64,000 nt of DNA, from positions 15,875 to 79,874 of the IMG/VR virus record IMGVR_UViG_3300031918_000730; one strand, 5' to 3'. This document shows, piece by piece, positions 1 to 64,000 of the stretch. Positions within the stretch are counted from its first letter, which is position 1. Every line of letters begins with the position of its first letter. The DNA comes from a virus. The notes under the pieces were generated by a model that worked only from the letters and a program-made list of their open reading frames with translations, had not been told where the DNA came from and did no database searches. A program made the translations under genes and the position numbers.

Positions 1-348
1 ACTAATGCGTATTCGTTCCTAGGTAGACAGGACGACGGATCTCTAGGTGGAATAAACAATATCACCAACGATAAAGATCCAGCCATCAATTCACTGTGCA
101 ATGTAATCAAGGGAAATATCCTATCTAACTCAGACGACTCAATTGGATATGTCACTGCACTATTCGACTCCGTCGGAGCCAATGATATTCCACCTGAAGA
201 TTTCGAAAAGATCAAGGGATCTATCTGGAAGAAGCTAGAAGAGATCGACTCACTAGAGGCTATGGACGCATATAGTACTTTCCAGAAATTCATAGTTGGA
301 CTCATCAACGGACTAAGGGATACTAGAGACTTAAATGGAGCTTCTTAA
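1..348 (+). CDS. partial CDS (5' truncated), hypothetical protein
   Basis: Frame 1 is open from base 1 to TAA at 346-348 and overlaps the start of the next gene. Confidence 0.7.
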   Translation, partial: TNAYSFLGRQDDGSLGGINNITNDKDPAINSLCNVIKGNILSNSDDSIGYVTALFDSVGANDIPPEDFEKIKGSIWKKLEEIDSLEAMDAYSTFQKFIVGLINGLRDTRDLNGAS

Positions 349-2077
349 TAGTTCAGGGAATATTGTAGATAACGCTACTGAGATAATAGACTCCCATTTC
401 AATTATGAGGAGGTTAATTATCCAATTCAGCCAATCACCAACTTCCCTTGTTCTCCAAGTACATTACACACTAAGATATACAATTCAATAGGCGAAATTC
501 AGAGGGCCAACGGTGCCGACATTGCTGATTTAGCGAACTATACCCCTAAGATATACGGTACACTATCCCGTAAAATAGCCAAACTATCGCCTGAATTCAT
601 ACCGTTCGCAGAATGCATAGTTGCATTTATTGACCAGTGGTGTACCAATGGAGGTGCTAAGGATGGTCGAAAATATGGATATGAGATATGCTCTACTGCT
701 AGGTCGTGGTTCGTACAGCAGAACATAATAACGGGAACGCAATATAGAGAGAACGGACTTAGCTGGAGTCTATATGGTAAGGCACTGTCAATTAACGTGT
801 ATTACCTAGAAGAGGATCAGTTAAGTGAATCCAATGGCTCTACTACATATGTCAAGAAGACTATAAACCTAGCAGATAATTCAGCTAAGACCTTCATTGA
901 AAATGCGCAGGTATGGTTTAGCGCACATAAGACTCGTACAGGTAAGAACATTAAGGTGTACGGAGTATACCCTGACCTCAAGACTGCGATAAGAAAAGGC
1001 AAGTATACCCTACAGTCTGAATACCTAGACAGTGATGACACTGTGTTTTGGGCTGGATTGTTCTCAACATATTCTAACTTCACTTCATGGGAATATCATC
1101 CGGGTCAGATGCCTAATGAAGTATGGAAGCTAAGACAGAACTTCCTGAACACTTCGTTCGTGAGTGACGGAAACCAGAACATTGCTGATCGAATAGAGAA
1201 CAATGAGGCAATTACATTTGAAGAAGCTGACAAGCTACAAACAACAGATGTACTTTCTTCAATTGCTTCGTATGTAGGGTTCACTAATAACGTACAACTA
1301 GTCAAATATTTAAGTACCATATTAGAGATTATGGAGGAGGATTTCATATCTCTATACAACCTGAAGATCAATATCAACACTTCATCAAAATACACAGTTG
1401 AGTCTCTATTCAAGTGGAGTAAGGCTAATCCATATTCACTCGCACAGGTGTTGACTAATTACAGGTTATCTGCTGACGTTGATAGTTCTGTATTGTTCTA
1501 CCTCATATCTAGAGAACCAGACAATGATATTGCATATGACGATAATGGAGATCCATATCTATTACAATCATCTGCATTTAAGATCGAAGGTAGCGAAGAC
1601 AGTGAATACTATCTCACTTGCACCGACATGTTCGGAGACACGCTGAGATTCGCATTCAAGAATACATACAAACTACCATGTGACTATATGCCAGATTCTG
1701 GAGACTTCGACCTAATAGATCTAAGTCTAGGTGAATCAGATCCAGAAGACACTCCGGGTAATCCAATGGACGGGGCTGAAGGCGCTGGTTCAGAAATAAG
1801 TAATACGTCGGCCATACTCACAAGTAACGCAAACGGAATTAACGAATTCGGACCAATCGCATCTATTGAAGTTGACTCTAGGAAATTACTATACAATTCG
1901 GATAGCCTAGCTGACTCCATATTCAGAAATAAGAACTACAATGAGATGATAACTCCACCAAATCAGCTAGACCCTTCGAAGGCTAAAGCCATTGTCGACG
2001 TGACATTGCTTGGTAAGAGATTCGTCGCAGGGTTGACTTCAAAAGTAAATGAGATGATTCAGCCTGACAAGGCATAA
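335..2077 (+). CDS. hypothetical protein, probably virion-associated
   Basis: 580-aa ORF in the morphogenesis region upstream of the portal; no motif recognised. Confidence 0.6.
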   Translation: MELLNSSGNIVDNATEIIDSHFNYEEVNYPIQPITNFPCSPSTLHTKIYNSIGEIQRANGADIADLANYTPKIYGTLSRKIAKLSPEFIPFAECIVAFIDQWCTNGGAKDGRKYGYEICSTARSWFVQQNIITGTQYRENGLSWSLYGKALSINVYYLEEDQLSESNGSTTYVKKTINLADNSAKTFIENAQVWFSAHKTRTGKNIKVYGVYPDLKTAIRKGKYTLQSEYLDSDDTVFWAGLFSTYSNFTSWEYHPGQMPNEVWKLRQNFLNTSFVSDGNQNIADRIENNEAITFEEADKLQTTDVLSSIASYVGFTNNVQLVKYLSTILEIMEEDFISLYNLKININTSSKYTVESLFKWSKANPYSLAQVLTNYRLSADVDSSVLFYLISREPDNDIAYDDNGDPYLLQSSAFKIEGSEDSEYYLTCTDMFGDTLRFAFKNTYKLPCDYMPDSGDFDLIDLSLGESDPEDTPGNPMDGAEGAGSEISNTSAILTSNANGINEFGPIASIEVDSRKLLYNSDSLADSIFRNKNYNEMITPPNQLDPSKAKAIVDVTLLGKRFVAGLTSKVNEMIQPDKA

Positions 2078-2080
2078 ATA
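2075..2080 (+). promoter_or_regulatory. T4-type late promoter (TAAATA), leaderless
   Basis: ATAAATA, then 5 nt, then ATG 2086. Confidence 0.65.
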
Positions 2081-2085
2081 TTTGA

Positions 2086-3219
2086 ATGCGAATTTGGTTC
2101 AAAAATACTCTCCACGAGAATGAAGAAGAGGGTCAGGCACCTGATGACCTATATGACACCACAGGTGACACCTCAGATGAAGTGGAGAACTTTGAACAGT
2201 TAATCACCAAGAAGGTAGATCCGGGTATCGCAGTTAAGCGAATAAACCTAAGTGATCGACTGTACGCCAATATAATAGACTTCATAAAGTACAACATCGG
2301 TGAAGTTGAGCAATTAGGTGTAATCAAGGAACATCAACAGAGGATTCATGACCTGTTTGATGAATTGGCTAGGGAAGTATCTAGTGAGTACAATGCTCAT
2401 AAGGGTAAAGAAAAAGAGAAGGTGAATGTTAGAGAAGACTCGACATTGAGAAAGATCAACTCAATGTATAGGTTCTTTGCATACTACATCATCAAATACG
2501 ATAAGAACATTGTCGAATGGATGGAAAGTCTAGTTAGAGTTGGCCTATTCAATGACAAGTCAAAGATTAAGACTATTGATCATTCATATAGCAACATAGA
2601 TCTTAAGCTGATCTTTCAGCTAGAACCATACGAACTAGTGCCGCAGAGCTTTTACATTCTCCATCGAGATAGCGTTTTCAACAAGCCGTTGGAAGATTTC
2701 TTCCAAGACTCTGGCGATCTAGTTGAGCGCCTAGCTAGAGGTCCGGGTCTATTCAATGACCTATCCGCAATGATGACTGCATTTAGATCTGGAATCCCTG
2801 CCGAATACTTCGTTAAGACTGAAGACGGCAAGAAGGTCAAGAAAAGAGTGATGGTTCCCGTAGGAAACACTACCGAAGCTAAGCAGATAATGGAATCCAT
2901 GCTTGCTATTGAGGCGGCAGTTAATAGCGTAATTAGTGTAAATGCTATACGCGAGAAGTATATTAACGACTACAAAAACAACTTGACTAGAATGAATATG
3001 ACACAAGAGCAAATCGCAAATAAGATGAAAATCATGCGAGACTCTATCGCAGGTGGAAAGATTAATACTGTAGAGGATTTCAATAAACTCCAATCAGAAT
3101 ATAAGAAACTAGCCTCGACTGATAAGGAAAAGGATGAATTGGGTAAGCGTACAGCCAGAATGGCAACCGCATACAAGTATAAAATCGAGGCTGTACTAAA
3201 TAATCGAAGAGGTTCCTAA
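2086..3219 (+). CDS. hypothetical late protein, possibly head-internal
   Basis: 377 aa; late promoter; N-terminal L-H-E resembles a gp21-type cleavage site. Confidence 0.55.
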   Translation: MRIWFKNTLHENEEEGQAPDDLYDTTGDTSDEVENFEQLITKKVDPGIAVKRINLSDRLYANIIDFIKYNIGEVEQLGVIKEHQQRIHDLFDELAREVSSEYNAHKGKEKEKVNVREDSTLRKINSMYRFFAYYIIKYDKNIVEWMESLVRVGLFNDKSKIKTIDHSYSNIDLKLIFQLEPYELVPQSFYILHRDSVFNKPLEDFFQDSGDLVERLARGPGLFNDLSAMMTAFRSGIPAEYFVKTEDGKKVKKRVMVPVGNTTEAKQIMESMLAIEAAVNSVISVNAIREKYINDYKNNLTRMNMTQEQIANKMKIMRDSIAGGKINTVEDFNKLQSEYKKLASTDKEKDELGKRTARMATAYKYKIEAVLNNRRGS

Positions 3220-3220
3220 C

Positions 3221-4009
3221 ATGGCTGAATGGATGAATAGTAATTTGAAGATAAGCGACGGTCTAGACGCTGATGTTGTAGGAGGTAGCAATACTCCTAA
3301 ACTTCAGAGAGAGCTTATCAACGTGAACAGAGAATACCTGTTCGCATTAACCGATGGATATATCAAGGCTATTGACGCCATGATCGAATACCTTAACAGT
3401 GTCGAGATCGACAAGGGAGTATACAGCAAGATTATGCTAGTGCTCACTTCGCTCATACTAGACGAATCTGACATCGAATACCTGAAGGACACTAAGGCAA
3501 CTGGTGAAGTTGGACGTGCGATACCTTCAATGTCTGAAATCCAGTATCTAAATGACATCCCACTTGAGTTCGACATCATTCAGGCAGTGTACTTGTACAT
3601 GCTAAGAATTGCGAGAGAAGCTGGATTCTACTCACAGAATGGAATCTTCGGAAACCTAGACGTGTCTGGGGTCATGTTCAATAATGCAAGAAATATCAGC
3701 GATGTGTATAAGACATATGTGGTTGGCATTGACGGCGAAGTTGAGGATACTCCATCTAAGAAACTAGCCCAGCAGATCAGCGAACTATGTAGGGCGAACA
3801 ATATTGTACGTCAGAGACTATTGAAACTCGCAAATGGCGGCAAGAAGCCTAGTAAGAAGGAAGAGTTCTTCATTAGACGTAACTATAAATTCGACACAGT
3901 CTCTGGTTCATTCCAGAAGAGGAACAAGCCGATCAGTACCGTAGTATTCGCACTCCTAGCAAATAAGAGCGACGCAGTATATGCAGATCTAAAGAATCTG
4001 TTAAAATAA
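3221..4009 (+). CDS. hypothetical protein
   Basis: 262-aa ORF directly upstream of the portal gene. Confidence 0.6.
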   Translation: MAEWMNSNLKISDGLDADVVGGSNTPKLQRELINVNREYLFALTDGYIKAIDAMIEYLNSVEIDKGVYSKIMLVLTSLILDESDIEYLKDTKATGEVGRAIPSMSEIQYLNDIPLEFDIIQAVYLYMLRIAREAGFYSQNGIFGNLDVSGVMFNNARNISDVYKTYVVGIDGEVEDTPSKKLAQQISELCRANNIVRQRLLKLANGGKKPSKKEEFFIRRNYKFDTVSGSFQKRNKPISTVVFALLANKSDAVYADLKNLLK

Positions 4010-4028
4010 GAATAAAGGATAATACATA

Positions 4029-5888
4029 ATGGCTATCAGAGGACCGAGTTCAGGCGGGTTTAGAAACGACAGGGTCACTGATTTGACCCATAACCCGTTT
4101 TATTCAAACTTCGAAGACTTCAGAAGAGCATCTACAAGTAGAAAGGCAGAGGCTAAGAGGAATCAGATTGGTCAGTCGGAAGACTCCATCAATGATATTC
4201 TTGGCACCGCCTCAGTAGTTCTTTACAACTTCGGAAACAAAGACCCTCTGGATAGGCGTAAGGACTTAGCTGATAAGCTAACCACCCAATGGTCTGATCA
4301 GCTAAGGATCAGGTATTCGAACTACACTCGACTGGCTAAGCGCCCCGAGGTTCGATATGTACTTGAAACCATATGTAATGAAGCTATTGTCACTAACGAA
4401 TCTGAGCAGATAGTATCGCTCAAGATAAACGACAACTTCCCCGGAATTGCAATTGGTAATGCCACCAAGGTACAGTTGCAACAAGACTTCAATAACATGC
4501 TTCAGACTGTTATGAACTTCGACAACTTCGCATGGAAGCTGTTTAAGAAGTTTCTAATTGAAGGTGGAGTATTCTTCGAAGTCGGATACTCCGAGAAGAT
4601 GAACAAGATCACTGGACTAAGACTCCTACCTTCATACAATATGATTGTGGTTGTCGAAGATGGTGAAGTAGTTGGTTATCGTCAGATCATCGATAAGACC
4701 GCATACGATACTAATCGTCAGAACATGACCTATTACACAATGGGTGGAGATTTGACCAAGGATTGGGTTGACTATCACCCTAATGAAATACTATGGTGGG
4801 ATTACGACGAAAGAGGATTCGGTGGCATTAACGATAGGCTCTCATTCCTTGAGAATGCTCGTAAGGTTGCTAATCAGCTAAAGAACATTGAAGATTCAAT
4901 TGTTCGCTATAGAATCCTAAGAGGACACGAGAAGCGTGCATTCTACATCCCTACCGGAAATATGCCTCCAATTAAGGCCGAAGAACACCTTAGGAGACAG
5001 TCGGAAAATCTAAATCGCAGACTCTTCTACAATAGCGAAGACGGAACCATCGTAGGACTAGAAAAAGTCACTGCAATGATGGAAGACTATTACTTCGCAA
5101 TGCCAGAAGGTCAGAGTGCCGCAAAGATCGACACTATTCCAGCAGGCGCAAATCTAGGCGAAATCACTGACCTCAATTACTTCAAGCAGTTGCTTTATCA
5201 GGCACTATTGTTCCCTGCATCTCGCAGTGTGACTATGGCAGGACAGCAACAGGCACCAGCATCTCCCGGAAAACCCGGAGAGATTACTAGAGACGAAATA
5301 GTGCTCACTAGATTCATCGAACGAATCCAGCGATCATTCTCGACTCAGGTTGTAATTCCATTGTTCGTGATGTACTTGGAGACAATGAACAAGTATGACG
5401 AGAGCCTTAAGGATGAGAAGTTCTTCACTTGTAAGTTCACACAGTCTAACCTATTCAAACTATATAAAGAAGCTGAAGTAACCAACACAAGATTCGATAT
5501 TCTCGACAAGGCGGCTAAGTATATCGACGACGGTAGCGAAGGCCCTAATTCGATATTCGCCAAAGAATTCGTATTGAAGAAGTATTTCAATCTTAGTGAT
5601 GAAGAATTCGCTGAGAATCTTAGACTTATTCAACTAGAGAGACTCCAGACTGCCAGAAACATTTCTAAGCAGAAGGCCGTTGATAAGGAGAATATGGAAC
5701 TAGGTAACCCCGGAGATATGACAGGTGCTTCTGGCGGTGGTCAGTTCGGTGGTATGGGTGGTGAAGTGAATGGTATGGGTGGATCACCAGACGGCGAATT
5801 AGGCGCAGGTGAAGATCTACCTACCGACGACGAATTGAATAGCGGCGCAGAGGGAGAGGCACCAGCAACACCAGATGAGATAGGATAA
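4029..5888 (+). CDS. gp20: portal vertex protein (T4 gp20-like)
   Basis: Motifs NQLKNIEDSIVRYRILRGHEKRAFYIPTGNMP, MMEDYYF, GANLGEITDLNYF, EITRDEI; position before protease, scaffold and MCP. Confidence 0.95.
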   Translation: MAIRGPSSGGFRNDRVTDLTHNPFYSNFEDFRRASTSRKAEAKRNQIGQSEDSINDILGTASVVLYNFGNKDPLDRRKDLADKLTTQWSDQLRIRYSNYTRLAKRPEVRYVLETICNEAIVTNESEQIVSLKINDNFPGIAIGNATKVQLQQDFNNMLQTVMNFDNFAWKLFKKFLIEGGVFFEVGYSEKMNKITGLRLLPSYNMIVVVEDGEVVGYRQIIDKTAYDTNRQNMTYYTMGGDLTKDWVDYHPNEILWWDYDERGFGGINDRLSFLENARKVANQLKNIEDSIVRYRILRGHEKRAFYIPTGNMPPIKAEEHLRRQSENLNRRLFYNSEDGTIVGLEKVTAMMEDYYFAMPEGQSAAKIDTIPAGANLGEITDLNYFKQLLYQALLFPASRSVTMAGQQQAPASPGKPGEITRDEIVLTRFIERIQRSFSTQVVIPLFVMYLETMNKYDESLKDEKFFTCKFTQSNLFKLYKEAEVTNTRFDILDKAAKYIDDGSEGPNSIFAKEFVLKKYFNLSDEEFAENLRLIQLERLQTARNISKQKAVDKENMELGNPGDMTGASGGGQFGGMGGEVNGMGGSPDGELGAGEDLPTDDELNSGAEGEAPATPDEIG

Positions 5889-5915
5889 TTTAATTATGCT
5901 TTTCTCTCTAGAAAC

Positions 5916-5921
5916 TAAATA
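5916..5921 (+). promoter_or_regulatory. late promoter (CTAAATA), leaderless
   Basis: 6 nt before ATG 5928. Confidence 0.65.
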
Positions 5922-5927
5922 ATTGAC

Positions 5928-6092
5928 ATGGATGTTTCAGATCATTCTGCACTGAAGAATAAGCTAGTCGAATCCCTGATAAGTAGGGATTCGGCTGTTT
6001 TCAAGAAATACTTACAAGAGTCAATTTCACATGTTGAAAATATGCTAGTTTCGAAATACTCCAAGGAGATAAAGGAATCATTAAATGCCTAA
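5928..6092 (+). CDS. small prohead core protein (gp67/gp68-like position), not in ORF track
   Basis: 54-aa ORF MDVSDHSALKNKLVESLISRDSAVFKKYLQESISHVENMLVSKYSKEIKESLNA between portal and protease, with L-x-E sites and its own late promoter. Confidence 0.65.
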   Translation: MDVSDHSALKNKLVESLISRDSAVFKKYLQESISHVENMLVSKYSKEIKESLNA

Positions 6093-6834
6093 TTTGATAC
6101 TCGAAGGATACAACATAAAAGGCAAGGGATCGATTGCCGATTATCAATCAGAAAACAAATTGAAGCCCGTGTTCGAAAGCATAATGGGTGGAAATGAAAA
6201 GCGCCTAAAGCTGGAAGGCACAGCAATCCTCTGTGAAGTAGAAGGTATAAATGGCCGAATCTACTCTACCAGACATATGGATAGGCAGGCTAGGAAGTTT
6301 ACCAAAGACTACATTGAGACATTCAACTCCCTTGGAGAATTGAATCACCCTGCAGTGACCTCCGAAGGCGAACACATCCTATTACCAGTAACCGAAATTA
6401 ACCTTGAGAAGGCTTGCCATCTAATCGAGAAGCTCTATATGCAGGGCGACGATATGAAGATCAAGTCTAGGGTTATTACTGACTTGCCATGTGGAGCTAT
6501 TATTGCATCCTTGGTGAAGAATGGTATCCCTGTTGGTAATTCCCTCAGAGGTCTAGGTTCGGTATATGAGCGTAACGGACGACTATTCGTTGCAGACGAC
6601 TATCAATTGATCACTGTCGACATCGTGGGTAGACCTTCATACGGTAGACCAGCAATGCTACACGCAATCACAGAGTCCATCAACTCCCACGAAATCCCCA
6701 TACTAAATGAAGCAGTTGATAGGGCTGTTCGTGAGTTCAAGCGTGAAATGGATTACAATACTAGAACACACAACATCACCCACGAGACTGAGTACTACTC
6801 AATCAACAGATTACTAGCGGCACTAAAGGCTTAA
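6085..6834 (+). CDS. gp21: prohead protease (T4 gp21-like)
   Basis: NGRIY, LGELNHP, SLRGLGS, DIVGRPS motifs. Confidence 0.92.
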   Translation: MPNLILEGYNIKGKGSIADYQSENKLKPVFESIMGGNEKRLKLEGTAILCEVEGINGRIYSTRHMDRQARKFTKDYIETFNSLGELNHPAVTSEGEHILLPVTEINLEKACHLIEKLYMQGDDMKIKSRVITDLPCGAIIASLVKNGIPVGNSLRGLGSVYERNGRLFVADDYQLITVDIVGRPSYGRPAMLHAITESINSHEIPILNEAVDRAVREFKREMDYNTRTHNITHETEYYSINRLLAALKA

Positions 6835-7559
6835 TGATGTCAAAAAACCCCCCAAGTCAAGCAGACTTAGAAGCAGAATACAGGGAGAAATTCGAAACCC
6901 TCAAGGAGGACATGAATCGACAGGTTCAGGCATTCATTGCGGAATCTATTATCAAGAATTCTTTTGAGTCTCCTGAGATGAAGGCCCAAGTCGACGTGTA
7001 CAAGCCTATCGTCGAATCTGTGGTAAAGGCTCTCAAGGATAGTGGAATATTGAACGCCAGTAAGGGCGGGACAGAATTGCCAGATGAAGTCGTCGGCGTG
7101 ATAACCGAGCAGACAGAAGTGATTAACAACCAGTCGAAGAAGATTAAGGAGCTAAAAATGCGCATGAAACTATATGAAATGATTACTGAGAATCTCGCGG
7201 GACTCGATAAGGAAATCATAAGGGAAGCTGTAACTAAGTTTCAGGGAGAGGATAGTCTAAGTGAAGATGACCTACTCAAGAAACTAACTAGCTATATCAG
7301 CAATAGAAAGCCATCATCTAAGACTGTCCAGTTTGAGGCAATCAATACTGATATTGACGAAGTCGATGCTATCCTAGAGGGAACTGCAGGAAAAGGTGCA
7401 TCTGGTAAGTTTAGTCCTAAAAAGAAAATCAATATGCCCGGAATTAGACCTAGGGTAGTTACTGAATCAGTAGAGGTTAGAATGCCAGATGAAGAGGGTA
7501 ATGTAGAATTAGACCCCGCTGGCGAATTCATGAGAGACTTTGGACATATCGGCACCTAA
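6834..7559 (+). CDS. gp22: prohead scaffold (T4 gp22-like)
   Basis: Coiled-coil, acidic, many I/L/V-x-E sites; lies between protease and MCP. Confidence 0.75.
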   Translation: MMSKNPPSQADLEAEYREKFETLKEDMNRQVQAFIAESIIKNSFESPEMKAQVDVYKPIVESVVKALKDSGILNASKGGTELPDEVVGVITEQTEVINNQSKKIKELKMRMKLYEMITENLAGLDKEIIREAVTKFQGEDSLSEDDLLKKLTSYISNRKPSSKTVQFEAINTDIDEVDAILEGTAGKGASGKFSPKKKINMPGIRPRVVTESVEVRMPDEEGNVELDPAGEFMRDFGHIGT

Positions 7560-7583
7560 TACATAACATCACCATTAACAAAG

Positions 7584-7612
7584 AAGGCCATCTCATTCGA
7601 GGTGGCCTTTTT
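7584..7612 (+). terminator. intrinsic terminator
   Basis: AAGGCCATCTC-ATTC-GAGGTGGCCTT followed by a T run. Confidence 0.8.
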
Positions 7613-7662
7613 AATTCTTGTACACTTTTTAATGACTTTTTTTATTACCACGAAAATCTCAC

Positions 7663-7668
7663 TAAATA
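7663..7668 (+). promoter_or_regulatory. late promoter for MCP (leadered, with SD)
   Basis: ACTAAATA about 53 nt upstream of ATG 7722; AGGAGAGG SD. Confidence 0.7.
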
Positions 7669-7721
7669 AAAGCAAGGTATCAGAGAAAGATCCTTAAACT
7701 TTTAGGAGAGGTAACTAGAAA

Positions 7722-9053
7722 ATGTCAAATACACTATACTCTAAGCATGGTTCACTCATGCGCAAGTGGGCACCAGTCATCGAGTCGACTCAGGTCGGTC
7801 GTAAGGTTGAAGGCACCCAGCAGGCGGCAGTATTGTCTGTCTGTCTTGAGAACCAGTACAAGCTGAATAAGGGCTACTTGCCAGAATCTCAGAACGTGAC
7901 TTCTGATATGGCAACCTTCCAGCAGTACGCACTACCAATCGTTCGCCGTATGCTCCCAGAGCTTTTGGCAACCAACGTGACTCAGGTCCAGCCTTTGACT
8001 GGCCCTACCGGACTTGCATATGCAATGCGTTTTGCATACGACGACGGTAATCCATTGTATGATGGTAACGGTAACTTCATCGGAAACGAAATGGGTTACA
8101 ACACCATCAAGCCTCAGTTCACTGGCCGTGGTACTTCTGCCGCTCCTTCTGCTTTCACCACTGGACAGGGCGAATTGCTCTCCAACTACTCTGAAGTAGC
8201 TGGCCAGAATACTTTGCAGAACCTCGGTTCCGCAAATGCACCAGACGGTACTCAGATTGCTCGTGGTAAGTTGGTTGTTGAGTCGAAGGCTGTCAAGGCT
8301 GGAACTCGCGCCATCAAGACTGCTTACACTCTCGAACTCCAGCAGGATCTCGCCGCTGTTCACGGACAGGACATCGAGACTCTCATGATGGAAGGTTTGC
8401 AGTACGAACTTCAGCAGGAACTCGACCGCGAGTTGCTCATCAGAATGCGCTCTGCCGCAATCAACACTGCACTGGGTGGAGCCGCTCCATTCACCATCGA
8501 CGTGACCCCTAACGCAACCTCCGCAGGTAGCGTGCTTGCAGGTGACGGACGCTGGTCGCAGGAGAAGTTTGCAAACGTCGTGAATGCAATCATCGCCGCC
8601 GCTAACTACCTACGTCGCACCACTCGCCTTGGTCCGGGTAACTTTGCAATCGTCTCTCAGGACGTTGCAACTGCACTCCAGTCCTTGAACACTGGTGTCT
8701 TCACTGCTAACACTGCAGACGTTGACGGTACTGTAATGGGTATCAAGATTGGAACTCTCCACGGTTCCAAGATCGACATCTACGTCGATACCTTCGCAAG
8801 CAACAGCTACGCGCTCGTTGGTTACAAGGGTCAGAAGCCGGGACACGCTGGTATCATCTATCTTCCTTACATTCCTCTGGTCGTCCAGAAGACTGTCGGT
8901 TCCGAAGATGCATCGCCTCGTATCATCCTCAAGACTCGTTACGCAATCCTTGACAACTTGTTCGGTTCGGGCTTGTTCTACCGTGAGATTCGTTTCACTG
9001 GTCTGAACGGTTACTTCGGTAACGTGTTCGAGAACATCACCAACTTGTACTAA
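7722..9053 (+). CDS. gp23: major capsid protein (T4 gp23-like)
   Basis: KWAPVIE, VQPLTGPTGLAYAMR, TLELQQDLAAVHG, YLPYIPL, KTRY motifs; strong codon bias. Confidence 0.97.
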   Translation: MSNTLYSKHGSLMRKWAPVIESTQVGRKVEGTQQAAVLSVCLENQYKLNKGYLPESQNVTSDMATFQQYALPIVRRMLPELLATNVTQVQPLTGPTGLAYAMRFAYDDGNPLYDGNGNFIGNEMGYNTIKPQFTGRGTSAAPSAFTTGQGELLSNYSEVAGQNTLQNLGSANAPDGTQIARGKLVVESKAVKAGTRAIKTAYTLELQQDLAAVHGQDIETLMMEGLQYELQQELDRELLIRMRSAAINTALGGAAPFTIDVTPNATSAGSVLAGDGRWSQEKFANVVNAIIAAANYLRRTTRLGPGNFAIVSQDVATALQSLNTGVFTANTADVDGTVMGIKIGTLHGSKIDIYVDTFASNSYALVGYKGQKPGHAGIIYLPYIPLVVQKTVGSEDASPRIILKTRYAILDNLFGSGLFYREIRFTGLNGYFGNVFENITNLY

Positions 9054-9081
9054 GCAAGATTAGTTGAGTTGAATCTTAAGG

Positions 9082-9106
9082 GGCCAGCAGAAATGCTGGC
9101 CTTTTT
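9082..9106 (+). terminator. intrinsic terminator after MCP
   Basis: GGCCAGCA-GAAA-TGCTGGCC-TTTTT. Confidence 0.9.
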
Positions 9107-9108
9107 CG

Positions 9109-9137
9109 TTTACAAAAGTTGAATCTCAGAGTATCTT
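9109..9137 (+). promoter_or_regulatory. host sigma70-type early promoter
   Basis: TTTACA-N17-TATCTT; same architecture as 49945-49973. Confidence 0.6.
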
Positions 9138-9159
9138 AGTAGTACAAAGGGGGTGTGAC

Positions 9160-9501
9160 ATGATCGACATTCATACTGGAATCTGTGCTGAAGACGCAAT
9201 CATTCTGAAGACTCGCAGACTCAACGCCGCACTTCTGAACGACGAGCACTTCGAAGCGTTCTACATTGGATACTACGACCGAATCAACGAAGAACTGGAT
9301 GATCGCAAGTATAATAAGGTCGACTCGGTAAATACCATCCTCGAATTTTTCTATCACATCGGATACAGGTTTTCCGATAATGAAATCTACCTTTCCGGAC
9401 TGGTACGAAAAAGCCTTCCGGGGTTGGAAGGCTTCAAGAAGTCGATCATTACCTATCTTGATCGAATGAATATCGTAGAGTATTACGAACGGGAGAAGTA
9501 A
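9160..9501 (+). CDS. hypothetical early protein
   Basis: 113 aa; GGGGG SD; own -35/-10 promoter. Confidence 0.65.
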   Translation: MIDIHTGICAEDAIILKTRRLNAALLNDEHFEAFYIGYYDRINEELDDRKYNKVDSVNTILEFFYHIGYRFSDNEIYLSGLVRKSLPGLEGFKKSIITYLDRMNIVEYYEREK

Positions 9502-10292
9502 GAAAGGGATTCGGCGAAAGCCTCCATGAACACTCTCTCAGATTCTAACATATGATTAGTCTGGTGATTCACGAATACGTCACTAGGCTTATCCTTTTCA
9601 CTAAACTTAGGTACGTTAGAATTCAAAGCCTGAATTTCTCCGCGACTCTTGTTTAGATTATCCGCAATGGTATCGAGAATTTCGATCAATCCATCGTCGC
9701 TACCCAAAAGAACATCCTTGTAACCCTTTAGAGTTGCCTGATATGGGAACTCTGGATTATAGAACAATTCAATAGCATCCTTCAGGTGAGTTACTTCCTG
9801 CTTAAACGCTTCAATAGGCGACGAAGTACTCTTCTCAGATACGCCAACTATGATTTCCTTGATGAATGTGGCTAATCGATGGCCGGGATTCTTCTTAGCC
9901 TTGGCGAGTGCATTCTTCAAAATTCCATCGGTTGATGGATTTGATAGGAACTTATACTTGGAATACAAAGACGCAATATGCTGTTTGGCATTTGGGTCAT
10001 TTTCTGCTTTGTATTTCTCCATCAAGTCTTGCCTGATCCTAGTGATCTTATCCTCGAAGGTAGATAGTGCGTTGAACCTTACTGGGTCTGCACTATTTTC
10101 CTTCTCCATAGCCATGAGGGTCTTGTCTGCAATTCTACCTAGAGTGTTCGCGACTAATGCGGAAGACTCTAGGAAAGTCCTATTACCTACACATTCAGCT
10201 AGGAACTTAGGATAGCCTAGCTTCATCTTAGGGGTTGCAGATTCGAATATTGCCTTTGGCATCATCTCATCGAGTGTAAAAGTAGTTCTCAT
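9483..10292 (-). CDS. hypothetical late protein, probable head-internal protein
   Basis: Perfect TATAAATA upstream; IFES, FLES, MLES sites resembling gp21 cleavage sites. Confidence 0.6.
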   Translation of the reverse strand: MRTTFTLDEMMPKAIFESATPKMKLGYPKFLAECVGNRTFLESSALVANTLGRIADKTLMAMEKENSADPVRFNALSTFEDKITRIRQDLMEKYKAENDPNAKQHIASLYSKYKFLSNPSTDGILKNALAKAKKNPGHRLATFIKEIIVGVSEKSTSSPIEAFKQEVTHLKDAIELFYNPEFPYQATLKGYKDVLLGSDDGLIEILDTIADNLNKSRGEIQALNSNVPKFSEKDKPSDVFVNHQTNHMLESERVFMEAFAESLSYFSRS

Positions 10293-10308
10293 TTATTAAC
10301 CTCTTCGA

Positions 10309-10316
10309 TATTTATA
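10309..10316 (-). promoter_or_regulatory. canonical T4 late promoter TATAAATA
   Basis: Reverse complement of TATTTATA; GAGG SD follows. Confidence 0.75.
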
Positions 10317-10338
10317 GATAGGTAGTCTACGAGGCAGT

Positions 10339-10899
10339 TTAGACAGGAATACTGGGGAACGCATTTCCGAAGTAGGTGTTGAGTCCCTTATAGACATTCT
10401 TGATCACCAATAGTTCGGACGGCACAATTAGATTAGGGAACTCGTCTAGTATGCTGATGTTATCAACATCGCTACTGTCAGTTACAAATACACATGAATA
10501 CGATTCAGTTGCGAACATATCAACATATACAGTTACGAATTTATTCAATACTGCAATAGCGTCAGCTTCTTCGTCATATGAACCTGTAATCACGTCAATC
10601 ATGAACTCACGATCCGAATCATCTCCATTACAACTGATTGACTGTAAGGCAGTCGCAACATCTGGAGAGACTAATACAGAAACGAACATTCTATTCTTGC
10701 AATCACGAACAACCGAAGCCGCAGTTACTATCTGAGTGAATATCGTCTTAAATTTCTCCTGCGACCATCTTCCCATAAATGCTTCTCCGGGAGTCACATC
10801 GAGGATTTCAGGCTCACCTGCGAATGAATTTACGATACGTCCTAGTTCGAGAACTGCGGTAGTGTGTAGATCTAGGTTTTTTTCTTTTGTAGTTGTCAT
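10339..10899 (-). CDS. truncated major-capsid-protein paralog (approximately the A-domain only)
   Basis: Shares DVTP, GRWSQEKF, VSxDVATALQS, YVDxFA and GLNxYFGNxF, in order, with the MCP at 7722-9053. Confidence 0.85.
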   Translation of the reverse strand: MTTTKEKNLDLHTTAVLELGRIVNSFAGEPEILDVTPGEAFMGRWSQEKFKTIFTQIVTAASVVRDCKNRMFVSVLVSPDVATALQSISCNGDDSDREFMIDVITGSYDEEADAIAVLNKFVTVYVDMFATESYSCVFVTDSSDVDNISILDEFPNLIVPSELLVIKNVYKGLNTYFGNAFPSIPV

Positions 10900-10905
10900 G
10901 TATAT

Positions 10906-10914
10906 ATTGTAGCA
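10906..10914 (-). promoter_or_regulatory. extended -10 promoter TGCTACAAT, leaderless
   Basis: 6 nt before the ATG at 10899. Confidence 0.7.
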
Positions 10915-10920
10915 GTCTAC

Positions 10921-10926
10921 TAAATA
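10921..10926 (+). promoter_or_regulatory. late promoter (CTAAATA), leaderless
   Basis: 5 nt before ATG 10932. Confidence 0.7.
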
Positions 10927-10931
10927 TTGGA

Positions 10932-11687
10932 ATGTTCATTTCAAGAGATCAGGCTAAGGAATTAATTTTGTTGGAGTTGGGCGCTCCGATGGTGGATATT
11001 AATCTGAAGCTACTTCCAGATGCAATTAGCCCAATGAATCATCTAGACAAGGCTATCAATGAGACACTCGACCTATTCTTCAGATATAATACTGACGAGT
11101 CAGTGTATCAGACTTGGATAGTAATACCTGCAGTCCCAAATCAGTCGATATATAAGGTACCTCAGAACATTGAAGGTGTCGTGGAAATGTGGCCTTCTAC
11201 TGGAGGTATTCTACAATCACCGTTTATGATGGTCGACACTAGTTCAATGGAAACACTGATCTCACTGAACGCCAACTTTAACGAGTGGGACATTGTATCA
11301 TATACTGCATCTAGACTGTTCCTTGCCGAAGTAAACAAGGCAGTAGGTGAACAATTCTACCCTAAGCTAATCGTTAATGCGCAAGGTGAAAAGGAACTTC
11401 ATATCTTCCCTCCACCTCGCAACACTGGATTCCCTAGGGCAATAGTCGGTAGGGCATATCGAAGAGCAGAATTAGGTAGCGTATACGGCCACCCATTCTT
11501 CGTGAAGATCGCATCCGGTCTTCTGATGCAGATTTGGGGTCGTTCGTTGGGTAAGTTTAGTAGGACTATGCCCGGAGGTGGAACTGTAAATGCATCTGAC
11601 ATCAAGAATGACGGTAAGGAACTATTCGATACTTGGTTCACAATGCTAAGGAACGAGTCGGCACCTCCCCTAGGGGCGGCGTACTAA
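10932..11687 (+). CDS. gp13: neck/head-completion protein (T4 gp13-like); start revised to 10932
   Basis: LILLELGAPMVDINL, QIWGRSLGKF and MPGGGTVNA match gp13 motifs. Confidence 0.88.
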   Translation: MFISRDQAKELILLELGAPMVDINLKLLPDAISPMNHLDKAINETLDLFFRYNTDESVYQTWIVIPAVPNQSIYKVPQNIEGVVEMWPSTGGILQSPFMMVDTSSMETLISLNANFNEWDIVSYTASRLFLAEVNKAVGEQFYPKLIVNAQGEKELHIFPPPRNTGFPRAIVGRAYRRAELGSVYGHPFFVKIASGLLMQIWGRSLGKFSRTMPGGGTVNASDIKNDGKELFDTWFTMLRNESAPPLGAAY

Positions 11688-12046
11688 GCGCACTGACTGA
11701 ATTCTAGAATGTCAATATAGTAGCGTTCTTCGCCTATTTTCGAAAAGATGGTATACTTGCCATCTTTTTTTATTACCTGCGGGTTCTTATGTTTCTTCAA
11801 TGTCAGTTCATATGCGAACTTCTCGAACTCTTCAGGTGAACTCACCTCAGTTTCGAGTTGTTGCTTCTTAGTCATCCCACCTTCAATCATACTGAAGGCC
11901 ATTCCGGCCACCATAGTCTGGGTACTATACTTGACGACTTTTTTGCGAGATCCGATGTGCTTTGCGGTTTTGAGATCATTCGCCGCAATCATTCTATTTC
12001 TTACACTGTCTGCGCTCTTACCTGTATATCCAGAAAGTTCTATCAC
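11684..12046 (-). CDS. hypothetical protein co-transcribed with the sigma factor
   Basis: 120 aa; GTG start abuts the sigma stop codon. Confidence 0.55.
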   Translation of the reverse strand: MIELSGYTGKSADSVRNRMIAANDLKTAKHIGSRKKVVKYSTQTMVAGMAFSMIEGGMTKKQQLETEVSSPEEFEKFAYELTLKKHKNPQVIKKDGKYTIFSKIGEERYYIDILEFSQCA

Positions 12047-13273
12047 TTAAAACTCCAAATTAGAATGTGATTCCCAGCCAGTGTCGATAGCATATGCGTC
12101 GAGTAGAGTCTTATTCTTACCTAGAACCTTCTTCAGGTTTGCAATTGCCTTCTTGCGAATCCTGTCATATTCATTTGGTTGAATATTCAACTCAGTGATG
12201 ATTTCTTCCTTACTCTTAATCTCACTACGGGGGTTTATCCCGAAGTGATACTTCAAGTAATACTGTTCGGCGTCATTGTTCACAGATTCAACGTAATTAC
12301 GGATCAACGATCTCAGGTCTTTGATTGTGACGTTGTCGGACTCGTCGATGATGTAATTGTCGATGAGGTTATCTTCGAAGGAGGCACCTACCGATTGCTG
12401 GTTCTTATGTTCGTGGAACCTAGCGTCAGTGTCGATCTGATAGTAAGCGAAGGACACATCAAGATTAGAAAGGCTAGATACCTTCTTCTTCATATGAACA
12501 ATTATCTCTTCTTCCATCGGATCTCTATTGAGCCTATGTCGTAGTTCCTTGCGGATTTTCTCGACTTCCTTAGCCTGCTCCCGGACATTGACAGGTATTC
12601 TGATTAGTGAATCCTTGTCGGCGATAGCCCTATTGATAGACGCTTTGATCCATTGAGATGCGTAGGTGCTGAATTTGATACCTAGGCTACAATTGAAGAG
12701 TTCGATTGCCCTGCGAAGACCTAGAGTGCCCTCGGAGAACAAGTCTTTCACTGTCAAATCTACAGTGTTCTTATACGACGACAATATTCGGAGTATGATT
12801 TTCACGTTCGACAGGTATATCTTGTCAATATGGTACTGCATGTCCTTCTGCATGACGTTGAAAATCATGTTCGGGGTTCCATTTGACTCGTATGCGGTCA
12901 GGACTTCACGGTAGATGTCGTATGATACATTGAAGTTGTCGGAGTATTCAATGATCTGCTCCCTTGTCATGTCAGCGATAGATGAAACAAACGACAAAGT
13001 CATCTTAGAGTTGTAGTCGTAGTCCTCTGCGCAGACAAAGGTGTCTGTCATGAATGCTTCATGTGCATTGCCAGTGGCAATGAGGTGCGTTACCACTTGC
13101 AGGAACTTGGCGAATGCAGTGTCATCTGCGAGACAGCTACGGAAGATCCTGTTCTTGGTCGCGTTGATATTGGAAAATACGAAAAATTCCTGCTCCTTGA
13201 GCAGAATTGGATTTCTAGCGACAGTGTTTTCCAACGAACTCTTGAGTTCGTTGAACTCTACTAGGAAGGCCAT
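12047..13273 (-). CDS. phage-encoded RpoD/sigma70-family sigma factor
   Basis: Region 2: DLFSEGTLGLRRAIELF...GIKFSTYASQWIKASINRAIAD. Region 3.0: LIRIPVN. Region 4 is degenerate. Confidence 0.92.
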   Translation of the reverse strand: MAFLVEFNELKSSLENTVARNPILLKEQEFFVFSNINATKNRIFRSCLADDTAFAKFLQVVTHLIATGNAHEAFMTDTFVCAEDYDYNSKMTLSFVSSIADMTREQIIEYSDNFNVSYDIYREVLTAYESNGTPNMIFNVMQKDMQYHIDKIYLSNVKIILRILSSYKNTVDLTVKDLFSEGTLGLRRAIELFNCSLGIKFSTYASQWIKASINRAIADKDSLIRIPVNVREQAKEVEKIRKELRHRLNRDPMEEEIIVHMKKKVSSLSNLDVSFAYYQIDTDARFHEHKNQQSVGASFEDNLIDNYIIDESDNVTIKDLRSLIRNYVESVNNDAEQYYLKYHFGINPRSEIKSKEEIITELNIQPNEYDRIRKKAIANLKKVLGKNKTLLDAYAIDTGWESHSNLEF

Positions 13274-13302
13274 TAAAACTCCATTTCGGGCGAACTAGAG
13301 AA

Positions 13303-13893
13303 TCAAAATACCTTCGGGAAAATAGCCTCCATCAACTTGGTCAGGCCACCGAAGCGCACGCTCTCCGACTTATTCCTAAAGTAATTTAAGGTCTGCGCAT
13401 CTGTCAACCCCATAATGAAAGAAGTGTCGATGTATAGCGACACCACCTCAGAAATTCGCTTCTCGAAACTCAAGTCGTCGGAGTCGAGAGAGCTAGGGTT
13501 GTCGAAGCGTTCAGATATTACCTGTAGGAATCTGGTTGTCGAGTTAATGATCGCTTCTTGAGATTCGTCATTTAGAGTGTTCACTTCATCTACGTCGACG
13601 AGTTCGACCTCAATGTCGTTGTCTTTACTGTATTTCACAAATACGTCTAAGAAATACGAGCAACCATTAAGATATGCTTCAATCTGCGCCCCGAAGATTT
13701 CACCGTAGATCTTCTGGGCTTTGTCGTTCTTATCGTCGTCTTCTACGAATGAACTACATTCTCCGATGATGTACTCTGAGAGCTTCTCCTTCACTTCCTG
13801 AAAATCCACCCCGACCTGAAGCATCGCGATTGAGATCTTGTTGGATGAATCTGCGTACTCTTCTTCTGTCAGTGGATTATCTTCATTGCTCAT
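13303..13893 (-). CDS. acidic hypothetical protein; start revised to 13893 (MSNEDNP)
   Basis: TGCTACAAT box 7 nt upstream; the longer ORF-track start overlaps the divergent gene. Confidence 0.65.
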   Translation of the reverse strand: MSNEDNPLTEEEYADSSNKISIAMLQVGVDFQEVKEKLSEYIIGECSSFVEDDDKNDKAQKIYGEIFGAQIEAYLNGCSYFLDVFVKYSKDNDIEVELVDVDEVNTLNDESQEAIINSTTRFLQVISERFDNPSSLDSDDLSFEKRISEVVSLYIDTSFIMGLTDAQTLNYFRNKSESVRFGGLTKLMEAIFPKVF

Positions 13894-13900
13894 ATTTTTG

Positions 13901-13909
13901 ATTGTAGCA
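13901..13909 (-). promoter_or_regulatory. extended -10 promoter of the sigma operon
   Basis: TGCTACAAT on the minus strand. Confidence 0.7.
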
Positions 13910-13928
13910 CTCAATCTTAAGTTTCGAA

Positions 13929-13934
13929 TAAATA
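13929..13934 (+). promoter_or_regulatory. late promoter, leaderless
   Basis: ATAAATA, then 5 nt, then GTG 13940. Confidence 0.6.
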
Positions 13935-13939
13935 TCAAA

Positions 13940-14554
13940 GTGATTGATCTATTAGATGTGGTGCTCGTGAAGTACACTGGCCTCAGCGGTCGCGCCACTG
14001 AAGTAAACAGCATATCCTACAAGACTGTGGATTCCGCCACATACCTTGACAGTATAGATTCGATCAACTATGCTGTTAGATCACCATATGGTACAAGACC
14101 AAAAAATCTATCATACGAAAACTGGATAAAATTCAAGCTAAGGGTTAATCGGAAGTATAGGAAATGCCTCAAAGGCACTGCTATGCAACTTCCATGTGTT
14201 GACCTCGGATGCGACGACATGCAAGTGTATACTAAGATCAAGAACGTGAAACTATGGATTAAGTTCCAATGTTTCGTAGACTATGAAGTCAAGTATGCGT
14301 TCGCTAAGGAATATACTGCACCAGTCAGAACAGATAGCTCAATTGCAGTGAATAACATTAGGGCAATTCAGAACCCAAAATACAACAGTGAATATGTAGT
14401 CGAGATCCCAATTGGAAATCAAGACGGTGAAATGTTACTAGGTGAACTAGACTTGTATGAGAGTGACTTTTTCGTCTCGCAATTAATTGCGTATAAGGGA
14501 TGTCAGTTTCAGAATAGCATTATGAAGGTCTGCATCCACTACGACTTAGCTTAA
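13940..14554 (+). CDS. hypothetical late (structural?) protein; start revised to GTG 13940
   Basis: In-frame GTG at the same spacing from TAAATA as other late genes. Confidence 0.55.
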   Translation: MIDLLDVVLVKYTGLSGRATEVNSISYKTVDSATYLDSIDSINYAVRSPYGTRPKNLSYENWIKFKLRVNRKYRKCLKGTAMQLPCVDLGCDDMQVYTKIKNVKLWIKFQCFVDYEVKYAFAKEYTAPVRTDSSIAVNNIRAIQNPKYNSEYVVEIPIGNQDGEMLLGELDLYESDFFVSQLIAYKGCQFQNSIMKVCIHYDLA

Positions 14555-15798
14555 CTCTCTTGTGTTCTAGCAGTACCGAGGGTAGCTTTAATGTCGGCAA
14601 TATTACTCTGAACCACATTGGTAGGTTCTTTTGCGAGTATCGACCTTCCGGTGGAGTTGTTTATTTCAGTGCCACTATTAAGTAAGCTCTGAACTCCCTT
14701 AGACACTACAGCCCTGTTCATTCCTGATTCAAACGCCTCAAGTGCCTTCTGCTTAACTGCACCTCCGCCTATGCGATCAAGCTCGTCGTATATGACCTTG
14801 TTGGAGGCTAGGAGGCCGTTAATGATTCCCATGAGGTATTCGTTAGTGGAAGCCTGCATGACGCTAAAAAGGCCCTCTGAGCCTCCTAGAACGTCTATCA
14901 GAGAATCCCTTATGGCAACAGCCAATGCAGTACCTTTCCGTCTTGCGGCAAATGGCACGCCTCTCAATGCACTCGCAGGTACAGTGTCGGCAATATCACC
15001 GTGTCCGTTGGCTTTCAGGTTCTTGTAGATCCTTTCAACCACTGTTTGACTGAAGCAGTCACTTACATTGCTATCAGGCCCTACGTTCAATATTCCATAG
15101 TCAAATGGGAACGAAGGTACGGCGGCACTCTTGAACTTGATGGTTATCACTTTCCCGCTTAGGGTTGCCAATTCAGCATTCAAGTATTGATTAGTAGTCA
15201 ACATCGACGCGATGAGGGCTAATGTAAGATCTACAGATATAGTAGTTTCAGTAAGGTCGATGTCTAACGAAAGACCCTTCTGATAATTATCAGCTAACGG
15301 TAATTCCCAGACGTACCCTACTAAAGCAAGTGCAGTCTTTATGTTCTCATAGTCAAACTGGAATAGGTAATAATCGCCGAACTTACCATTCAAGCTAGGA
15401 TGTGTCTTTTTTAGGACCGTTGACGAATCTGCAGTTGATTGTGTAATTGTAGGTCCATTGAAGAACCCAGCACCTGCTGAACTGTCTGCCTTAGCCACAG
15501 GGCTTGCGCTTCTAGCTACAGCAACTGAACCAAAATCAAACAGTGGATTTAGTTCTTTTAGTTTATTGAGTCCATTCGTCGCATGGTCTTCAGGTCTTAC
15601 ATATGCCTTGCTCAATTTCGAGCCGTGCGGTAGGTATGGACTAATGTCATCCCAGAAACTAAACAGTTGCTCGGTCACATATACACCAACTGGTATGTCC
15701 AGTGGCGATTCTAGTGGGTAGTTAATCAGTAATTTACTGTACTCGGCCTGAATTGCAGATACTGTAGTATCTGAGGTCGATGGAGGTGTTATCAACAT
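14551..15798 (-). CDS. hypothetical late (structural?) protein
   Basis: 415 aa; GTAAATA 5 nt upstream (TAAATA at 15804-15809). Confidence 0.6.
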   Translation of the reverse strand: MLITPPSTSDTTVSAIQAEYSKLLINYPLESPLDIPVGVYVTEQLFSFWDDISPYLPHGSKLSKAYVRPEDHATNGLNKLKELNPLFDFGSVAVARSASPVAKADSSAGAGFFNGPTITQSTADSSTVLKKTHPSLNGKFGDYYLFQFDYENIKTALALVGYVWELPLADNYQKGLSLDIDLTETTISVDLTLALIASMLTTNQYLNAELATLSGKVITIKFKSAAVPSFPFDYGILNVGPDSNVSDCFSQTVVERIYKNLKANGHGDIADTVPASALRGVPFAARRKGTALAVAIRDSLIDVLGGSEGLFSVMQASTNEYLMGIINGLLASNKVIYDELDRIGGGAVKQKALEAFESGMNRAVVSKGVQSLLNSGTEINNSTGRSILAKEPTNVVQSNIADIKATLGTARTQES

Positions 15799-15806
15799 GA
15801 TTGTAT

Positions 15807-17483
15807 TTACTCGTCTTCCAGTTCAGCGTCTTCGTTGGTATACGACAGGTCAAGTCCGTCGATGGAAATGCCATTGAACGAGAACGTCTTGTCAATGGTG
15901 TGTATTTCCTGAGGATAGTCTTCCTCGTAGTAGAATTCTTCGCGAGTATAGAAGTGCCTCGCTAGATTAGAACGGTACTCCACATCGTGCTTAGCTCTGT
16001 TCGAATAATGCACATCCTCGATACAGTGATGAAGGTCGAATATTCTGGCAAGTGTCTTTGACTTGTGTAGTCGAAGACTTCGTCCAATTGACTGTAATAT
16101 TAGAGTATAGGATGCACACGATGCACCGAAAATCACATTATGTAGATTCTTCATGTTAAGACCAGTGCCGAAGGTCTTATATGTAGCGACGACTATGATT
16201 CCAGCCTTTGATTCGAGGTCGGCTAGAATCCGCTCTCGTTCAGTCATGGAGATCTCACCATACGCCATCCTAATATCATAGTCAGGGTGGAGTTTCTTTA
16301 GCATTTCTGCCATCTCCTCCACTTCCTTATTGGCGATGAACTTCATTAGGATGAGAGTATTCTGATCCTTGGTAATGACTTCATCCCTTATTAGGGTATG
16401 TACTGCATATTGCGCAGACTTAGTGAGTCTCGCGAGTTCATACTCGGCCTTGGAAGGGATTTTCTTCTTCCTGCATAGTTCAATGGTGTACTTATCATAC
16501 GGAATTTTGACCTCTACGATACTAGCCATGGAAAGTTCTCCACGGTCTATTAGCTCCTTAGAGGAAATGACATGTCTAATGTCTCCGAAATTACCTACGA
16601 TTACTTTCTGGTTGAGAATGTTTCGTGGTATAGTTCCGGTCAGTCCAAATCTATACTCTGCATTGCAACATGCACCTACAACTCTATTGATGACGGCATG
16701 GTCATTTTTTGCAGTATGAAGTTCGTCGACAATGAGGCAGTCGAAACGCTTGAAATACTCCTCGAAGGTCTTCTTTTCTAGCATAGTCCCCATGGACTGC
16801 CAAGTACTAATCAATATTGGCTTCCTAATAGCCTCTTTCTTTTCCTTGATTGTGAAATCTGAATGATACATTCCAACATATTCACCTAGATCCTTCCAAT
16901 AATAGTCATCCCTGAAATTACGGAACAATTGATTTACGAGGTTAATATTAGGTACTAGGATGAGGATATTCATATCCTGCTTAATGATCCTACGAAGGAA
17001 TCTAACTATCATATAGATGGCAAGACTCTTACCTGCACCAGTCGCGGCACGGAATGACGATCTCTTATATGCTAGAGAAAGTTCTAGTATCTTCTGTTGA
17101 TAGTCTCTAGGATTCAATCCACATGCTTCACCAATCGCTTTACAGAATGAGGCAATTAGTTCGCTATAGTCCTCTGTCGATGAAAAAGATGAGACTATTT
17201 CAGGATCTACCTGAACATTCCATCCAAACTTTCTGAGACTCTGAACTCCCTCTCTAACTAGACCTAATGGAATTAAACTAGGCAGTATCTTGTATAGCCT
17301 AATCTTTCCATCATACTTAGTGAAGCGTCTTTTCTGAAACCTAGGATCGAACATGAATCCTTCAGGTCTTAATGCAAATAGATTATCTAAAGTCACATAT
17401 GGACTCTGCTTATATGGGTCTTCTGGAGTTGGTTGCCAAATTACCTTTGCATGAGAGTTATTGAGCTTCTTAAAAATTACCAT
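15807..17483 (-). CDS. uvsW: SF2 DNA helicase UvsW-like
   Basis: PRDYQ, ATGAGKS, DELH, GLTGT, QSIGRSLR. Confidence 0.92.
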   Translation of the reverse strand: MVIFKKLNNSHAKVIWQPTPEDPYKQSPYVTLDNLFALRPEGFMFDPRFQKRRFTKYDGKIRLYKILPSLIPLGLVREGVQSLRKFGWNVQVDPEIVSSFSSTEDYSELIASFCKAIGEACGLNPRDYQQKILELSLAYKRSSFRAATGAGKSLAIYMIVRFLRRIIKQDMNILILVPNINLVNQLFRNFRDDYYWKDLGEYVGMYHSDFTIKEKKEAIRKPILISTWQSMGTMLEKKTFEEYFKRFDCLIVDELHTAKNDHAVINRVVGACCNAEYRFGLTGTIPRNILNQKVIVGNFGDIRHVISSKELIDRGELSMASIVEVKIPYDKYTIELCRKKKIPSKAEYELARLTKSAQYAVHTLIRDEVITKDQNTLILMKFIANKEVEEMAEMLKKLHPDYDIRMAYGEISMTERERILADLESKAGIIVVATYKTFGTGLNMKNLHNVIFGASCASYTLILQSIGRSLRLHKSKTLARIFDLHHCIEDVHYSNRAKHDVEYRSNLARHFYTREEFYYEEDYPQEIHTIDKTFSFNGISIDGLDLSYTNEDAELEDE

Positions 17484-18052
17484 TGCATGTTATTCTTAAT
17501 TCTCAATATATTTATTGCGTTACTTATTCTATATGAGATTGAATCGATTCTAGCCATAGCTTTTTCAATGACAGAAAGAACAGCACGAATGTTATTGATC
17601 TTCTCCTCTAACTCAATATGCTCAGGATTGATAGTGATGAGGTTTTTGATTTCCTTATCATTTAGAAGAACTCCATTATGGACCTCTGGATTCCTCTTAT
17701 ATTCTTGAGTGATGAGAGCCTCTAGAGCTAATAGCTTCTTGGTATTCTTTTCCAAGAATCGATTATACTCATTATGTCTACGGACCCATTTAGACTCAAT
17801 GATGTTTATACTAGCATTGTAGTTATATAGAAGGTCTAGATCAGTAGGTACTGCGGTATCTTCCTCAAACTCATTCATCAGTTGCGTGACTGTGTGAGTC
17901 TGGTTTCTCTCGAACTCTATGATCGATGGAGATGAGAATTTCAGGTTTAGCTCTACAGTTATGCCTGCTCTGATCTCGTTGTAGGTAGCTGGAGCCTTGA
18001 GTTCTACTTCACCCTTATGCACCTTAGATCTAGTTTTCTTTTCCGTTTCCAT
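17477..18052 (-). CDS. uvsY: recombination mediator UvsY-like
   Basis: Helical protein next to uvsW; C-terminal IDSISYRISNAINI resembles the UvsY C-terminus. Confidence 0.55.
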   Translation of the reverse strand: METEKKTRSKVHKGEVELKAPATYNEIRAGITVELNLKFSSPSIIEFERNQTHTVTQLMNEFEEDTAVPTDLDLLYNYNASINIIESKWVRRHNEYNRFLEKNTKKLLALEALITQEYKRNPEVHNGVLLNDKEIKNLITINPEHIELEEKINNIRAVLSVIEKAMARIDSISYRISNAINILRIKNNMQW

Positions 18053-18058
18053 ATCTCT

Positions 18059-18067
18059 ATTTTAGCA
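18059..18067 (-). promoter_or_regulatory. extended -10 promoter TGCTAAAAT, leaderless
   Basis: 6 nt before the ATG at 18052. Confidence 0.65.
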
Positions 18068-18079
18068 TTAATGATGCTT

Positions 18080-18541
18080 CGCTAGATAGTCTAGTTTGTC
18101 TAGGTGAGCCTCACACTGGAGAAACTCTCAGTCTTTCTTAGCTTTAGATATTTTTATTTTTCATTTTTCTTTTTGAGAGATTTCTCTTTTCAATCTATAA
18201 AAATCTAAATGAGCCTATAAGAGACTGTCATAGACTCTCGCAGGCGCACCTCCTCCAATTCCCCCTAACCCCATAAGCCAACATTTCGAGTTTTGTTGGA
18301 AGGTTAGAAGTACTTGTCCCCGCATACGCAAACGCTAAACTCAGCTTGCGCACCCGTTCCCCCTCGAAGATTCACTGAATGGGTTTTACCCTGAGGCATT
18401 TCTCTTCCCTCACATCCAGCGCACTAGCATTCCCAGCACAAAAATCCATAGAATTCTCGACTGCAATGATCTCCGTAGCGTCACATGGCCTGCCTCATCG
18501 GCTATGGTATCCCCTGCTCCATGCAACTCAGACTTTCATCT
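18080..18541 (-). ncRNA. putative structured non-coding RNA or R-loop replication origin
   Basis: No minus-strand ORF of 60 aa or more; minus-strand TGCTAAGAT promoter at 18548-18556; nested stems, a G-tract and a downstream AT-rich block. Confidence 0.45.
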
Positions 18542-18582
18542 GTCAGTATCTTAGCAGGATTTTTCTACATACTAGCGTAAAT

Positions 18583-18591
18583 TGCTACAAT
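18583..18591 (+). promoter_or_regulatory. extended -10 promoter TGCTACAAT (leadered)
   Basis: Followed by AAGGAG SD and ATG 18610. Confidence 0.7.
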
Positions 18592-18609
18592 CAAGGTAAA
18601 GGAGAACAC

Positions 18610-19983
18610 ATGGTAGACGTAGAACAGCAGGTCATTGACCTCGCTAAGGTCGGAAAAACAGTAAATTATATCTCTGAACTGACCGGACTCACCAGAACTC
18701 AGATCGCAAATGTACTCATCGAGTATATCGGAGACACTGCAGTAACTGGAAACGGAGTATCTCTCACTCACTCAAGCCTTTCTATTGTTGAGGAAACTAA
18801 TCCTGACAAAAATAGTAGAGAATTGACTGTTAAGTATGCTGGCTCCCAAAAAACTCTAGAAGAGCTACTCGCCGAGTTGAAAATTGACAAGTCCATTTGG
18901 GAAGTGTCTACAGTAACCTACAACGAGTGGGATGGAATGCGCCCTAATGATCAGGGTGTGATCAAGCTCCATCAAATCAAAGTTAGCTTTAAGCGTATCA
19001 AGCTAATTGCAAACTATGAATTGCCAGCACCTATCAACATCACTGTCAAATCGTTCAATAACGGTAATGGTAGCAAGAAGAAGGCGTCTTCAGTTAAGAC
19101 TGCCGTCATTCTACCTGACATGCAGGTCGGTTTCAAGCGCAATCTGATCACAGGAGAACTAACTTCGCTACATGATAGGCAGGCAATGGATGTCGCCCTT
19201 CAAATTGCAAGGTATGTAAGGCCGGATCGTATCGTCCTGCTTGGAGATAATCTAGATCTCCCGCAGGAATCGAAATACCCCACCGGACCTGAGTTCTACT
19301 TCACCACTCAAGCCGCCGCAGTCGAACTAGCATGGTGGTTAGCTCAGTTGAGATCAATCGACCCTCATATCGAAATCGATTACATCTCAGGAAATCATGA
19401 TCTCAGGGCCGAGAAAGTCTTGATGCAGAATGCTATTTCCGCATATGGACTCAGAGCCGCAGACGATCTCAACGGACCCCCACTCCTCTCCATTCAGAAG
19501 CTACTAGGTCTTGACAAGCTCAATATCAAGTACCACCCTGAATACCCTAAGAGTAAGGTTGTTCTCAATGAGAACCTAGTTTGCATCCACGGAGAAATCG
19601 CAAAGGGTGAATCCGGGGCTACAGTTTCTGCAGTTGTGAAGGATACTAGAGTTTCTGTAATTCAGGGACACATCCATCGATACGAAGTCGCAACCAAGAC
19701 ACTGTGGAGCGCAGACGACAAGGCACACATGTATACAGCCGCCTCGTTCGGTTGCCTATGCAAGATCGATCCGGGTGTCGTTCCGGGCGTGAAGGCATAC
19801 CAGAACTGGCAACAGGGCCTAGGTATTGTCTACTACGAGGACACTGGAGTCCAGCAGTTCAGACAGGAGTTCATCCCTATCATTGAAGGTCGCGCAATCC
19901 TACAAAGTGAAATATTCAACGCAACTGAAGAGGATGAAATCATCAGTGCAATTGAATACGACACAGGGTTTAAGGTAAAGTAA
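18610..19983 (+). CDS. calcineurin-like metallophosphoesterase with N-terminal HTH; start revised to 18610
   Basis: PDMQ, GDNLD, GNHD, HGE, GHIHR motifs; N-terminal GKTVNYISELTGLTRTQI HTH. Confidence 0.85.
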   Translation: MVDVEQQVIDLAKVGKTVNYISELTGLTRTQIANVLIEYIGDTAVTGNGVSLTHSSLSIVEETNPDKNSRELTVKYAGSQKTLEELLAELKIDKSIWEVSTVTYNEWDGMRPNDQGVIKLHQIKVSFKRIKLIANYELPAPINITVKSFNNGNGSKKKASSVKTAVILPDMQVGFKRNLITGELTSLHDRQAMDVALQIARYVRPDRIVLLGDNLDLPQESKYPTGPEFYFTTQAAAVELAWWLAQLRSIDPHIEIDYISGNHDLRAEKVLMQNAISAYGLRAADDLNGPPLLSIQKLLGLDKLNIKYHPEYPKSKVVLNENLVCIHGEIAKGESGATVSAVVKDTRVSVIQGHIHRYEVATKTLWSADDKAHMYTAASFGCLCKIDPGVVPGVKAYQNWQQGLGIVYYEDTGVQQFRQEFIPIIEGRAILQSEIFNATEEDEIISAIEYDTGFKVK

Positions 19984-20321
19984 TGTTCGAACACGGATTT
20001 GGAGATCGTGAAGATCCTATTGAGCCTGTTCAGTGTAACGTCATCCCTCGCTGGAGGGATGACTTTGAACCTTCCGAAGAACTAATAGGGGTTTGTGGTG
20101 AAGGACTTACAAAAACTTCATATAAAGTAGTCGAGATTCTAAGGAAGTACATTTTCGAGTTGATGAGTAGAGAAATTCTACTAACCATTAAGCTCGACCT
20201 CGGTCAATACATTGGCGACCGTGAACTGGAAGTAGTATTCACAAAATATAGCAATGGAATATCAGTGAGCTACATCGAGGATAACGGCAAAAGATCCGAG
20301 ATTAAACTTGGAAGCACATAA
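19983..20321 (+). CDS. hypothetical protein
   Basis: 112 aa; translationally coupled to the previous gene. Confidence 0.6.
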   Translation: MFEHGFGDREDPIEPVQCNVIPRWRDDFEPSEELIGVCGEGLTKTSYKVVEILRKYIFELMSREILLTIKLDLGQYIGDRELEVVFTKYSNGISVSYIEDNGKRSEIKLGST

Positions 20322-20613
20322 TTTTCCATCAGAGACTGTAGAGGAAAAAGCATTCAGGGAATGCTTTTTTCGTTATATGACTGAAGTTGAAGGCTTCGTC
20401 TCGAATGACATGCGAAAAAACGAACTCGCGCTAAAGATTGCAATGGAGTACTATAAGGAGGGCTATACTAAGCGTGTAGTGGATATGGCCGAGTACATGT
20501 ATTACCGTACAAGTACAAACTACCAGAGTGCTACCATACAAGAGAAGAAGGTCGAGCCGCCTAAACCTAAGCGAGATAGACCCGGAAATCCATTTAGCAG
20601 ATACAGGATCTAA
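20308..20613 (+). CDS. hypothetical protein
   Basis: 101 aa; TTG start; coupled to gp46. Confidence 0.55.
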   Translation: MEAHNFPSETVEEKAFRECFFRYMTEVEGFVSNDMRKNELALKIAMEYYKEGYTKRVVDMAEYMYYRTSTNYQSATIQEKKVEPPKPKRDRPGNPFSRYRI

Positions 20614-22463
20614 TGTCACATACAGTCGTTTTCAAGAACTTAAGAGGGGCGAATTTCCTTAGATTTGGAAACGAGGAGTTCGTCTTTAATTTCTACGAAG
20701 GTGTCGTGGGGTTGATGGGCGAGAACGGACTTGGTAAGTCGGCCATTCTCGACGCAGTCTGCATCTGCTTGTTCAACGAAACATACAGGAAATCGACTCA
20801 ATCTGACTGGACTAATAACATCAATGGGTCTGGACTCTACCTCGGATTGACATTAGAGACACACGGTGCAACTGTAGACAAGTTCTATATTCTAAGGAAG
20901 CCAACATCAAGCAAGGCGCTTGATAAGTTGTCTATCTATAAGAACGATGTTCTATTGACTGGAATAACAAACTACCAAGAATATATCGAAAATACGATCC
21001 TCGGGTTCGGTGTTCATGTGTTCAAGAACGCAATCGCAGTGTCTGGAGGTACTCCATTTATCTCCATGACTCCAGAAGAGAAGCGCAAATTCTCAGACAG
21101 CTTGTTTTCCATTAAGCAGGTCAGAGAATACAAGAAGAGGTCGAGTGAAGCAGTCAGCGAGTTGAGTCTCAATAAGAGGATCATCGAACAGGAGATCGTT
21201 AGCGCACGTTCAAAGATTGCAGAGTATGAGAACGTACTCACCATGACCTCATCGAATGTAGACGATCAAATTGCCGGATTACTTGCTGAAGTTGAGAATA
21301 CTCAGAATGGAATCGACGAGTCTACTCGGATCATCTCCGAGTCGCAGATTCAACTAGATGCATATGGTGACTTGATTAACACCAAGAATTCTGAAATTGT
21401 GGCACTGCAGGCTAAGCTAGTTGAGCTTAATGCCAATGAAATCTACAAGGAAATTGCGAGAGTAAGCGCAAGTCTTGAACTATGCAGACGTGAATATCAG
21501 AAGGAAATTAACGAAAGTAATCGAATTGCACCTAATGTGGTCTGTAAGTCATGCGGAAATCACTATACAGAAGAGCAAGCCAGTGAACATAAGGCATTGC
21601 ATGTAGCTGAGGCCGCAACTGTAGGTGAAAGAGGCAAAGCACTAAAGGCTGAACTACTTGCATTGCAAGAGTCACTCCCTACCATTGAAAACGTCAAGGC
21701 GGCAATTGAGAAAATTAGATTCACTGAACTAGGCGAACTCAATAATGTAATATATTCGATAAAAGCTAATATCAATTTACACGCAAGTCGTGCTAATAAC
21801 CTAGAAACAGTTAAGTACAGGTATTCATCTCAGATCGAAACCCTTAGAGCTAAAGAAGACCAAAGTTCAATTAAGGTGTTTGCAGAGAATGCGATTAAAG
21901 AGGCTACTGCAATAATCGATACTAAGTCGGTTGTACTCGCAGAAAATGAGCGCAAGCTAAAAGCATATACCTACATCATCGAAATGTGCTCAGATAATGG
22001 AATAAAGCATTTGCTTCTTAAGGAGTTCATGCCTATTCTGAATCAGTTAATTGCGGCATACCTCGACAAGTTCGACCTGCCTATTACAGTGACATTTGAC
22101 GAATACTTCAACCACGCACTAAAAGCACCAAAGGGTCTTGGTCAGAAGCACTCCATGATGTCCAAGGGACAGCGGACTAGGATCAATCTAGCGATCCTGT
22201 TCGCAGTTTCTGACCTCATCAAGAAAATGGGAAATGTCAAGTGCAACCTACTCATGCTTGACGAGTTTGCAGACGAAGGCATCGACCCTAAGGGTTTTAG
22301 AGCCGCAGTCGAGTCTATCCGCAGGGTTGCCGACCGTGACAATAAGAGCATCGTCCTAGTAACCCACAAGCAGGAAGACTTTCTATACGATAATTTGAAT
22401 GCACTGTACGAACTGGAGCTAAGGAATTCGTTCAGTGTGCTCAAGGAAGTTAAATCTTTCTAG
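20613..22463 (+). CDS. gp46: recombination ATPase, T4 gp46/SbcC/Rad50-like
   Basis: GENGLGKS Walker A, CKSC hook, MSKGQ signature, LLMLDE Walker B. Confidence 0.93.
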   Translation: MSHTVVFKNLRGANFLRFGNEEFVFNFYEGVVGLMGENGLGKSAILDAVCICLFNETYRKSTQSDWTNNINGSGLYLGLTLETHGATVDKFYILRKPTSSKALDKLSIYKNDVLLTGITNYQEYIENTILGFGVHVFKNAIAVSGGTPFISMTPEEKRKFSDSLFSIKQVREYKKRSSEAVSELSLNKRIIEQEIVSARSKIAEYENVLTMTSSNVDDQIAGLLAEVENTQNGIDESTRIISESQIQLDAYGDLINTKNSEIVALQAKLVELNANEIYKEIARVSASLELCRREYQKEINESNRIAPNVVCKSCGNHYTEEQASEHKALHVAEAATVGERGKALKAELLALQESLPTIENVKAAIEKIRFTELGELNNVIYSIKANINLHASRANNLETVKYRYSSQIETLRAKEDQSSIKVFAENAIKEATAIIDTKSVVLAENERKLKAYTYIIEMCSDNGIKHLLLKEFMPILNQLIAAYLDKFDLPITVTFDEYFNHALKAPKGLGQKHSMMSKGQRTRINLAILFAVSDLIKKMGNVKCNLLMLDEFADEGIDPKGFRAAVESIRRVADRDNKSIVLVTHKQEDFLYDNLNALYELELRNSFSVLKEVKSF

Positions 22464-22465
22464 AC

Positions 22466-22471
22466 TAAATA
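22466..22471 (+). promoter_or_regulatory. late promoter (leadered)
   Basis: ACTAAATA followed by GAGGAGG SD and ATG 22487. Confidence 0.6.
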
Positions 22472-22486
22472 TTTGAGGAGGCATTA

Positions 22487-23479
22487 ATGAGGAATGAAGA
22501 TAGTTTTATTTCCGACCTGTTTAACCTATCTTCGTTTCAGTGGAATGCTGAACTAGCGAAAGAATTCAATTTTGACTTGGGTTCGCTAGTTCACGCCATA
22601 AACGACTATAATTACAACATACCTAGCGAAAAGACGATCCATAATTCAGGTCGATTGAATAAACAAGAGACTCTGAAGCAACCTGTAATAGTGAATCTAA
22701 TGAAGCACGGTGAGGGGCTTGAAGAGGCTCCTCTTATTACTGACCCTTCACAAATATCCAAACTGATCGCCACCATGAGACGGTCGGTTAATGGCGTGAT
22801 AGCTGACTACGGGAAGGGATTCCGTAGTTTTCTGATATTCGGGGTAGATTTCACTGAAGTTGAACTATCAGGTGTCATAATTGATGGGTGTGTTTTCAGT
22901 AATTGCACATTCAATCAATGCTTCATGACATCTGCACTAGTCAGTGGAAGTAAATTCATAGAATGTAGTTTCGAAAAGTGCGATTTCTCTAATAGTAACT
23001 GGAGTAAAGTCGGATTATTCGGGATCAATTTCATCGATTGTAATCTAGAAGGGTCGAATATATTCGACTGCGTTCAACACGCAACGTCTTATTATGGATG
23101 TGAGCTAGACGGAGCCACCATAGTTGCAGGAAGTCTCCATCGAGTCGACATTGAGTCATGCTCGATGAAAAAAGCAAATCTACTCAACCTCATATTCAGC
23201 GCGATGACCTTGATTAATAGTAATTTGAGAGGTTCTCAAATTGTAAATAATCGTTTCATAGGTGCTAAGTTTGAAATGCTACATTTAGATACTGCAGTAC
23301 AGTATTCTAATTCATTTGTAGGTTGCACCACATCTTCAGAGGTTCTTGATTTCTTTAGCGAAGGAGAGTATGAAGACGAAGATCAAGGCGAACAGGAATC
23401 TGAAGGTCCACTTGACGAACTAACAGACAGATCATTCGACGAAATAATGGGCGACGACGACGATGATGAACATGAATGA
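22487..23479 (+). CDS. pentapeptide-repeat protein
   Basis: Long run of 5-residue repeats (CVFSN CTFNQ...CSFEK CDFSN); acidic tail. Confidence 0.85.
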   Translation: MRNEDSFISDLFNLSSFQWNAELAKEFNFDLGSLVHAINDYNYNIPSEKTIHNSGRLNKQETLKQPVIVNLMKHGEGLEEAPLITDPSQISKLIATMRRSVNGVIADYGKGFRSFLIFGVDFTEVELSGVIIDGCVFSNCTFNQCFMTSALVSGSKFIECSFEKCDFSNSNWSKVGLFGINFIDCNLEGSNIFDCVQHATSYYGCELDGATIVAGSLHRVDIESCSMKKANLLNLIFSAMTLINSNLRGSQIVNNRFIGAKFEMLHLDTAVQYSNSFVGCTTSSEVLDFFSEGEYEDEDQGEQESEGPLDELTDRSFDEIMGDDDDDEHE

Positions 23480-23966
23480 GGTTGATCTATTCAACACAAT
23501 ATACACTGACGAGAATCCAGCAGACATATTCAGTGACGAAGATAGTCCATACCATGACTATCATTTGCGACTATGTGAGACTAAATCATATTGCAAAAGT
23601 ATAGTCTCGGCGATAAGGAATAAGACTAACAACTGGAACATGTCTATGGATCAGGAAGTTGGCAATACACTAATGGTATACTATGCTAGTTACTTCGAAA
23701 TGTTCGCAGAGGATGGACTTGTTGAGACTTTCTACGGCTTTTTCCCAATATACACTCAAGCCGTCCTATCAGATGCCACAGGTTACCTGTTCAAGGACTT
23801 AATTGGCGATACGTTTCTTCACTATTGCGCAAGATCCTTCAAATGTACCGACGCGCTCAACGAATTACATAGGGTCGCTATAGTCGATAATGACATGATC
23901 ATTAATCCATTAGACATGATGAATCTTCATAAGGTGACGGCTAGAGATATTCTGATGTTAGAATAA
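23463..23966 (+). CDS. hypothetical protein with a degenerate ankyrin-like motif
   Basis: GDTFLHYCAR and NLHKVTARDI resemble the ankyrin GxTPLHxAA and NxxGxTALDxA motifs. Confidence 0.5.
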   Translation: MMNMNEVDLFNTIYTDENPADIFSDEDSPYHDYHLRLCETKSYCKSIVSAIRNKTNNWNMSMDQEVGNTLMVYYASYFEMFAEDGLVETFYGFFPIYTQAVLSDATGYLFKDLIGDTFLHYCARSFKCTDALNELHRVAIVDNDMIINPLDMMNLHKVTARDILMLE

Positions 23967-23981
23967 TACTAGAGGTATACC

Positions 23982-24908
23982 ATGATTAAGAACGAATTTG
24001 ATGAAAATCCAGACGCATCACTTATTGATGAGGATTTGCTTTTTGAAGAAACACTGCGACGTAAGGTTGAAGCTAAAGCAAAAGGTCGTAAGGAGAAGAA
24101 GGAAGCCAATCCTAGATACTATCTCGACCCAGATGAATTGGAGTTGAATCTTAGAGGGCATGTGATCATGAGGGCAATTAACCCAGAGCATGTCATGAGT
24201 CGTAAGTTAGGAGATAACTTGATGATCCTCGTGGCTGAATATGCAGAGGGTGGTCAATTCAGATCATACTATAATGGATGGAAAGAGGAAATGAAGTCTA
24301 GGGCACATGAGCACATTTGTAGATACGCTCATGGCTACAAGATCAATTATGTCAAGACTCTAGAGTTCTTCATTCGCTGGCTTTTCCGGAAGAAGACATA
24401 TGCCCTGCAGGCTTGGCTTGCTGAACGAGGTATCTCATATGCCAAGTTCTACCTGAGCCTACTTGAGGTGAAAATAAAAACACCGAACGGTAAAGAAAAG
24501 ACCAAGATGGGAAGAAAGATCTTCGATCATGACTTCCATAAGCTGAACAATCCAGATGTACTTGCTGATCTTATTGATGATTCACTGAAAGGTAACGTAC
24601 CTGTAGGTGTGGTATTCAATGAAGAAACCTTCAAGGATGAGATTTTCGCTAGATGGCCAGAGAGTCTACAGAAGGACTTCAATGAGCAGGTGCGTAGAAA
24701 CCCGTTCAATTACCTGACGAAGTATGCGTACAATGCATTCATCGCGGTTATCAAGGAAGAAAAAGAGATCAGTGAGAAGAGTAGAAGTTTCGAAGAGGGC
24801 ATGAAATATAATCCTGATTCTTTCGACGAAGACAATCATGGTGGTGAGGACAGGTATACTCAACTCGATGAGAATCGAATAGATTGGGACATGAAGATGA
24901 CTGACTGA
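23982..24908 (+). CDS. gp55: late-transcription sigma factor (T4 gp55-like)
   Basis: FRSYYNGWKEEMKS and NPFNYLTKYAYNAFIAVIKEEK match gp55 blocks; TGTTAGAAT promoter at 23956-23964. Confidence 0.85.
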   Translation: MIKNEFDENPDASLIDEDLLFEETLRRKVEAKAKGRKEKKEANPRYYLDPDELELNLRGHVIMRAINPEHVMSRKLGDNLMILVAEYAEGGQFRSYYNGWKEEMKSRAHEHICRYAHGYKINYVKTLEFFIRWLFRKKTYALQAWLAERGISYAKFYLSLLEVKIKTPNGKEKTKMGRKIFDHDFHKLNNPDVLADLIDDSLKGNVPVGVVFNEETFKDEIFARWPESLQKDFNEQVRRNPFNYLTKYAYNAFIAVIKEEKEISEKSRSFEEGMKYNPDSFDEDNHGGEDRYTQLDENRIDWDMKMTD

Positions 24909-25561
24909 TGCTACTAGTACAGAAGAAAGATTATTCATATCATGAATTAACTTCGTCGCCTAGGGTTTTCATAGACTTAGATGGAACCCTAAGCGACTTC
25001 TTTAGGTACTTTGCTCAGATCAATTACTATGATATGCGAGATAAAGGTATTTCTATTTCGGAAATATCTCCAGAGTATTATAGGAAGAAGGCCGCAATAC
25101 GAAAGTATATCCACAAGAGGATGGCCAATCAGAAGATAGACTACTGGGCTAGAGTTCCTAAAACTAAGTGCTCCGATATTCTATGGAAAGGGCTTCGTCA
25201 ATTAAAGCCATATGTGTTTACTGGAGTAATATCAGGCGACACTACCATGGAAATGGGTAAATTGAAATGGTGTCGTAAAAGAAATCACCTAGGTTTTAAG
25301 AATGCAGACCTAGATCGACTACTCATCAATAAGGATAGAGTAGAATATGCCATGAATGGTAGATGTCCAAATATACTAATAGACGATGACACCGAAAACT
25401 GCAGGGCATGGGAGGAGGCAGGAGGCATCTCGTACTTCTACGTCGATAATCCAATCGTGGTTAATCGCATCGTCGAGGAGGTGCGTGACGACATCATCAG
25501 AAATGGTCACATCGATTTTCTATGGACTTGGGATAAGTCACTCGGCAGATACGTCTTCTAG
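24908..25561 (+). CDS. HAD-family 5'(3')-deoxyribonucleotidase-like
   Basis: FIDLDGTLSDF, GKLKWC, LIDD...NC..W...GG. Confidence 0.8.
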   Translation: MLLVQKKDYSYHELTSSPRVFIDLDGTLSDFFRYFAQINYYDMRDKGISISEISPEYYRKKAAIRKYIHKRMANQKIDYWARVPKTKCSDILWKGLRQLKPYVFTGVISGDTTMEMGKLKWCRKRNHLGFKNADLDRLLINKDRVEYAMNGRCPNILIDDDTENCRAWEEAGGISYFYVDNPIVVNRIVEEVRDDIIRNGHIDFLWTWDKSLGRYVF

Positions 25562-25575
25562 GTTATCATAGAAGT

Positions 25576-26673
25576 ATGAGTAAAATAGCAGTAGTAGGCG
25601 ATTTGCATCTTGGTGTCGCACCTAACAACTCAATGAAGTTTGACATCATTTTCGACTCCCAGAAGAAGTTCTTCATGGAGTGCTTCATACCAGAACTACG
25701 GGCGCGTGGAATTGACACTATCATTTTCACAGGTGACTTATATGATCAGCGCAGAAGAGTCGATACTCAGATAACGCAATTCATTGAAGGACTATTCGAG
25801 AATGAATTAGCTGACTTCAAGTGTATTGTGATTCAAGGTAACCATGACACTTACTATAAGGACGACCTCACCGTAACGTCTCTTTCTACTATTTGGTCGA
25901 AGAAGAACGTAACTGCTATTGTCAAGATCACCCCTATGACGATACATGGGAAGAAGTTCCTGTTCGTACCTTGGTTGACTACTGCACTAGAGGCTAGTTT
26001 TGTCAGTAATGCAGAAAAAGCAAAAGGTAAGTTCGAATACCTAGTAGGGCATTTCGAGACTATTGGATTTCAGTACGAAGCTGGTAGCATAAGCACATTA
26101 GGTCTTGACGCAGAAGTGCTTTACGGTAATTTCAAGCACACCATCTCAGGACATTTCCACACTCAGACATATAAGGAAGTCGACGGCAATAGCATTCACT
26201 ATGTGGGTACGCCTTTCCAGTTGACTTTTGGTGATGTAGGGGAAGTCAAGGGATTCAATATCATTGACGTGGAGACTAATGAGCGAGAATTCATTGAAAA
26301 TAAGTTCTCCAGTAAATTCATTCGTGAATATAGTAGAGAGGATTTAGCTAAGTATGAATCTTTCGAGAACTGCTTTGTTGAACTGAAATATCCGCAGGGT
26401 ACCACCGATGAGGAGCTATTCATTATCGAAAAAGAGGTGAATGCTAAAGGCCCTATCACCTATAAGGCGTATCTGAATGTTGGCGATACAATCGAAGACA
26501 TGATCTCCGAGCGTACTGACGTTGAGATCAAGGCATTCGAGGATATGACTGTTGCAATTCATAGTGAAAATATGATCTCAATGACAAAAGTGTTTATGGA
26601 AGCTAAGCCATACGATGACCCTGAAATGGTTATCGAATTAATAGAAGATATGAGAGCCAAAATCTCAGGCTAG
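25576..26673 (+). CDS. gp47: recombination nuclease, T4 gp47/SbcD/Mre11-like
   Basis: GDLHLG, GDLYD, GNHDTYYK, SGHFH, YVGTPFQLTFGD. Confidence 0.93.
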   Translation: MSKIAVVGDLHLGVAPNNSMKFDIIFDSQKKFFMECFIPELRARGIDTIIFTGDLYDQRRRVDTQITQFIEGLFENELADFKCIVIQGNHDTYYKDDLTVTSLSTIWSKKNVTAIVKITPMTIHGKKFLFVPWLTTALEASFVSNAEKAKGKFEYLVGHFETIGFQYEAGSISTLGLDAEVLYGNFKHTISGHFHTQTYKEVDGNSIHYVGTPFQLTFGDVGEVKGFNIIDVETNEREFIENKFSSKFIREYSREDLAKYESFENCFVELKYPQGTTDEELFIIEKEVNAKGPITYKAYLNVGDTIEDMISERTDVEIKAFEDMTVAIHSENMISMTKVFMEAKPYDDPEMVIELIEDMRAKISG

Positions 26674-26688
26674 TGTTACCATAATAGT

Positions 26689-28146
26689 ATGTCTAAGAAA
26701 CACAATTCGCCAAATAGCCAAAAAGCATCTTCGAAGAAGTCCGGCAAGAAGATTGCTCAGCTTCGGAAGGAGATTAGCGACCTCGAAAAGTCCCTGACTC
26801 CCGAGATGATCGAGAAGGTTAGTGCTCAGGTGATTGCATCGCAGAGCAACGCGCTCTACGGAGGCATTGCAAACACCGCAGAGAACTATCTGTCTAAGAC
26901 TGTGATGGTCAATCCGAACGCCCCTGAGGACACCCTACAGGCCAATGTGTCTGTCCCCACTGCCGCCGCCATCGGACCTGTTGCATTGGTCGAGAAGCCA
27001 TATGTCTACGGATACACTTCAGACTTTTCAGGGTCTGCACAGTTCCGTATGATCTTCCCCTTTAATGCAATCAACGCGCATTTCGGACATACTGGAAAGC
27101 TCCAGTGCATGGTGCAGAATCAGATTGTCACTCAAGAAGACATTCTTCCTTTCGTAAGGGCATTCTGGTTCAAGAATCCGTTCGAGAGCAACCGCTCGTA
27201 TGAGATTTACGTTTACAAGAAGTATCAGGAAAGGTATCAGTACAAGCTGATCGCCGAACTCGACGACTATGTATTCGAATATCCAGAGTGGCATCCACTC
27301 CATGGAAAGTTCACAATTGATGATGCACGCAACCTATTGGATAACCTGCGTAAGGTTGATGAAGTTGTGGTTTCTTCTGAGAATCTGAAGAGATTGCTTG
27401 TCGAGCTAGGAGTCAATACTCCAATTACTCTCATGCCAAATCTCCTTCCGAAGGCATACTACGGAACAGACATCAGCAAGCGTTACCGTTTGAAGGATAT
27501 TGCAAAGCCAACTATTCTATACAACGGAACAAACTACCACTACGGAAACTCCAACGGAGACTTCGACGGTCCTATCAAGGAATTCATCCTGAAGAACCTA
27601 GACAACTACAACTTCATCTTCATGGGTGTTGGTCGTAGATTGGATGGTTCCCTGACTCTCCCTGATTACTTGCAAGTTCCTGCAAAGGAAGGTCGCATCA
27701 AGATCATGCCGCACTATGCTCCGACTGAGTATCCATATGCTCTTCGTCAGTTGCGTCCTGATTTCGTCATCGCACCTCTCGCAGAATGCGCATTTAACGA
27801 AGCAAAGTCGGACCTTAGGTACCTAGAGTCTGCATCTACTGGAGCAATCTTCATTGGACAGTCCTTCGCAAACGGGAACAGTCCATATAAGTACTGCAGA
27901 AATGTCTTCGAAAAGGCATCCGACATTGAGGAAATCGTAAATCGCCTCCTCAATAAGGACACTTTCAACGAGGCACTCAAGTTACAGTACGAAGAGCTTA
28001 ATACCAGATGGCTCGACGACGTGAATAACCTCTTGAATATCGTCAAGATCTTCGGAGAGGGTTTGAACGGAGTCCAGTTGACACCTGAACATGAACAGTA
28101 TAATCAGTTCAAGAATAGGCTCGACGAAGACGGATTCTTCCGGTAA
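26689..28146 (+). CDS. GT-B fold glycosyltransferase
   Basis: GSAQFRMIFP, ELDDY, APLAECAFNEAKSDLRYLE; TGTTACCAT box 6 nt upstream. Confidence 0.75.
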   Translation: MSKKHNSPNSQKASSKKSGKKIAQLRKEISDLEKSLTPEMIEKVSAQVIASQSNALYGGIANTAENYLSKTVMVNPNAPEDTLQANVSVPTAAAIGPVALVEKPYVYGYTSDFSGSAQFRMIFPFNAINAHFGHTGKLQCMVQNQIVTQEDILPFVRAFWFKNPFESNRSYEIYVYKKYQERYQYKLIAELDDYVFEYPEWHPLHGKFTIDDARNLLDNLRKVDEVVVSSENLKRLLVELGVNTPITLMPNLLPKAYYGTDISKRYRLKDIAKPTILYNGTNYHYGNSNGDFDGPIKEFILKNLDNYNFIFMGVGRRLDGSLTLPDYLQVPAKEGRIKIMPHYAPTEYPYALRQLRPDFVIAPLAECAFNEAKSDLRYLESASTGAIFIGQSFANGNSPYKYCRNVFEKASDIEEIVNRLLNKDTFNEALKLQYEELNTRWLDDVNNLLNIVKIFGEGLNGVQLTPEHEQYNQFKNRLDEDGFFR

Positions 28147-28490
28147 TGAGGAAGTTAGACAAACCTCAATTCGACAAGGCGGCTCAGAAGACAATTTCTG
28201 ACGAAGCCGCCTTGTTAGAAAAGAGAATTTTATCTGACTTGGCTGAGATGATAACAGAAGCCCATACTCGATTAGTCGAGTCTGGGGTTTTTGATAAATT
28301 CAAGGCACATCTAGCTGGTAAGAAGCCCAGCGAATCCGACGTTAGGCACTTCAAGAAGCTGATTGAGCAGGCCGTTTTCGCAAACGATGCTCTTTTTAAG
28401 AAGTATTTCGACGTGATTGTTGAGCGCGACCCCGCAAATCGTGCTAACATCGGCTTCGAGTTTAGGGTAAAGCCGGACCTCTTCCGCTGA
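28146..28490 (+). CDS. hypothetical protein; C-terminus weakly resembles a tail-sheath C-terminal domain
   Basis: YFDVIVERDPANRANIGFEFRVKP. Confidence 0.55.
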   Translation: MRKLDKPQFDKAAQKTISDEAALLEKRILSDLAEMITEAHTRLVESGVFDKFKAHLAGKKPSESDVRHFKKLIEQAVFANDALFKKYFDVIVERDPANRANIGFEFRVKPDLFR

Positions 28491-28494
28491 CGGA

Positions 28495-28544
28495 CGTGAC
28501 TGCTACAATACGAGGGAGAGAATATCCCTCAGAAAGCAGTCACG
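28495..28544 (+). promoter_or_regulatory. extended -10 promoter inside a nested inverted repeat upstream of DNA polymerase
   Basis: CGTGACTGCT (28495-28504) pairs with AGCAGTCACG (28535-28544); inner GAGGGA/TCCCTC; TGCTACAAT at 28501-28509. Confidence 0.65.
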
Positions 28545-28545
28545 A

Positions 28546-31380
28546 ATGTCGATGTTTAAGAATCTTTGGCTAGATCGCACAAAGAACCAGATGCACCTAT
28601 GGTCAACGGACGGTGCCCACAACATTTACGATTTCAAGTGCAAATCCTACGAACTAGCACCTGATCTCACAAATGCAACTATGAGAACTGTCGAGGGGAT
28701 GCCCGTTCGCGCAGTTTATGATACTTGCATGGATGAGCGTAATAAAATCAACGCAGAAATCCGAAACTCTGAATCTGATATTCAACCAGAGATCAGGTTT
28801 ATTGCAGAATACTATAAAAACGTAGATAACCTTAAGTTCGACTTCAAGGACTTCAACGTATGCTACTTCGATATTGAAGTAGAGGTTGACAAGGGCTTCC
28901 CTCATCCTGCAGAAGCCGCACGAAGAGTAAATCTCATTACCGCATATGGTAGCAAAGCCAATGAATTTGTTACTTTCGGCCTTGAGAAAGAGTTCATCGA
29001 GCATGTGTACCTCACCGACGAAGAAATCAAGAACGGTGCGTTCCCAGACGGACACGAAGATTACCGTGAAATGTCGGCTGAAGGGTATTTTGTCAACAAG
29101 ACAAGATACTACGTCAAGCGAGACAAGACACTAAAGTTCGATAGCGGTGCCGCAACTGAACTAGGTTACACTAATAATCACGTTTACGTCAAATGTGACG
29201 ATGAGATTGAACTCCTCGAACGATTCTTCACATACTTCGACAATCAGAAGTTCGACGTAATTACAGGATGGAACTGTCAGACCTTCGATATTCCATACTT
29301 GGTAAAGAGGTGCGAGAACTTAGGTTTACAGGATCATCGCAAGTTCTCACCTGTCAGGAGAGTCTACCTAGTCGAGAAGAGAAACGACTACAATAAGCTA
29401 GACCTGATCCCAGTGATTGGTGGGATGTCAGTAATTGACATGCTCCATGCATACAAGAAGTCAAATCTGAAGCAACAAGAGAATTACAAGTTAGGTACTA
29501 TTGCTAGTATCGAACTGAAGACTACAAAATTGGACCTTGGTGTCGACGGACTCAAGCTCTATAAAAAAGGCCAGAACGGCTGGACTAAGTTCACAGAGTA
29601 TAACGTCATCGACGTAGAACTTCTTGTCCAATTAGAGTTCAAGAAGCACTACCTAGAGTCGGTAATTAGCGTTTGCGCTGACGCAAGAATACCTCTCGAA
29701 TACTTCTTCATCTCGAAACGAGTAATTCTCGGATTCATGATGAACTATATGCACAACAAGGGACTAGTAATTCCGCATCCGGGAGAACAGCAACACGTCC
29801 CATATGAAGGTGCATATATTGCGGCAAATCCGGGAGCATATCGATGGGTCGTATCGTATGACTTTAAGGCCATGTATCCGTCCATCATCGCATCTGCGAA
29901 TATCTCAACCGAGACTAAATTCAAGGGTCCAGTTCCTCCTGATGGAAGTTACTCGAAGTCTGTCATTAAGGACGTATGGTACAATAACGAGACTCTAGGA
30001 ATCATCCCAGAGATTGTGTCGATGGTTGTTGATGACCGAGACAAGTACAAGAAGCTCCAGAAGGTCCATTCAAATCCTTCTGATAAGGCTAATTACGACC
30101 CAGAACTCGCAGGTTTCTACAAGCGTAAGCAGGAAGCATATAAGATCTACGCAAACTCGATTTACGGTTTGCTCGGAAATAGACACTTCCAGTTCTACGA
30201 CGTTGACAATGCCGCATCGGTTACTGGTATTGGAAGGTATTTGATCCAGTACTGTATCGACTACATCATCAAGTGGTTCGACATGGGGCTTCCCATTAGC
30301 GAGAAGTTCAAGCACGAGTTCGGAGATTATGCCAATGTAACAATTAAGGGCGTACTCGACGAGTCCTACATTTGCGAACAGGAAGATAGAGATACTCTCG
30401 GCAAGTATAAGAGACTGGTTCTCGCACATACCGACTCATTCTTCTTAGATTTCTCAGACATCTATTCTCCATTCATTGGGAAGAAGAGGACTGCAGAGGA
30501 ATTCAAGGCGCTCATGGACAGGTACTCAAACCCTGAATCCCCTGACTGTGACTCTTCAGTTTTTTCGATTCTCAAGAGTCGGTGGGAAGACAATACTTGG
30601 GAAGAGATGTCACTCACTGAGTTCTCGTTGCGCTTCGAACACTGCGTCTTCGGAGATGTCCGCACCAAAATCTTGGCAAGATGGGCCAAGGAGAACAACT
30701 ACAGGGAGAACAGGCTCTGGCTCAAGCTAGAAAAATGCTGTAATCACCTGATAGAGTTGACAAGAGCGCACTACATATGTTATCTTCAGTACGACGAAGG
30801 TGACGACCTCTTGAACCTGCCGTTCGAGAGTCGCTTCAAGCCCGTCGGCGTTGAGTTGGTTAAGTCTGACACACCGTCTTGGAGTAAGGTACACATCAAG
30901 AAACTACTAGAAATGGTATTCAATGATGCGTCGAAGGATGAGATCATCAAGAAAATTGGAGAGTATCGCAAAGATTTCAGAGATCCTGCCAACATTGCCT
31001 CGATTTCAAAGCCAGTCTCGATTAATACTCTAGATGCGGCTAAGAACAACGTAATGCCAGCACCTCGAAAAGGAGCGAACGCATTCAATATGGTGATCGA
31101 TAGTTCTGAAGACTATTCTGGGTACGAAACTATATCAGAAGGAACCAAGGCGAAGTGGATCTATGTCAAGACTCCTAATCGATTCGAGACAGAAGTAATT
31201 ACCTACAACGTAGATACTTGGCCTCCATTCCTAGATAAGTATTTCCAGATAGATCACGAAGTTCAGTTTGAGAAGGTTTTCAAGAAACCACTAGCAAAAA
31301 TCTTCGATACGATGGGATGGGGAAACATCTTCGAAGGCAACATGGATCTCCTCGCAAAATACATGAGAAAGGCACCGTAA
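28546..31380 (+). CDS. gp43: family B DNA polymerase (T4 gp43-like)
   Basis: FDIEV, GWNCQTFDIPY, YNVID, YDFKAMYPS, KIYANSIYG, HTDS. Confidence 0.96.
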   Translation: MSMFKNLWLDRTKNQMHLWSTDGAHNIYDFKCKSYELAPDLTNATMRTVEGMPVRAVYDTCMDERNKINAEIRNSESDIQPEIRFIAEYYKNVDNLKFDFKDFNVCYFDIEVEVDKGFPHPAEAARRVNLITAYGSKANEFVTFGLEKEFIEHVYLTDEEIKNGAFPDGHEDYREMSAEGYFVNKTRYYVKRDKTLKFDSGAATELGYTNNHVYVKCDDEIELLERFFTYFDNQKFDVITGWNCQTFDIPYLVKRCENLGLQDHRKFSPVRRVYLVEKRNDYNKLDLIPVIGGMSVIDMLHAYKKSNLKQQENYKLGTIASIELKTTKLDLGVDGLKLYKKGQNGWTKFTEYNVIDVELLVQLEFKKHYLESVISVCADARIPLEYFFISKRVILGFMMNYMHNKGLVIPHPGEQQHVPYEGAYIAANPGAYRWVVSYDFKAMYPSIIASANISTETKFKGPVPPDGSYSKSVIKDVWYNNETLGIIPEIVSMVVDDRDKYKKLQKVHSNPSDKANYDPELAGFYKRKQEAYKIYANSIYGLLGNRHFQFYDVDNAASVTGIGRYLIQYCIDYIIKWFDMGLPISEKFKHEFGDYANVTIKGVLDESYICEQEDRDTLGKYKRLVLAHTDSFFLDFSDIYSPFIGKKRTAEEFKALMDRYSNPESPDCDSSVFSILKSRWEDNTWEEMSLTEFSLRFEHCVFGDVRTKILARWAKENNYRENRLWLKLEKCCNHLIELTRAHYICYLQYDEGDDLLNLPFESRFKPVGVELVKSDTPSWSKVHIKKLLEMVFNDASKDEIIKKIGEYRKDFRDPANIASISKPVSINTLDAAKNNVMPAPRKGANAFNMVIDSSEDYSGYETISEGTKAKWIYVKTPNRFETEVITYNVDTWPPFLDKYFQIDHEVQFEKVFKKPLAKIFDTMGWGNIFEGNMDLLAKYMRKAP

Positions 31381-31382
31381 TA

Positions 31383-31904
31383 ATGACAAATAATCTTAAG
31401 GTCTTGGATCTGATCGTACATCCTGAGCACGAAGGAGTTCTGACAGTCATCGGAACTGGAATTGGAGCCGTTGATGTAGCCGATGCTACTGGCGATGTGT
31501 TCATGGTCGACGTTGAAGGTTCGTTGAAGGTTGGAAGTGTGAAGCCAAAAAGCAAATATGAACTACTGAAAATGTATGTGGTGGTGGATAATTCTGCACC
31601 TAAGGGCCTCGCGTCCAATGGAGCAAGCCATGCCTCCTATTTTGCGGGAGAGTCCTTCCGGGAACTCCCTCTTCAGAAGGTTTGGCGTGAGAAGTCTACT
31701 CGGAACGTGACTTGCGCAGGTTCCAGCGTAGATATTCAGACTGCGATCCAGCTTGCAGTAGAGCACGGCATCGAACATGTCGTATTCGAGGAGCCGGACT
31801 GGAAGAATGCAAATGGTAGGCCGTTGGCTGTGGCGTTTGCCGCAAGATATAGCTTCCCTGAACTATTCTCTACCTTCCCATTGTTCCTTTCAGACCTTCG
31901 ATGA
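31383..31904 (+). CDS. hypothetical protein; start revised to 31383
   Basis: ATG just after the polymerase stop codon. Confidence 0.6.
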   Translation: MTNNLKVLDLIVHPEHEGVLTVIGTGIGAVDVADATGDVFMVDVEGSLKVGSVKPKSKYELLKMYVVVDNSAPKGLASNGASHASYFAGESFRELPLQKVWREKSTRNVTCAGSSVDIQTAIQLAVEHGIEHVVFEEPDWKNANGRPLAVAFAARYSFPELFSTFPLFLSDLR

Positions 31905-31926
31905 TCTGAAATACATTCTTAGCACT

Positions 31927-31950
31927 AAGCCTCCGAAAGGGGGCTTTTTT
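31927..31950 (+). terminator. intrinsic terminator
   Basis: AAGCCTCC-GAAA-GGGGGCTT plus T run. Confidence 0.85.
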
Positions 31951-31953
31951 ATT

Positions 31954-31962
31954 TGCTATAAT
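31954..31962 (+). promoter_or_regulatory. extended -10 promoter TGCTATAAT (leadered)
   Basis: Perfect TGnTATAAT; AAGGAG SD before uvsX. Confidence 0.75.
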
Positions 31963-31981
31963 ACTCTAAGAAGGAGTTAAC

Positions 31982-33226
31982 ATGGCAAAATCTAGTAAAA
32001 AAGAATCGGGCGAGACTGAGGCACCGAGGAAGAAATTTTCGATTAGGGCGATGATCAATGCCGCGAAGAACGAATACATCTACCCTCGTGGCGATATTAG
32101 GGCAAAGACTGACTTCATTGACACAGGATCGTACCCTCTCAATGCGATTCTGTCAGGTTCTGTGAAGCGAGGACTCCCCGACAATAGAACTGTCATGTTT
32201 GCAGGTGAACCTGCGACCGGAAAGACGTTTTTCACTCTTCGAATCTGTAAGAGTGCATCTCTAGCTGGTTACTTCATTGTCTACATTGACACTGAAGGTG
32301 AAAAGGACGAGGAAATCTTCGCCAACTTCGGATTCAAGGGTCGTGGTATCGACTATGAGTTCCTGAAGATTAAGACTATTGAAGACTTGCGTACTCAGAT
32401 GTACGGAATGATCGACAATTACAAGGAGTATTTCAAGGGCCTCGACCCGAATAGTCAGGCTTATATTGATCGCGAGAAAATCCTTTTCGTAATCGACTCA
32501 ATCAGCTTCCTTTCGTCAGAAACCGACGAAAAGAATCTAGCAAAGGGTGAATCCAAGCAGAATCTCACACTGAACAAGTCCCTCAAGTCGTTCTTCCGCG
32601 ACGTGACCATGGACCTGAACATCTGCAAGGTGCCTCTGATCATCATCAACCACGTCTACGAACTCATGGATGCCAAGGTAGCCAACACGGCCACCATTGA
32701 CAATGGCAAGAAGATCTCGGGTGGTAGCGGCGGTGCCTACGGTGCATCTGCTATCATAATGTTGAAGACCAAGGAGTCCAAGACTGATGAGCAAGTGTAC
32801 TCCGAGAAGGATGGAAAGAATGTAAGCAAGGCGATTGTGCGAGGAAACTTCTTTACTTGTAAGGCAGTTAAATCTCGATACATCAGAAAAGGTTCTGAGG
32901 TTGATATTTACGTTGACTTCTTGACTGGTATCGCAAAGAACTTTGGATTACAGAAATTCTGCGAAGGTACACTTGTCGAGCCAGTAAGTCGCGGAAACAA
33001 GGGCAAATTCTACAAGCTGATTTGTAAGCCGAAGGACGCAAACGGAGAATATCCTGAAGTCAAGAGTTATGTCAATGAGATTCCTAATTTCATTGACGAG
33101 ATTGACGAAGTCGTCAAGAAGACTTTCCAGTTTGGCAACGAAGTTGACGAGAACGGTGAAATAATCGGAGTGGACTTCGATAGCGAAGAAGCAGAACTTA
33201 CTGAGGCTGACTTCGCTATCGACTAA
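31982..33226 (+). CDS. uvsX: RecA-like recombinase UvsX
   Basis: DTGSYPLNAILSGS, AGEPATGKT, YIDTE, VIDS, NHVY, SGG. Confidence 0.93.
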   Translation: MAKSSKKESGETEAPRKKFSIRAMINAAKNEYIYPRGDIRAKTDFIDTGSYPLNAILSGSVKRGLPDNRTVMFAGEPATGKTFFTLRICKSASLAGYFIVYIDTEGEKDEEIFANFGFKGRGIDYEFLKIKTIEDLRTQMYGMIDNYKEYFKGLDPNSQAYIDREKILFVIDSISFLSSETDEKNLAKGESKQNLTLNKSLKSFFRDVTMDLNICKVPLIIINHVYELMDAKVANTATIDNGKKISGGSGGAYGASAIIMLKTKESKTDEQVYSEKDGKNVSKAIVRGNFFTCKAVKSRYIRKGSEVDIYVDFLTGIAKNFGLQKFCEGTLVEPVSRGNKGKFYKLICKPKDANGEYPEVKSYVNEIPNFIDEIDEVVKKTFQFGNEVDENGEIIGVDFDSEEAELTEADFAID

Positions 33227-33245
33227 CACTCCCAAAAGGAGATAG

Positions 33246-34631
33246 ATGTTAGACGTAGCGAATCCAGTAGTAGATTCAGATGATCCATTCAAGACCCTAA
33301 CTCCGCTAAACTTTGAGGATATTGTCATCAAGACACTATTCCAAAGGCCGGAGTTAGGTTCTAAGATTTTCCCCAAGCTCTCCAGATCTACAATGGTGAG
33401 TGAAGAGAATGGGAAGATCATAGAAACAGTCAAGAAGTTCTTTACTGAGCAGGGTAGATACCCCGGAGTGAAGGAGTTCTATGATCTGTACTTGACTGAT
33501 GAGAATGTGAAGACTAAGTTCAGGGACTTGGGTTCGATTTCCATCAGAAACTATGACGATGAATTCCTGAAGGATAAACTTCAGGAGTTCGTTCGTATGA
33601 GATTGACATTTAGTAGATTGATGGAGGCCAGTGCCAAGATCAAGACTACTGGCGACGTGACTGCGATTGACGCTAAGGTATTGGAAGGATTTTCTGATGC
33701 TGTGTCGTTCACGATTGAATCTAAGACAGGTATTTCTGCAAAGAAGGACATGTCTTCATTCGTCGAGTATCTGAACGCTCCGAATTCCTTCATCCCTACA
33801 TTCTCTCCAACACTCAATCACTATATGGGTGGAGGATATGCATCTAAGGCGTTGACAGTATGGTACGGTGAGTCGAATATGGGTAAGACCACTTACCTAT
33901 GTAATGACTCTGCATATATCTTCTCGCAAGGTTATGACGTATTGTATATCAGCCTTGAGATGGATAAGCAGGAAATCATGAAGAAGATTGTAGCTAATCT
34001 TCTTGAGATTCCAGTCCACTCGCTGAAGAACTACGACGTTAAGTTCTTCGAAGACAAGATCAGAGAGATCAGTAAATCAGATCTTCGTATTCTTGAATGG
34101 CCTTCATTCGAAGTCAATTCAATCGACATCCTGAATTCCATCAGGGATCTTCAGGTTAAAGAGGGTTTCAAGCCCCATATCATCGTACTCGACTACATTA
34201 ATTGCATGACCACTAATCGCGCAAGTGGCGCAGGTGGTAAGAAGCACGAAGACCTTGGATACATTACCAAGGAAATCGAGAATCTCGCAAAGCAACTAGA
34301 TGTTCCTGTTGTCACTTGTTCTCAGTTCAACAGAAACGGCTACGGAAATACCAAAGCTGGTGCCAAAGATGTAGGTGAGTCAATTGACATTTACAAGTAT
34401 TCTGCCAACGGCATCGCCATCCTCCGCGACCCCGTGATGATCGCCAACGGCCTCTACGAGCTAAACATCATCAAAAATCGTTACGGACCCAAGGACGTTG
34501 CGTTCCTAGCCCGAGGTTATGCTGATATAATGAAGTTCAGAGACGCGAATGACGACGAAATCCAACGCTTCAAGATTACTACGGGAGATAACAGTGGAAC
34601 AGTTGATGAAGCGAGGAATTTCCCAAGATGA
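33246..34631 (+). CDS. gp41: replicative DnaB-type helicase (T4 gp41-like)
   Basis: GESNMGKT, YISLEM, VLDYI, SQFNRNGY, KNRYG. Confidence 0.93.
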   Translation: MLDVANPVVDSDDPFKTLTPLNFEDIVIKTLFQRPELGSKIFPKLSRSTMVSEENGKIIETVKKFFTEQGRYPGVKEFYDLYLTDENVKTKFRDLGSISIRNYDDEFLKDKLQEFVRMRLTFSRLMEASAKIKTTGDVTAIDAKVLEGFSDAVSFTIESKTGISAKKDMSSFVEYLNAPNSFIPTFSPTLNHYMGGGYASKALTVWYGESNMGKTTYLCNDSAYIFSQGYDVLYISLEMDKQEIMKKIVANLLEIPVHSLKNYDVKFFEDKIREISKSDLRILEWPSFEVNSIDILNSIRDLQVKEGFKPHIIVLDYINCMTTNRASGAGGKKHEDLGYITKEIENLAKQLDVPVVTCSQFNRNGYGNTKAGAKDVGESIDIYKYSANGIAILRDPVMIANGLYELNIIKNRYGPKDVAFLARGYADIMKFRDANDDEIQRFKITTGDNSGTVDEARNFPR

Positions 34632-34924
34632 TTGTAAGTAACTGGATTGATGTAATTAATGAGCGTTTCTTAGCCTATGGTATGAGCCTTTCTTCCGATG
34701 AGTCAATTCTGACTTCGAAGAAGATAGCTTTCAATCAAGTCCTAAGAGATCTCAAGCAGAAATATCCACATAAGAAGCTATGGCATATAATTCTCTCTAT
34801 GAGAGATCACTATGAAATAGAGTTCTTGATAGATTTGCTCGACGATGAGAATAGACTTGAGATACGAAGTGAAGTGGCAGAGGACAACGGGCTAATTCTA
34901 GCTAAGAAAAGGAAAAGGCACTAA
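34628..34924 (+). CDS. possible late-transcription coactivator (gp33-like)
   Basis: Small protein upstream of gp32; C-terminal LIDLLDDENRLEIRSEVAEDNGL resembles the gp33 pattern. Confidence 0.4.
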   Translation: MIVSNWIDVINERFLAYGMSLSSDESILTSKKIAFNQVLRDLKQKYPHKKLWHIILSMRDHYEIEFLIDLLDDENRLEIRSEVAEDNGLILAKKRKRH

Positions 34925-34925
34925 C

Positions 34926-36032
34926 ATGGATTCGTTTACCGACTTTGATGCACAATTTGAACAGACACTAGCACTCGTAAATGGTGGTGGTTCGGGCGAG
35001 GATCAGCGTGATCCTAATCAGTTCCGTCCGTCTGTCAACGATAAGAGGGGCGAGTATCTCGCAACTGTAAGATTCATTCCTCCTGCAAGCGGCCCGATGT
35101 TCGTAAAGAAGGTCGTCCACTTCATGAAGATTGGAAATCGCACAGTTCGAGTCATTTGTCCCAAGACTCTTGACGAGAAGACCAAATGCGATATTTGCTC
35201 AGACAATATCCAAGCACACCGTTCCAAGGTTCCCGCACTTGTCGCAAGGGCGAAGGATCACGGAAACAAGACTCGTTTCGTTGCGAACGTCCTCGTTATT
35301 GAGGATAGCGTATACCCCGAGAATGTAGGTCGCGTGATGTGGTGGGAATTCCCCAACCAAGTCATGGAGTACATTGAGAAGTTGAAGAATCCGCCTAATT
35401 CGCGTATTCCGTCCATCAACGCATTCCACCCTACCAAGGGCGCGGATTTCTTCCTTTGCATGAAGAAGGTCGATGGATTCACCAAGTACGATGGATCTCA
35501 GTTCCTCGTCAGTGGCGGTGCAACTGCTATTGGTGATGACAACTACATCGCACAGGTTCGTTCTCTTTGCCATGACATCCAAGGTCAAATCGTTCTCCCT
35601 TCGCAAGAAGAGATCTCCGATATTTTGGCTAAGGTTGGAAGTGAACCAGTCGCAGGAGTTCAGAAGACCTACAGCAATTTGGGTAGTTCCTTTGCTGGCA
35701 CCCCGGCACCTAACGTCGGTGGGTTCGCACCCGCTTACGCACAGGCCGCACCAGTAGACGAATTCGATCAGGCGTTTAGTCAGGCAGGACAGGTTGCTCC
35801 TAGCGTGGGTGGCTTCGGAGCAGGCGCACAGTCTCGCCCAGCCCTTCAGGCACAGGCACCTGCCCAGAATGCACCGAAGCCACAGATGGCCGTCCCAGCA
35901 CGCCCTGCGTTGCAGACTGCCGAGAGCATGTTGCCTCCAGCACAGACTCGCGTGACTCCGCTCCCAGTAACTCCAGCAACTCCACAGCCTCATGCAAATG
36001 TACCTGTTGATAGCGAAGAGTGGTTCAAGTAA
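34926..36032 (+). CDS. gp32: single-stranded DNA-binding protein (T4 gp32-like)
   Basis: ATVRFIPP, CPKT...CDIC zinc site, ANVLVIED..PENVGRV, GADF, KYDGS. Confidence 0.92.
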   Translation: MDSFTDFDAQFEQTLALVNGGGSGEDQRDPNQFRPSVNDKRGEYLATVRFIPPASGPMFVKKVVHFMKIGNRTVRVICPKTLDEKTKCDICSDNIQAHRSKVPALVARAKDHGNKTRFVANVLVIEDSVYPENVGRVMWWEFPNQVMEYIEKLKNPPNSRIPSINAFHPTKGADFFLCMKKVDGFTKYDGSQFLVSGGATAIGDDNYIAQVRSLCHDIQGQIVLPSQEEISDILAKVGSEPVAGVQKTYSNLGSSFAGTPAPNVGGFAPAYAQAAPVDEFDQAFSQAGQVAPSVGGFGAGAQSRPALQAQAPAQNAPKPQMAVPARPALQTAESMLPPAQTRVTPLPVTPATPQPHANVPVDSEEWFK

Positions 36033-36060
36033 AAAACGCTGAACGAGTGATGTAAATATG

Positions 36061-36084
36061 GGGGAAGGGTAACCTTCCCCTTTT
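36061..36084 (+). terminator. intrinsic terminator
   Basis: GGGGAAGG-GTAA-CCTTCCCC-TTTT. Confidence 0.85.
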
Positions 36085-36100
36085 CTATTTTGGAGATTTC

Positions 36101-36652
36101 ATGAAAACTGGTAAGCGAGGAACTATATTCACCAACCTGCATCTGAACAGGCACGAATTATATAGGATGTACATTATGACTATAAGTACGTTCGGAAGAT
36201 CATCACATATTAAGCAACTTGAACAGGTAGCTCTTGAGTTAACTCAAGCAACTTACGATTTTAATGACATAGCCAGTATCAATACTGCAATATCTGCACT
36301 GATTAAGTTTAGAAATAAACAATCTAGAAACTTAAGTAGATTGACGCTTGACATTAACGACTTCAAGCGAGAGCACAATTCGGTAGTGGCCGCATTATGT
36401 GGACTTAGGCAATTGGAATTGAAGGCAAATGACATGCCACCAGACATGATAAATGAAGTAATGGAATATGAGAATGACAATAGCAACCCAGACATAAGGG
36501 CTATTAGGTCGTTACTGATTGCCGAAGTGGAATTAATGAAGACGATCTATGAATTGTATCATACTAGATTCAAATGCGAATCACTATGCAAGGTAACTAA
36601 GTCCATCGTAAGTCGACTCAATCGCCACAGGGAGTCGCTCAGGGCCAAGTAG
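36101..36652 (+). CDS. hypothetical protein (weak gp59 helicase-loader candidate)
   Basis: LYRMYIM resembles the gp59 N-terminal helix; lies between gp32 and primase. Confidence 0.4.
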   Translation: MKTGKRGTIFTNLHLNRHELYRMYIMTISTFGRSSHIKQLEQVALELTQATYDFNDIASINTAISALIKFRNKQSRNLSRLTLDINDFKREHNSVVAALCGLRQLELKANDMPPDMINEVMEYENDNSNPDIRAIRSLLIAEVELMKTIYELYHTRFKCESLCKVTKSIVSRLNRHRESLRAK

Positions 36653-36669
36653 TTGCTACAATCCTCTAC

Positions 36670-37803
36670 ATGGAGGAAAGCAACGTCTTCGTGTCCCATT
36701 GGAACCATGCGGTAACCACCCCGCCATCTAAGTTCCATGAGTACTTGACTAAATTCGGGGTAGAGGGTATTGAACCCAAGGGTAGGAAATTCCTATTCAG
36801 ATGCCCTATATGCGGTGACTCTGCAACTATTAAGTCGAAGAAGCGTGGATACTTAATCACGAATATCGACGGTAATGGCGCAATGGGATGTCATAACTGC
36901 GGATACAAATCATCATTCTCTAATTTCCTGAAGAACGAGAGCATTGGACTATACCGACAGTGGATACAGGATGTATTTGTAGGTATTTCACTAGACGACA
37001 GGGTACAGGAAGACAATCTCAACTATGTAGAAGTTGCACTGAACGAGGAAGTGGTAGATTACTCACTATTTCTCCCATTGGCCAAGGTCAGCAACTCGCA
37101 GACATATAAAAAGGCAATGGAATTCGTATGCAGTAGGAAAATACCAAGGAAGCACGCGAGGCACTTCCTATATTGTGAGTCTGGAAAATACGCCAATCGA
37201 GTAATTATCCCCCACTACAATAAAGACATGACATATAAGCACTTCGAAGCAAGAGATTTGCGCCCGAAGCCATTCGTCAAGTACCTATATCCAGAGAACT
37301 GGACTCCAAATAATTACAATCTTCCACATCTCGACTTAGGCGTTCCATATTTCGCATTCGAGGGCGTGATAGACAGTCAATTCCTGAATAATTCAGGTGC
37401 ATGTGGTGGCGCTCAGAAGTACGGATACTTCTTCGAGGCAATTCATAGGTCACTTCATCGCAATGGAATTGTATTCGCTGACGGAGACGAAGATGGAGTG
37501 CGAGTTTCCTTCAAGTATTTGAAGAAGGGCTTTAAGGTCTTCAAGTGGACCCGAGAGATGTTAGCTCTTGGAGTACATGACCTGAATGGACTTATCCAAA
37601 AAGGCTTTTTCAAGCCAGATGAGATGAATGCTGACGGAACGGTTAAGACTGAAGTGATAATGAAGCATGTGATCGAGCCTACAATTGGCGAAATACTATG
37701 CTTTCAGATGGATGCGCTTGATTTGGGTGTAAATGTTCTAGAAAGGAAACAGGATGTTAAGTTTGTTAAGCAAGAACGTCAAGATAATTGGTTTACATGG
37801 TAG
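36670..37803 (+). CDS. gp61: DNA primase (T4 gp61-like)
   Basis: FRCPICGDS..KSKKRG, CHNCG, RVIIP, FEGVIDS, DGDEDG; TGCTACAAT at 36654-36662. Confidence 0.92.
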   Translation: MEESNVFVSHWNHAVTTPPSKFHEYLTKFGVEGIEPKGRKFLFRCPICGDSATIKSKKRGYLITNIDGNGAMGCHNCGYKSSFSNFLKNESIGLYRQWIQDVFVGISLDDRVQEDNLNYVEVALNEEVVDYSLFLPLAKVSNSQTYKKAMEFVCSRKIPRKHARHFLYCESGKYANRVIIPHYNKDMTYKHFEARDLRPKPFVKYLYPENWTPNNYNLPHLDLGVPYFAFEGVIDSQFLNNSGACGGAQKYGYFFEAIHRSLHRNGIVFADGDEDGVRVSFKYLKKGFKVFKWTREMLALGVHDLNGLIQKGFFKPDEMNADGTVKTEVIMKHVIEPTIGEILCFQMDALDLGVNVLERKQDVKFVKQERQDNWFTW

Positions 37804-38311
37804 GGCTGGATCTGGAAAAGATTTCATAGCTTCAAACTGTCTACCTGACTATTTTAAGGTGGCTCTAGCTAACCATTTCAAAATAGATATTGTGAGGAAA
37901 CACATATTTACATACGAGGAAGTATTCGAAACCAAACCATCACACGTTAGACATAGACTACAACAGATAGGTACTGAAGAAGGCCGTGATGTATATGGTG
38001 AGAATGTATGGTGCGACGCACTTGAAGCATGGATGCATCAGATAAATCTATCGAATAATGTATCTAGATTTGTAGTTGCAGATTTAAGATTTAACAATGA
38101 AGCTGAATGGGTGAAGTCTTTAGGTGGGGTGGTGATAAAGGTTCAATCTGATAGGGGTCGATCCGGAATGGACGAGACTGCACTTAAACATTCATCCGAA
38201 AAAGGAATAGACGAATCCTTGATTGACAATTTTGTAATCAATGACGAAGGAACTGACATTGTCAGTCTAAAATGGCAACTCGAAAAAATCAAGGAGTTTA
38301 ACGGACTATGA
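37754..38311 (+). CDS. deoxynucleoside monophosphate kinase (T4 gp1-like)
   Basis: IGLHGRAGSGKD, RLQQIGTE, DLRFNNE, HSSE. Confidence 0.88.
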   Translation: MLSLLSKNVKIIGLHGRAGSGKDFIASNCLPDYFKVALANHFKIDIVRKHIFTYEEVFETKPSHVRHRLQQIGTEEGRDVYGENVWCDALEAWMHQINLSNNVSRFVVADLRFNNEAEWVKSLGGVVIKVQSDRGRSGMDETALKHSSEKGIDESLIDNFVINDEGTDIVSLKWQLEKIKEFNGL

Positions 38312-39036
38312 AAATACAAACAATTCTATTCGACCTAGATAATACACTGGTTCGGTGTATGTTGTATTATGAGTTCATTAGGAAGAATATGTATTCTGTA
38401 CTTGCCTCAGAATCTGGTCTTAGTGTTGATGAGGTTTCGGAACTATTCAACGAAGTTGAGTCTGTTAGGGTTAAAAAGACTGACGGATTTAGTAAGCAAG
38501 CGTTTTTGGATTCTGTCAACTCTGTCAGGGTTTCTATATATTCAATATTGAAAAAGTCAAATGAATTAAGTGCAGAAAAATTTTACTCGTCTGATATTTC
38601 ATTTAAGTTACTAAATCTAGCCGCAAGTGTATATGAAGCTCCCTATTCAATGTACGATGACGTATTGAATTCACTTGAATTTATTAAAAATCTTGGAATT
38701 TCGATGCATGTAGTGACAAAGGGGAGTTTCTACGGACAGTCTAGAAAGGCCGCAATGTTCGGGGAGATATTTGATGGCCTGTTCGTATTACCTCGTAAGG
38801 ATGTCGACACATGGAACGGCGTCATTGAGTCAATGCAATTAGATAGAACAACTACATTAGTGGTAGGTGATTCTGTTAAAGATGACATAAACCCAGCAAT
38901 ATTAAATAAACTAATGGCTATACGAATCGAGCGACACCCTACTACTTGGATAGGAGATCCATTGACGAACCCACTAGAAGATGTGAAAGTTATTAAAACA
39001 CTATATGATCTTGTAGACCTACTAAAAGCCGACTAA
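38308..39036 (+). CDS. HAD-family hydrolase
   Basis: FDLDNTL, VVTKG, VGDSVKDDINPA. Confidence 0.85.
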   Translation: MKIQTILFDLDNTLVRCMLYYEFIRKNMYSVLASESGLSVDEVSELFNEVESVRVKKTDGFSKQAFLDSVNSVRVSIYSILKKSNELSAEKFYSSDISFKLLNLAASVYEAPYSMYDDVLNSLEFIKNLGISMHVVTKGSFYGQSRKAAMFGEIFDGLFVLPRKDVDTWNGVIESMQLDRTTTLVVGDSVKDDINPAILNKLMAIRIERHPTTWIGDPLTNPLEDVKVIKTLYDLVDLLKAD

Positions 39037-39042
39037 TATCAA

Positions 39043-39071
39043 AGGCGACACTCCATGTCGCCTCTTTTTTT
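39043..39071 (+). terminator. intrinsic terminator
   Basis: AGGCGACA-CTCCA-TGTCGCCT plus T run. Confidence 0.8.
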
Positions 39072-39110
39072 CTACTAAGTTACGCATTTTCGTATCCCAT
39101 AAATACATGA

Positions 39111-39743
39111 ATGCAAGCCACTTCGATAAGAAAATGCCCACGATGTAGTAGAGAATTAGCGTTATCTAGTTTCTATGTGAATAAGAAAACTGGTAGAGTA
39201 TATTCGTATTGTAAGCAATGTAACAATGAAATGAGTAGAAATAGAGATAAAGAAAAAACAAAGAAATATAATAAACTAAAATACTTAAAGAATAAGGAAG
39301 AGTATAATAAGAATAGCTCTGAAAATTATTACGCGAATCAACAGAAATACATTGACTATGCCATTAAGAGAGAAGCCATTAGGAAACTTGAGGAGCCTAA
39401 GTATGCATTCACTAGGAGACTTAGGGATAGGATCAGAAAATCGTTCAGGCGACTAAGTGTAAATGGAAAAGTTAAGTCATGTAAAGAATATGGAATCGAC
39501 TTCGAAGAAATCTATTTACATTTAGGCGAAAAGCCTAGTGAGAATTTCGAATTAGATCACATTATTCCATTAAGTGTTTTTAACCTTGACATCGCTGAGC
39601 ATGTCAAGTTAGCTAATTCTAAGTACAACTTGAGATGGATTAGTTGCTCAGATAATAGAAAAAAGCACACTACGATCCCAGCAATCGCATATGAAGATGA
39701 TAAACTTAGAGATATTTTAGTGGCTATAGGTTTGTTAGAATAG
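39111..39743 (+). CDS. free-standing HNH homing endonuclease with N-terminal zinc finger
   Basis: CPRC...CKQC, ELDHIIPLS...NLRWISCSDNRKK; AT-rich; late promoter at 39100-39105. Confidence 0.82.
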   Translation: MQATSIRKCPRCSRELALSSFYVNKKTGRVYSYCKQCNNEMSRNRDKEKTKKYNKLKYLKNKEEYNKNSSENYYANQQKYIDYAIKREAIRKLEEPKYAFTRRLRDRIRKSFRRLSVNGKVKSCKEYGIDFEEIYLHLGEKPSENFELDHIIPLSVFNLDIAEHVKLANSKYNLRWISCSDNRKKHTTIPAIAYEDDKLRDILVAIGLLE

Positions 39744-39747
39744 GTAC

Positions 39748-40548
39748 ATGCGCATATTAGGACTTGACTTAAGTATTACATCCCCCGGCTTCTGCATAAT
39801 GGACGTTAATGAGGACGATGGATATAGAATCCGACAAATCGACCTTCATGGCTTCACGAAGACTGACAAGTGGAAGTTTGAAGGAGATGGCCTAATAATC
39901 CACCAATTCCCGAAAGACTATAACCAACACCCTTCACACTACAGACCTACACTGGTGTACGATATAGTGGAACCTTACCTGAAAGAGATTGACTATGTAG
40001 CCATCGAAGACTACGCTTTCGGTGCTAAGGGTAAGGTATTTGACTTGGCGGAATTCGCAGGGTCTATGAAAAACTACATGTACGATAGAAGAATACCTAT
40101 CAAGAAGTTCCCCCCTATGACAGTGAAGCTATGTGCGGCAGGTAGCGGAGCGGCTGACAAGGTACTCATGGGAATGAGCTTCAAGGCATCTAGCCTATCT
40201 AAGTTGGTAAATCCGTATTTGTTCATGCTCCCTGAGTACGATAACCCGCAAGAGGACTTGGTAGATGCAATCTATATGGCAAATACTCTAAGGGCTGAAA
40301 TATGCTACATGGCAACAGGAGCTTTTCCAGTTGATCTCGGAATGAATGTGAATAATTGCGCAACTGCAATTCTATTGGGTAAGAAGGGGGCTAAGACTAA
40401 GCCTTCAATTGAACATCCACTCATCACATTCGGAGCATTCACTAGAGTTAAGAAAGAGAAGAAGGTCAAGAAGAGTGACGCCGAGGTTGAAGTAAAGGTA
40501 TCTAAGAAACGAGAACCTAAGAAGAAGCTGATAGTGCCCAAGCAATAA
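39748..40548 (+). CDS. RuvC-like Holliday junction resolvase
   Basis: ILGLDLSITSPG, AIEDYAF, LAE, KLCAAGSGAADK, DLVDA. Confidence 0.85.
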   Translation: MRILGLDLSITSPGFCIMDVNEDDGYRIRQIDLHGFTKTDKWKFEGDGLIIHQFPKDYNQHPSHYRPTLVYDIVEPYLKEIDYVAIEDYAFGAKGKVFDLAEFAGSMKNYMYDRRIPIKKFPPMTVKLCAAGSGAADKVLMGMSFKASSLSKLVNPYLFMLPEYDNPQEDLVDAIYMANTLRAEICYMATGAFPVDLGMNVNNCATAILLGKKGAKTKPSIEHPLITFGAFTRVKKEKKVKKSDAEVEVKVSKKREPKKKLIVPKQ

Positions 40549-40557
40549 ATAAACAAT

Positions 40558-41289
40558 ATGATCGATTATCTAGAACTACTTGAAGAGGATGTTAATCCTG
40601 AAGACGTTGACGTTTCTTCTATTAAGTTTCATACTGAACTGAATCCTGCAATATGGGCTAGAGTCGACGGAGAATATCTAATCAGGGATGACGTTAAGAC
40701 TAAGTTACTTGCAATAGCTGATAAGTTTTCTGATTTTATTAGATTCAAGGGTTCGAAATTCAACATATTGGATATTGAATTGACAGGATCTAATTGTAAT
40801 TTCAATTATACTCCAACTAGCGATCTAGATATGCATTTGATTGTGGACTATTCAAGTGTAGGCAGTGAAACAGATCTAGTTTCTCAGTACCTATACGACA
40901 AGAAGATACTATGGTCGATGAAATACGACGTGAAGATCAAAACAATACCAGTAGAATGCTATGCGGCTGACTCTGAACAAGATAGAGTCAAGGGTGCGGC
41001 ATACTATAGTCTAATGAACGGTGAGTGGGTCGTAAAGCCTGACAGAAATAACATTGTAGTCGATCTTTCTGCAGTAAAGGAAAAAGCCGCAGAGGTGATG
41101 GATACTGTAGACAAGTGCCAAACCATCGAGCAGTTGGAGAAACTGCAAGAGAAGTTGTGGCGCATGAGATACACCGGACTACATAGTAGCGGGGAGTTCT
41201 CAACCGAGACGCTCGTCTACAAGATATTGCGTAATAATGGCACTCTAGCGAAGATCAAGAGCCGCATCGCCAGCCTCGACCGCTTCTAG
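40558..41289 (+). CDS. Pol-beta-superfamily nucleotidyltransferase
   Basis: LTGSNCNFNY...SDLDMHLIVD, VECY, GEFSTETLVYKILR; late promoter at 40546-40551. Confidence 0.8.
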   Translation: MIDYLELLEEDVNPEDVDVSSIKFHTELNPAIWARVDGEYLIRDDVKTKLLAIADKFSDFIRFKGSKFNILDIELTGSNCNFNYTPTSDLDMHLIVDYSSVGSETDLVSQYLYDKKILWSMKYDVKIKTIPVECYAADSEQDRVKGAAYYSLMNGEWVVKPDRNNIVVDLSAVKEKAAEVMDTVDKCQTIEQLEKLQEKLWRMRYTGLHSSGEFSTETLVYKILRNNGTLAKIKSRIASLDRF

Positions 41290-41307
41290 TCTTGCTACCA
41301 TAAAGAC

Positions 41308-42258
41308 ATGAAACTAAGACACCTAGTGGTTGACGTTGGTGGACTGTCCTACTGGAAGCTACACTCTCTCGCCAGCAAAATGAAGTGCGAACAACTCGGA
41401 CTCCCTAAAGAAGCCATCCTAGCGATGGAATCTGAAGGTGGATTTAAGGAGTGGATCTACGATGTCAAGATGGAAGTTCTTGATATGATCCAGAGCTTCA
41501 ATCCAGATCTACTAACCCTTGCCTGCGACGGAAAGAACCTCTGGCGCAAGGACATTTATCCTGATTACAAGGATAATCGCAAGGCAAACAAGGCGAAAAT
41601 CCCCATCGACTGGAATCTGTTCTATCAGACCAGAGACATGTTGATGAATGCATTCGCTGAGAATATGCCAGTCAAGACTGTCCTATTGGACCGGATCGAG
41701 GCTGACGATATTATTGCAGTATTGACTGAGAAGCTACACGAAACTCAGGAAATCATTGCATTGTCGAATGACGCCGACTGGCATCAGTTGTTCAAGTACG
41801 AAGGATTCAGAGTCTTCAAGATCAACGATCCAAGTCCAACTGCATATTTTAGCAGAGGCCCTGAGGGTAGAACTGAGATTACTGGAGTTGATCCGGTGAA
41901 ACTCATTCAGATGAAGATTCTCACTGGTGATACCGGAGATAACATCCCCAACCTCAAGCCAAGACTTGGCGAGAAGACCGCAGAAAAAATCATCCTTGAG
42001 AGCAATGGAAACATTTACGCATATGCTCAGCGCGAAGGATTGCTTGCAGAGTTCGAACGTAACCAGAAGCTCATCAATTTGGACAGAATCCCACAGGAAA
42101 TTAAGGATTCTATCTGGAATGCGTACAATTCGAAGCCTGTTACCGAAGTTGATCATTTGCTGTTGATGGATTTCTATCCAGAAAACTACGATTTGATAAC
42201 TCAAATGTCACATTTGCATATTTTCTCACATGCAAAAGTCAAAAATCTCGGCTGGTAA
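41308..42258 (+). CDS. rnh: T4 RNase H / 5'-3' exonuclease
   Basis: WRKDIYPDYKDNR, EADDII, ILTGDTGDNIP, GEKTA. Confidence 0.9.
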   Translation: MKLRHLVVDVGGLSYWKLHSLASKMKCEQLGLPKEAILAMESEGGFKEWIYDVKMEVLDMIQSFNPDLLTLACDGKNLWRKDIYPDYKDNRKANKAKIPIDWNLFYQTRDMLMNAFAENMPVKTVLLDRIEADDIIAVLTEKLHETQEIIALSNDADWHQLFKYEGFRVFKINDPSPTAYFSRGPEGRTEITGVDPVKLIQMKILTGDTGDNIPNLKPRLGEKTAEKIILESNGNIYAYAQREGLLAEFERNQKLINLDRIPQEIKDSIWNAYNSKPVTEVDHLLLMDFYPENYDLITQMSHLHIFSHAKVKNLGW

Positions 42259-42277
42259 GGCCGCTAAATAAAAACCT

Positions 42278-44770
42278 GTGAAAGGACAATTAGTGACAAT
42301 GGAGACTTTTTCAAATAATCAAGCACTGGAGGCATCTGCTGAGTATTTCAGCGGAGATACCACTGCTTCATCTGTATTCGTAGGTAAATACGCACTTCGC
42401 AATAACGAAGAGTTGCTGGTCGAGAAGACCCCTGACGATATGCACCTCAGATTAGCTAGTGAGTTCGCGAAGGCCGAGTCGAAGCATACTGACGGAATGG
42501 GATTCGATGAAATTTACGCTCTCTTCGAAGGGTTTAAGTATATCATCCCTCAGGGTTCCCCGATGTCCGCCATCGGAAATCCATATTCCATCCAGTCAGC
42601 TTCGAACTGCTTCGTAATTCCATCACCTGAAGATTCATATGGAGGCATTTTCCAAGCGGATCAGCAACAGGCGCAGATCATGAAGCGTCGTGGTGGCGTC
42701 GGAATGGACTTGTCTAAGATCAGACCTAAGGGCATTTCGACTTCCAATGCCGCAAAGACCACTGACGGAATTGCAGTATTCATGGATAGGTTCTCAAATA
42801 CCTGCCGTGAAGTTGCACAGGGAGGCCGTCGAGGCGCTCTGATGTTGACTATTTCGGTTCATCACCCAGAGATTGCGACCTTCATCAACATCAAGAGGAA
42901 TCAGACTCGCGTAACTGGAGCCAATATCTCCATTCGAGTGACTGATGACTTCATGAAGGCAGTTCGCGAAGACTCGACGTATACTCAACAGTGGCCTATC
43001 GACTCTGCACATCCAAAGCTCAAGAAGGAAGTTCCGGCTAGGGAGATTTGGAATCAGATTGTTCACGCCGCATGGGAATCAGCAGAACCCGGAATCCTTT
43101 TCTGGGATAATGCACTGAACAATACCCCATCCGACATCTATACTGAGGAAGGTTTCGGTAGCACCTCAACCAATCCATGCGGAGAGATCGTACTTTCCCC
43201 GAATGACTCTTGTCGTTTGATGGCATTGAATCTTTATTCATTGGTTAATGATAGATTCACTAAGGATGCTACTTTCGATTACGAGAAGTTGGCTGAGATC
43301 ACCTATAAGGCTCAGCATTTGATGGATTCCATGATCGACATTGAGATTGGACAGGTCGATAAGATCATTTCCAAGATCGAAAATGATCCAGAGGATGAAT
43401 CGGTCAAGTCAATCGAATTGAATCTCTGGAAGGCCATTAAGAGTGCCGCACTCAAGGGTCGTCGCACTGGATTGGGTATCACTGGACTTGGAGATGCACT
43501 CGCCGCACTGAACATCCGCTACGGCTCCCCAGAGTCAGTGGAAGTTACAGAGGCCATCTACCGTACACTTGCAGTTAATGCATATCGTGCATCCATTGAT
43601 ATGGCTGAGACTCGTGGCGCATTCGAAGTATTTGACTTCGAGAAGGAAAAGGAACATCCTTTCTTGCTGAGAGTCATTCGTGAACTCGGACCTGAGTATC
43701 TGGAGAAGTGGAAGAAGTTCGGTCGTCGCAACATTGCATTGACCACTACTGCACCGACCGGATCAGTGTCGATGATGACCCAGACCACTTCTGGAATTGA
43801 GCCTGCATTCAATGTAAGCTACATTCGTCGTCGCAAGATCAATCCGGAAGATAAGAATGCAGTTGTTGCATATACTGACGCAACTGGAGACAAGTTCACC
43901 GAATACAAGATCTTCCACCATGCTTTCAAGGAATGGATGGAAGTTAACGGAAAAACCGAAGCCGACTACGAAGAGTCCCCTTACTATAAGGCGACTGCAA
44001 ACGATGTCGACTGGAGGGCTTCTGTAGACATTCAGGCGGCGGCTCAGCGTTGGGTATGTCACTCTATCTCCAAGACCTGCAACCTTCCTGCAACCGCATC
44101 GGAAGACCTCGTGTCGCAGATCTACATGGACGCTTGGGAGAAGGGATGCAAGGGCTTCACAGTCTACCGTGACGGATGCCGTTCTGGAATCCTAATCACC
44201 GAATCCAAGCCTGTCGAAGAGAAGATTCAGTTTGCTGAAGTAGATGCACCTAAGCGCCCAGAGACTCTCGAATGTGAAGTATCGCATGTGAAGATCGACG
44301 GACAGCAGTGGGTAATCTTCCTTGGACTTTTGGACGGTCGTCCATATGAAGTCTTCGGCGGAATTGCGGAGAATATCCAAATTCCTAAGAAGATTAAGCA
44401 TGGTAAGATCTCGAAGGTAGGGAAGAAAGAAGGTAGAGGAATCTACGCATTCTCCCACGGCGAAGGTGAAGATAAGATCGTAGTTAAGGACATTGTGAAG
44501 GCGTTTGCAAATGTCAACTATGCATTCCACACCCTAGCGATCTCCGGATTGCTCCGTAGCGGAATGGGAGTCAAGTACGTTCTCGACATCTTCACTAAGG
44601 CAGACGAGGAAGCAGAAATCTACTCATTCAACCGAGTAATTTCGAGAGTACTCAAGCACCATATCAAAGATGGTACTAAGTCTGGCGAGAAGTGCCCCAA
44701 CTGCGGATCGGAAATGATCTTCACTGAGGGATGTAAGAGTTGCACTTGCGGATACAGTAAGTGCGGATAA
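42278..44770 (+). CDS. nrdJ: class II (B12-dependent) ribonucleotide reductase
   Basis: SNCFV, TNPCGE, TTAPTGS, C-terminal RPYEVF domain and CPNC..EGCKSC.CGYSKC; exact start uncertain (42278, 42293 or 42299). Confidence 0.92.
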   Translation: MKGQLVTMETFSNNQALEASAEYFSGDTTASSVFVGKYALRNNEELLVEKTPDDMHLRLASEFAKAESKHTDGMGFDEIYALFEGFKYIIPQGSPMSAIGNPYSIQSASNCFVIPSPEDSYGGIFQADQQQAQIMKRRGGVGMDLSKIRPKGISTSNAAKTTDGIAVFMDRFSNTCREVAQGGRRGALMLTISVHHPEIATFINIKRNQTRVTGANISIRVTDDFMKAVREDSTYTQQWPIDSAHPKLKKEVPAREIWNQIVHAAWESAEPGILFWDNALNNTPSDIYTEEGFGSTSTNPCGEIVLSPNDSCRLMALNLYSLVNDRFTKDATFDYEKLAEITYKAQHLMDSMIDIEIGQVDKIISKIENDPEDESVKSIELNLWKAIKSAALKGRRTGLGITGLGDALAALNIRYGSPESVEVTEAIYRTLAVNAYRASIDMAETRGAFEVFDFEKEKEHPFLLRVIRELGPEYLEKWKKFGRRNIALTTTAPTGSVSMMTQTTSGIEPAFNVSYIRRRKINPEDKNAVVAYTDATGDKFTEYKIFHHAFKEWMEVNGKTEADYEESPYYKATANDVDWRASVDIQAAAQRWVCHSISKTCNLPATASEDLVSQIYMDAWEKGCKGFTVYRDGCRSGILITESKPVEEKIQFAEVDAPKRPETLECEVSHVKIDGQQWVIFLGLLDGRPYEVFGGIAENIQIPKKIKHGKISKVGKKEGRGIYAFSHGEGEDKIVVKDIVKAFANVNYAFHTLAISGLLRSGMGVKYVLDIFTKADEEAEIYSFNRVISRVLKHHIKDGTKSGEKCPNCGSEMIFTEGCKSCTCGYSKCG

Positions 44771-44775
44771 ACAAG

Positions 44776-44799
44776 AGGCCCTCGAAAGAGGGCCTTTTT
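44776..44799 (+). terminator. intrinsic terminator
   Basis: AGGCCCTC-GAAA-GAGGGCCT-TTTT. Confidence 0.88.
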
Positions 44800-44815
44800 C
44801 TAGAAAAGGTATTAC

Positions 44816-45160
44816 ATGTACGCTGAAATGATGAATAAATTCCCTGATCCAATAATATTCGGGGATGAGTTGCTACGGATATACTTGAAGGTCAATAAGG
44901 CAGAATGTACATTGCAGTATTACGACCCAATCACCGGAGAGCCTACTGATGCATTAGTAAAGGGGACTCATTGGCAACTAATACATGAGGATATTCCTGC
45001 TAATTTTATCTATGCAGTATATGATTGCTTTACTGACCATTACTATGTACAGTACAATCTACACTATACTGATTTGACGAAGATCTCCAAGTACGCAGTG
45101 CGAGATCACGAGGTTATCAAATCACTCATGAGAACTCACATAGCTCACACTTACCAGTAA
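44816..45160 (+). CDS. hypothetical protein
   Basis: 114 aa; flanked by two near-identical terminators. Confidence 0.6.
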   Translation: MYAEMMNKFPDPIIFGDELLRIYLKVNKAECTLQYYDPITGEPTDALVKGTHWQLIHEDIPANFIYAVYDCFTDHYYVQYNLHYTDLTKISKYAVRDHEVIKSLMRTHIAHTYQ

Positions 45161-45162
45161 TC

Positions 45163-45190
45163 AAGGCCCTCGAAAGAGGTCTTTATTTTT
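45163..45190 (+). terminator. intrinsic terminator (near copy of 44776-44799)
   Basis: AAGGCCCTC-GAAA-GAGGTCTT plus T-rich tail. Confidence 0.7.
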
Positions 45191-45203
45191 ACTAAATATC
45201 AAT

Positions 45204-45701
45204 ATGTCGCGTCAATTTGAAGATCAAGATTTACCTCCGCAGAGGCCGAAAAGTGAAGGTGGATGGCATCAAGGTGTCTACAAGGTAGTAAATTACAAGA
45301 AGTATATGTCAACTAAGCCCCCTATCTTCAGATCGAGTTGGGAAGCTAATGTAATGTACTTATTTGATATGAATGAGTTTGTAGTTAAATGGGGTTCGGA
45401 AGTAATAGAAGTACCATATATCAACCCAATTGACGGTAAGGCTCATAGGTATTTCACTGACTTCTATGTAGAGTTTAAGAATAAGAATGGTGAGTATGTG
45501 AAGTGGGTGATTGAGGTGAAACCTGAATCTAAGCTAAAGCCACCTAGACAGCAAAAGAGAACAAAGACATGGGCTTATCAGATGAATGAATATGTCATCA
45601 ATACTGCCAAATGGAATGCGGCTAGAGCCTTTTGTAAACATAAGGGATGGGAATTCAAGATATTCACTGACGTAGAGATTAAAATGTTGGCAGGCCACTA
45701 G
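45204..45701 (+). CDS. gp4: head completion nuclease (T4 gp4-like, TnsA-type)
   Basis: FRSSWE, WGSE, HRYFTDF, IEVKP, NTAKWNAA; late promoter at 45193-45198. Confidence 0.9.
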   Translation: MSRQFEDQDLPPQRPKSEGGWHQGVYKVVNYKKYMSTKPPIFRSSWEANVMYLFDMNEFVVKWGSEVIEVPYINPIDGKAHRYFTDFYVEFKNKNGEYVKWVIEVKPESKLKPPRQQKRTKTWAYQMNEYVINTAKWNAARAFCKHKGWEFKIFTDVEIKMLAGH

Positions 45702-45771
45702 CGTAGGTTGCTATCATCAAGATAAGAAGTGGACTGCCTAGGCGGTCTTTAAGTTTTGATAGGAGATAAAG

Positions 45772-46263
45772 ATGGAGATCATTGAAGGTAATCTTCTCGA
45801 CATCTCACACGGGATTGTGGTTCATCAAGTGAACTGTCAAGGTGTGATGGGTCGAGGCTTGGCGGCACAGTTAAGGGCTAGATACCCTATTGTTTTCAAG
45901 GAATACAATAAGCTGTGCAGGTCTAAGGTTGGATTAGAGATCGAGTTGCTCGGAAGTGTACAGTTAGTTCCAATTAAGGAGAATCCATCCTTGAGAGTTG
46001 CCAATATGTTCGGGCAGTTGACATTTGCAGGTCCGGGTGTACATACTGATTACGATGCAGTCAGTAAGGCATTAGAGAAGTTGGCTTTCATCAACACTAG
46101 AAAGTTACCTATCTACTTCCCTTATTTGCTAGGGTCTGATTTGGCAGGCGGTCACTGGCCTACTATCAAATCGATCATAGAAGAACATCACCCTAATTCT
46201 ACCATCGTGGTTTTACCTGAGAAGGTTGAATCACTAGGCGATAACTGGGTAAACAAAATCTAA
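45772..46263 (+). CDS. macrodomain protein (Appr-1-p processing family)
   Basis: GNLLD, HQVNCQGVMGRGLA, NMFGQ, PYLLGSDLAGGHW. Confidence 0.88.
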   Translation: MEIIEGNLLDISHGIVVHQVNCQGVMGRGLAAQLRARYPIVFKEYNKLCRSKVGLEIELLGSVQLVPIKENPSLRVANMFGQLTFAGPGVHTDYDAVSKALEKLAFINTRKLPIYFPYLLGSDLAGGHWPTIKSIIEEHHPNSTIVVLPEKVESLGDNWVNKI

Positions 46264-46270
46264 ATGGAGG

Positions 46271-46294
46271 GGGATTCAATAGAATCCCTTTTTT
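46271..46294 (+). terminator. intrinsic terminator
   Basis: GGGATTC-AATA-GAATCCC-TTTTTT. Confidence 0.75.
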
Positions 46295-46297
46295 GAT

Positions 46298-46714
46298 ATG
46301 GACCATACTAAGAAAACAACTTTCGCTGGATTCGTTAACATTGATAAGTCCAATAAGTATTGGATGGAAGGGCACTTCGAACACGGAGAAGACGCCCCTA
46401 CACTATTCAGATTCAATACCAAGGAAGAGCGAGATACTGTTCAAGAGGTTGCCCAGTCGTATCTCGATAATTGGGGATGCGATGCGCTTGAACTTGTAAT
46501 ATTCGAAGCAAAGGCAAGACATGTGGTGACTTTGAAAAAAAGGACCGAGAGTGAAATCACATTAGCTAGGCAGAAATCTAAGAGTGATGCCGAAGCAAAG
46601 CGTGAACGCGCAGTCGCTGAAGTTGCTGTAGTGTCTCAGGTTGAGACAGGCACTCAACCAGACACCGCCCCTAAGAAGAGGGGTAGGAAACCCAAGACTA
46701 GTGCTACAATATAG
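46298..46714 (+). CDS. hypothetical protein with C-terminal AT-hook-like motif
   Basis: PKKRGRKPK. Confidence 0.6.
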   Translation: MDHTKKTTFAGFVNIDKSNKYWMEGHFEHGEDAPTLFRFNTKEERDTVQEVAQSYLDNWGCDALELVIFEAKARHVVTLKKRTESEITLARQKSKSDAEAKRERAVAEVAVVSQVETGTQPDTAPKKRGRKPKTSATI

Positions 46715-46716
46715 GC

Positions 46717-47043
46717 ATGAGCACAAAACTTAACCTGTCACAGCGCCTCTGGCTTATCGATTCTATCGGTAGCCTTCCATCAACCACTGAGAGAATCAAG
46801 GAAGCCGATGGATTCATCGCAATCCTTGCACCTAACGACGCCGAACTGAGTGTCGAAGGTTTGAATTTCACCGCAGACGAGAATGGTCTACAGTGGGATA
46901 CTGCAGTTGAAGCCGAGAAGGTTCCTGCACTTGAAGTCGAAATCCCAGAGATCCTATACTCTGCACTGAAGGATAAATTTTCAGTTCAGATGAAAGATCC
47001 TACTGGACTTGACTTGGAAATGATCGACCTACTCTCCCTGTAA
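46717..47043 (+). CDS. hypothetical protein
   Basis: 108 aa; TGCTACAAT at 46702-46710, 6 nt upstream. Confidence 0.65.
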   Translation: MSTKLNLSQRLWLIDSIGSLPSTTERIKEADGFIAILAPNDAELSVEGLNFTADENGLQWDTAVEAEKVPALEVEIPEILYSALKDKFSVQMKDPTGLDLEMIDLLSL

Positions 47044-47061
47044 TCAAAAGGGTCATCGAAC

Positions 47062-47781
47062 ATGATCGACTTTAATCTCTCAGTTAGATTGAGAATTGGT
47101 AATGAGGATTACGACGACGAGTCGAGTCCTTCATTCTTTTCTCGTAGAATGCAAGGAATTCGAAATATATTCGGGTCGATCAGGGATTTCATCGATTTCC
47201 TAAAGAATGATGACCCAATTAACTACAGGTATACTTTCGAAGAGGGACATGATGCATACATGATCCTCTACGATAAGAACTACCCTGAAGGTTTCTACCA
47301 TAACGCGAATAATAAGGCAGAGAGTTTCTATAAGTCCCACGACGTAAATGGAAATGTAATCGCCTCATTCGTAATGCCTGAAGTGTATATCCAGAATTCT
47401 ATCCAGCGCATGGAAGGGATTCAGATGACTCCGACTGATATTCTTCAGTCTACTTCGGTTGCCGAAATATACTTGACGAACTGCGATGAGTCTAACATAG
47501 ACCCATACATTCCGTTGAGATTGTCTTTCGATCAGCACGGCGTAGGCACTGCTTGGTACGGTAGGCGCTCAAAGTTTGAGGCGATTCCGGGATACCTCGA
47601 AGAGAAGAATAAGGCATTTGAGGCTGAACAAGCGTGGATCGAAGAGTGGCTCGGAAATTACGTCGAAGAGGAGCCTGATCTTATTGATCTAATGGCAATT
47701 CAACGAGTGAATGAAATCAACAATGCAATACAGAGATCACAGACTCGAAAGGCTCGTCGTGTACAGCACAATCGAAACTAA
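47062..47781 (+). CDS. hypothetical protein
   Basis: 239-aa ORF. Confidence 0.6.
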   Translation: MIDFNLSVRLRIGNEDYDDESSPSFFSRRMQGIRNIFGSIRDFIDFLKNDDPINYRYTFEEGHDAYMILYDKNYPEGFYHNANNKAESFYKSHDVNGNVIASFVMPEVYIQNSIQRMEGIQMTPTDILQSTSVAEIYLTNCDESNIDPYIPLRLSFDQHGVGTAWYGRRSKFEAIPGYLEEKNKAFEAEQAWIEEWLGNYVEEEPDLIDLMAIQRVNEINNAIQRSQTRKARRVQHNRN

Positions 47782-49321
47782 GTTACTTCTCAAGTTTTTC
47801 ACAAACATTGATTCCGATGTTTATGCGGCTAGAGATGCAATGCCTACTTCACTATGGGCATTTCTAGAAGGTGGATATTCTCGCTCAGAACTCTCAATGA
47901 GAGATCGTTTCCTTGCAGTGTTCAAGGAGATGACAACCAGCGACGAAGAGTACATCACTCTACTAGATGACCTCATTGGAGACGAATACCAGTCAGAGGT
48001 ATACTCCAAGGTAATGGACAAGGCAGAACAGTTCATGCGCAAGTGGGCTGTCGAGTATGGTCATTCCTCACTAAAGGACTCTGCAGTAGATAGACTTGCA
48101 ATTGAGAACGTCTCAATCAGGGCGACTAAAATTCTTGAGAATTCGTCACTTGGCGCTTTTCAGGAGAAGTCTACTCGATACATGAATTTCTCAGTAGACA
48201 ATTTCTACATCCCAGAATCTGAATTCGTTGGAGATGCTGAACGTCAGATTCTCACAGATGCAATGGTATTGTATCGTGAGGTATTGGATGCCGCTACTGA
48301 GTTTTACAAGACTCAGATTTCTCCTATGGATTTCAAGACCGAAGCCGCATTTCTCAGGACTTGTAAGGCTAAGGCATTTGACGAGGCTAGGTACTTACTA
48401 CCTACTTCGACGAAGACCTCTCTCGGAGTTACTCTTCCTACTCGCGAAACTGAGAGATGGCTTTCTGAGCTATTCGCTTCGCCTGAAAAGGAGATTCGCG
48501 ACCTAGCCGAGTTGATCAAGACCGAATGCGTTAAGATCAATCCGGGCTTGCTGAAGCATGTCACTGCAAACGCATACAGCGTCACCAAGACACTTCCTAC
48601 TTCATTGAAGTTGTATAATTCTTCAGAGAAGCCAAATCCAAAAGACATTAGCAATCTAGCACTCATCCTACCGAGCACTGGATATATCGAAGGTCTAATG
48701 GGAATGGCATACCTCGCATCTTGCGGAGTATTCGACCCTACCAGTGTCGACGAGGATGATGTTCTCAATGGAATGCTAGAAGTTCTAGAGGCTCGTGGGA
48801 AATATGACGAGTTCCCTAAATGGACCGCCTTCGGAGATAACATCTTCAGGTTCGTAATTGACATTGGTGCATATCGAGATGTCCAGCGCCACAGGGTCGG
48901 AACTCAAATTCCATCAGACTGGTGCCCTAGCTACGGGTATTCAATTCCAAGATTCCTCGAAGAGGAAGTTGCAGTTGAATTGAAGGCCAAGTATATTGCA
49001 CTATGTGAGAGAATCGAGGATGTGACTGGTAAGCTATACAAGAACGATAGGTTCGTAGCGGCTTATTTCCTAATTCTAGGAACCAATATCAACGTAGTAT
49101 ACAATTGCAATTTCAGGCAGTTGGCATACTTCATCGAACTGCGTAGCGGACCTTCAGGTCACTATTCATATCGCACACTGGCACAGGGCATGTACGAACT
49201 GGTGAAGGATAATTACCCTCTGATTTCGAAATATATCAGAGTAGACATGAGCGGATATTCAGATAGAAGAGCCGCTGAAGAGAAGATTCAAGAGAAAATC
49301 CAGAAGGCAAAGGAATCATAA
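47711..49321 (+). CDS. thyX: FAD-dependent thymidylate synthase, long two-domain type
   Basis: YGHSS, QEKSTRY, ARYLLP, YRDVQRHR, IELRSGPSGHYSYR. Confidence 0.88.
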   Translation: MKSTMQYRDHRLERLVVYSTIETKLLLKFFTNIDSDVYAARDAMPTSLWAFLEGGYSRSELSMRDRFLAVFKEMTTSDEEYITLLDDLIGDEYQSEVYSKVMDKAEQFMRKWAVEYGHSSLKDSAVDRLAIENVSIRATKILENSSLGAFQEKSTRYMNFSVDNFYIPESEFVGDAERQILTDAMVLYREVLDAATEFYKTQISPMDFKTEAAFLRTCKAKAFDEARYLLPTSTKTSLGVTLPTRETERWLSELFASPEKEIRDLAELIKTECVKINPGLLKHVTANAYSVTKTLPTSLKLYNSSEKPNPKDISNLALILPSTGYIEGLMGMAYLASCGVFDPTSVDEDDVLNGMLEVLEARGKYDEFPKWTAFGDNIFRFVIDIGAYRDVQRHRVGTQIPSDWCPSYGYSIPRFLEEEVAVELKAKYIALCERIEDVTGKLYKNDRFVAAYFLILGTNINVVYNCNFRQLAYFIELRSGPSGHYSYRTLAQGMYELVKDNYPLISKYIRVDMSGYSDRRAAEEKIQEKIQKAKES

Positions 49322-49614
49322 TGGACGTGAACACTCGACAAGACGATACTGGTGTAGTAAAAGGAAACTTCAGATCATGTACACTGGCTAGGCCGACGCC
49401 TGCTGGAGTAGAATCTCAGGTTTCTTTGATCCCCGAGAAGTTCGCCAATGTAGGAAGGAGACTGGAACTGAATGCTAACGGTGAATGGAAAGATTGGACC
49501 GTCCTCAGTGCATCCGAGAACCTAATTGTAGACCCAATCGATTCTCGAATCTTAATCAAGTCGCACCGTAGAGCTACCGGAGATTCTATGAAGCGCACTG
49601 CTCCACAGAAGTAA
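49321..49614 (+). CDS. hypothetical protein
   Basis: 97 aa; coupled to thyX. Confidence 0.6.
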   Translation: MDVNTRQDDTGVVKGNFRSCTLARPTPAGVESQVSLIPEKFANVGRRLELNANGEWKDWTVLSASENLIVDPIDSRILIKSHRRATGDSMKRTAPQK

Positions 49615-49619
49615 ATTGA

Positions 49620-49967
49620 ATGATCATCGCTAAGCTCTACAACATCTTAGAGCATCTGATAGCGAACGGAGTCCCCCTTCATACCGAAATGAAGGTGGGA
49701 CTTTATCTTGAAGATGGTAATGGTAAGATGGTAGTCAATTCGATGGATCTAAATGGACTTGTCGCTGACTCTTCGGCTAATGTAGTTTACTTAGCATGTG
49801 GAGATAGGGAGATTCCATTCGAGTTACATCATACTCAAGAAAAGCCACATGAATGGGAAACTTTTGTTCTAATGGTCGACGGGTCTGAAGCTAATGAGCA
49901 AGATTCACCTCTATTACTAGAACATGAAGAAGTCAAGTTCGTGGTTGACAAGTCGAAGGCACTGTAG
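49620..49967 (+). CDS. hypothetical protein
   Basis: 115-aa ORF. Confidence 0.6.
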   Translation: MIIAKLYNILEHLIANGVPLHTEMKVGLYLEDGNGKMVVNSMDLNGLVADSSANVVYLACGDREIPFELHHTQEKPHEWETFVLMVDGSEANEQDSPLLLEHEEVKFVVDKSKAL

Positions 49968-49973
49968 TATCTT
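49945..49973 (+). promoter_or_regulatory. host sigma70-type early promoter of the NAD salvage operon
   Basis: TTGACA-N17-TATCTT. Confidence 0.7.
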
Positions 49974-49996
49974 TCTCCCAACAGAAAGGTTCTACT

Positions 49997-50545
49997 ATGA
50001 AACTACACCCTCGAATAGTCAAGATTCTTGATAGAATCGCTAAACCCTTCGGACTTATCCTGCATAACCCGGAGAAGCCTCATCTGCCGTGGCCGACATC
50101 GTTTTCCACGGTAGACATTGCAATCATCGACCCGTACAAGCACACTATCCTCCTCGGCAAGAAGAGGGCTACTGGTCGCTGGTGTATCATCGGTGGATTC
50201 ACCGACGCAAGCTCGTTGACTGACGAGGAAGATGCGATTCGTGAACTCAAGGAAGAGACTGGAATCGTCGCTCAAGAACACGAACTTCGATACATCGGAA
50301 ACTTCAAGATTCCCGATGGACGTTATGAAAATACCCCCCATGCAATTCGCACCCACTACTATATCCTGAAGGTCGATTCGGATAAAGTACCTTCGGGTCC
50401 GGATGCGCCTGAAGATCCAGAAATCGAAACCACTGAATGGTTCAGCCTGAAGGATCGATTTGATCTGATTGAGGGCGATGATCCTTTCATTGGGCCTGCA
50501 CACAAGATCCTGATCAGCGCACTCAAGCGTCACCTCGGAGCCTAA
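49997..50545 (+). CDS. Nudix hydrolase (ADP-ribose pyrophosphatase-like)
   Basis: GGFTD...EEDAIRELKEETG Nudix box; TVD motif as in NadM-Nudix proteins. Confidence 0.85.
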   Translation: MKLHPRIVKILDRIAKPFGLILHNPEKPHLPWPTSFSTVDIAIIDPYKHTILLGKKRATGRWCIIGGFTDASSLTDEEDAIRELKEETGIVAQEHELRYIGNFKIPDGRYENTPHAIRTHYYILKVDSDKVPSGPDAPEDPEIETTEWFSLKDRFDLIEGDDPFIGPAHKILISALKRHLGA

Positions 50546-50546
50546 G

Positions 50547-51755
50547 ATGCTCACTGAACTGCGAAACTATCTTGAGAAGGAAGATCTCAAGGCGTATATC
50601 GTCGAAATCGGCGCAGGTTGTCCGATTGCTCATGGACTCTATCAGTGCCCCGGAGCTTCGAAGGTAGTGTACCATAGCGAAAGCCCATATGGTAGCGCAA
50701 AGCATAAGTACCCGAGCATTGGGAATCATCGAATGGTTTCCAAGGAAGCAGTAGCTTCGATTCTCGACTCGGTGAAGGATGCGATGATTCGTAGCTTCAA
50801 CTACATTATCGCAACTTCTTTTCAAGTCAGATCTGGAGAAGACGATGATAGGGTTCCCCATGGATGGGTCGCTATCGCTAGATATGTGAAAGGTGAATGG
50901 GAAGACAAGTTCTATCACCTCACACTCTGCGATTACGAGACTGGTAAGTTCTATTCGAGGGAGAAGTCCTTAGAGATCATTGCCGATGAAGTCTCTGCTA
51001 TTATTCTCAATACCAAAGAGAATAGTACAGTCGACATTGGATATAATTACGATCTCCTGAATAGTAAGTGTCCAGTATTCTTCAAGGACGGAAAGCCAGT
51101 TCGACTTGAAGATGTGGCTAGGAAGTATCGAAGGATCGCACTCTACAAGGGATCTTTCAATCCAATTCACCATGGACACGTTCAGATCGCAAAGGCAGTC
51201 GAGGATGAAGATACTTTGGTTATCTTCGCAATCTCGAAGAATACTTACCAGAAAGGTGAAGCTCAGAATGAGTCGATCCTTACTCGATTAGATATGATCG
51301 ACTCTGAAAATTTCATGTCAGCAGTATTCGAAATTGGATACTTCTACGACAACGTCAGATACTTGGTTGAGCGAACTGGCCTCTATGTAGATCTCATCAT
51401 GGGTGTCGATACGTTCAATAGGCTGATCAAGTGCTATGAAACTTTCGAATTCTCTGCAAGTGAACGCAGTGCTATTCTTGGATTCATATCGATGCATAAT
51501 CTGGATGTGAATACTGAAGCGATTACTGTCGAAGATGTGATCGCGAAACACAGGTCTTTGATTTTCAATTGGAATTTCAGAGGCATCGGCTTTCAGGTTT
51601 TTGGCCGTAAGGAAGAACCTCACGTCACTGACATCATGGTGGACTACGTCTTCCATAGAAACTTCGATTGCGCAGTCTCTTCATCGGAGATTCGGCAATT
51701 AATAGTGTCCGGAGACACGGAAACAGCAAATAAACTGATGAAAGGGAGCCTATAA
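50547..51755 (+). CDS. CinA-like / NMN adenylyltransferase fusion
   Basis: N-terminal GAG....L...PGASK; C-terminal GSFNPIHHGH, MGVDT, SSSEIR. Confidence 0.78.
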   Translation: MLTELRNYLEKEDLKAYIVEIGAGCPIAHGLYQCPGASKVVYHSESPYGSAKHKYPSIGNHRMVSKEAVASILDSVKDAMIRSFNYIIATSFQVRSGEDDDRVPHGWVAIARYVKGEWEDKFYHLTLCDYETGKFYSREKSLEIIADEVSAIILNTKENSTVDIGYNYDLLNSKCPVFFKDGKPVRLEDVARKYRRIALYKGSFNPIHHGHVQIAKAVEDEDTLVIFAISKNTYQKGEAQNESILTRLDMIDSENFMSAVFEIGYFYDNVRYLVERTGLYVDLIMGVDTFNRLIKCYETFEFSASERSAILGFISMHNLDVNTEAITVEDVIAKHRSLIFNWNFRGIGFQVFGRKEEPHVTDIMVDYVFHRNFDCAVSSSEIRQLIVSGDTETANKLMKGSL

Positions 51756-53179
51756 TGCACAATACTTGGAAGATGCTCGGAATGAGCATTGCAACTGCAA
51801 CTGATTCGTACAAGGCCAGCCAAGCACACCAGTACCCAAAGAATACTCGTCGAGTTACTTCGCACATGGTTGCCCGTGGTAGCACCATTGCAGATTACGT
51901 CTTGTGGTATGGAATCAACTACTACCTCAAGGCATATCTCGAAGGCGTCATTCTTACCCGGAAGGACGTGGACATTGCCGAGAAATTCTGGGATGCTCAC
52001 TTTGGAAGCAAGATCTTTGATCGTACTCTCTGGGATTACATCGTAGACAATTGCGGAGGGAAACTCCCGATTCGTATTCGTGCTGTCCGTGAAGGTACCA
52101 AGGCCAAGAACCACAACGTGCTCATGATCATCGAGAATACCGATGACAAGTGCTGGTGGTTGACCAATTACATCGAGACTCTTCTGATGAAGGTCTGGTA
52201 TACTTGCACCATCGGAACAAACTCGGCTGAGATTCGCAAGATCATCTCGAAGTACCTCGAAGAGACTGGAACTCCTGCAGACATCTGGTTCAAGTGTCAC
52301 GACTTCGGAGGTCGCGGAGTTTCGTCGGAAGAGACTGCGGCCCTTGGAGCCTCGGCGCATCTGCTTTCGTTCATGGGCACAGATACTGTCGCAGGCATTT
52401 TCCTTGCACAGGCATTCTACAATACCGCCAACATGATCGGGTTCTCGGTACCTGCAAGCGAACACAGCACCATCACTAGCTGGGGTCGCGAGGGTGAGGT
52501 TCTCGCATTCGAAAACATGCTCGACAAGTTCCCCACTGGAATTGTCGCTTGCGTCTCGGATTCGTTCCACATTCTCGAAGCTATCGACAAGTGGGGGACT
52601 CTGAAGCACAAGATCGAGAATCGCAAGGGACGCCTCGTGATCCGTCCCGACTCGGGAGATCCGGCCCGTACTGACCTCGCGGTCATCGAGAAGATCGGCG
52701 CAGTTTTCGGATACACTGTCAACGAGAAGGGATACAAGGTTCTCCCCGATTACATCCGAGTCATTCAGGGTGATGGAGTTTCGCGCACCAGCATCGCGCA
52801 TATTCTCGAAACCCTTAAGAATGCGGGATGGTCGGCAGACAATATCGGATTCGGTTCGGGCGGAAAGCTCCTTCAGGACTTCAATCGTGACGATTTCAAC
52901 TTCGCAATTAAGTGCTGTGAAGTGGATGTCGACGGAGAAACCCGCTACATCGAAAAGACTCCGGTCGAAATCAATGCCGACGGCGAACTGGTATTCAGCT
53001 TCAAGACCTCGAAGAAGGGCAACATGAAACTCGTCAAGGATGGAGACGGATTCCGCACCGTCACCGCACTCGACGAGGGATATGCCGACGCCATCGACGA
53101 GATGGAAGTCATCTACGAGAACGGAGATGTCAAGATCGAGCCAGTCTACGAAGATGTCCGAGCCTTGGCAGTCGCGTAA
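51755..53179 (+). CDS. nadV: nicotinamide phosphoribosyltransferase
   Basis: TDSYKASQ, HDFGGRG, SVPASEHS, VSDS, IRPDSGDP, IQGDG, FGSGGKLLQ. Confidence 0.95.
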   Translation: MHNTWKMLGMSIATATDSYKASQAHQYPKNTRRVTSHMVARGSTIADYVLWYGINYYLKAYLEGVILTRKDVDIAEKFWDAHFGSKIFDRTLWDYIVDNCGGKLPIRIRAVREGTKAKNHNVLMIIENTDDKCWWLTNYIETLLMKVWYTCTIGTNSAEIRKIISKYLEETGTPADIWFKCHDFGGRGVSSEETAALGASAHLLSFMGTDTVAGIFLAQAFYNTANMIGFSVPASEHSTITSWGREGEVLAFENMLDKFPTGIVACVSDSFHILEAIDKWGTLKHKIENRKGRLVIRPDSGDPARTDLAVIEKIGAVFGYTVNEKGYKVLPDYIRVIQGDGVSRTSIAHILETLKNAGWSADNIGFGSGGKLLQDFNRDDFNFAIKCCEVDVDGETRYIEKTPVEINADGELVFSFKTSKKGNMKLVKDGDGFRTVTALDEGYADAIDEMEVIYENGDVKIEPVYEDVRALAVA

Positions 53180-53202
53180 GCGCAACCGTCAGTAGGAAAG
53201 AG

Positions 53203-53230
53203 AAGGCCGACCTTAGGGTTGGCCTTTTTT
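53203..53230 (+). terminator. intrinsic terminator ending the NAD operon
   Basis: AAGGCCGACC-TTAG-GGTTGGCCTT-TTTT. Confidence 0.88.
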
Positions 53231-53248
53231 GCGTGCTACAATATTCGC

Positions 53249-53752
53249 ATGGAACAACACACTACAATCAAGACCGACCTCAATGGTACAATCCGCAACC
53301 GTGGCTTCATTCGCGCACAGGATAGCGCAGTGGCGGCTACTGAGGGCTTCACGATGCCCCGCAGGTCTACCAAGCTGTCCGCAGGCTACGACCTCTTCAA
53401 CAACACCGGAGAGGCCATTGTACTAAAGGCAGGCACTACTTCAGACAAGATCTCGACTGGCGTCATTGCTGTGATGAGATCAGATGAATACCTTGCCGTC
53501 TTTGTGCGTAGTGGACATGGATTTAAGTTCAGTGCTCGACTCGCCAACTCGACAGGTATCATCGATGCAGATTACATGAAGGAAATCTTCCTCAAGATCC
53601 GCAATCCGTATGATACTGACATCGTAATTCCCGCAGGCGAGGCAATCGCACAGGGTATTTTCATGAACTACCTCACCACCGACGACGACTCGGAAACTGT
53701 AGGCGGAGATAGAACTGGCGGATTGGGTTCAACCAACGCAACGAAAGGCTAA
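53249..53752 (+). CDS. dut: trimeric dUTPase; start revised to 53249
   Basis: SAGYDL, RSG, GIIDADY, AQG, RTGGLGST; TGCTACAAT at 53234-53242. Confidence 0.92.
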   Translation: MEQHTTIKTDLNGTIRNRGFIRAQDSAVAATEGFTMPRRSTKLSAGYDLFNNTGEAIVLKAGTTSDKISTGVIAVMRSDEYLAVFVRSGHGFKFSARLANSTGIIDADYMKEIFLKIRNPYDTDIVIPAGEAIAQGIFMNYLTTDDDSETVGGDRTGGLGSTNATKG

Positions 53753-53757
53753 TTAGA

Positions 53758-54564
53758 ATGGGTGACAAGACAAAACTGTCTATTTCACCCATTTTCTTTA
53801 ATTTGATGGCAAGTCTGTCGACCACTTCAATGGGGCAGACTTGGTATTTTGTTAGGGAGAATGGGAAGATTGCATCTCGTAAGTGCGATGAGGCAATCGG
53901 TACGATAGTAATGAACATGGAGTTGGACGATTATGCGTTTTCCTTTGAGGAGAATGACATCACGTTCCATAATTTCAAGGAATTCCTCAATGCCTTGAAG
54001 ATTCAGGACTATCCCAAGAGCGACGTTACCCTCACACGACAGGTTTATCGTGGAACTGACGCCATCCTGATCAAACAGGGTAAGTCAAATATCTACCATC
54101 GTCTAAGTCGTAAGGATAGATACGCTCGTAGGTTCGGATTTGACGACTATGCAGACGTTTCTGCCATGGTTGCAGACCCAGATCTCCCCAAGATGCTCTC
54201 ATTTGACCTGAGTAAGGAAACTATTCAGGCCATTTACGAGAAAGCATCCAAGTTCAAGTCTGAGACTATCTCATTCTCGAAGAATTCTGATGGAGTTGTA
54301 CTCAATTTCACTTCAGAATCCGACAAGATCTGCGAATACACTTACGATCTTGAGCCAGACGAGGTTCTCAACTTCGATACTGCCAATATCACCTCGAATA
54401 CCAAGTTCCCATACGCATTCTTCCATATCCTGCGTTCAATCAGCAGTGATGTTAGGGTTCACGTCTTCGGAACTGATGGTAGAGGTATCTTGGCCTTCAC
54501 TGGAGAGTACCTTAATGGGAATGTCAACGTAAAATTCAACGCATCTTGCCCTTCAAGGATCTAA
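53758..54564 (+). CDS. gp45: sliding clamp (T4 gp45-like)
   Basis: Size, position directly before the clamp loader, ITFHNFKEFLNAL pattern. Confidence 0.65.
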   Translation: MGDKTKLSISPIFFNLMASLSTTSMGQTWYFVRENGKIASRKCDEAIGTIVMNMELDDYAFSFEENDITFHNFKEFLNALKIQDYPKSDVTLTRQVYRGTDAILIKQGKSNIYHRLSRKDRYARRFGFDDYADVSAMVADPDLPKMLSFDLSKETIQAIYEKASKFKSETISFSKNSDGVVLNFTSESDKICEYTYDLEPDEVLNFDTANITSNTKFPYAFFHILRSISSDVRVHVFGTDGRGILAFTGEYLNGNVNVKFNASCPSRI

Positions 54565-54565
54565 A

Positions 54566-55540
54566 ATGGAAGAAGTAGCACTCGTAGACACTATTTGGTG
54601 TGAAAAGTACCGTGCAGAGCGACTAGATGATCTGATTCTACCAGACAGGCTCATGACATTCCTTAGATCTGCAGTCGAGCACCCGATGCAGTTCCCTAAT
54701 CTCATGTTCCACTCCTCGGGTGCAGGTCTGATGAAGACAACTGCCGCTCGTGTACTGGCAAATGAGATGGTCATTCGCTACGGAACCAAGTCGAAGTTCA
54801 TTAACTCTTCACAGGATGGTAATAAAGAGACGATCAAGCAGGAAATTGTCGAATGGGGTTCATATAATGGATACTCCAAGGCACCTAAGATCGTAATCCT
54901 CGACGAAACCGACAAGAGCAATGAGAAGACCTTCCTAAGTCCTCTACTCGCCTCAATCGAGGAGTTGAATCAGTCTGTTCGATTCATCATGACCTCGAAT
55001 GACCTCACCAATTTCTCGGAGTACTCCGATTCTAGGGTCGAAGTCATTGACTTCTCACTGCAGAATGCAGACGAAGTCGTTGAGATGAAGAAGAAGATCT
55101 ACGCGAGACTCCAACATATCTGTACTACTGAGAAAGTGAATTATGACCTGAAGACTCTTCAGGCATTGATCAATACTTTCTTCCCAGATACTCGCAAGGT
55201 CATGACTCGCATGTACAGTTGCTATCTCCGTAATGGAGAGGTATGCGGTACTGACTTCTCCAATAAGGCATCGTTCGACAAGTACTCCAGACTTCAAGAA
55301 CTACTTTTGGGTGGCGACTTTGTCAGTGCCCGTAACGTATACAATACAATGCCTCCCGAGAATGACATCTTCACCGCACTAATGTCTGACATGGTGACGA
55401 AGATTGCAGATCCGATGAAGCAGATGAAGGTAGTATGCGCGATCAGGAAGCACATGGTACCTCATAATGCAGTGATCGATAAGGAAATCAATATCGCATC
55501 AATGTTTGCTGAAATCATAATGACCCTGAAGGCACCCTAA
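54566..55540 (+). CDS. gp44: clamp loader AAA+ subunit (T4 gp44-like)
   Basis: WCEKYR...DDLILP, KTT, VILDETD, RFIMTSN, FFPDTRK. Confidence 0.9.
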   Translation: MEEVALVDTIWCEKYRAERLDDLILPDRLMTFLRSAVEHPMQFPNLMFHSSGAGLMKTTAARVLANEMVIRYGTKSKFINSSQDGNKETIKQEIVEWGSYNGYSKAPKIVILDETDKSNEKTFLSPLLASIEELNQSVRFIMTSNDLTNFSEYSDSRVEVIDFSLQNADEVVEMKKKIYARLQHICTTEKVNYDLKTLQALINTFFPDTRKVMTRMYSCYLRNGEVCGTDFSNKASFDKYSRLQELLLGGDFVSARNVYNTMPPENDIFTALMSDMVTKIADPMKQMKVVCAIRKHMVPHNAVIDKEINIASMFAEIIMTLKAP

Positions 55541-56004
55541 TGTCAGACGAGCACTTGGCTCAGGCCGCTGAAGGTGTAATAGATGGAATGGCAGACTATG
55601 AGAATCATGAACTCAAGGGATTCCGTCGAACTATCGCGGAAGACGTTAAGGAATTACTCATAGAATCCAATCCAACTCTAATGCTGAACAACTCACCTGA
55701 ATTAGTAATGATCATGGTGAGCAACATCTATTCTTCAGATCCGTGCTCGTCTTGCAGTGAGAATCTATCCAATGTCACCGAATGGCTAGGTAAGAATGAC
55801 CATTTCGATAACAATGTGAGAGTATTGCTAGTAGATGCGCTCAATGGATTTGACAGCAAGAAGATATGGGAGAAGCTGAAGGTTAGTTTCGACGACGTAC
55901 CTCTCACCCTATTCTTCAATGAATCACTAGGATTGATTGATGTGGTGCAGGGTGTGATGTCGGTCAACTACCTTGAGATGTTTTGGACGGAACACTTCTC
56001 TTAA
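55540..56004 (+). CDS. thioredoxin-fold protein
   Basis: CSSC motif and VPLTLFF cis-Pro strand. Confidence 0.6.
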   Translation: MSDEHLAQAAEGVIDGMADYENHELKGFRRTIAEDVKELLIESNPTLMLNNSPELVMIMVSNIYSSDPCSSCSENLSNVTEWLGKNDHFDNNVRVLLVDALNGFDSKKIWEKLKVSFDDVPLTLFFNESLGLIDVVQGVMSVNYLEMFWTEHFS

Positions 56005-56034
56005 AAAACTCAAAAATCCGAACTAAATATTTGG

Positions 56035-57057
56035 ATGGTGAGAATATCAGAAGATGTCGTAAATGTAGTAGGTGATTCACTAGAGGCTTGTTTGTATTCC
56101 AGATACTTAGCCTCTAAGCCGAACATCACAAAGGTTAACCACTATACTACTGGCGAGTATGGTGGTTTTTATTTTGATAAGAATAAGGATTCAGCGTACT
56201 GCGCACTATTCCTCACTGCAGGTCAACTGGATAAGATCCTGAAGTTCCTACCTGACCTAGATTTCCGACAGGTCACCGAGAACCACCTGAAGGTTCCAGT
56301 TAAGAAGATTAAGTTCAGCAGTCAATATGACGAGTATGTCGCATATCCGCTCAATAAGAGTAGCTTCGAAGTTGAAATGGACTACAATGACAATGTCTTG
56401 AAGTCTTTCACTCCTGAGGAATTCATAGCCGAGTATAAAGAGCACAAGAATATCACTAAGCTAATGAAGACGATATTCTCTGATCAACTATACCTCAACA
56501 TCATGAAAAAGGTCGGATGTAATCAATGGAACACTAACCAGAGTCAGTTAGACGCTGGGCGATTGTACAGTATGCTACACCTAGGTCAACTTACTAGTGA
56601 AACTCCCTTCGAGTATTACCATCCAGTCAATGGAGTATCTGCAATGTGCGAGGATCTACTTTCAGATCCTAAGATTTCAGTTCACGTCGATAGTAGGAAG
56701 AACATAAAGGCTAGGACCAAGGCCCAAACTAATTTAGTTACTTACCTATTCGAATACATTGACTACTACATGGACTTCATGTTCGGTGGATTCGAGTATA
56801 TGAAGGGACATACCGACATCCATAGTAAGAGCATATCGGAGTATAAGTACTTTAGAGTATACACTCCATTCGACAAGAAGTACTATGCTTACTTTGGAGT
56901 GGACTCGACTACATATAAGGTGTGGAATGAGCAGGTCGCCATTAGCTCACACTCATACGGTAGAATGGCACTCATCCCAAGTCAGGCTAACTATAGAAAA
57001 CTAAACGACTATCGCAAAATTTCACTAGTCAGTAGAAATTTTAAGGTTCTCATCTAG
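56035..57057 (+). CDS. degenerate UDP-galactopyranose mutase (Glf)-like protein
   Basis: Colinear Glf-like blocks (YPLN, NQWN, HPVNGVSAMCEDLL) but GxGxxG replaced by GDSLEA; late promoter at 56024-56029. Confidence 0.55.
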   Translation: MVRISEDVVNVVGDSLEACLYSRYLASKPNITKVNHYTTGEYGGFYFDKNKDSAYCALFLTAGQLDKILKFLPDLDFRQVTENHLKVPVKKIKFSSQYDEYVAYPLNKSSFEVEMDYNDNVLKSFTPEEFIAEYKEHKNITKLMKTIFSDQLYLNIMKKVGCNQWNTNQSQLDAGRLYSMLHLGQLTSETPFEYYHPVNGVSAMCEDLLSDPKISVHVDSRKNIKARTKAQTNLVTYLFEYIDYYMDFMFGGFEYMKGHTDIHSKSISEYKYFRVYTPFDKKYYAYFGVDSTTYKVWNEQVAISSHSYGRMALIPSQANYRKLNDYRKISLVSRNFKVLI

Positions 57058-57077
57058 TTTCAGATAAAATAGTAAGT

Positions 57078-57287
57078 ATGATAGGCGACGAAACAGTCAA
57101 TGGCAAAAAAGTCTTCAATGTTGACTTTCTAGATTTCTGTAGAATTGTTACCAGAAGTGAAAGGAGAACAAAGTTCTCCCTAGATAATGAGCCGCTGATG
57201 GAGCATATTGTGAAGACCAGATATGCTCGTAAGTTTGTAATTCAGTTCGATGGAGTTATCCTCGACGCTGAATCACTTGGCCGATGA
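57078..57287 (+). CDS. small hypothetical protein
   Basis: 69 aa; TAAAAT box 7 nt upstream. Confidence 0.55.
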   Translation: MIGDETVNGKKVFNVDFLDFCRIVTRSERRTKFSLDNEPLMEHIVKTRYARKFVIQFDGVILDAESLGR

Positions 57288-57827
57288 AGTACCCCAGACG
57301 AAAGCAATAGTTGCAAGTATCACGCCTACAGTAATTTGCTTCCATCCTATCTTTTCTTCATATTGTGTGATGATTACTTTTTGAGTGTCGACCTCTTTAA
57401 CAATAGTGGCTACTGCACTTGTACAGGTTGCAACTACCCTAGAGGAAGCCTCATACTTAATCGAGTCTCTAATACGCTGATTGTTAGCGTCTAGTGCCTT
57501 CCTAAGTTGAGTGTATCCGGTCGTGTACTTTGTAGTGTCTATCGAATCGCGTTCGAAAGTCTTATTGAACATCGTATCTACACTATCTGGGCTTGTTCTC
57601 CATAAAGTGTCGTGCTTTGTCCTATATCGAATTTCAGCCTTTTCTTTGATAGTGTCGTACTTAATTACCGTATCACGGACCTTAGATTGCTCGGCGTGCG
57701 CAGTCTTAGAAATAGTATCTATTGCTTGACTTGCACCCGAACAACTCTTCAAAGGGCCGAATGTGAAGAGTGAAAAAAGTACAACGAATAGAGCAACGAT
57801 TCCCCATCGAGTTAATTCTTCGCGCAT
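57273..57827 (-). CDS. spanin-like protein (possible unimolecular spanin)
   Basis: N-terminal hydrophobic signal ending LKSC, C-terminal TM segment; directly downstream of the endolysin. Confidence 0.55.
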   Translation of the reverse strand: MREELTRWGIVALFVVLFSLFTFGPLKSCSGASQAIDTISKTAHAEQSKVRDTVIKYDTIKEKAEIRYRTKHDTLWRTSPDSVDTMFNKTFERDSIDTTKYTTGYTQLRKALDANNQRIRDSIKYEASSRVVATCTSAVATIVKEVDTQKVIITQYEEKIGWKQITVGVILATIAFVWGTSSAK

Positions 57828-57829
57828 GA

Positions 57830-58228
57830 TTAAGCCTTGAACCAGAGTACTTCGTTATTGATTCGAGAGCGGACATCGACGTGAAGCCAGCTAACTCCAA
57901 GTTCAACACCGCCTAGATTCTTCAATTTACCTGCGGCCACCGCCTCTTTCACCTTAGCCCTAGCAACCTCTGCAGACATTCCACTCGGATGCATATCTGC
58001 GGCCTGTCCTAGCTTATGTTTGCTCTTGGGTGCTCCAATGGTACATTTCTTAGTCCTAAGACCACACCACTGTCGATCTCCACCTGAAGCGTAGTTATTG
58101 ATCGAACATGGAACTCCTAGAAGTTCTCTAATTTCGTCAATCAGGTCTAGTAGCTTCTGGTCAATTAACTTGACATTAGTTTCACCCTCAGGTAGCAACT
58201 CTTCGGCCTTGAAATACTTACTTATCAT
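57830..58228 (-). CDS. endolysin, peptidase M15 family
   Basis: GLR, SKHKLGQAAD, WLHVD; late promoter at 58254-58259 with AAGGAG SD. Confidence 0.85.
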   Translation of the reverse strand: MISKYFKAEELLPEGETNVKLIDQKLLDLIDEIRELLGVPCSINNYASGGDRQWCGLRTKKCTIGAPKSKHKLGQAADMHPSGMSAEVARAKVKEAVAAGKLKNLGGVELGVSWLHVDVRSRINNEVLWFKA

Positions 58229-58278
58229 TACAACTCCTTATGTTGAACTCAATTATTTAGTATTCCATAAATATCAAT

Positions 58279-58626
58279 ATGAAGCTCGGGACATTTATAC
58301 AGAGGATTTTCTGCGAACCAGACGGGACTCCGTCGAATAAAAGACTAATCGCTAGTTATTCTGTATTGGTGTATTCGCTCGTGATGTTGTCTGCTTTTTT
58401 CTTAGCACTCCCTCTCACCGAGAGCGTAATTCATATGGCCGACGTATTACTCGGAAGCGCAATGGGTACTTATGTGGTTGGTAGATTTGCAGAAAAGAAG
58501 CCATTACTACAAGTCGAAGAACCTGAGCCAGAACCAGAGCCGACTCCTAAAAGAGTAAAGAAGGTAGTTGACACTGAAGAGGAAACTCCAGAAGAGTCAA
58601 CAGAAGATTCAGTCAAGAAACAGTAA
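58279..58626 (+). CDS. holin-like membrane protein
   Basis: Two TM segments after SNKR, charged C-terminal tail, late promoter at 58268-58273, next to the endolysin. Confidence 0.65.
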   Translation: MKLGTFIQRIFCEPDGTPSNKRLIASYSVLVYSLVMLSAFFLALPLTESVIHMADVLLGSAMGTYVVGRFAEKKPLLQVEEPEPEPEPTPKRVKKVVDTEEETPEESTEDSVKKQ

Positions 58627-58644
58627 ATTCGCTATAATACGAGT

Positions 58645-59460
58645 ATGCGAATAACTGTACTCACCGTCTGCTATAACGAAGAATATCTAATTCGAGACTT
58701 TCTCGATCACTATCGAGGATTAGGCGTGAATCGTATTGTAGTGTACGATAACATGTCGACCGATAATACCGTTGCGATATGTAAAGAGTACGACAAAACA
58801 CACCAAGGTTGTAGTGTTGAGGTTGTGAACTACGACACTAACGGGCAAATTAGAGATGACGTATATCTTGAAATCAAGAATAACGCATGGAAGAAGTACA
58901 AGTCTGACTATTTCATCGTAGTTGACTGTGACGAATTCTTGGAAGTACCACTCACATGCGACGAAGATGCCGAAGACAATAAGAGACTCGTAAGGTATCT
59001 CGCAGGTATGAAGAAGGGATATGTCCTTCCGAAGGTACTCGGAGTCCAGATTGTAAATGATGATCGTGATGATATTGACATCAGCTTCGACAATGATACT
59101 AAGCAATGCGTAAGGGACGATACTTTCAATAAGAGATGTATCTTCAGTAGGGAATTGGTGCCTGTATATAGACCCGGATGTCACGCATTCTCAGTCGAGC
59201 CGAAGAACAGGGCCGCGCTAGAGGCATCCATTGCAGTAGAATCTACAGTGAAGCCTCTATACCTATTCCACCTCAAGTATATTGACCGTGAATACGTCAT
59301 CAAGCGACATGCTGAGTTCAAGACTAGATTGTCCGATTTCAATAAGAAGAACAATTACGGACATCAGTATACCATGGACGCTAAGGCAATCGGATTGAAA
59401 TTCGACTACCTGAAGAAGTACGCGACTACGCTTCTAGAAGTATTTGCTAAGGGATACTAA
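58645..59460 (+). CDS. glycosyltransferase family 2
   Basis: CYNEE, YDNMSTDNT, VDCDEF. Confidence 0.85.
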   Translation: MRITVLTVCYNEEYLIRDFLDHYRGLGVNRIVVYDNMSTDNTVAICKEYDKTHQGCSVEVVNYDTNGQIRDDVYLEIKNNAWKKYKSDYFIVVDCDEFLEVPLTCDEDAEDNKRLVRYLAGMKKGYVLPKVLGVQIVNDDRDDIDISFDNDTKQCVRDDTFNKRCIFSRELVPVYRPGCHAFSVEPKNRAALEASIAVESTVKPLYLFHLKYIDREYVIKRHAEFKTRLSDFNKKNNYGHQYTMDAKAIGLKFDYLKKYATTLLEVFAKGY

Positions 59461-60203
59461 TGCTAGATTTGACGTTAGTTAGCTGTAACTACAATACTCC
59501 AGCCCAGATAGAGACTATGTTGAAGTCTTGGGCTGTTCATAATGAAGAAGTATCTCGAAACTGCCTAATCATGGAGCATTCGAGCAATGACGACTCGATT
59601 GAATTCCTAAATTCGAGTGGAGTTCCATATGTTCGGAGCCGAGGCGCTGTTCATTATAGGGGGGTCGAGGCCGCACTTAGTTTAGTGAACACTAGGTACA
59701 TGCTACTAGTTGATTCAGACGTTGTATTCAATAAACCTCTCATGCCAGTGTTACAGCACTACATTGACAGTTCTATTCACGTCGCAGGTCATGTTGAAGG
59801 TGATCGAGGTGGATTCCTTTTGCATAAGAGAGTACATCCATGGTTCTGTTTCATCGACGTTGACTTCGTTGCACATCATAGTTTGAAATATGTGGACCTC
59901 CACAAGGTCAGAAAGACTAGATCAGAGGGTTTCTACGGAAACATACCAACTACCGACTTCCATCCAATTAAGAAGTATGACGTTGGAGCTACATTCTTGG
60001 AAGATGTAATGGGAGTTAATGGTAGAGTCCTGAACCACAACATAGAGGGGGATTTCTTCACTCACTTCGAAGGCATGTCGTGGAGGAAGAACACTGACAT
60101 TCAGCAGTTACTAGACGCCGCTAACGAAACAGACAAAAGATTTGAAGTGGAATACAAAAAATATATAAATGTAGATTTGAAAGGGTTTTTTAATGCGCGT
60201 TAG
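59460..60203 (+). CDS. glycosyltransferase family 2-like
   Basis: SCNYNT, LLVDSDV, HPWFCFID. Confidence 0.78.
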   Translation: MLDLTLVSCNYNTPAQIETMLKSWAVHNEEVSRNCLIMEHSSNDDSIEFLNSSGVPYVRSRGAVHYRGVEAALSLVNTRYMLLVDSDVVFNKPLMPVLQHYIDSSIHVAGHVEGDRGGFLLHKRVHPWFCFIDVDFVAHHSLKYVDLHKVRKTRSEGFYGNIPTTDFHPIKKYDVGATFLEDVMGVNGRVLNHNIEGDFFTHFEGMSWRKNTDIQQLLDAANETDKRFEVEYKKYINVDLKGFFNAR

Positions 60204-60978
60204 TTATGTTCAGCCGATATTTGCACCTAATGAAGAAATGACGATCAGGAATCTAACAAGTCTGAAATCATTCTTCGACTATTACGAAAGCCATAATTAC
60301 AATTTCAAGTGTGTATTTGGTGGATATTCTAGTGACGATGCTAACTGGGATCGCATCTCAAAGTATATTCAATCTAGAAACAAACAAGCTATCATCTACA
60401 GATTCGATAAGAACTATGGAAAGGCTCATGTCGTAAATCACTTAGTGAGTGCATTTCTAGACGATGAGACGTATTTCCTTACTGCAGACTCAGACATTAT
60501 ATACAAGATGGACGAGGATGACATAATTAGTAGACTGATCGAAGCGTTCGCAGAAGCAAATAGGCTAAATCTAACACCCGCATTGATCTCCTTATTTCAG
60601 GAGGTCAATAATTGCCAGATGCTTGAGTTGTGCTATGAGAATAGGTACTACTATCACGGAGAATACAACTTCGAAATGTTCTGTCACCCGAATGGGAGTG
60701 GTGGAGTTGCGGGTGGGTGTCTATTCATTTCTAAGAAATTCTGGGATCGAGTTGGCGGCTATAGGGTACTTGGAGTATATGCAGGTGATGACGCTAACCT
60801 GATGCAGGACGCATATAACAACGGCTACAAATTCCTAATGTCGAATTCAGTGAGATGCATACACCCAAATGAGACGATGCCAGCATATAGGGAATGGAAG
60901 ATTAAGGTGTGTCCTACTGTTCAGGAGTTGGATGTAGCTGTAGACGATGCCAACAATTTCTGGAAAATGAGGGGCTAA
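60193..60978 (+). CDS. glycosyltransferase family 2-like
   Basis: NYGKA, TADSDI, GGCLFI..KFWDRVGGY, YAGDD. Confidence 0.8.
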   Translation: MRVSYVQPIFAPNEEMTIRNLTSLKSFFDYYESHNYNFKCVFGGYSSDDANWDRISKYIQSRNKQAIIYRFDKNYGKAHVVNHLVSAFLDDETYFLTADSDIIYKMDEDDIISRLIEAFAEANRLNLTPALISLFQEVNNCQMLELCYENRYYYHGEYNFEMFCHPNGSGGVAGGCLFISKKFWDRVGGYRVLGVYAGDDANLMQDAYNNGYKFLMSNSVRCIHPNETMPAYREWKIKVCPTVQELDVAVDDANNFWKMRG

Positions 60979-60986
60979 ATACTCAA

Positions 60987-61508
60987 ATGCCATACAGTCA
61001 TCCAGCACACTACACTAATGTAGTAAACCTAATCAGAACAAACTTCAACCCTAGCGAGACTTCAATTATTGATATTGGATGTGGCGCAGGTGTATATAGA
61101 GATCTCCTTCCAGAATATGTAATGGACGGAATTGAAGTATATGAGAAGTATATTAACGACTTCAAGTTGCGCGAGAAGTATCGCACAATCTTCAACGAAG
61201 ACGTTGTCGAGTTCAAGTTCACAGGTAAGAAGTATACTCTCGCAATCATGGGCGACATCTTAGAACACCTCAGCGTCGAAGATGCTAAGAAGGTTCTGAA
61301 TGCAATCAAGAAGGCAAATATTTCCCTCATTGTTCAGGTTCCTTACCTATATGAGCAGGGGGTTTATGACGGAAATGTACACGAGATCCATCTACAGCCA
61401 GACCTTACCCATGAAGTATTTCTGTCGAGATATGAGGAATATGGATTCAGTTTCCTAGTAGAGGATTCTGTTTGTGGGGCTTACTATATTTTCCGTAAGG
61501 GAGAGTAA
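60987..61508 (+). CDS. class I SAM-dependent methyltransferase; start revised to 60987
   Basis: IIDIGCGAG, GDILEHL; CTAAATA 5 nt upstream. Confidence 0.85.
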   Translation: MPYSHPAHYTNVVNLIRTNFNPSETSIIDIGCGAGVYRDLLPEYVMDGIEVYEKYINDFKLREKYRTIFNEDVVEFKFTGKKYTLAIMGDILEHLSVEDAKKVLNAIKKANISLIVQVPYLYEQGVYDGNVHEIHLQPDLTHEVFLSRYEEYGFSFLVEDSVCGAYYIFRKGE

Positions 61509-61510
61509 CA

Positions 61511-61744
61511 ATGAAGACGTTAACTAGATTTAAGAAGTGGGCTGTTCGTAAGATTTTCGGAGTAAAGTACGGAATCGACATCGAACTAGTAGGTACAGTA
61601 GCCTTCATCAGAGTCGACTGTGGATATATGCCACCTTCTAAAGCACAAGAACATACCCTGAGATATGCTAAGATATTCACTGAGGAAGTTAGGATTGCTA
61701 TGGGGGTAACCCATTGCCAATTTGTACCATACACCCGAGGATAA
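61511..61744 (+). CDS. 77-aa protein carrying the portal clip motif
   Basis: VDCGYMPPSKAQEH versus portal IPTGNMPPIKAEEH; GGGAG SD. Confidence 0.65.
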   Translation: MKTLTRFKKWAVRKIFGVKYGIDIELVGTVAFIRVDCGYMPPSKAQEHTLRYAKIFTEEVRIAMGVTHCQFVPYTRG

Positions 61745-61750
61745 TCTGAC

Positions 61751-63640
61751 ATGAAGCGTCCGGTAATTTATTATCACCTATGGAGAGGCGGAGATTGGCG
61801 TGCGGTCAATGCGAGGATTTTTTCGGCATTAGCCGAGTCAGGTCTAGCCGACTACGCAGATACTATTCACATTTGCGTGAATGATGGTGACAGTACATCT
61901 GATATTGAATTATACGGACTGCCTGAAGATAAGGTACTGTTTCGGCAGGTAAAGAATACTGGCTCGGAATGGCCTACGCTCGAAGCACTCTACGAGGATT
62001 ACGTCTCTGAGTCAGATGTCCCCGTCATGTATCTCCATAGCAAGGGCGCTAGTTACCCTGACGGCGATCCTAGAGTCGACGGAGTGCGCTCATGGGTGGA
62101 TGGACTCCTCTACTACACGGTAGAGGACTGGAGGGCCTGCCTCTCGATGATGCGCCTTGGTGCATTGGCTGTAGGTGCCAACAAAAGAGACACTCCAACT
62201 GTACATTACTCTGGAAATTTCTGGTGGATTTCTGCAGATGCACTTAAAGCACTGCCCAATCCGAAACTACAGGACCAGAGCCACAATAACCGATTCGGAG
62301 CGGAATTCTGGATCGGCCATTTAGGTACTGTCAACCTAAAGAACAACGGACTTGTAGGATTCGACTATCTTAAGAAGATTCCTCGTTCGCTATATGAAAA
62401 GCCACTAAAGATTAGTCGGAAGTTGAAGAATCTCTGCATTCATGTAGACGATAGAATGGATTTAACCCCGTTCATTAATTCTGGACTACCTTACGATACA
62501 TACCGCAACGGACTTAATTCGTATGCGAGAACGTACATAGAATACATCATCGCTAATTACGAAGACTTACCTGAATATACCTATTTCATTAGGACTAGTC
62601 AGGTAATTGCACATTCACCTAATATCTTCGACTTAGTCGAGCACTGGAATCCTAACGGATTCGAGTTCATGTCTAAGGGGATACTCGACTGTAATGGCAA
62701 TGGTGGGCCTCATCACCCCGGACTTCCAGTAGAGAGATTCTGGAATGCAATTTACCCTGAGCAATCAGCACCAGAGTCTTATCGATTTGGTGCAGGTGCT
62801 CAGTTTGCAGTGCATCGTGACAAAATCCTACTCAATTCACTAGACTTCTACATTGACTTGCTTGGTTTGATTTCTACTAGGATTAATCCTGTTGAAGATT
62901 TCATACTTGAACGTCTATGGGGGCTAATATTTGCTGAGAAGGAAGCAACGGTATCTGATTTTGACTTAGAGGTATTCATCTTCAACTACGGATTGATGGA
63001 TAACGCTTTGAAGATGCGCCAGCAGTTCTATGAAGTTGGCGTTAATGCAGTAATTCTCGACAGTGACAGCGGAAATCCTGTACCTGAACTCGACTATGTA
63101 CACTCGTTCGACAATATATTCTACAGTGGACTGTGGAACGAGGCTCTTAATTTGTTCCAAGGTAGCCACATGATGGTAGTTACCTCAGACGTAGAAATTC
63201 CTGATCCTAAGAAATTGGTGAATAACGCCAAGGTGTTTTACAAGTCAGACAAGGCTTGGATCTACGCACCTAACGTGAATTACACTTTCTGGGAATATGA
63301 ACTGTCGGCTCTTGAGAATTACTCCAGAGACATTAAGCTGGTTCCAAATACTGACGGAATGTGTTGGATGCTAAGTTCAGATGCAGTATATTCAGTTGGC
63401 AATATAGACAATGAAATCAATAAGATTGGATTCGGCGTCGACCTACTAGCCGCAATGTTTGCGAAGAAGGCTGGTAAATTGGTTGGTCGAGATTACTCGA
63501 TTACAGTTAAGCACCCACAAACAAGATCATACGACAGTTCGGATGCAGAGACTCAGGAGTTTGAGTGGATCAGTAGTCTAGGATACTTGCAAGAGTACGT
63601 CCCCTACCGGAACCACTACGCGATGAGCTTCTTGCGCTAG
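61751..63640 (+). CDS. multidomain glycan-related protein (GT-like + DUF3431-like + GT2-like)
   Basis: YLHSKG/HYSGNFWW/AEFWI; YIIANYEDLP...GAQFAV...LERLW; C-terminal SGLWNEA...TSDV. Confidence 0.7.
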   Translation: MKRPVIYYHLWRGGDWRAVNARIFSALAESGLADYADTIHICVNDGDSTSDIELYGLPEDKVLFRQVKNTGSEWPTLEALYEDYVSESDVPVMYLHSKGASYPDGDPRVDGVRSWVDGLLYYTVEDWRACLSMMRLGALAVGANKRDTPTVHYSGNFWWISADALKALPNPKLQDQSHNNRFGAEFWIGHLGTVNLKNNGLVGFDYLKKIPRSLYEKPLKISRKLKNLCIHVDDRMDLTPFINSGLPYDTYRNGLNSYARTYIEYIIANYEDLPEYTYFIRTSQVIAHSPNIFDLVEHWNPNGFEFMSKGILDCNGNGGPHHPGLPVERFWNAIYPEQSAPESYRFGAGAQFAVHRDKILLNSLDFYIDLLGLISTRINPVEDFILERLWGLIFAEKEATVSDFDLEVFIFNYGLMDNALKMRQQFYEVGVNAVILDSDSGNPVPELDYVHSFDNIFYSGLWNEALNLFQGSHMMVVTSDVEIPDPKKLVNNAKVFYKSDKAWIYAPNVNYTFWEYELSALENYSRDIKLVPNTDGMCWMLSSDAVYSVGNIDNEINKIGFGVDLLAAMFAKKAGKLVGRDYSITVKHPQTRSYDSSDAETQEFEWISSLGYLQEYVPYRNHYAMSFLR

Positions 63641-63664
63641 TAGATGAGCCACCCTCTCGGAGGG

Positions 63665-63673
63665 TGCTACAAT
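63665..63673 (+). promoter_or_regulatory. extended -10 promoter TGCTACAAT, leaderless, overlapping a hairpin
   Basis: 6 nt before ATG 63680; CACCCT-CTCGG-AGGGTG hairpin immediately upstream. Confidence 0.7.
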
Positions 63674-63679
63674 AAGCGT

Positions 63680-63985
63680 ATGCGAAAGCGTCTTAATATA
63701 GAGAGGGACGAGGAGATGTATCATACCCTCGTCCGTTTGCTCGTTGAAGTTACAGAATCTCTTCGGAGGGATTTTTCGGCAATGGCGGACGGCAATTCGT
63801 ACTCTACTGTTCGTAGAGTTCGAAAGCATCTCACAAATATGCGCAAAATTACGAAAGAGATGAGCGCGGCTACGAACTATAAGAAGGAGAAGATAGTTGA
63901 AGCTCAGTGGGGTGGAACAGTTCCATCGAAATACTACAGAGCAAACAAGAAAAGGAAGGCTGAATCAGAACCACTGATTCTGTAG
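63680..63985 (+). CDS. basic protein, histone H1-like Hc1-family candidate; start revised to 63680
   Basis: DFSAMADGN...RRVRKHLTNMRKITKEM resembles the Hc1 core D....GNK.A..R.RK. Confidence 0.45.
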   Translation: MRKRLNIERDEEMYHTLVRLLVEVTESLRRDFSAMADGNSYSTVRRVRKHLTNMRKITKEMSAATNYKKEKIVEAQWGGTVPSKYYRANKKRKAESEPLIL

Positions 63986-64000
63986 GGTAGAAAATGGAAC

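Follow-up and report, generated by a model that had tools for sequence, protein, structure and literature searches.

A gp23-type capsid-protein paralog reduced largely to the A-domain, with a non-late promoter, in a giant T4-like phage from peat

Known relatives and the parent phage

To date, almost every known role of the HK97 fold has been that of a shell builder. In phage T4 it is represented by the major capsid protein (MCP) gp23 (PF07068; PDB 7VRT, 5VF3, 6UZC) and by gp24 (PDB 1YUE), a structural, late-expressed paralog of near-full length (~430 aa) that is encoded near the MCP gene and forms pentamers. The closest known architectural analogues of the protein described here are the cellular Family 4 A-domain encapsulins (PF08967/DUF1884), for instance PF0899 (2PK8), which consist essentially of a stand-alone HK97 A-domain. 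Their genes follow an enzyme gene in two-gene operons of archaea or thermophilic Bacteroidetes. The A-domain helices are the main inter-subunit interface of HK97 facets, and such A-domains have been hypothesized to form facets and to bind enzymes (PMC8346489).

Capsid proteins are common alarm signals for bacterial immunity. Phages possess competitive anti-sensor proteins such as DSAD1, which blocks DSR2. We know of no phage anti-sensor inhibitor that is a truncated copy of the trigger itself. Several defense systems are triggered by capsid proteins, including CapRel, Thoeris and CBASS (reviewed in PMC13728456). Neither capsid-derived decoys nor phage A-domain-only MCP paralogs are described in the literature that we searched in full text.

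The window analyzed here (the whole stretch of 64,000 nucleotides) comes from a 79.9-kb IMG/VR virus record, estimated to be ~26% complete, of an uncultured giant T4-like phage from peat. Four peat metagenome runs from 2019 have contigs that contain the segment 9480-11700 with full nucleotide identity; these runs correspond to four coded studies but possibly to one campaign and possibly to the source sample, and no RNA run holding this segment was found among the listed sequencing runs. The parent gene (7722..9053, + strand) encodes a gp23-type MCP of 443 aa (Pfam Gp23, E 2e-73; phmmer against T4 gp23, E 8e-31). Its closest counterparts in the cultured-phage collection, from Pelagibacter phage HTVC008M and cyanophages, are ~33% identical. 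Five further IMG/VR contigs encode MCPs that are 86-92% identical and share a conserved gene order: portal, protease, scaffold (6834-7559 in the window), MCP, a 113-aa gene, a 269-aa gene on the opposite strand, an adaptor-like gene, a 120-aa gene and a sigma factor. One of the five (L005, also coded G001) is a complete genome of 306252 bp with terminal repeats. A seventh, shorter contig (L007) was excluded from the count of paralog loci because it stops within the MCP gene and the paralog region cannot be read.

The complete relative contains a single Gp23 match, and therefore the clade is without a gp24-type vertex paralog; its MCP presumably also builds the pentamers. The comparison with gp24 made in the initial annotation thus holds to the extent that here, too, an MCP paralog is encoded near the MCP gene, and goes no further in a clade that has no gp24-like gene.

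Homology and architecture of the paralog

The open reading frame at 10339..10899 (- strand, stop codon included) encodes a shortened gp23-type MCP paralog of 186 aa, as identified by BLASTP, Pfam and structural modeling. This protein is a true homolog of the C-terminal half of the MCP. BLASTP against the phage's own MCP aligns paralog residues 30-184 with MCP residues 256-439, in order, at 30% identity (E 3e-15). The Pfam Gp23 profile (PF07068) matches with 33.6 bits, above the curated cut-off of 24.4, over profile positions 196-314 of 376, and PHROG 138 (major head protein) matches with E 1.6e-6. The motifs DVTP and GRWSQEKF occur in both proteins, and three further motifs form pairs between paralog and MCP: VSPDVATALQS/VSQDVATALQS, YVDMFA/YVDTFA and GLNTYFGNAF/GLNGYFGNVF. 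The initial annotation had proposed this in-order alignment, these shared motifs and a location on the strand opposite to the MCP gene, and it was right on all of them. In an all-against-all comparison of ORFs from the 79.9-kb record we found no other capsid-fragment gene; the same comparison led us to reject a split or permuted gp24, the neighboring 269-aa protein having no similarity to the N-terminal half of the MCP. The cultured-phage collection contains no match to the region by megablast or to the paralog by tblastn, and the closest clusters in the Protein Atlas are short unnamed viral proteins (scores 0.90-0.92), which serve as leads only.

We examined which parts of the capsid protein are kept by comparing the secondary structure of an AlphaFold model of the paralog (alignment of 37 sequences; pLDDT 73.6, pTM 0.74) with that of an MCP model. 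The paralog model aligns with T4 gp23 residues 288-521 at Z 12.1 (rmsd 3.6, 153 residues) and with T4 gp24 at Z 8.4-8.5. In a structure search against 48,161 solved chains the best 50 entries were all HK97-fold capsid or encapsulin proteins. The retained elements are the C-terminal two thirds of the spine helix, the next strand, both A-domain helices, the A-domain sheet and the last strand with the tail. Only MCP residues 228-443 have a counterpart in the paralog; residues 1-227, which comprise the propeptide, the N-arm, the insertion/E-loop region and the first strands, have none, and the P-domain beta-hairpin (MCP E378-392/E399-411, YLPYIPL...KTRY) is missing as well. Compared with T4 gp23, the paralog has the same A-domain helices and sheet but keeps only the C-terminal 40% of the fold, without the propeptide, N-arm, insertion domain and linkers, or P-domain hairpin.

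Along the sequence, the first retained element is a spine-helix stub at residues 4-26 (10822..10890, - strand), which corresponds to MCP ~228-250 in the models and the alignment. The A-domain core follows at residues 43-138 (10486..10773, - strand), as delimited by the alignment, the models and superposition on 2PK8. It contains helix a5, which starts with GRWSQEKF, a strand, helix a6 (VSPDVATALQ) and a beta-sheet with VYVDMFAT; residues 91-113 within this core are an acidic loop that is hypervariable. In place of the P-domain hairpin there is a paralog-specific linker of 26 residues, 139-164 (10408..10485, - strand), with the motif N-x-S-I-L-[DE]-E-F-P. The last strand and the tail GLNTYFGNAF occupy residues 165-186 (10342..10407, - strand) and match the clade-specific MCP tail. 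The form GLNxYFGNxF is shared by the paralog and the MCPs of its own clade only, which argues for an origin by partial duplication of the clade's own, resident MCP gene and not by capture of a foreign one. As for the earlier view of a stand-alone A-domain lacking the N-arm, the E-loop and the YLPYIPL...KTRY segment, the two AlphaFold models agree on the losses and the A-domain assignment is correct; the protein is not purely an A-domain, given the added spine-helix stub.

Of the parts of a complete HK97 fold (N-arm, E-loop/insertion-domain linkers, P-domain sheet and A-domain), the paralog has the A-domain. It is without every element that joins subunits and capsomers into a shell, and both structure and alignment, with the N-terminal half and the P hairpin lost, support the earlier proposal that it would be unable to form one; we regard it as predicted to be shell-incompetent. 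The same losses bear on the idea that the product is a minor virion component derived from the MCP, such as a vertex, decoration, plug or internal head protein. Its gene is an MCP paralog located in the head and neck gene block, and gp24 provides a precedent for structural MCP paralogs. We nevertheless consider a virion role improbable: the paralog has no N-arm, no insertion/E-loop region and no P-domain hairpin to lock it into the lattice, its promoter is not a late one, and its gene is missing from the complete related genome. With 186 aa versus ~430 for gp24, it is not a near-full-length paralog.

Residues 45-172 of the paralog model superpose on the Family 4 encapsulin PF0899 (2PK8; 88/94 residues, Z 6.4, rmsd 3.2). 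Like the Family 4 proteins (PMC8346489, Andreas & Giessen 2021), the paralog is essentially an A-domain, to which an N-terminal helix and a C-terminal tail are added, and for both, binding or oligomerization via the A-domain helices is proposed. The relationship is one of architecture: with E values up to 0.1 admitted, Gp23 is the sole Pfam family matched by the paralog, and PF08967 is not. In contrast to Family 4, its origin is independent, recent and from a gp23-type phage MCP, with the spine-helix stub and the MCP tail as extras, and its gene is not part of a two-gene operon downstream of an enzyme but stands in a phage head module, with its own replication-class promoter and with the adaptor-like gene and the late 269-aa gene on either side. 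The resemblance nevertheless raises the alternative that the paralog has been neofunctionalized in the Family 4 manner as a small oligomer, in which small rings or facets would stabilize or hold another protein of the phage or the host, with no recognition of capsid protein involved. The new conserved linker motif and the acidified surface of the paralog family would suit such a change. However, no conserved enzyme partner gene was found beside the paralog among the loci of the relatives, the 269-aa neighbor has a late promoter of its own and persists where the paralog is absent, and the best conserved residues of the paralog are exactly the MCP-like ones. We therefore hold this alternative to be rather unlikely.

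Conservation between paralog and MCP is highest where the two A-domain helices start (GRWSQEKF and VSPDVATALQ). In the phmmer alignment VSPDVATALQ corresponds to T4 gp23 378-388, a stretch that includes N381 and A387. Both are sites of gp24-bypass mutations and lie at the interface between neighboring subunits in the capsomer core (PMC9546572). The charge of the protein has changed: pI is 4.3-4.8 in 7 of the 8 paralog sequences for which it was computed, versus 8.1 for the equivalent part of the MCP. We also co-folded the paralog with MCP residues 60-443. The score was 0.42, against 0.00 for the best of three controls, with at least 69% of contacts agreeing between runs and a partner pLDDT of at least 71. 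The mark that this score passes is passed by 58/80 solved complexes and by 2/110 mismatched pairs, and passing scores of up to 0.60 were obtained for only 7/80 solved complexes and for both of the passing mismatches; custom alignments were used, and these benchmark counts hold only roughly. The pass may reflect likeness to, or memory of, solved T4 capsomers, and the predicted paralog-MCP complex is weakly supported.

Promoter classes and the conserved locus

The neighboring genes of the head module carry late-type TAAATA promoters, namely the MCP, adaptor and 269-aa genes. The paralog does not: upstream on its coding strand there is no TAAATA, only TGCTACAAT, an extended -10 type promoter element at 10906..10914 (- strand), 6 nt before the ATG. 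The initial annotation had assigned this element to the class used by replication genes, and enrichment, the genes served and conservation at an ortholog all speak for that assignment. TGCTAYAAT occurs at 9 sites in the window versus 1.09 expected, and TGNTANAAT-N6-ATG 6 times versus 0.30 expected (10897-10914 and 18050-18067 on the - strand; 39733-39750, 46702-46719, 53234-53251 and 63665-63682 on the + strand). The genes behind sites of this class encode DNA polymerase, UvsX, primase, exonuclease, dUTPase and UvsY, and also an SbcD-like nuclease, glycosyltransferases and the sigma-factor operon (site at 13909). In the related contig L003, TGCTATAAT lies upstream of the paralog's ortholog, a protein of 30% identity, together with a Shine-Dalgarno leader.

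No conserved -35 element was found at TGCTAYAAT-class sites, several of which are preceded by terminator-like hairpins. G+C-rich hairpins with T runs stand directly before TGCTAYAAT at 31930-31962, 53205-53242 and 63645-63673 (+ strand), and together with these sites they are terminator-promoter couples between replication genes. The sigma-factor operon (12047-13273 and 13303-13893, - strand) lies behind a TGCTACAAT-N7-ATG site, with the promoter at 13901-13909 (- strand). It encodes a 408-aa sigma-70 family protein (regions 2 and 3; PHROG 351) at 12047-13273 (- strand); the ORF upstream of the sigma gene probably starts at 13893 (MSNEDNPL...) and not at 14013, since the alignments of relatives begin there.

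TAAATA is depleted in the window (27 sites on both strands versus ~63 in shuffles), which is expected of a signal that is avoided outside promoters. Genes that carry it ~5 nt ahead of their ATG include those for the adaptor, a head-closure protein, an endonuclease VII-like protein and a UvsW-like helicase, and TAAATA-N4-7-ATG occurs 11 times versus 4.3 expected, including the + strand sites 2075-2088, 10921-10934, 39100-39113, 45193-45206, 56024-56037, 58268-58281 and 60976-60989. Because both promoter-like classes often adjoin the start codon, many leaderless mRNAs are predicted in this phage, including that of the paralog, where TGCTACAAT ends 6 nt before the ATG; the corresponding genes of the L003 relative have Shine-Dalgarno leaders. 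By analogy with T4, the promoter class suggests that the paralog is expressed before capsid synthesis. The extended -10 promoter as such shows neither early timing nor late shut-off.

The paralog and its own extended -10 promoter form a cassette between two divergent late promoters. On one side is TATAAATA at 10309..10316 (- strand), the late-type promoter of the downstream 269-aa gene (9483..10292), which accordingly has its own late signal and Shine-Dalgarno sequence; on the other is the TAAATA promoter at 10921..10926 (+ strand) of the divergent head-tail adaptor-like gene (10932..11687). In L003 the ortholog occupies the equivalent slot, flanked by the 269-aa and adaptor genes, and the gene that follows it again carries its own TATAAATA. 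The paralog is missing in four of the six related contigs that cover the region (L004, L005, L006 and L050). In these contigs, whose MCPs are 91-92% identical and among which is the complete 306-kb genome, the late promoters of the 269-aa and adaptor genes stand back to back, separated by ~45-50 bp. The paralog gene is therefore dispensable.

The sole constant neighbor of the paralog is the 269-aa gene, which is also present in the contigs without it. Neither the 269-aa gene (9483-10292, - strand) nor the 113-aa gene (9160-9501, + strand) has a family match, and for both, identity among the relatives is only 43-56%, as against 86-92% for their MCPs; judged by these identities they appear to form a fast-evolving pocket within the head module. 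In L004 (11872-12623) the adaptor-like gene matches as two pieces in different frames, joined at base 12354, where there is either a frameshift or an assembly error.

Evolution of the family and candidate roles

Searches of 5.8 and 1.8 billion proteins yielded a small family of 12 sequences of 183-192 aa, all intact, so the search for A-domain-only paralogs in related phages that had been proposed at the outset did find them, one in L003. Three subfamilies can be told apart. One is the window type, whose members share 70-84% identity with the protein of the window; the other two are the L003 type and P0009. Between subfamilies identity falls to ~30%, versus 86% for the MCPs, and the P-domain hairpin is missing in all three. 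Four candidates (P0014, P0018, P0024 and P0026) were rejected as members; they keep the P hairpin and look like MCP fragments. A metagenome scan with a degenerate pattern specific to the paralog gave six matches, all to unrelated proteins, and no further paralogs.

In the tree the paralogs form one group (SH-aLRT 98, with the caveat of long-branch attraction). Their branches measure ~1.5 substitutions per site versus 0.003-0.03 for the MCPs, so that by the tree the paralog evolves 50-100 times faster than the MCP. The paralogs are not nested inside the clade's MCPs, on branches too long for this to count.

Fast evolution of a truncated gene lost in several relatives could mean that the capsid gene was once partly duplicated and that what remains of the copy is decaying and without function. 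The initial annotation had named neutral decay as an outcome that would speak against a function, and we simulated neutral substitution of the window coding sequence. Runs carried to 84, 72 and 30% protein identity acquired one or more stop codons in 77%, 94% and 99.8% of cases, respectively, whereas all 12 known sequences are intact at 183-192 aa across ~70% protein divergence. Conservation is also uneven: within the window type, identity is 0.73-0.89 in core elements and only 0.48 in loop 91-113, while the linker motif N-x-S-I-L-[DE]-E-F-P is conserved across subfamilies. The promoter, too, is conserved at the 30%-identical ortholog in L003. We rejected the pseudogene on these grounds, and a remnant without function is highly improbable. 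Taken at the level of the alignments, the intact members, the uneven conservation and the linker motif show what we read as purifying selection on the altered protein. The paralog thus appears to be a functional, optional accessory gene.

If the protein is functional, a role close to home is modulation of the phage's own head assembly. The paralog would bind the MCP at the capsomer-core interface and hold, cap or time capsomers, or, in another version, bias pentamers versus hexamers in a clade lacking a gp24 vertex protein. The interface helices are kept, including the equivalent of the T4 gp24-bypass helix, the gene lies within the head module of a clade without a gp24-like gene, and the co-fold with the MCP, weak and possibly a memory of T4 capsomers as it is, exceeds its controls. 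These observations are set against the four relatives of six, including the complete genome, that have 91-92% identical MCPs but lack the paralog, against a non-late promoter among neighboring head genes that all use TAAATA, and against the rate at which the paralog evolves relative to its supposed partner. We consider such a modulator unlikely, and the role of assembly timer suggested initially is disfavored by the absence of the gene from these close relatives.

The reading that we favor, tentatively and at somewhat less than even probability, is that the paralog, soluble, acidic and unable to build shells, mimics the face of the capsomer core and works by competing for a binding partner, more plausibly in a conflict than in routine assembly. 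It would be made from the promoter class of replication genes, probably before or independently of the late genes, as a soluble acidic product that combines the capsomer-core (A) domain with a spine-helix stub and the MCP tail. Through molecular mimicry, the conserved A-domain face of this product, formed by the two A-domain helices, would be presented to a partner that usually recognizes this face on the MCP, and the product would compete with the MCP for that partner. There are two options for a conflict: the paralog may block a host sensor that binds the capsid protein, or it may cap the capsid protein of a co-infecting relative.

We favor a conflict role over housekeeping in the assembly of the phage itself, since relatives do without the gene and its sequence changes very fast. 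An optional, fast-evolving, non-late profile fits conflict genes better than it fits an assembly factor that travels with a near-invariant MCP, and contrasts on each count with a gp23-type MCP, which is also basic where the paralog is acidic. Both the decoy and the competitor-inhibitor roles possibly fit a profile that is accessory, fast-evolving and, as the promoter suggests, pre-late. If the MCP itself were the target, though, the mimic might be expected to be better conserved and to be co-inherited with this very conserved protein.

For the host-sensor option, the paralog has the indirect traits of a putative anti-defense decoy, being accessory, fast-evolving and equipped with a non-late promoter. 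It shares with anti-sensors of the DSAD1 type the concept of an early, accessory, fast-evolving protein that occupies the site of a structural protein on a sensor, the early timing of the paralog being suggested by its promoter. In the specific form of trigger mimicry, an early, cut-down copy of the capsid protein would occupy the host sensor without activating it, or would block the oligomeric state of the MCP that is sensed. A mimic of an immune trigger could itself set off the sensor, and we regard this specific form as conceivable though doubtful.

A selected, optional gene that retains only the capsomer core and is placed on a replication promoter class suggests a second life of the HK97 fold, as a soluble binder. 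The paralog is small and easily expressed, and its parent gene is adjacent, which makes the question of its partner directly testable. If the partner is the MCP, the paralog would be a natural inhibitor or regulator of capsid assembly. If it is a host sensor, a disarmed copy of the trigger would constitute a new principle of counter-defense. Should trigger mimicry prove true, this would be the first capsid-derived immune decoy, and one case of a wider, so far undescribed habit among giant T4-like phages of keeping stand-alone pieces of virion proteins.

Follow-up and report, generated by a model that had tools for sequence, protein, structure and literature searches.

Two small genes of an uncultured T4-like jumbo phage each carry a piece of one of the phage's own head proteins. 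Sequence comparison confirms that one encodes a cut-down paralogue of the major capsid protein (MCP), and that the other contains a short local match to the clip of the portal. The DNA analyzed here (the window) is 64 kb out of an 80-kb fragment, and a complete relative, G001, has a genome of 306 kb. An earlier note on this DNA had proposed that three genes are a dispersed set of virion-protein mimics, the third resembling the C-terminus of the tail sheath. The idea that structural pieces were carved out as small genes holds for two of the three, namely the capsid C-terminal half and the portal clip tip, but has no sequence support for the sheath. Nor do the three genes form one set: G001 carries counterparts of the 77-aa and 114-aa genes without the mini-capsid, so they are neither linked nor co-inherited. 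Because they are dispersed and not inherited together, they do not amount to a demonstrated system. The explanation that we tentatively prefer is that these are three unrelated accessory genes, two of which are self-derived pieces of head proteins that might act as competitive copies of interaction surfaces. The features discussed are as follows.

4029-5888, plus strand: portal gene, 619 aa (PHROG 213 portal, E 3e-84)
4935..5024, plus strand: portal segment resembling the 77-aa protein, residues 303-332 (by alignment to T4 gp20 chains)
7722..9053, plus strand: MCP gene, 443 aa and gp23-like, from which the mini-capsid derives (PHROG 138, E 7e-71)
10339..10899, minus strand: mini-capsid, 186 aa, shortened paralogue of the MCP C-terminal half (Pfam Gp23, BLASTP, hhalign)
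10906..10914, minus strand: extended -10 box TGCTACAAT, ending 6 nt 5' of the mini-capsid ATG
28146..28490, plus strand: 114-aa protein, from a small family of 7; its start overlaps the stop of a 485-aa glycosyltransferase gene
58645..63640, plus strand: glycosyltransferase and methyltransferase operon (Pfam Glycos_transf_2, Methyltransf, DUF3431; tight gene spacing)
61511..61744, plus strand: mini-portal, 77 aa, whose residues 33-60 resemble the portal clip strand, tip and helix (hhalign with null controls)

A cut-down capsid paralogue

The MCP scores 248.6 bits against Pfam Gp23 and aligns with PDB chains of T4 gp23 (E 8e-31). The mini-capsid also matches Pfam Gp23 (PF07068), with 33.6 bits, above the curated cut-off of 24.4, or with 31.4 bits in a six-frame search. 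BLASTP aligns it to residues 256-439 of the phage's own MCP with 29% identity (E 3e-12), and profile-profile comparison with hhalign gives a probability of 99.2% (E 3e-19, 170 columns). These matches bear out the proposed resemblance to the capsid A-domain. The protein covers only MCP residues about 231-440, with internal deletions, and retains the end of the spine helix, the A-domain and the C-terminal strands. It lacks the N-arm, the E-loop, the insertion domain and most of the P-domain; because its match is confined to positions 196-314 of the 376 in the Gp23 model, it is not a complete HK97-type subunit, which would comprise N-arm, E-loop, P-domain and A-domain. An AF2 model built from a 6-row alignment is of low confidence (pLDDT 37).

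Phages are known to duplicate structural genes, gp23 and gp24 being an example. Like T4 gp24, the mini-capsid gene is a duplicate that adjoins the capsid gene and shares its A-domain (PMC9958956, PMC9546572). However, gp24 is a full-length HK97-fold shell subunit that is made late, whereas the mini-capsid has 186 aa compared with 443 aa for the MCP. Its gene also runs opposite to the capsid gene and follows a non-late box, and close relatives do without it. A gp24-type protein would be a full-length paralogue conserved with the head module; the mini-capsid is missing in 4 close relatives, and G001 has no second capsid paralogue.

The part of the capsid that has been kept includes an interaction surface. 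The A-domain helix on the intracapsomer face, where subunits meet, is preserved with hardly a change: SPDVATALQS in the mini-capsid corresponds to SQDVATALQS in the MCP. Through the alignment of the MCP with T4 gp23 in the PDB, this motif maps to gp23 residues 380-389, a stretch that contains the gp24-bypass sites 381 and 387 of the intracapsomer interface (PMC9546572). These two residues of the A-domain interface decide between hexamer and pentamer (PMC9958956, PMC9546572).

The mini-capsid gene is found intact in 5 relatives and is missing at the same slot in 4 others. The gene has been kept: its six versions are 186-188 aa long and 28-84% identical, with no stop or frameshift in any of them. 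In this phage and in relative L008, it lies between o269 and the neck gene; in L004, L005, L006 and L009, o269 and the neck gene abut. Relatives whose MCP is 91-92% identical have no mini-capsid, so the protein is dispensable for assembly, and the gene is an accessory one. The mini-capsid evolves very fast: between this phage and L008 it is 28-30% identical, whereas the MCP retains 86% identity and the neck protein 77%. A metagenome scan with the mini-capsid profile recovered full-length capsid genes only, with no mini-capsid adjoining 40 other T4-like MCP genes. Single-protein scans of IMG/VR revealed no relatives of any of the three small proteins, nor were any found among GenBank phages.

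The earlier note placed all three genes outside the operons of their cognate proteins. This is partly true: the 77-aa gene is located about 56 kb from the head genes, but the mini-capsid gene is only 1.3 kb downstream of the MCP gene, on the opposite strand and within the head-neck block.

The box TGCTACAAT upstream of the mini-capsid is predicted to be a leaderless, non-late promoter of the host sigma70 type. The arrangement TGNTANNAT-N6-ATG occurs 8 times in the window compared with 0.99 expected, and at most 4 times among 100 shuffles. The same extended -10 box precedes UvsY and genes of the replication region, whereas late genes differ in having TAAATA 5-6 nt 5' of the ATG. Judged by these motifs alone, the mini-capsid is probably expressed from a host-type promoter, earlier than the late genes.

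A small protein with a portal clip segment

Residues 303-332 of the portal correspond to about 285-312 of T4 gp20 in the alignment to gp20 chains, a segment that comprises the clip tip and helix alpha6. In T4 gp20, the clip spans residues 279-358, and N291, M292, R295 and K296 form its tip (PMC4493910). Roughly 28 of the 77 residues of the mini-portal match the clip tip and its helix. In a BLAST comparison with the portal, the match is 9 identities out of 20 (E 0.04). When the profile of the mini-portal family is compared with that of the portal family by hhalign, residues 33-60 of the small protein align to portal residues 305-332 with a probability of 92% (E 6e-7). The score of this alignment is 48; the best of 400 column shuffles scores 22, and the genome's 111 other ORFs of 100 aa or more give at most 23.4. 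The pairing is independently reproduced in G001, and the family HMM finds the portal ORF in all of 5 further phage records. The claimed resemblance to the portal clip can therefore be retained, as a short local match only; the comparisons confirm a segment of strand, tip and helix alpha6 out of a clip fold that comprises three strands and one helix between two stem helices.

Homologues of the mini-portal are 75-77 aa long, and the synteny of the gene is the same in G001. The G001 copy is 43% identical to the one described here, compared with a median of 66.5% over 71 shared proteins. In the other phage records, the family profile also found two more small ORFs with the clip motif, in different gene contexts. 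One of them is situated between a 223-aa ORF and a 413-aa ORF, which, read by eye, are nuclease-like and helicase-like. Clip-motif mini-genes are thus present in three separate phage lineages.

The AF2 model of the mini-portal (pLDDT 79) has a strand at residues 30-36, a turn, and a helix at residues 42-53, so the aligned part is predicted to form a strand-turn-helix like that of the T4 clip (PMC4493910). Searches with this model by PDB Foldseek, BFVD and VIA-align wide listed no portal, and the whole-fold matches were generic alpha/beta domains; the ESM Atlas returned nothing for the 77-aa protein. Co-variation between the mini-clip segments and the portal group of the same phage was weak, with no clear tracking.

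The 77-aa gene is the fifth gene of the glycosylation operon, and G001 has the same gene order. A TATAAT sequence ends 6 nt 5' of the first ATG of the operon. The gene directly upstream of the operon has a late box.

A conserved 114-aa protein without sheath similarity in sequence

Resemblance to the tail-sheath C-terminus was not recovered by sequence comparison for the 114-aa protein. The putative sheath of this phage is an 803-aa ORF preceding the tube gene, named from its position alone, and Pfam sheath families are found in neither this phage nor G001. Local alignment scores of the 114-aa protein against this ORF and against the gp25-like domain equal the shuffle mean, and hhalign gives a probability of 0.5% for the putative sheath. 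The protein has no Pfam or PDB match, and no member of its family matches PF17482 or PF04965 at E values up to 10. Only the ESM Atlas model (pLDDT 0.67) points toward a sheath, with TM scores of 0.49-0.52 to clusters of Phage_sheath_1C, phiKZ sheath (gp29PR) and gp25. The sequences thus indicate a conserved small protein, with a G001 copy that is 58% identical, and lend a sheath role no support.

A likeness of the 114-aa protein to the scaffold protein gp22 was also considered; the first hhalign score was 27.3, and Pfam T4_CASP matched with an E value of 0.21. With the gp22 family profile, the score was lower, at 22.8 (probability 5.5%), and the likeness was therefore rejected as noise.

The genes for the 77-aa and 114-aa proteins both reside within glycosyltransferase operons, which hints at an unrelated role.

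It is conceivable, although we think it quite improbable, that the 77-aa protein resembles the portal through convergence or chance, that this protein is a subunit or adaptor belonging to its operon, and that the 114-aa protein serves the neighboring glycosyltransferase. Both here and in G001, the two genes lie among sugar-transferase genes or are translationally coupled to them, and the generic results of the whole-fold search agree with such roles. However, the portal match far exceeds both the shuffled and the real-protein nulls, recurs in G001, and singles out the portal in every one of the 5 other records; moreover, the other two clip-motif mini-genes occur in different contexts.

Possible partners of the retained surfaces

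A protein reduced in the way of the mini-capsid cannot join the shell lattice. The mini-capsid might still occupy whatever binds the A-domain face of a capsid monomer, perhaps an Avs7/8/10-like sensor of the host or the capsid protein itself. For the mini-portal, the tip of the clip is where the large terminase, and later the neck, docks, so the small protein would most likely bind the large terminase, the neck, or a host protein that senses the clip.

An isolated peptide of T4 gp20, residues 288-311, is both a ligand of gp17, the large terminase, and an inhibitor of DNA packaging (PMC4493910). The peptide and the mini-portal contain the same strand-tip-helix segment of the clip, but the peptide is a synthetic laboratory product, whereas the mini-portal is a natural 77-aa gene in which the segment is part of a predicted small folded domain. 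By analogy, binding of the mini-portal to the phage's own terminase seems at least as well founded as binding or blocking of a sensor (PMC4493910). A predicted complex of the G001 large terminase with its own 75-aa clip-motif protein had a score of 0.00 in a prediction run without controls, which counts neither for nor against such binding.

Perhaps, then, the small proteins regulate the morphogenesis of the phage that encodes them, the clip copy restraining the terminase, a nuclease, until proheads are ready, and the A-domain copy acting as a chaperone or cap for capsid monomers. Packaging inhibition through gp17 binding is the sole activity known from experiment for an isolated clip-tip peptide (PMC4493910), the retained A-domain helix is a capsomer interface, and the mini-capsid gene is in the head-neck block. 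However, the mini-capsid is absent from close relatives with nearly the same MCP, an assembly factor that fits highly conserved partners rarely diverges so fast, and the 77-aa gene is in a glycosylation operon remote from the head genes. We regard such regulation as unlikely overall.

Truncated copies of an interface are also classic dominant negatives, so the pieces might be weapons against related phages in the same cell, poisoning capsomers or blocking the docking of terminase to portal. The patchy, lineage-specific presence of the genes and the inhibition of packaging by the clip peptide (PMC4493910) would be compatible with this use. Yet the retained motifs are nearly identical to those of the phage's own proteins, with no sign of specificity, and self-poisoning would therefore be expected. 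Among the explanations considered, this one strikes us as very unlikely.

Bacterial defenses are reported to sense the same capsid and portal surfaces; the earlier note had described capsid, portal and terminase as recognized by CapRel and Avs-family ATPases. MCP monomers are bound by Avs7, Avs8 and Avs10 on the A-domain face that forms capsomers, and these sensors become active only when their lobes clamp around the entire fold (PMC13581612). SpbK docks on the clip helix of the portal and becomes active when it clusters on the 12 such helices that an assembled portal displays, and Avs4 contacts the portal stem, clip and wing (PMC12847820). These proteins recognize parts that the two small proteins retain, but they are bacterial receptors rather than phage proteins.

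The original proposal was that all three genes form a set of self-mimicking decoys, each saturating the host sensor for one structural protein (capsid, portal or sheath) while leaving that sensor inactive. The idea of a decoy is plausible because published sensors bind exactly these surfaces. An A-domain copy would present the capsomer face read by Avs7, Avs8 and Avs10 without the whole fold that activation needs (PMC13581612), and since SpbK responds to clustering, a monomeric clip copy could bind it without causing it to cluster (PMC12847820). The non-late class of the promoter, the speed of divergence and the patchy occurrence also suit counter-defense genes. Against the three-gene set, the sheath member is without sequence support and the genes are neither linked nor co-inherited. 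A free A-domain might also trigger sensors instead of blocking them, and our search of papers found no phage-encoded fragment that competes with these sensors and no published decoy of this kind. We consider the three-gene set doubtful. Similarly, it seems improbable to us that copies of the A-domain face and the clip helix, made free before the late genes are expressed, block receptors as incomplete or monomeric ligands and so provide immune evasion by self-mimicry. The reading that we prefer, of unrelated accessory genes in which two proteins may compete for interaction surfaces, leaves the partner of each as a host sensor or one of the phage's own proteins.

Implications

Free-standing, cut-down copies that keep only one interaction surface were not found in the literature searched. 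The retained piece of the capsid includes the interface helix that three Avs families reportedly bind (PMC13581612), and the retained piece of the portal is one that binds terminase as an isolated peptide (PMC4493910) and on which SpbK docks (PMC12847820). If the small proteins block sensors, they would represent a new class of counter-defense, and if self-mimicry is indeed their strategy, the clip-motif mini-genes of other jumbo phages would constitute a widespread counter-defense family. If they instead bind terminase or capsid monomers, they would be new regulators of head assembly. Since clip-motif mini-genes occur in three separate lineages, the phenomenon may be general.

Genomic context

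The record that supplies the window (bases 15875-79874 of 79,874 in IMG/VR) has a completeness of 26% according to CheckV. It is collinear with G001, a complete relative of 306,252 bases with terminal repeats, and 71 proteins are held in common at a median identity of 66.5%. Among cultured phages, the closest capsid proteins share only about 33% identity; they belong to Pelagibacter phage HTVC008M and cyanomyoviruses. The phage is an uncultured, deep-branching T4-like jumbo phage. Its head genes form a block:

4029-5888, portal, first gene
6085-6834, prohead protease, after the portal
6834-7559, scaffold-like gene, after the protease
7722-9053, major capsid protein (MCP), after the scaffold-like gene
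block end, in order: two small genes, the 186-aa mini-capsid gene (10339-10899, minus strand), a gp14-like neck gene

A truncated capsid protein paralogue

The mini-capsid strongly resembles the capsid A-domain, as the earlier note had proposed. It scores 33.6 bits against Pfam Gp23 (curated cut-off 24.4), covering only model positions 196-314 of 376, and it matches residues 256-439 of the phage's own MCP (E 3e-12). Profile-profile comparison extends the alignment to 170 columns, MCP residues 231-440 (probability 99.2%, E 3e-19). Of the MCP, the protein therefore retains the A-domain, the C-terminal strands and the last part of the spine helix. The first 225-230 residues (N-arm, E-loop, insertion domain and most of the P-domain) are missing, and the strand region close to its C-terminus is shortened. 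The sequence GRWSQEKF is the same in both proteins, and SPDVATALQS differs by one residue from the MCP's SQDVATALQS. Through the MCP alignment, the latter motif corresponds to T4 gp23 380-389, a short helix that includes the gp24-bypass sites N381 and A387; in the T4 head structure these lie at the interface between adjacent subunits inside one capsomer (PMC9546572).

Four homologues of 186-188 aa (70-84% identity) occur in public assemblies, and a 187-aa version, 28% identical, occupies the same slot in the related record L008. All versions carry the derived motif ILDEFP, which is absent from the MCPs and therefore points to a single origin. Because six versions are intact despite such divergence, selection probably acts on the mini-capsid, which is, on its sequence record, a genuine gene and not debris. 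It is missing from four related records whose MCPs are 91-92% identical (L004, L005, L006 and L009), where the flanking genes abut. No capsid paralogue is found anywhere in the G001 genome, nor any mini-capsid within 6 kb of 40 more metagenomic T4-like MCP loci, as far as the contigs extend. Between this phage and L008, identity is 28-30% for the mini-capsid, 86% for the MCP and 77% for the neck protein. The mini-capsid is best described as an accessory, fast-evolving gene.

The box TGCTACAAT is located upstream of the mini-capsid ATG and ends 6 nt before it. The arrangement TGNTANNAT-N6-ATG occurs eight times in the window (0.99 expected; 0 of 100 shuffles reached 8):

10897-10914, minus strand, before the mini-capsid
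18050-18067, minus strand
26674-26691
39733-39750
41293-41310
46702-46719
53234-53251
63665-63682

The remaining TGNTANNAT copies stand before uvsY and replication-region genes. In structural genes, the box TAAATA stands 5-6 nt ahead of the ATG; the divergent neck gene, 33 bp from the mini-capsid, is one of them. Together, the boxes suggest leaderless transcripts from two putative promoter classes. Expression of the mini-capsid is predicted to be non-late, with promoter function and timing inferred from motif class.

A portal clip motif in small proteins

The 77-aa mini-portal gene (61511-61744, plus strand) encodes a short local match to the clip segment of the portal. A plain BLAST match (9 identities over 20 residues, E 0.04) is insufficient on its own, and several further tests raise support. 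A profile built first from four and then from six homologues (75-77 aa) aligned residues 33-60 with portal residues 305-332 in an eight-member portal family profile (probability 92%, E 6e-7). The score was 48, and the maximum across 400 column shuffles was 22; among the genome's remaining ORFs with a length of 100 aa or more (111 in all) the best scored 23.4, and the portal as a single sequence 32.6. An all-against-all BLAST of G001 matches its 75-aa copy to the corresponding stretch of the G001 portal (E 8e-4). The mini-portal family HMM matched the portal ORF in six-frame translations of all five other phage records searched (E 4e-6 to 1e-3). It also picked up two small ORFs from more distant T4-like records, and these align to the same portal positions:

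L103:1342-1842, plus strand, 166-aa ORF with the motif and, by eye, a weaker second motif-like stretch (probability 91.5%)
L104:1438-1602, minus strand, 54-aa ORF (probability 63%)

The 54-aa ORF sits between ORFs of 223 and 413 aa that appear nuclease- and helicase-like by eye. The G001 comparison also returned further pairs in which a short ORF resembles one stretch of a longer ORF; one such pair joins a 61-aa ORF to a 653-aa protein without known family (51% identity over 37 residues). ORFs of such pairs in G001 are:

124409-126370, plus strand
147408-147593, minus strand
160836-161642
163767-163925
168842-169024

The matched segment aligns with about residues 285-312 of T4 gp20, whose clip domain spans residues 279-358. 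The clip tip (N291, M292, R295 and K296) faces the large terminase gp17, M292I stops packaging initiation, and packaging is inhibited by a 24-residue gp20 peptide (288-311), which binds gp17 (PMC4493910). The clip piece might bind the phage's own terminase or neck, a reading as well founded as binding to a host sensor.

In this phage and G001 alike, the mini-portal gene comes fifth in an operon of glycosyltransferase and methyltransferase genes, and its role may be linked to these surrounding sugar-transferase genes. The cluster (58645-63640) includes three GT2-family genes, a SAM methyltransferase and a DUF3431 protein. Between the mini-portal and its G001 copy, identity is 43%, close to the lowest values seen among the proteins that the two phages share. 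A 101-aa antisense ORF (61447-61752, minus strand) covers the whole gene; because this ORF is longer, longest-ORF gene calling misses a real, conserved 77-aa gene.

The proposed mini-sheath and its family

The mini-sheath (28146-28490, plus strand; 114 aa) belongs to a conserved small family with six homologues of 109-115 aa, and the G001 copy is 58% identical. The mini-sheath start and the stop of the preceding 485-aa glycosyltransferase gene (26689-28146) overlap; that gene carries the extended -10 box and represents a second, separate sugar-transferase cluster. The sheath is assigned by position only:

L003:11062-13473, plus strand, 803-aa ORF, putative sheath, directly before the tail tube gene, both upstream of the window

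This ORF has no match in PHROG, Pfam or PDB, and Pfam sheath families have none in this phage or G001. The gp25-like baseplate wedge domain is located at the C-terminus of a 697-aa protein (L003:1245-3338, minus strand) and not in a small stand-alone gp25.

Resemblance to the tail-sheath C-terminus is not borne out by sequence. Comparison with the 803-aa ORF by hhalign gave a probability of 0.5%, Smith-Waterman scores against that ORF and the gp25-like domain equalled the shuffle mean, and Pfam and PDB yielded no matches. A structure search of the ESM Atlas returned tail-sheath, gp25 or baseplate Pfam labels (Phage_sheath_1C, phiKZ gp29PR, GPW_gp25 and GP46) for seven of the ten nearest clusters, with TM 0.49-0.52 over about 80 residues. 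This is the sole positive sign that the mini-sheath may be sheath-like, and it serves as a lead.

Independent genes and possible functions

The earlier note read the three genes as a possible dispersed set of decoys. That reading stands in part: the capsid likeness is strong, the portal likeness is short but robust, and the sheath likeness is not borne out. The genes lie 17-33 kb apart, belong to separate transcription units and are not co-inherited, because G001 carries two of them; all three are accessory genes independent of one another.

Published work shows that both copied surfaces, the capsid A-domain and the portal clip, are read by host immunity (PMC13581612, PMC12847820), which makes self-mimicry plausible. 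Sensors of the Avs7/Avs8/Avs10 type bind MCP monomers at the A-domain face used to form capsomers and are activated after clamping around the whole fold (PMC13581612). SpbK is activated by clustering on the assembled portal's clip helices; the contacts of Avs4 are with the stem, clip and wing (PMC12847820). A free A-domain made early, or a monomeric clip tip, might then bind a sensor without triggering it, a role that we regard as plausible but rather unlikely. A literature search found no published phage-encoded decoys of this kind. Most likely, the mini-capsid and mini-portal would compete for whichever partner binds the copied surface. Both are, as judged from their alignments, paralogues of structural genes cut down to one interface.

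What the first reader, a model, noticed from the sequence alone, without database searches (positions are those of the whole stretch)
18068..18556. Promoter-driven G-rich structured non-coding region upstream of uvsY: R-loop origin or novel ncRNA
Seen: the largest non-coding gap in the window, at a strand-divergence point. A minus-strand TGCTAAGAT box (18548-18556) precedes about 300 nt of G-rich sequence with nested stems (CTAACC 18265-18270 with GGTTAG 18302-18307, enclosing CCAACA/TGTTGG; GGGT-TTT-ACCC; TGAGG/CCTCA; a GC-GCAA-GC tetraloop). Near its 3' end is GGGGTTAGGGGGAATTGGAGGAGG (18249-18272). A very AT-rich block (about 18135-18210) and four short palindromes (about 18081-18131) follow. 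Established: T4 ori(uvsY) is a middle promoter plus an unwinding element that forms an R-loop, and UvsW dissolves it; ColE1 RNA II and mitochondrial CSB2 use G-tracts to anchor primer RNA. Inference: a folded primer RNA with a G-tract or G-quadruplex anchor, or an undescribed structured RNA.
Basis: partly seen in the sequence, partly recalled or inferred. Interest (0 to 1): 0.72.

Follow-up and report, generated by a model that had tools for sequence, protein, structure and literature searches.

The report
New folded RNA gene beside uvsY
The gap upstream of the recombination gene uvsY in this uncultured giant T4-like phage holds a gene for a roughly 315-base, intricately folded RNA that matches no catalogued family. 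Its job is unknown, and nothing yet shows that it starts DNA replication.

Summary
Window 18229-18544 (minus strand) is a ~315-nt non-coding RNA gene behind a conserved extended -10 box (18548-18556).

- **Distribution:** four other contigs of the same rare clade of T4-like jumbo phages (one complete, 306 kb) keep it. It is single-copy and always lies between uvsY-uvsW and the gp47/gp46 nuclease genes.
- **Conservation:** 74-91% nt identity, against 65-81% for the flanking genes. There is no conserved ORF.
- **Fold:** 13 helices. 96% of pair cells are paired, and 26 of 93 pairs change on both sides (shuffles 13±2; slid controls 2-6). 72 G·U pairs fix the strand.
- **No relatives:** Rfam 15, ARAGORN and my own covariance model found none. 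I ran the model on 151 genomes of the MAG's class and on 79 other T4-like loci.

The R-loop/G-quadruplex option is not supported:
- The G-tract is one strand of a covarying helix.
- A three-tier G4 motif exists in one of five sequences.
- The AT-rich block starts about 320 nt from the promoter.
- GC skew only follows gene orientation.

That option is not excluded.

This scan has already reported ~320-nt RNAs upstream of uvsY in other T4-like clades (e1-5710246 and others).

The parts
18548..18556 (-). Extended -10 promoter box of the RNA gene (TGCTAAGAT). The predicted start is about 18541-18543.
   Evidence: TGCTANNAT occurs 23 times in the window against 9.25 expected (0 of 100 shuffles reach 23); 8 boxes lie 6-7 nt before the ATG of a long ORF, so the box behaves as a real -10 element. 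It is conserved in all five homologs.
18229..18544 (-). Structured non-coding RNA, about 315 nt, with 13 helices. The conserved core runs about 18235-18542.
   Evidence: Alignments A5 and A6. RNAalifold. Pair counts. Covariance model R1 matches 18229-18545 at 336 bits. No conserved ORF and no 3-nt periodicity.
18529..18542 (-). 5' element. It is either a local 5-bp hairpin with a GAAA tetraloop, or the 5' strand of a terminal helix with 18241-18246. The covariation fits both.
   Evidence: Columns 7, 14, 297 and 304 of A6 change together in L004.
18480..18527 (-). Domain 1: 9-bp helix H3 closing two small hairpins (H4, H5).
   Evidence: H3 is 100% paired with one pair changed on both sides. H5 has C-G changing to U-A.
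18363..18478 (-). Domain 2: long-range helix H6 enclosing the variable-length hairpin H7 and helix H8 (with H9 and H10).
   Evidence: H6 and H8 are 100% paired. The outer pair of H8 has three types (C-G, U-A, G-C). H7 differs in length and sequence but stays a hairpin (7 pairs change on both sides).
18321..18356 (-). Hairpin H11 (13 bp) with an invariant loop holding GAGUU (18338-18342).
   Evidence: 7 of 13 pairs change on both sides; the loop is invariant and complementary to the H13 loop.
18257..18314 (-). Its 3' strand is the G-tract. Its invariant loop holds AACUC (18288-18292). An invariant self-complementary 8-mer lies at 18308-18315.
18211..18237 (-). Terminator-like hairpin with a U-rich tail. 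Found in this window only, so the 3' end of the RNA is not settled.
   Evidence: One search finds it in the window. No equivalent exists in the four relatives.
18068..18228 (.). Variable AT-rich spacer (31% GC) with short local repeats.
   Evidence: Each relative has a different sequence and different short direct repeats.
18059..18067 (-). Proximal promoter box of uvsY, 6 nt before its ATG (leaderless arrangement).
   Evidence: The -10 hexamer and its spacing to the ATG are kept in relatives.
18583..18591 (+). Divergent promoter box of the gp47-like gene, back to back with the RNA promoter.
   Evidence: Conserved in all relatives.
17477..18052 (-). uvsY-like recombination mediator gene.
   Evidence: PF11056 and phrog_231.
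15807..17483 (-). uvsW-like helicase gene.
   Evidence: UvsW_N, ResIII, Helicase_C.
18610..19983 (+). gp47/Mre11-like metallophosphoesterase gene. The true start is at 18610, behind a conserved Shine-Dalgarno sequence.

Best explanation
This is a separate gene for a new family of structured non-coding RNA, about 315 nt long.

Shown or directly read:
- It is transcribed leftward from its own extended -10 promoter, the class that also drives the neighbouring replication and recombination genes.
- The RNA folds into a compact multi-domain shape: two three-way-junction domains and two long hairpins.

Inferred:
- The invariant loops of the two long hairpins are complementary and probably kiss.
- The RNA acts through that fold as a stable, trans-acting molecule. 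It would be a protein-binding or self-assembling scaffold, or a ribozyme-grade RNA, made while the phage copies and recombines its DNA.
For: Conservation and placement:
- Five distinct homologs lie in the same place, uvsW-uvsY-gap-gp47.
- The RNA block is 74-91% identical in nucleotides, always above the flanking uvsY, uvsW and gp47 genes at 65-81%.
- It is present once in the complete 306-kb relative.

Structure:
- The alignment was made on sequence alone. On it, 93 pairs are 96.3% paired and 26 pairs change on both sides. Shuffles give 13.2±2.1 and slid controls 2-6.
- Helix H7 varies in length but stays a hairpin.
- 72 G·U cells drop pairing to 81% on the other strand. Minimum free energy is -108 kcal/mol on this strand against -69 on the other.
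- The loops of H11 and H13 are invariant and complementary over 5 nt, although their stems vary.

Non-coding:
- No ORF is conserved, and substitutions show no codon periodicity (36/34/41).

Promoter and independence from uvsY:
- The promoter box is conserved and belongs to an enriched class.
- uvsY has its own box 6 nt before its ATG.
- The spacer between the RNA and uvsY is unconserved.
Against: - No transcript data exist, because all members come from metagenomes.
- Only five sequences in two sub-clades are available. The covariation events are therefore few and partly shared by descent.
- No conserved intrinsic terminator follows the RNA. It may be only the 5' part of a uvsY-uvsW transcript.
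- The single-sequence fold is only modestly better than shuffles (z = -1.6).
- No partner protein or substrate is identified. 'Trans-acting through its fold' is an inference from complexity and from the sharp edge of conservation.
Confidence: 0.6

Rival explanations
1. Origin-primer RNA. The transcript folds and then forms a persistent hybrid with its template at or before the AT-rich spacer, so that it primes leading-strand synthesis. It would be a counterpart of T4 oriF built like ColE1 RNA II. UvsW, encoded just downstream, would later remove the hybrid.
For: - In T4, oriF lies at uvsY and its primer is the uvsY transcript (record annotation).
- T4 origins consist of a promoter plus an A+T-rich unwinding element. 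They sit at points of transcriptional divergence with shifts in composition, and oriE has iterons (PMC3016281).
- This locus has a divergence point, a local dip in skew, a promoter, a G-rich RNA strand (G/C about 1.8), an AT-rich spacer in all relatives, and short direct repeats that differ between relatives.
- No conserved terminator separates the RNA from the spacer.
Against: - T4-type R-loops form in a DUE directly downstream of the promoter and need no specific sequence (PMC3016281). Here the first 315 nt are 50% GC and are selected for an RNA fold.
- The proposed G-tract anchor is base-paired in a covarying helix.
- A three-tier G4 motif is present in 1 of 5 homologs.
- In the complete relative, cumulative GC skew has no extremum here beyond what the local strand switch explains.
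- The RNA-sense spacer is A-rich, which makes weak hybrids.
- There is no conserved antisense promoter for an RNA I-like regulator.
Confidence: 0.17
2. Cis-acting 5' leader of a long uvsY-uvsW transcript. The folded RNA would modify RNA polymerase in the style of put or EAR processive antitermination. Alternatively it would stabilise the downstream message or sense a signal for it.
For: - The RNA has the same orientation as uvsY-uvsW and heads the whole minus-strand block.
- No conserved terminator lies between them.
- The promoter lies immediately before the structured part, as with put sites (my own knowledge).
Against: - uvsY has its own promoter box in a leaderless arrangement.
- 150-190 nt of unconserved, length-variable spacer separate the fold from uvsY. 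No expression platform is conserved.
- Known antitermination RNAs are 70-120 nt, not 315 nt with 13 helices (my own knowledge).
- No riboswitch class matches.
Confidence: 0.15
3. A very divergent member of a known RNA class (RNase P RNA, tmRNA, a group I/II intron, 6S, GOLLD/ROOL). Alternatively it is not an RNA at all, but a protein-coding remnant or a DNA-level site.
For: - Its size is that of the smallest RNase P RNAs.
- The 5' end resembles the conserved RNase P region I by eye.
- The complete relative carries 43 tRNAs and a tmRNA, which need 5' processing.
Against: - No Rfam match appears, even at E = 10 with lax filters on 356 nt.
- The RNase P-like bases vary (U to C, C to U) and covary with a local partner. 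No complementary 3' strand for a P4 helix exists.
- The relative's tmRNA lies elsewhere.
- There are no flanking exons and no ORF.
- G·U pairs and compensatory changes argue for RNA, not DNA.
Confidence: 0.03

Closest known systems
GOLLD (RF01998), ROOL (RF03087) and OLE: large ornate RNAs of bacteria and phages that form RNA-only homo-oligomers (PMC12286853)
   Same: Both are phage-borne, multi-helix non-coding RNAs of unknown function, kept by covariation. This RNA has invariant complementary hairpin loops and a self-complementary 8-mer. Those could make kissing contacts, and kissing loops are among the contacts that hold those complexes together.
   Different: This RNA is about 315 nt, against 580-800 nt. 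Rfam models do not match it. It is not next to tRNA genes, which lie about 200 kb away in the complete relative. Oligomerisation is only an idea here.
T4 replication origin oriF = ori(uvsY) and its origin transcript (PMC3016281; HM137666.1 annotation)
   Same: Both are next to uvsY and at a transcriptional divergence point. Both combine a promoter with an A+T-rich segment. A UvsW helicase gene lies nearby.
   Different: T4 oriF is about 100 bp, with the unwinding element directly after the promoter and no requirement for a specific sequence or fold. Here a 315-nt conserved fold lies between the promoter and the AT-rich segment. Replication initiation has not been tested.
ColE1 RNA II (folded pre-primer; my own knowledge)
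   Same: Both are promoter-driven RNAs of several hundred nt that are G-rich in places. A conserved folding could matter before the RNA meets a downstream AT-rich region.
   Different: This locus has no antisense RNA I-like partner and no known RNase H site. There is no evidence of a hybrid, and no sequence or structure similarity.
Bacterial RNase P RNA (RF00010/RF00011)
   Same: The length is similar. A 5' motif resembles conserved region I. The phage clade carries many tRNA genes.
   Different: The defining P4 helix and the universally conserved nucleotides are absent or variable, and there is no Rfam match.

Membership tests
Any Rfam 15 family (4227 models) | Covariance-model match at the gathering score, or at least a weak local match | tested here: not met
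   (whole window, gathering): 0 matches. (E up to 10, lax filters): only chance-level hits to unrelated eukaryotic or archaeal families. The complete relative genome gives only tRNA and tmRNA.
RNase P RNA | P4 helix formed by the conserved 5' region I and a 3' region V strand, with near-invariant nucleotides | tested here: not met
   The look-alike 5' bases vary among the five homologs and covary with an adjacent partner. No complementary 3' strand exists in the conserved block.
tmRNA | tRNA-like domain plus a tag reading frame | tested here: not met
   ARAGORN finds nothing in the window. The relative's tmRNA is a different gene, about 200 kb away.
T4-type R-loop origin (oriF/oriG) | Promoter active at the replication stage | tested here: inconclusive
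   The box is conserved and belongs to the class that precedes gp47, DNA polymerase and uvsY. Its timing is not known.
T4-type R-loop origin (oriF/oriG) | A+T-rich unwinding element directly downstream of the promoter, within about 100 bp | tested here: not met
   The first ~315 transcribed nt are 48-51% GC in all five homologs. The AT-rich spacer begins about 320 nt downstream.
T4-type R-loop origin (oriF/oriG) | Persistent RNA-DNA hybrid and replication initiation at the site | not testable with these tools
   Only GC skew could be computed. In the complete relative it follows gene orientation, with no global extremum at the locus.
G-quadruplex-anchored primer (CSB2-like) | Conserved run of four G-tracts free to form a quadruplex | tested here: not met
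   A three-tier motif is present only in L004. The first two G-runs are the 3' strand of helix H12, which covaries.
ColE1 RNA II-type pre-primer | Folded RNA plus an antisense regulator and RNase H-made 3' end at an origin | tested here: inconclusive
   The fold is present. No antisense promoter is conserved. Processing and the origin cannot be tested here.
New family (this RNA) | Homologs with a conserved secondary structure shown by compensatory change, a fixed strand, no coding potential and an own promoter | tested here: met

The most novel reading that the evidence does not exclude
The RNA is the folded initiator of a phage replication origin. It would be a counterpart of T4 oriF that works through a conserved RNA fold, as ColE1 RNA II does, and this would explain why several T4-like clades keep a ~320-nt RNA gene pointing at uvsY-uvsW. 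An equally novel alternative is a new large self-assembling or catalytic phage RNA.
Probability: 0.2. Interest if true: 0.85.

Novelty: new variant of a known kind. Interest (0 to 1): 0.6.

Why it matters
Complex-folded RNAs above 300 nt are few, and most known ones are ribozymes or large assemblies. Each new family is therefore a candidate for new RNA biochemistry. This one is small enough to transcribe and solve.

It sits in the replication and recombination module of a jumbo phage, beside uvsY. In T4 that locus is a replication origin whose rules of R-loop formation are still an open question (PMC3016281). If the similar RNAs that this scan reported upstream of uvsY in other T4-like clades prove related, the locus would mark a widespread and undescribed component of T4-like phage biology.

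Tried and rejected
Searches that found nothing or only known copies:
- DNA search of the phage collection: no match.
- Exact-motif scans. A 17-mer gave four true and five chance loci. A loose two-block pattern gave 119 chance loci. A three-block pattern gave only the known four.
- The metagenome scan added one homolog, L139.
- The genome scan added only a copy of L002 inside an Ignavibacteria MAG.
- UvsY and UvsW alignments found no intermediate relatives in IMG/VR.
- 79 distant T4-like loci gave no R1 match. Their few large gaps were not alike; the one inspected, in L253, holds small ORFs.
- R1 gave nothing on the T4, S-SZBM1 and Klebsiella F48 uvsY regions.
- R1 gave nothing on 151 genomes of the MAG's class except the phage contig itself, plus one 18.6-bit chance hit.

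Blocked or unavailable:
The 11 further UvsY homologs seen in Logan/ENA could not be reached.
- The supplements of the 10,000-csRNA paper are not held. Its candidates are at most 151 nt.

Readings rejected:
- RNase P, tmRNA, intron, 6S and riboswitch readings: see Membership tests.
- Coding.
- A 3-codon ORF at the RNA start: not conserved.
- The motif TGAGYCT as a genome-wide site: not enriched.
- An 11-nt tetraloop-receptor look-alike: not conserved.
- A conserved terminator: absent.

Full report
**What is there.** The window is part of a 79.9-kb IMG/VR viral contig, estimated 26% complete.
- To the left of the gap, on the minus strand, lie a uvsY-like gene (17477-18052), a uvsW-like helicase (15807-17483) and, further on, an RpoD-like sigma factor.
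- To the right, on the plus strand, lie a gp47/Mre11-like phosphoesterase (true start 18610, behind a conserved Shine-Dalgarno sequence) and a gp46/Rad50-like ATPase.
- The gap 18053-18609 is the largest ORF-free stretch of the window.
- Its right-hand 330 nt are about 50% GC with strong G excess on the minus strand. Its left-hand 170 nt are 31% GC.

**Relatives.** No sequenced phage matches at DNA level. Protein-anchored and motif scans found the same arrangement (uvsW, uvsY, gap of 530-570 nt, gp47) in these places:
- four IMG/VR contigs, two of them identical in this region;
- one 4.1-kb metagenome contig (L139);
- one contig of an Ignavibacteria MAG, identical to L002.

That gives five distinct sequences. 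One relative (G001, 306,252 bp, with direct terminal repeats) is rated complete and has exactly one copy. The next nearest UvsW proteins in IMG/VR are only about 30% identical, so this is an isolated and thinly sampled clade of T4-like jumbo phages.

**Conservation.** The block 18229-18544 is 74-91% identical between pairs. In every pair this is higher than uvsY, uvsW and gp47 at the DNA level (65-81%). Conservation stops sharply at about 18235. The spacer beyond it differs in sequence, in length (152-194 nt) and in its short direct repeats from phage to phage. No reading frame is open in all five, and variable columns show no codon periodicity (36/34/41).

**Structure.** I used a MAFFT alignment made without regard to structure (A6). 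RNAalifold predicts 93 pairs in 13 helices:
- a 5' element;
- a three-way junction (H3-H5);
- a long-range helix H6 enclosing a variable hairpin H7 and a second junction (H8-H10);
- a 13-bp hairpin H11;

The pair counts are as follows:

| Measure | Observed | Controls |
|---|---|---|
| Cells paired | 96.3% | 36-43% with partners slid by 1-3 columns |
| Pairs changed on both sides | 26 | 13.2±2.1 in shuffles (0 of 500 reach 26); 2-6 when slid |

- Several pairs show three types. Examples are C-G/U-A/G-C at the base of H8, and A-U/C-G/U-A in H13.
- 72 of 464 cells are G·U. On the opposite strand pairing falls to 81.5% and the minimum free energy falls from -108 to -69 kcal/mol. The RNA is therefore the minus strand, as the promoter implies.
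- The loops of H11 and H13 are invariant and complementary over 5 nt, while their stems vary. This suggests a loop-loop contact. It is an inference, because invariant columns cannot covary.
- With only five sequences in two sub-clades the number of independent events is small. The slid controls, which keep relatedness, are the fairer test, and they are clear.

**Promoter and ends.**
- The box at 18548-18556 is kept in all homologs.
- The pattern TGCTANNAT is 2.5-fold enriched in the window.
- Eight copies lie 6-7 nt before the ATG of a long ORF, uvsY among them. Others precede gp47 and the 944-aa ORF at 28546 (DNA polymerase in first-reader note e1-6030885) with a leader. It therefore behaves as a genuine -10 element of the replication-gene promoter class, and many of its messages would be leaderless.
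- The RNA promoter stands back to back with the gp47 promoter (18583-18591).
- A terminator-like hairpin with a U-rich tail follows the RNA in this window. No equivalent exists in the four relatives, so the 3' end is open.

**What it is not.**
- Rfam 15 gives nothing at gathering scores, or at E up to 10 with lax filters. ARAGORN gives nothing.
- By eye, the 5' end looks like RNase P conserved region I, and the complete relative carries 43 tRNAs and a tmRNA. But those bases vary and covary with a neighbouring partner, and no P4 partner strand exists.
- Model R1 (316 positions) finds one copy per phage genome. It finds nothing in 151 genomes of the MAG's class beyond the phage contig itself. 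It also finds nothing in 79 other T4-like loci or in the T4, cyanophage and Klebsiella-phage uvsY regions.

**The origin reading: points in favour.**
- T4 oriF lies at uvsY, and its primer is the uvsY transcript.
- T4 origins combine a promoter with an A+T-rich unwinding element and lie at transcription-divergence points. oriE has iterons, and UvsW removes the R-loops (PMC3016281).
- This locus shares the divergence point, the promoter, a G-rich transcript, an AT-rich spacer and local repeats.

**The origin reading: points against.**
- In T4 the unwinding element directly follows the promoter and no particular sequence is needed. Here 315 nt selected for an RNA fold come first.
- The proposed G-tract anchor is one strand of a covarying helix.
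- A three-tier G-quadruplex motif exists in one of five homologs.
- Cumulative GC skew in the complete relative simply follows gene orientation.
- A ColE1 RNA II-like variant, in which folding precedes hybrid formation, remains possible but has no positive evidence.

**Most likely working.** The complexity of the fold, the invariant loops, the sharp edge of conservation, the unconserved spacer and the separate uvsY promoter all point one way. The RNA is a stand-alone product that acts through its three-dimensional shape, made together with the replication and recombination genes. That it is a real, new structured RNA gene I hold at about 0.9. That it acts in trans through its fold I hold at about 0.6. 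The rivals are an origin primer (0.17), a cis-acting leader of uvsY-uvsW (0.15), and a known class or non-RNA (0.03).

**Novelty and earlier findings.**
- No described family matches. The closest kind is the set of orphan ornate phage RNAs (GOLLD, ROOL), which assemble through kissing loops (PMC12286853).
- Notes of this scan describe ~320-350-nt structured RNAs directly upstream of uvsY in other uncultivated T4-like clades (e1-5710246, e1-5884415, e1-5740809, e1-5740798).
- Word-level look-ups found no shared sequence, and I could not fetch those loci. Whether these RNAs form one superfamily is open. These notes are leads, not evidence.

Noticed in passing
window 10906-10914(-), 13901-13909(-), 18059-18067(-), 36654-36662, 41293-41301, 46702-46710, 53234-53242, 63665-63673: Eight TGCTANNAT boxes lie exactly 6-7 nt before the ATG of a long ORF (101-377 aa). 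This suggests that a large share of this phage's messages from this promoter class are leaderless. Several ORF starts listed mechanically (13303-14013, 53219-53752, 63644-63985) are probably these downstream ATGs.
   Followed up: partly
L004 3875-6349 (IMGVR_UViG_3300037104_000191): The gp47-like gene of this relative is an 824-aa ORF that matches the window's 457-aa protein only over residues 1-268. An insertion (intein or homing element) or a fusion is likely.
   Followed up: no
G001 (L176 1348-16896, about 281-297 kb of the 306-kb relative): There is a cluster of 41 tRNA genes plus a tmRNA (tag AEESYSYALAA), and two more tRNAs elsewhere. No other Rfam family appears in the whole genome.
   Followed up: partly
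L152 (JBAZEQ010000020.1, 16.6 kb, Ignavibacteria MAG SO_2017_LW3_13): A fragment of a phage identical to L002 in this region is binned in an Ignavibacteria MAG. This is a weak hint at the host, or a binning artefact.
   Followed up: no
G001 about 160-180 kb: A 20-kb stretch has 49-52% GC in a genome of about 37% GC. It may be a compositional island.
   Followed up: no
window 18099-18111 and 18204-18216; L001 3560-3600; L002 3590-3615: Each relative has its own short direct repeats in the spacer between the RNA and uvsY: a 13-nt pair 105 nt apart here, an 8-mer four times in L001, and a 9-mer twice in L002. They could be protein-binding sites or slippage products.
   Followed up: partly
window 18379-18609 (+): The ORF of the gp47-like gene runs 77 codons upstream of the real start. 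This extension overlaps the RNA gene on the other strand and is not open in relatives, so it is an artefact of ORF calling.
   Followed up: yes

Follow-up and report, generated by a model that had tools for sequence, protein, structure and literature searches.

The 77-aa protein encoded at positions 61511 to 61744 of the window carries a likeness of the tip of the gp20-type portal clip, and it may act as a soluble mimic of the clip tip and sequester a protein that binds the clip, most likely the large terminase (TerL). We put the probability of this functional reading at roughly 40%; the resemblance to the portal clip tip is itself real but local. The protein would be an instance of a phage mimicking its own virion protein, with a function that we infer from that likeness. 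The window (the whole stretch of 64,000 nucleotides that was analyzed) comes from an IMG/VR virus record of 79.9 kb, whose completeness is estimated at 26%. The DNA of the window is present in several peat metagenomes, and no RNA dataset carrying it was found among public runs.

The initial annotation of this DNA had singled out the mini-gene for a motif shared with the portal of the same phage, and its description agrees with the sequence. The open reading frame encodes 77 aa and has its own Shine-Dalgarno sequence, the two quoted 21-mers occur in the mini-protein and in the portal, the 11-mer within them is identical at 8 of 11 positions, and the distance between the two genes, given as ~56 kb, is about 56.5 kb. 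Family annotation of the neighboring genes likewise places the mini-gene inside a glycosylation cluster. The mini-gene, the portal gene, and their matching parts are located as follows.

61511..61744, + strand: gene of the 77-aa portal clip-tip mini-protein (open reading frame, start codon, Shine-Dalgarno sequence, at least 13 homologs)
61497..61505, + strand: Shine-Dalgarno sequence of the mini-gene, AAGGGAGAG, within the 3' end of the methyltransferase gene (read from the sequence)
61607..61678, + strand: portal-matching segment of the mini-protein, residues 33-56 (end of β2, loop, first helix), equivalent to T4 gp20 285-308 by hhalign
61622..61654, + strand: core 11-mer G38-H48, G-x-M-P-P-x-K-A-x-E-H, in which M40 corresponds to T4 M292 and K44 to T4 K296
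4029..5888, + strand: portal gene, gp20 type, 619 aa (PF07230 Portal_T4, 4.4e-81; phrog_213, 2.8e-84)
4941..5012, + strand: portal residues 305-328, clip strand, tip loop, and start of α6 (T4 285-308; six-frame match of the family profile, E 1.1e-4)

A GGAG stands 7 nt 5' of the ATG of the mini-gene, which starts 2 nt past the stop codon of the upstream methyltransferase gene (61506-61508) and ends 6 nt before the gene of a 629-aa protein. An antisense open reading frame of 101 aa (61447-61752, − strand) covers the entire mini-gene; it is without support, and the selection pattern matches the + strand frame.

The window portal aligns with the T4 gp20 structures 3JA7 and 6UZC at 1e-36. Set against this portal by BLASTP, the mini-protein shows 9 identities over 20 positions, with an E value of 5e-4 for that single comparison. 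This lone pair is modest evidence, because an all-against-all reading of the window could yield such a match by chance. The family-level evidence, by comparison, is decisive. When the 13-member small family (A4) was aligned by hhalign with 19 diverse gp20 portals (A3), residues 33-56 of the small protein fell on portal residues 305-328 with a probability of 94.5% and an E value of 7.8e-8. The score was 53.1, against 13.6 ± 2.4 (maximum, 22.6) over 200 column shuffles of A4; it was 50.6 when the most portal-like member was left out, and the reversed profile scored 12.6. The portal was the best non-self match of the family HMM among the 586 six-frame open reading frames of at least 40 aa in the window (E 2.6e-4; next match, 0.078). 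Six-frame searches found one mini-gene each in the window's own record and in G004, a complete 306-kb relative, and the sole other match was the portal clip tip (E 1.1e-4 and 3.6e-4, respectively). Among 177,635 PDB sequences, gp20 portals were the top three matches, over the same segment and at an E of 0.3, and PF07230 alone among 24,736 Pfam families had matches to family members at an E of ≤10, being reached by 3 of the 13 members and by each only at an E of ≥0.085.

A chance resemblance, or an open reading frame without function, is extremely unlikely on these grounds. The pairwise match is short, and the HMM-versus-sequence E values for PDB (0.3) and Pfam (0.085) lie above threshold, yet the profile-profile score stands 16 sd above the column shuffles and the portal is the top match in four independent search spaces. 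A nonfunctional open reading frame would also be hard to reconcile with the dN/dS of 0.13 between two close homologs of the mini-gene, which indicates purifying selection, or with a length and a hydrophobic pattern that are kept across at least 13 sequences.

The family motif reads [IV]-D-x-G-x-[ML]-P-P-x-[KR]-A-x-E-[HY], and the same pattern is conserved in the gp20-type portal family. The initial annotation had stated that its idea would fail if the motif were not conserved among homologs of the small protein. Across the 13 homologs compared, which are 33 to 78% identical, it is conserved: G is present in 11, M or L in all 13, the two prolines in 12 and 11, K or R in all 13, A in 11, E in 10, and H, Y, or F in 12. 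The residues conserved alike in both families are M/L at T4 position 292, P at 293, K/R at 296, A at 297, and H/Y at 300, and T4 positions 291 and 295 are variable in portals and in mini-proteins alike. No covariation was seen between the motif of a mini-protein and the portal of the same phage; in G004, L and Y of the mini-protein stand opposite M and H of the portal.

The confident alignment to portals spans only about 24 to 26 of the 77 residues. Over these, the gp20 clip signature of strand, tip loop, and α6 (D-x-G-x-M-P-x-x-K-A-x-E-H/Y) is recovered by hhalign, by the conserved columns, and by the order of secondary-structure elements. The window mini-protein has no match to PF07230 at an E of ≤0.1 and so falls short of the Pfam gathering threshold for the portal domain of about 430 positions. 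Likewise, the further two clip strands and the inner clip loop, with the equivalents of T4 R338 and K342, are not found in it, a forced full-length alignment showing a 12-residue deletion at the clip hairpin, and its 77 residues do not make up the wing, stem, clip, and crown of a dodecameric channel. The mini-protein is therefore not a portal.

The family to which it belongs consists of proteins of 59 to 79 aa from uncultured T4-like jumbo phages, is rare (about ten 90% clusters among 15 billion proteins), and has no named member. A word-indexed search retrieved two homologs of 77 aa with 70 to 78% identity, an exhaustive HMMER search of 1.8 billion representatives added eight further small homologs of 59 to 76 aa, and scans of contigs added the mini-gene loci L002 to L005 and L008 to L013. 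The exhaustive search gave no fused or longer form of the mini-protein; a match of 4807 aa in it (P0010) was rejected as spurious, being a low-complexity acidic protein. Scans of viral contigs with P0009 and P0011 returned nothing, and the scan with P0007 only found G004 again. No family fitting the mini-protein was present in Pfam, PHROGs, or NCBIfam, and the ESM Atlas gave no usable match. The cultured phages in INPHARED are without the mini-gene: megablast of the locus gave no match there, and tblastn of three family members gave nothing below an E of 1.

The mini-gene is real and fast evolving but constrained. The mini-proteins of the window phage and G004 share 42% identity; the corresponding values are 64 to 78% for the flanking genes and 83% for the portal, which makes the mini-gene the fastest to change in its neighborhood. 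Fast change together with purifying selection is what one would expect of a protein taking part in an interaction under pressure. The best-conserved parts of the family are a K-P-G-I-D-I-E hairpin and a C-terminal F-V-P-Y strand, neither of which is portal-like; they may represent a second interface or just the protein core.

The AlphaFold2 model, computed from the 13-sequence alignment, has a pLDDT of 83.9, with values of ≥91 over residues 21-77. It presents a low-confidence basic N-terminal helix (2-15), which is missing from the family members of 59 to 60 aa, a hairpin (22-27 and 30-36), a loop (37-41), a helix (42-55), a kink followed by a short helix (58-64), and a strand (68-74). In this model the motif lies in the strand at 30-36, the loop at 37-41, and the helix at 42-55, which is the order of clip strand, tip, and α6 in the portal. 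The initial annotation had also named a different predicted fold as evidence against its proposal, and on this point the model divides: the strand-loop-helix is locally as in the clip, but the fold as a whole is predicted to be a generic, self-contained αββαβ unit and not the clip topology. The best structural neighbor of the model had a Z of 8.2 (rmsd 2.2 over 73 residues), and many unrelated entries had a Z of 5 to 7, which is the background range of the tool. Common αββαβ domains compared with it include the C-terminal domain of CDF transporters, the N-domains of RimP and ApbC, and the ring-building motif of type III secretion systems. Foldseek against PDB and BFVD returned nothing at an E of ≤1e-3, the best E value being 5e-3.

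The likeness to the portal probably reflects descent from an old fragment of a portal gene, comprising the end of α5, the clip strand, and α6, and not pure convergence; perhaps the mini-protein was later matched to the portal again. Two observations point to portal-fragment descent. The divergent member P0012 is identical to the window portal at 16 of 24 positions (E 5e-9), and its residues 3-52 align to a different gp20 portal, starting at the end of stem α5 and running through α6, with 23 identities over 56 positions (E 8e-9). In addition, when hhalign was forced to a long alignment, the full mini-protein was colinear with portal residues 271-361 except for a deletion of the clip hairpin, confidence being limited to the tip block.

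In T4, the clip comprises gp20 residues 279-358, and N291, M292, R295, and K296 at its protruding tip face and contact the terminase gp17 (Sun et al., PMC4493910). The double mutants N291A-M292A and R295A-K296A abolish packaging, M292I makes packaging initiation cold sensitive, and R338 and K342 are DNA-facing basic residues of the inner clip loop (PMC4493910). According to the account given there of Lin, Rao & Black 1999, packaging is inhibited by a 24-aa gp20 peptide (residues 288-311), which binds gp17 (PMC4493910). Once packaging is over, gp13 inserts its C-terminal arm between neighboring α6 helices, and the arm and acidic helices of gp13 bind α6 and R295/K296, with which gp13 forms salt bridges; in a misassembled gp20/gp14/gp13 complex, gp14 touches N291, R295, K296, and H300 (PMC12929587). 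The initial annotation was thus correct in assigning the shared segment to the part of the clip that contacts terminase and neck proteins (PMC4493910, PMC12929587).

Residues 36-59 of the mini-protein are the positional equivalent of the T4 peptide 288-311, and 21 of these 24 positions lie inside the confidently aligned block. The equivalents of M292, P293, K296, A297, E299, and H300 are kept, those of N291 and R295 are lost, and the mini-protein differs from the peptide in being natural, genome encoded, predicted to be folded, and from a distant lineage; the correspondence between the two is one of sequence.

The mini-protein retains the docking epitope but has no wing or crown, none of the elements that line the channel, and no inner clip loop for contacting DNA. 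With the epitope kept and the channel parts discarded, the simplest reading is that of a competitor for whatever binds the clip tip. The initial annotation had proposed either a portal decoy or a regulator that titrates terminase or neck proteins; its interpretation finds partial support, and titration appears to be the version that fits best. The mini-protein would be a free-standing miniature of the docking tip of the portal, in which a three-stranded sheet bears the loop-helix signature between β2 and the helix. As a monomeric, soluble stand-in, it would occupy the clip-binding surface of its partner, most likely a gp17-type large terminase, and by competing with the portal it could hold back, time, or bias the start of packaging, in its own phage or in a co-infecting relative. 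TerL is the best candidate because a peptide of just that segment suffices for binding to gp17, and a monomer can present it.

The TerL gene is absent from the window's record. G004 encodes a gp17-type TerL (E 1e-43 to T4 gp17) with the homologous acidic helix-loop-helix region, and its mini-gene (at about 35 kb), portal gene (about 90 kb), and TerL gene (about 136 kb) are unlinked. Complex prediction of the G004 TerL with the G004 mini-protein gave a score of 0.00, that is, no answer, and is no evidence on binding either way. TerL homologs in this phage group (the set of P0064, P0065, P0082, and P0083) include several of about 1000 aa with a LAGLIDADG (PF14528) intein-like insertion and others that are split into N- and C-terminal halves.

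Several points count against a clip-tip mimic directed at terminase. Only about a third of the mini-protein is portal-like and its predicted fold is not the clip topology, the best-conserved parts of the family lie outside that block, so that its main function may be elsewhere, and a phage inhibitor of its own terminase needs an extra assumption on timing, dose, or specificity. It also leaves unexplained why the mini-gene sits in sugar-modification operons of two phage groups, away from the packaging genes. In the window, this operon contains the following genes.

58645-59460, 59460-60203, and 60193-60978, + strand: three GT2-type glycosyltransferase genes, upstream part of the glycan operon (PF00535, phrog_13126, NCBIfam)
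60987..61508, + strand: SAM-dependent methyltransferase gene, directly upstream of the mini-gene in the same operon (Pfam methyltransferase domains, NCBIfam Pse_Me-ase-like)
61751..63640, + strand: gene of the 629-aa multidomain glycosyltransferase-like protein (DUF3431; PF11913, 3.9e-12), 6 nt downstream of the mini-gene

The look-alikes of the 629-aa protein in the Atlas are GT2, RgpF, and GT25-like proteins. The order of mini-gene and 629-aa gene is kept in L002, L005 (G004), L008, L009, and L011. In L003 and L004, which belong to a different T4-like group, a 60-aa version of the mini-gene closes an operon with C-methyltransferase, RmlD-GNAT, and GT2 genes upstream, its start codon and the stop codon of a DegT aminotransferase gene overlapping. 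In the window, the methyltransferase ATG is preceded at a distance of 5 nt by a TAAATA box, which L005 (G004) shares. It is compatible with late expression and may mark late, nearly leaderless transcripts; its conservation could be coding driven, because the box overlaps the end of the upstream coding region.

Two features may bear on host defense. The same phage keeps a shortened copy of another virion protein, and this earlier claim holds on the evidence of BLASTP.

10339-10899, − strand: truncated major capsid protein paralog, 185 aa (BLASTP E 4e-15, 30% identity to major capsid protein residues 256-439; phrog_138, 1.5e-6)
7722-9053: major capsid protein

Portals are sensed by defense proteins of the Avs4 type, as the initial annotation had stated, the sensors in question being Avs4 and Avs11 (bioRxiv 10.64898/2026.01.04.697583).

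An anti-defense decoy or trap would use these circumstances: the mini-protein would imitate the portal toward a portal sensor, occupying it without activating it or soaking it up, as DSAD1 does for the tail-tube sensor DSR2. DSAD1, which "mimics TTP to trap DSR2" (PMC10973363), TTP being the tail tube protein, is a precedent, and the fast evolution and patchy distribution of the mini-gene as well as the shortened capsid protein copy would suit such a role. We regard it as unlikely, all the same. Avs sensors are described as wrapping extended surfaces of a whole target fold and not short motifs (bioRxiv 10.64898/2026.01.04.697583), whereas the portal-like part here is an epitope of roughly 24 residues on a different scaffold, and this weakens the specific idea of an Avs4 decoy. 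Moreover, a mimic faithful enough for such a sensor to bind might also activate it. A sensor reading short motifs, in the manner of Lit or CapRel, would be a better match, but no such sensor is known for the portal clip. A regulator of neck assembly or head completion, which would bind the gp13-type portal adaptor or another late clip partner and chaperone or delay neck attachment, draws on the same T4 contacts, namely, those of the gp13 arm and acidic helices with α6 and R295/K296 and those of gp14 with N291, R295, K296, and H300 (PMC12929587), and on the late-type TAAATA box ahead of the operon segment that holds the mini-gene. It seems very unlikely, since the gp13 arm needs a groove between the α6 helices of two adjacent subunits, which a monomer cannot offer unless it oligomerizes, and the basic equivalent of R295 is not conserved in the mini-protein family.

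The surroundings of the mini-gene suggest yet another role, as a small adaptor, acceptor, or specificity subunit of the glycan pathway, in which the clip-like segment would be inherited or convergent and have no part in packaging. The tight embedding between the methyltransferase gene and the glycosyltransferase-like gene, the retention of the 629-aa neighbor in five of the loci, the placement of the most conserved family residues outside the portal-like block, and the fact that the unrelated operon of L003 and L004 also concerns sugar modification all speak for it, and the occurrence in glycan operons of two independent architectures, for which neither a packaging nor a decoy role accounts, keeps alive the possibility that the main job of the protein lies in that pathway. 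Such an accessory is nonetheless quite unlikely: it explains neither why the positions that contact terminase and neck proteins are the very ones conserved, within the same range of substitutions, nor the drift of one member to near-identity with the portal helix, and no known family of glycosylation accessories was matched in Pfam, NCBIfam, or PHROGs. A broader conjecture, which we likewise hold to be improbable, would join this context to the clip-tip mimic. Soluble mimics of the portal docking tip would then be a general class of jumbo-phage proteins that come from independent mini-genes under selection, copy the portal epitope for binding of terminase and neck, and act on the packaging checkpoint, here wired into late glycan operons, where they would hold terminase off the portal, or shield terminase or the adaptor from host sensors, until glycosylation of the virion or envelope has run. 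If true, packaging and glycosylation, two processes without a known link, would be coupled. The repeated placement in sugar-modification operons is in any case an unexplained link worth following.

Returning to the clip-tip mimic, its closest counterpart is the T4 gp20 clip itself (residues 279-358; PF07230; 3JA7, 6UZC), with which the family shares the signature over about 24 columns and the order of strand, tip loop, and helix, one member aligning further back into the end of stem helix α5. In contrast to portals of about 520 to 620 aa, the 77-aa mini-protein is without the second stem helix, the tunnel loop, and the basic residues of the inner clip loop, and it adds two strands of its own, one in an N-terminal hairpin and one at the C terminus. 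DSAD1 of SPbeta-like phages is similarly a small phage protein that imitates a conserved virion protein of its own phage (PMC10973363). The two are without sequence relationship and imitate different virion proteins, and target and effect have been demonstrated for DSAD1, whereas those of the mini-protein are putative.

Small proteins that redirect or block packaging are encoded by phage satellites, for example, SaPI Ppi, which acts on the small terminase. Packaging-interference proteins of this type differ from the mini-protein in being satellite encoded, in targeting TerS, and in not being portal look-alikes, and no homology to them was found. A search of the literature found no phage paper on natural portal mimics or portal decoys.

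The portal clip tip is the single docking site of the packaging motor and later of the neck. A natural, folded copy of this docking epitope would be a built-in competitor at a central checkpoint of head assembly, one that has so far been imitated only by the synthetic T4 peptide. If the mini-protein binds terminase, it would represent a new type of packaging regulator or a weapon between phages and would offer a tool for probing the docking of motor and portal. If it binds a host sensor instead, the principle of DSAD1, by which a mimic of the phage's own virion protein blinds immunity, would extend to portals.

Further observations were made on the loci of the mini-gene. The glycosyltransferase cassette upstream of it varies among close relatives (L012, L013, and L002:37-984), whereas the block from the mini-gene onward is constant, so that the upstream region resembles a hypervariable glycan cassette whose right-hand border is fixed. 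As read from translations of its open reading frames, the variable cassette holds GT2, GT25-like, and GT11-like genes and a 315-aa protein without a family match. The sequence CTAAATA(C/A)TCAAATG, a T4-late-like box, occurs at 60974-60989 of the window and at 9464-9479 of L005, and a similar CATAAATA sits before position 58279.

The 60-aa mini-gene of L003 and L004 faces a convergent gene for a RuvC-like Holliday junction resolvase (phrog_159, E 1e-19; L003 10182-10895, − strand; L004 6939-7652, − strand), the two overlapping by 8 nt. Linkage to RuvC as a general feature was rejected, the RuvC-like gene of the window being located at 39748-40548, about 21 kb off. Two to four genes 3' of the mini-gene, relatives encode an HNH endonuclease (PF01844, 6e-15; L005 12483-13058, L002 3493-4068). 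They also encode a sigma-70-like factor with regions 2 and 4 (L005 13336-14061, L002 4322-5071); the window ends before the homologous point. The contig of L002 (24,937 bp) is also L022: it is viral in IMG/VR and is binned as well in a metagenome-assembled genome labeled Ignavibacteria bacterium, which either points weakly to the host or results from a binning artifact. The glycan region of the window opens with a 115-aa protein (58279-58626, + strand) that has a hydrophobic segment and an acidic tail; its homolog in G004 comes after a gene read as M15 peptidase-like from its translation, and it is possibly a lysis-associated membrane protein.
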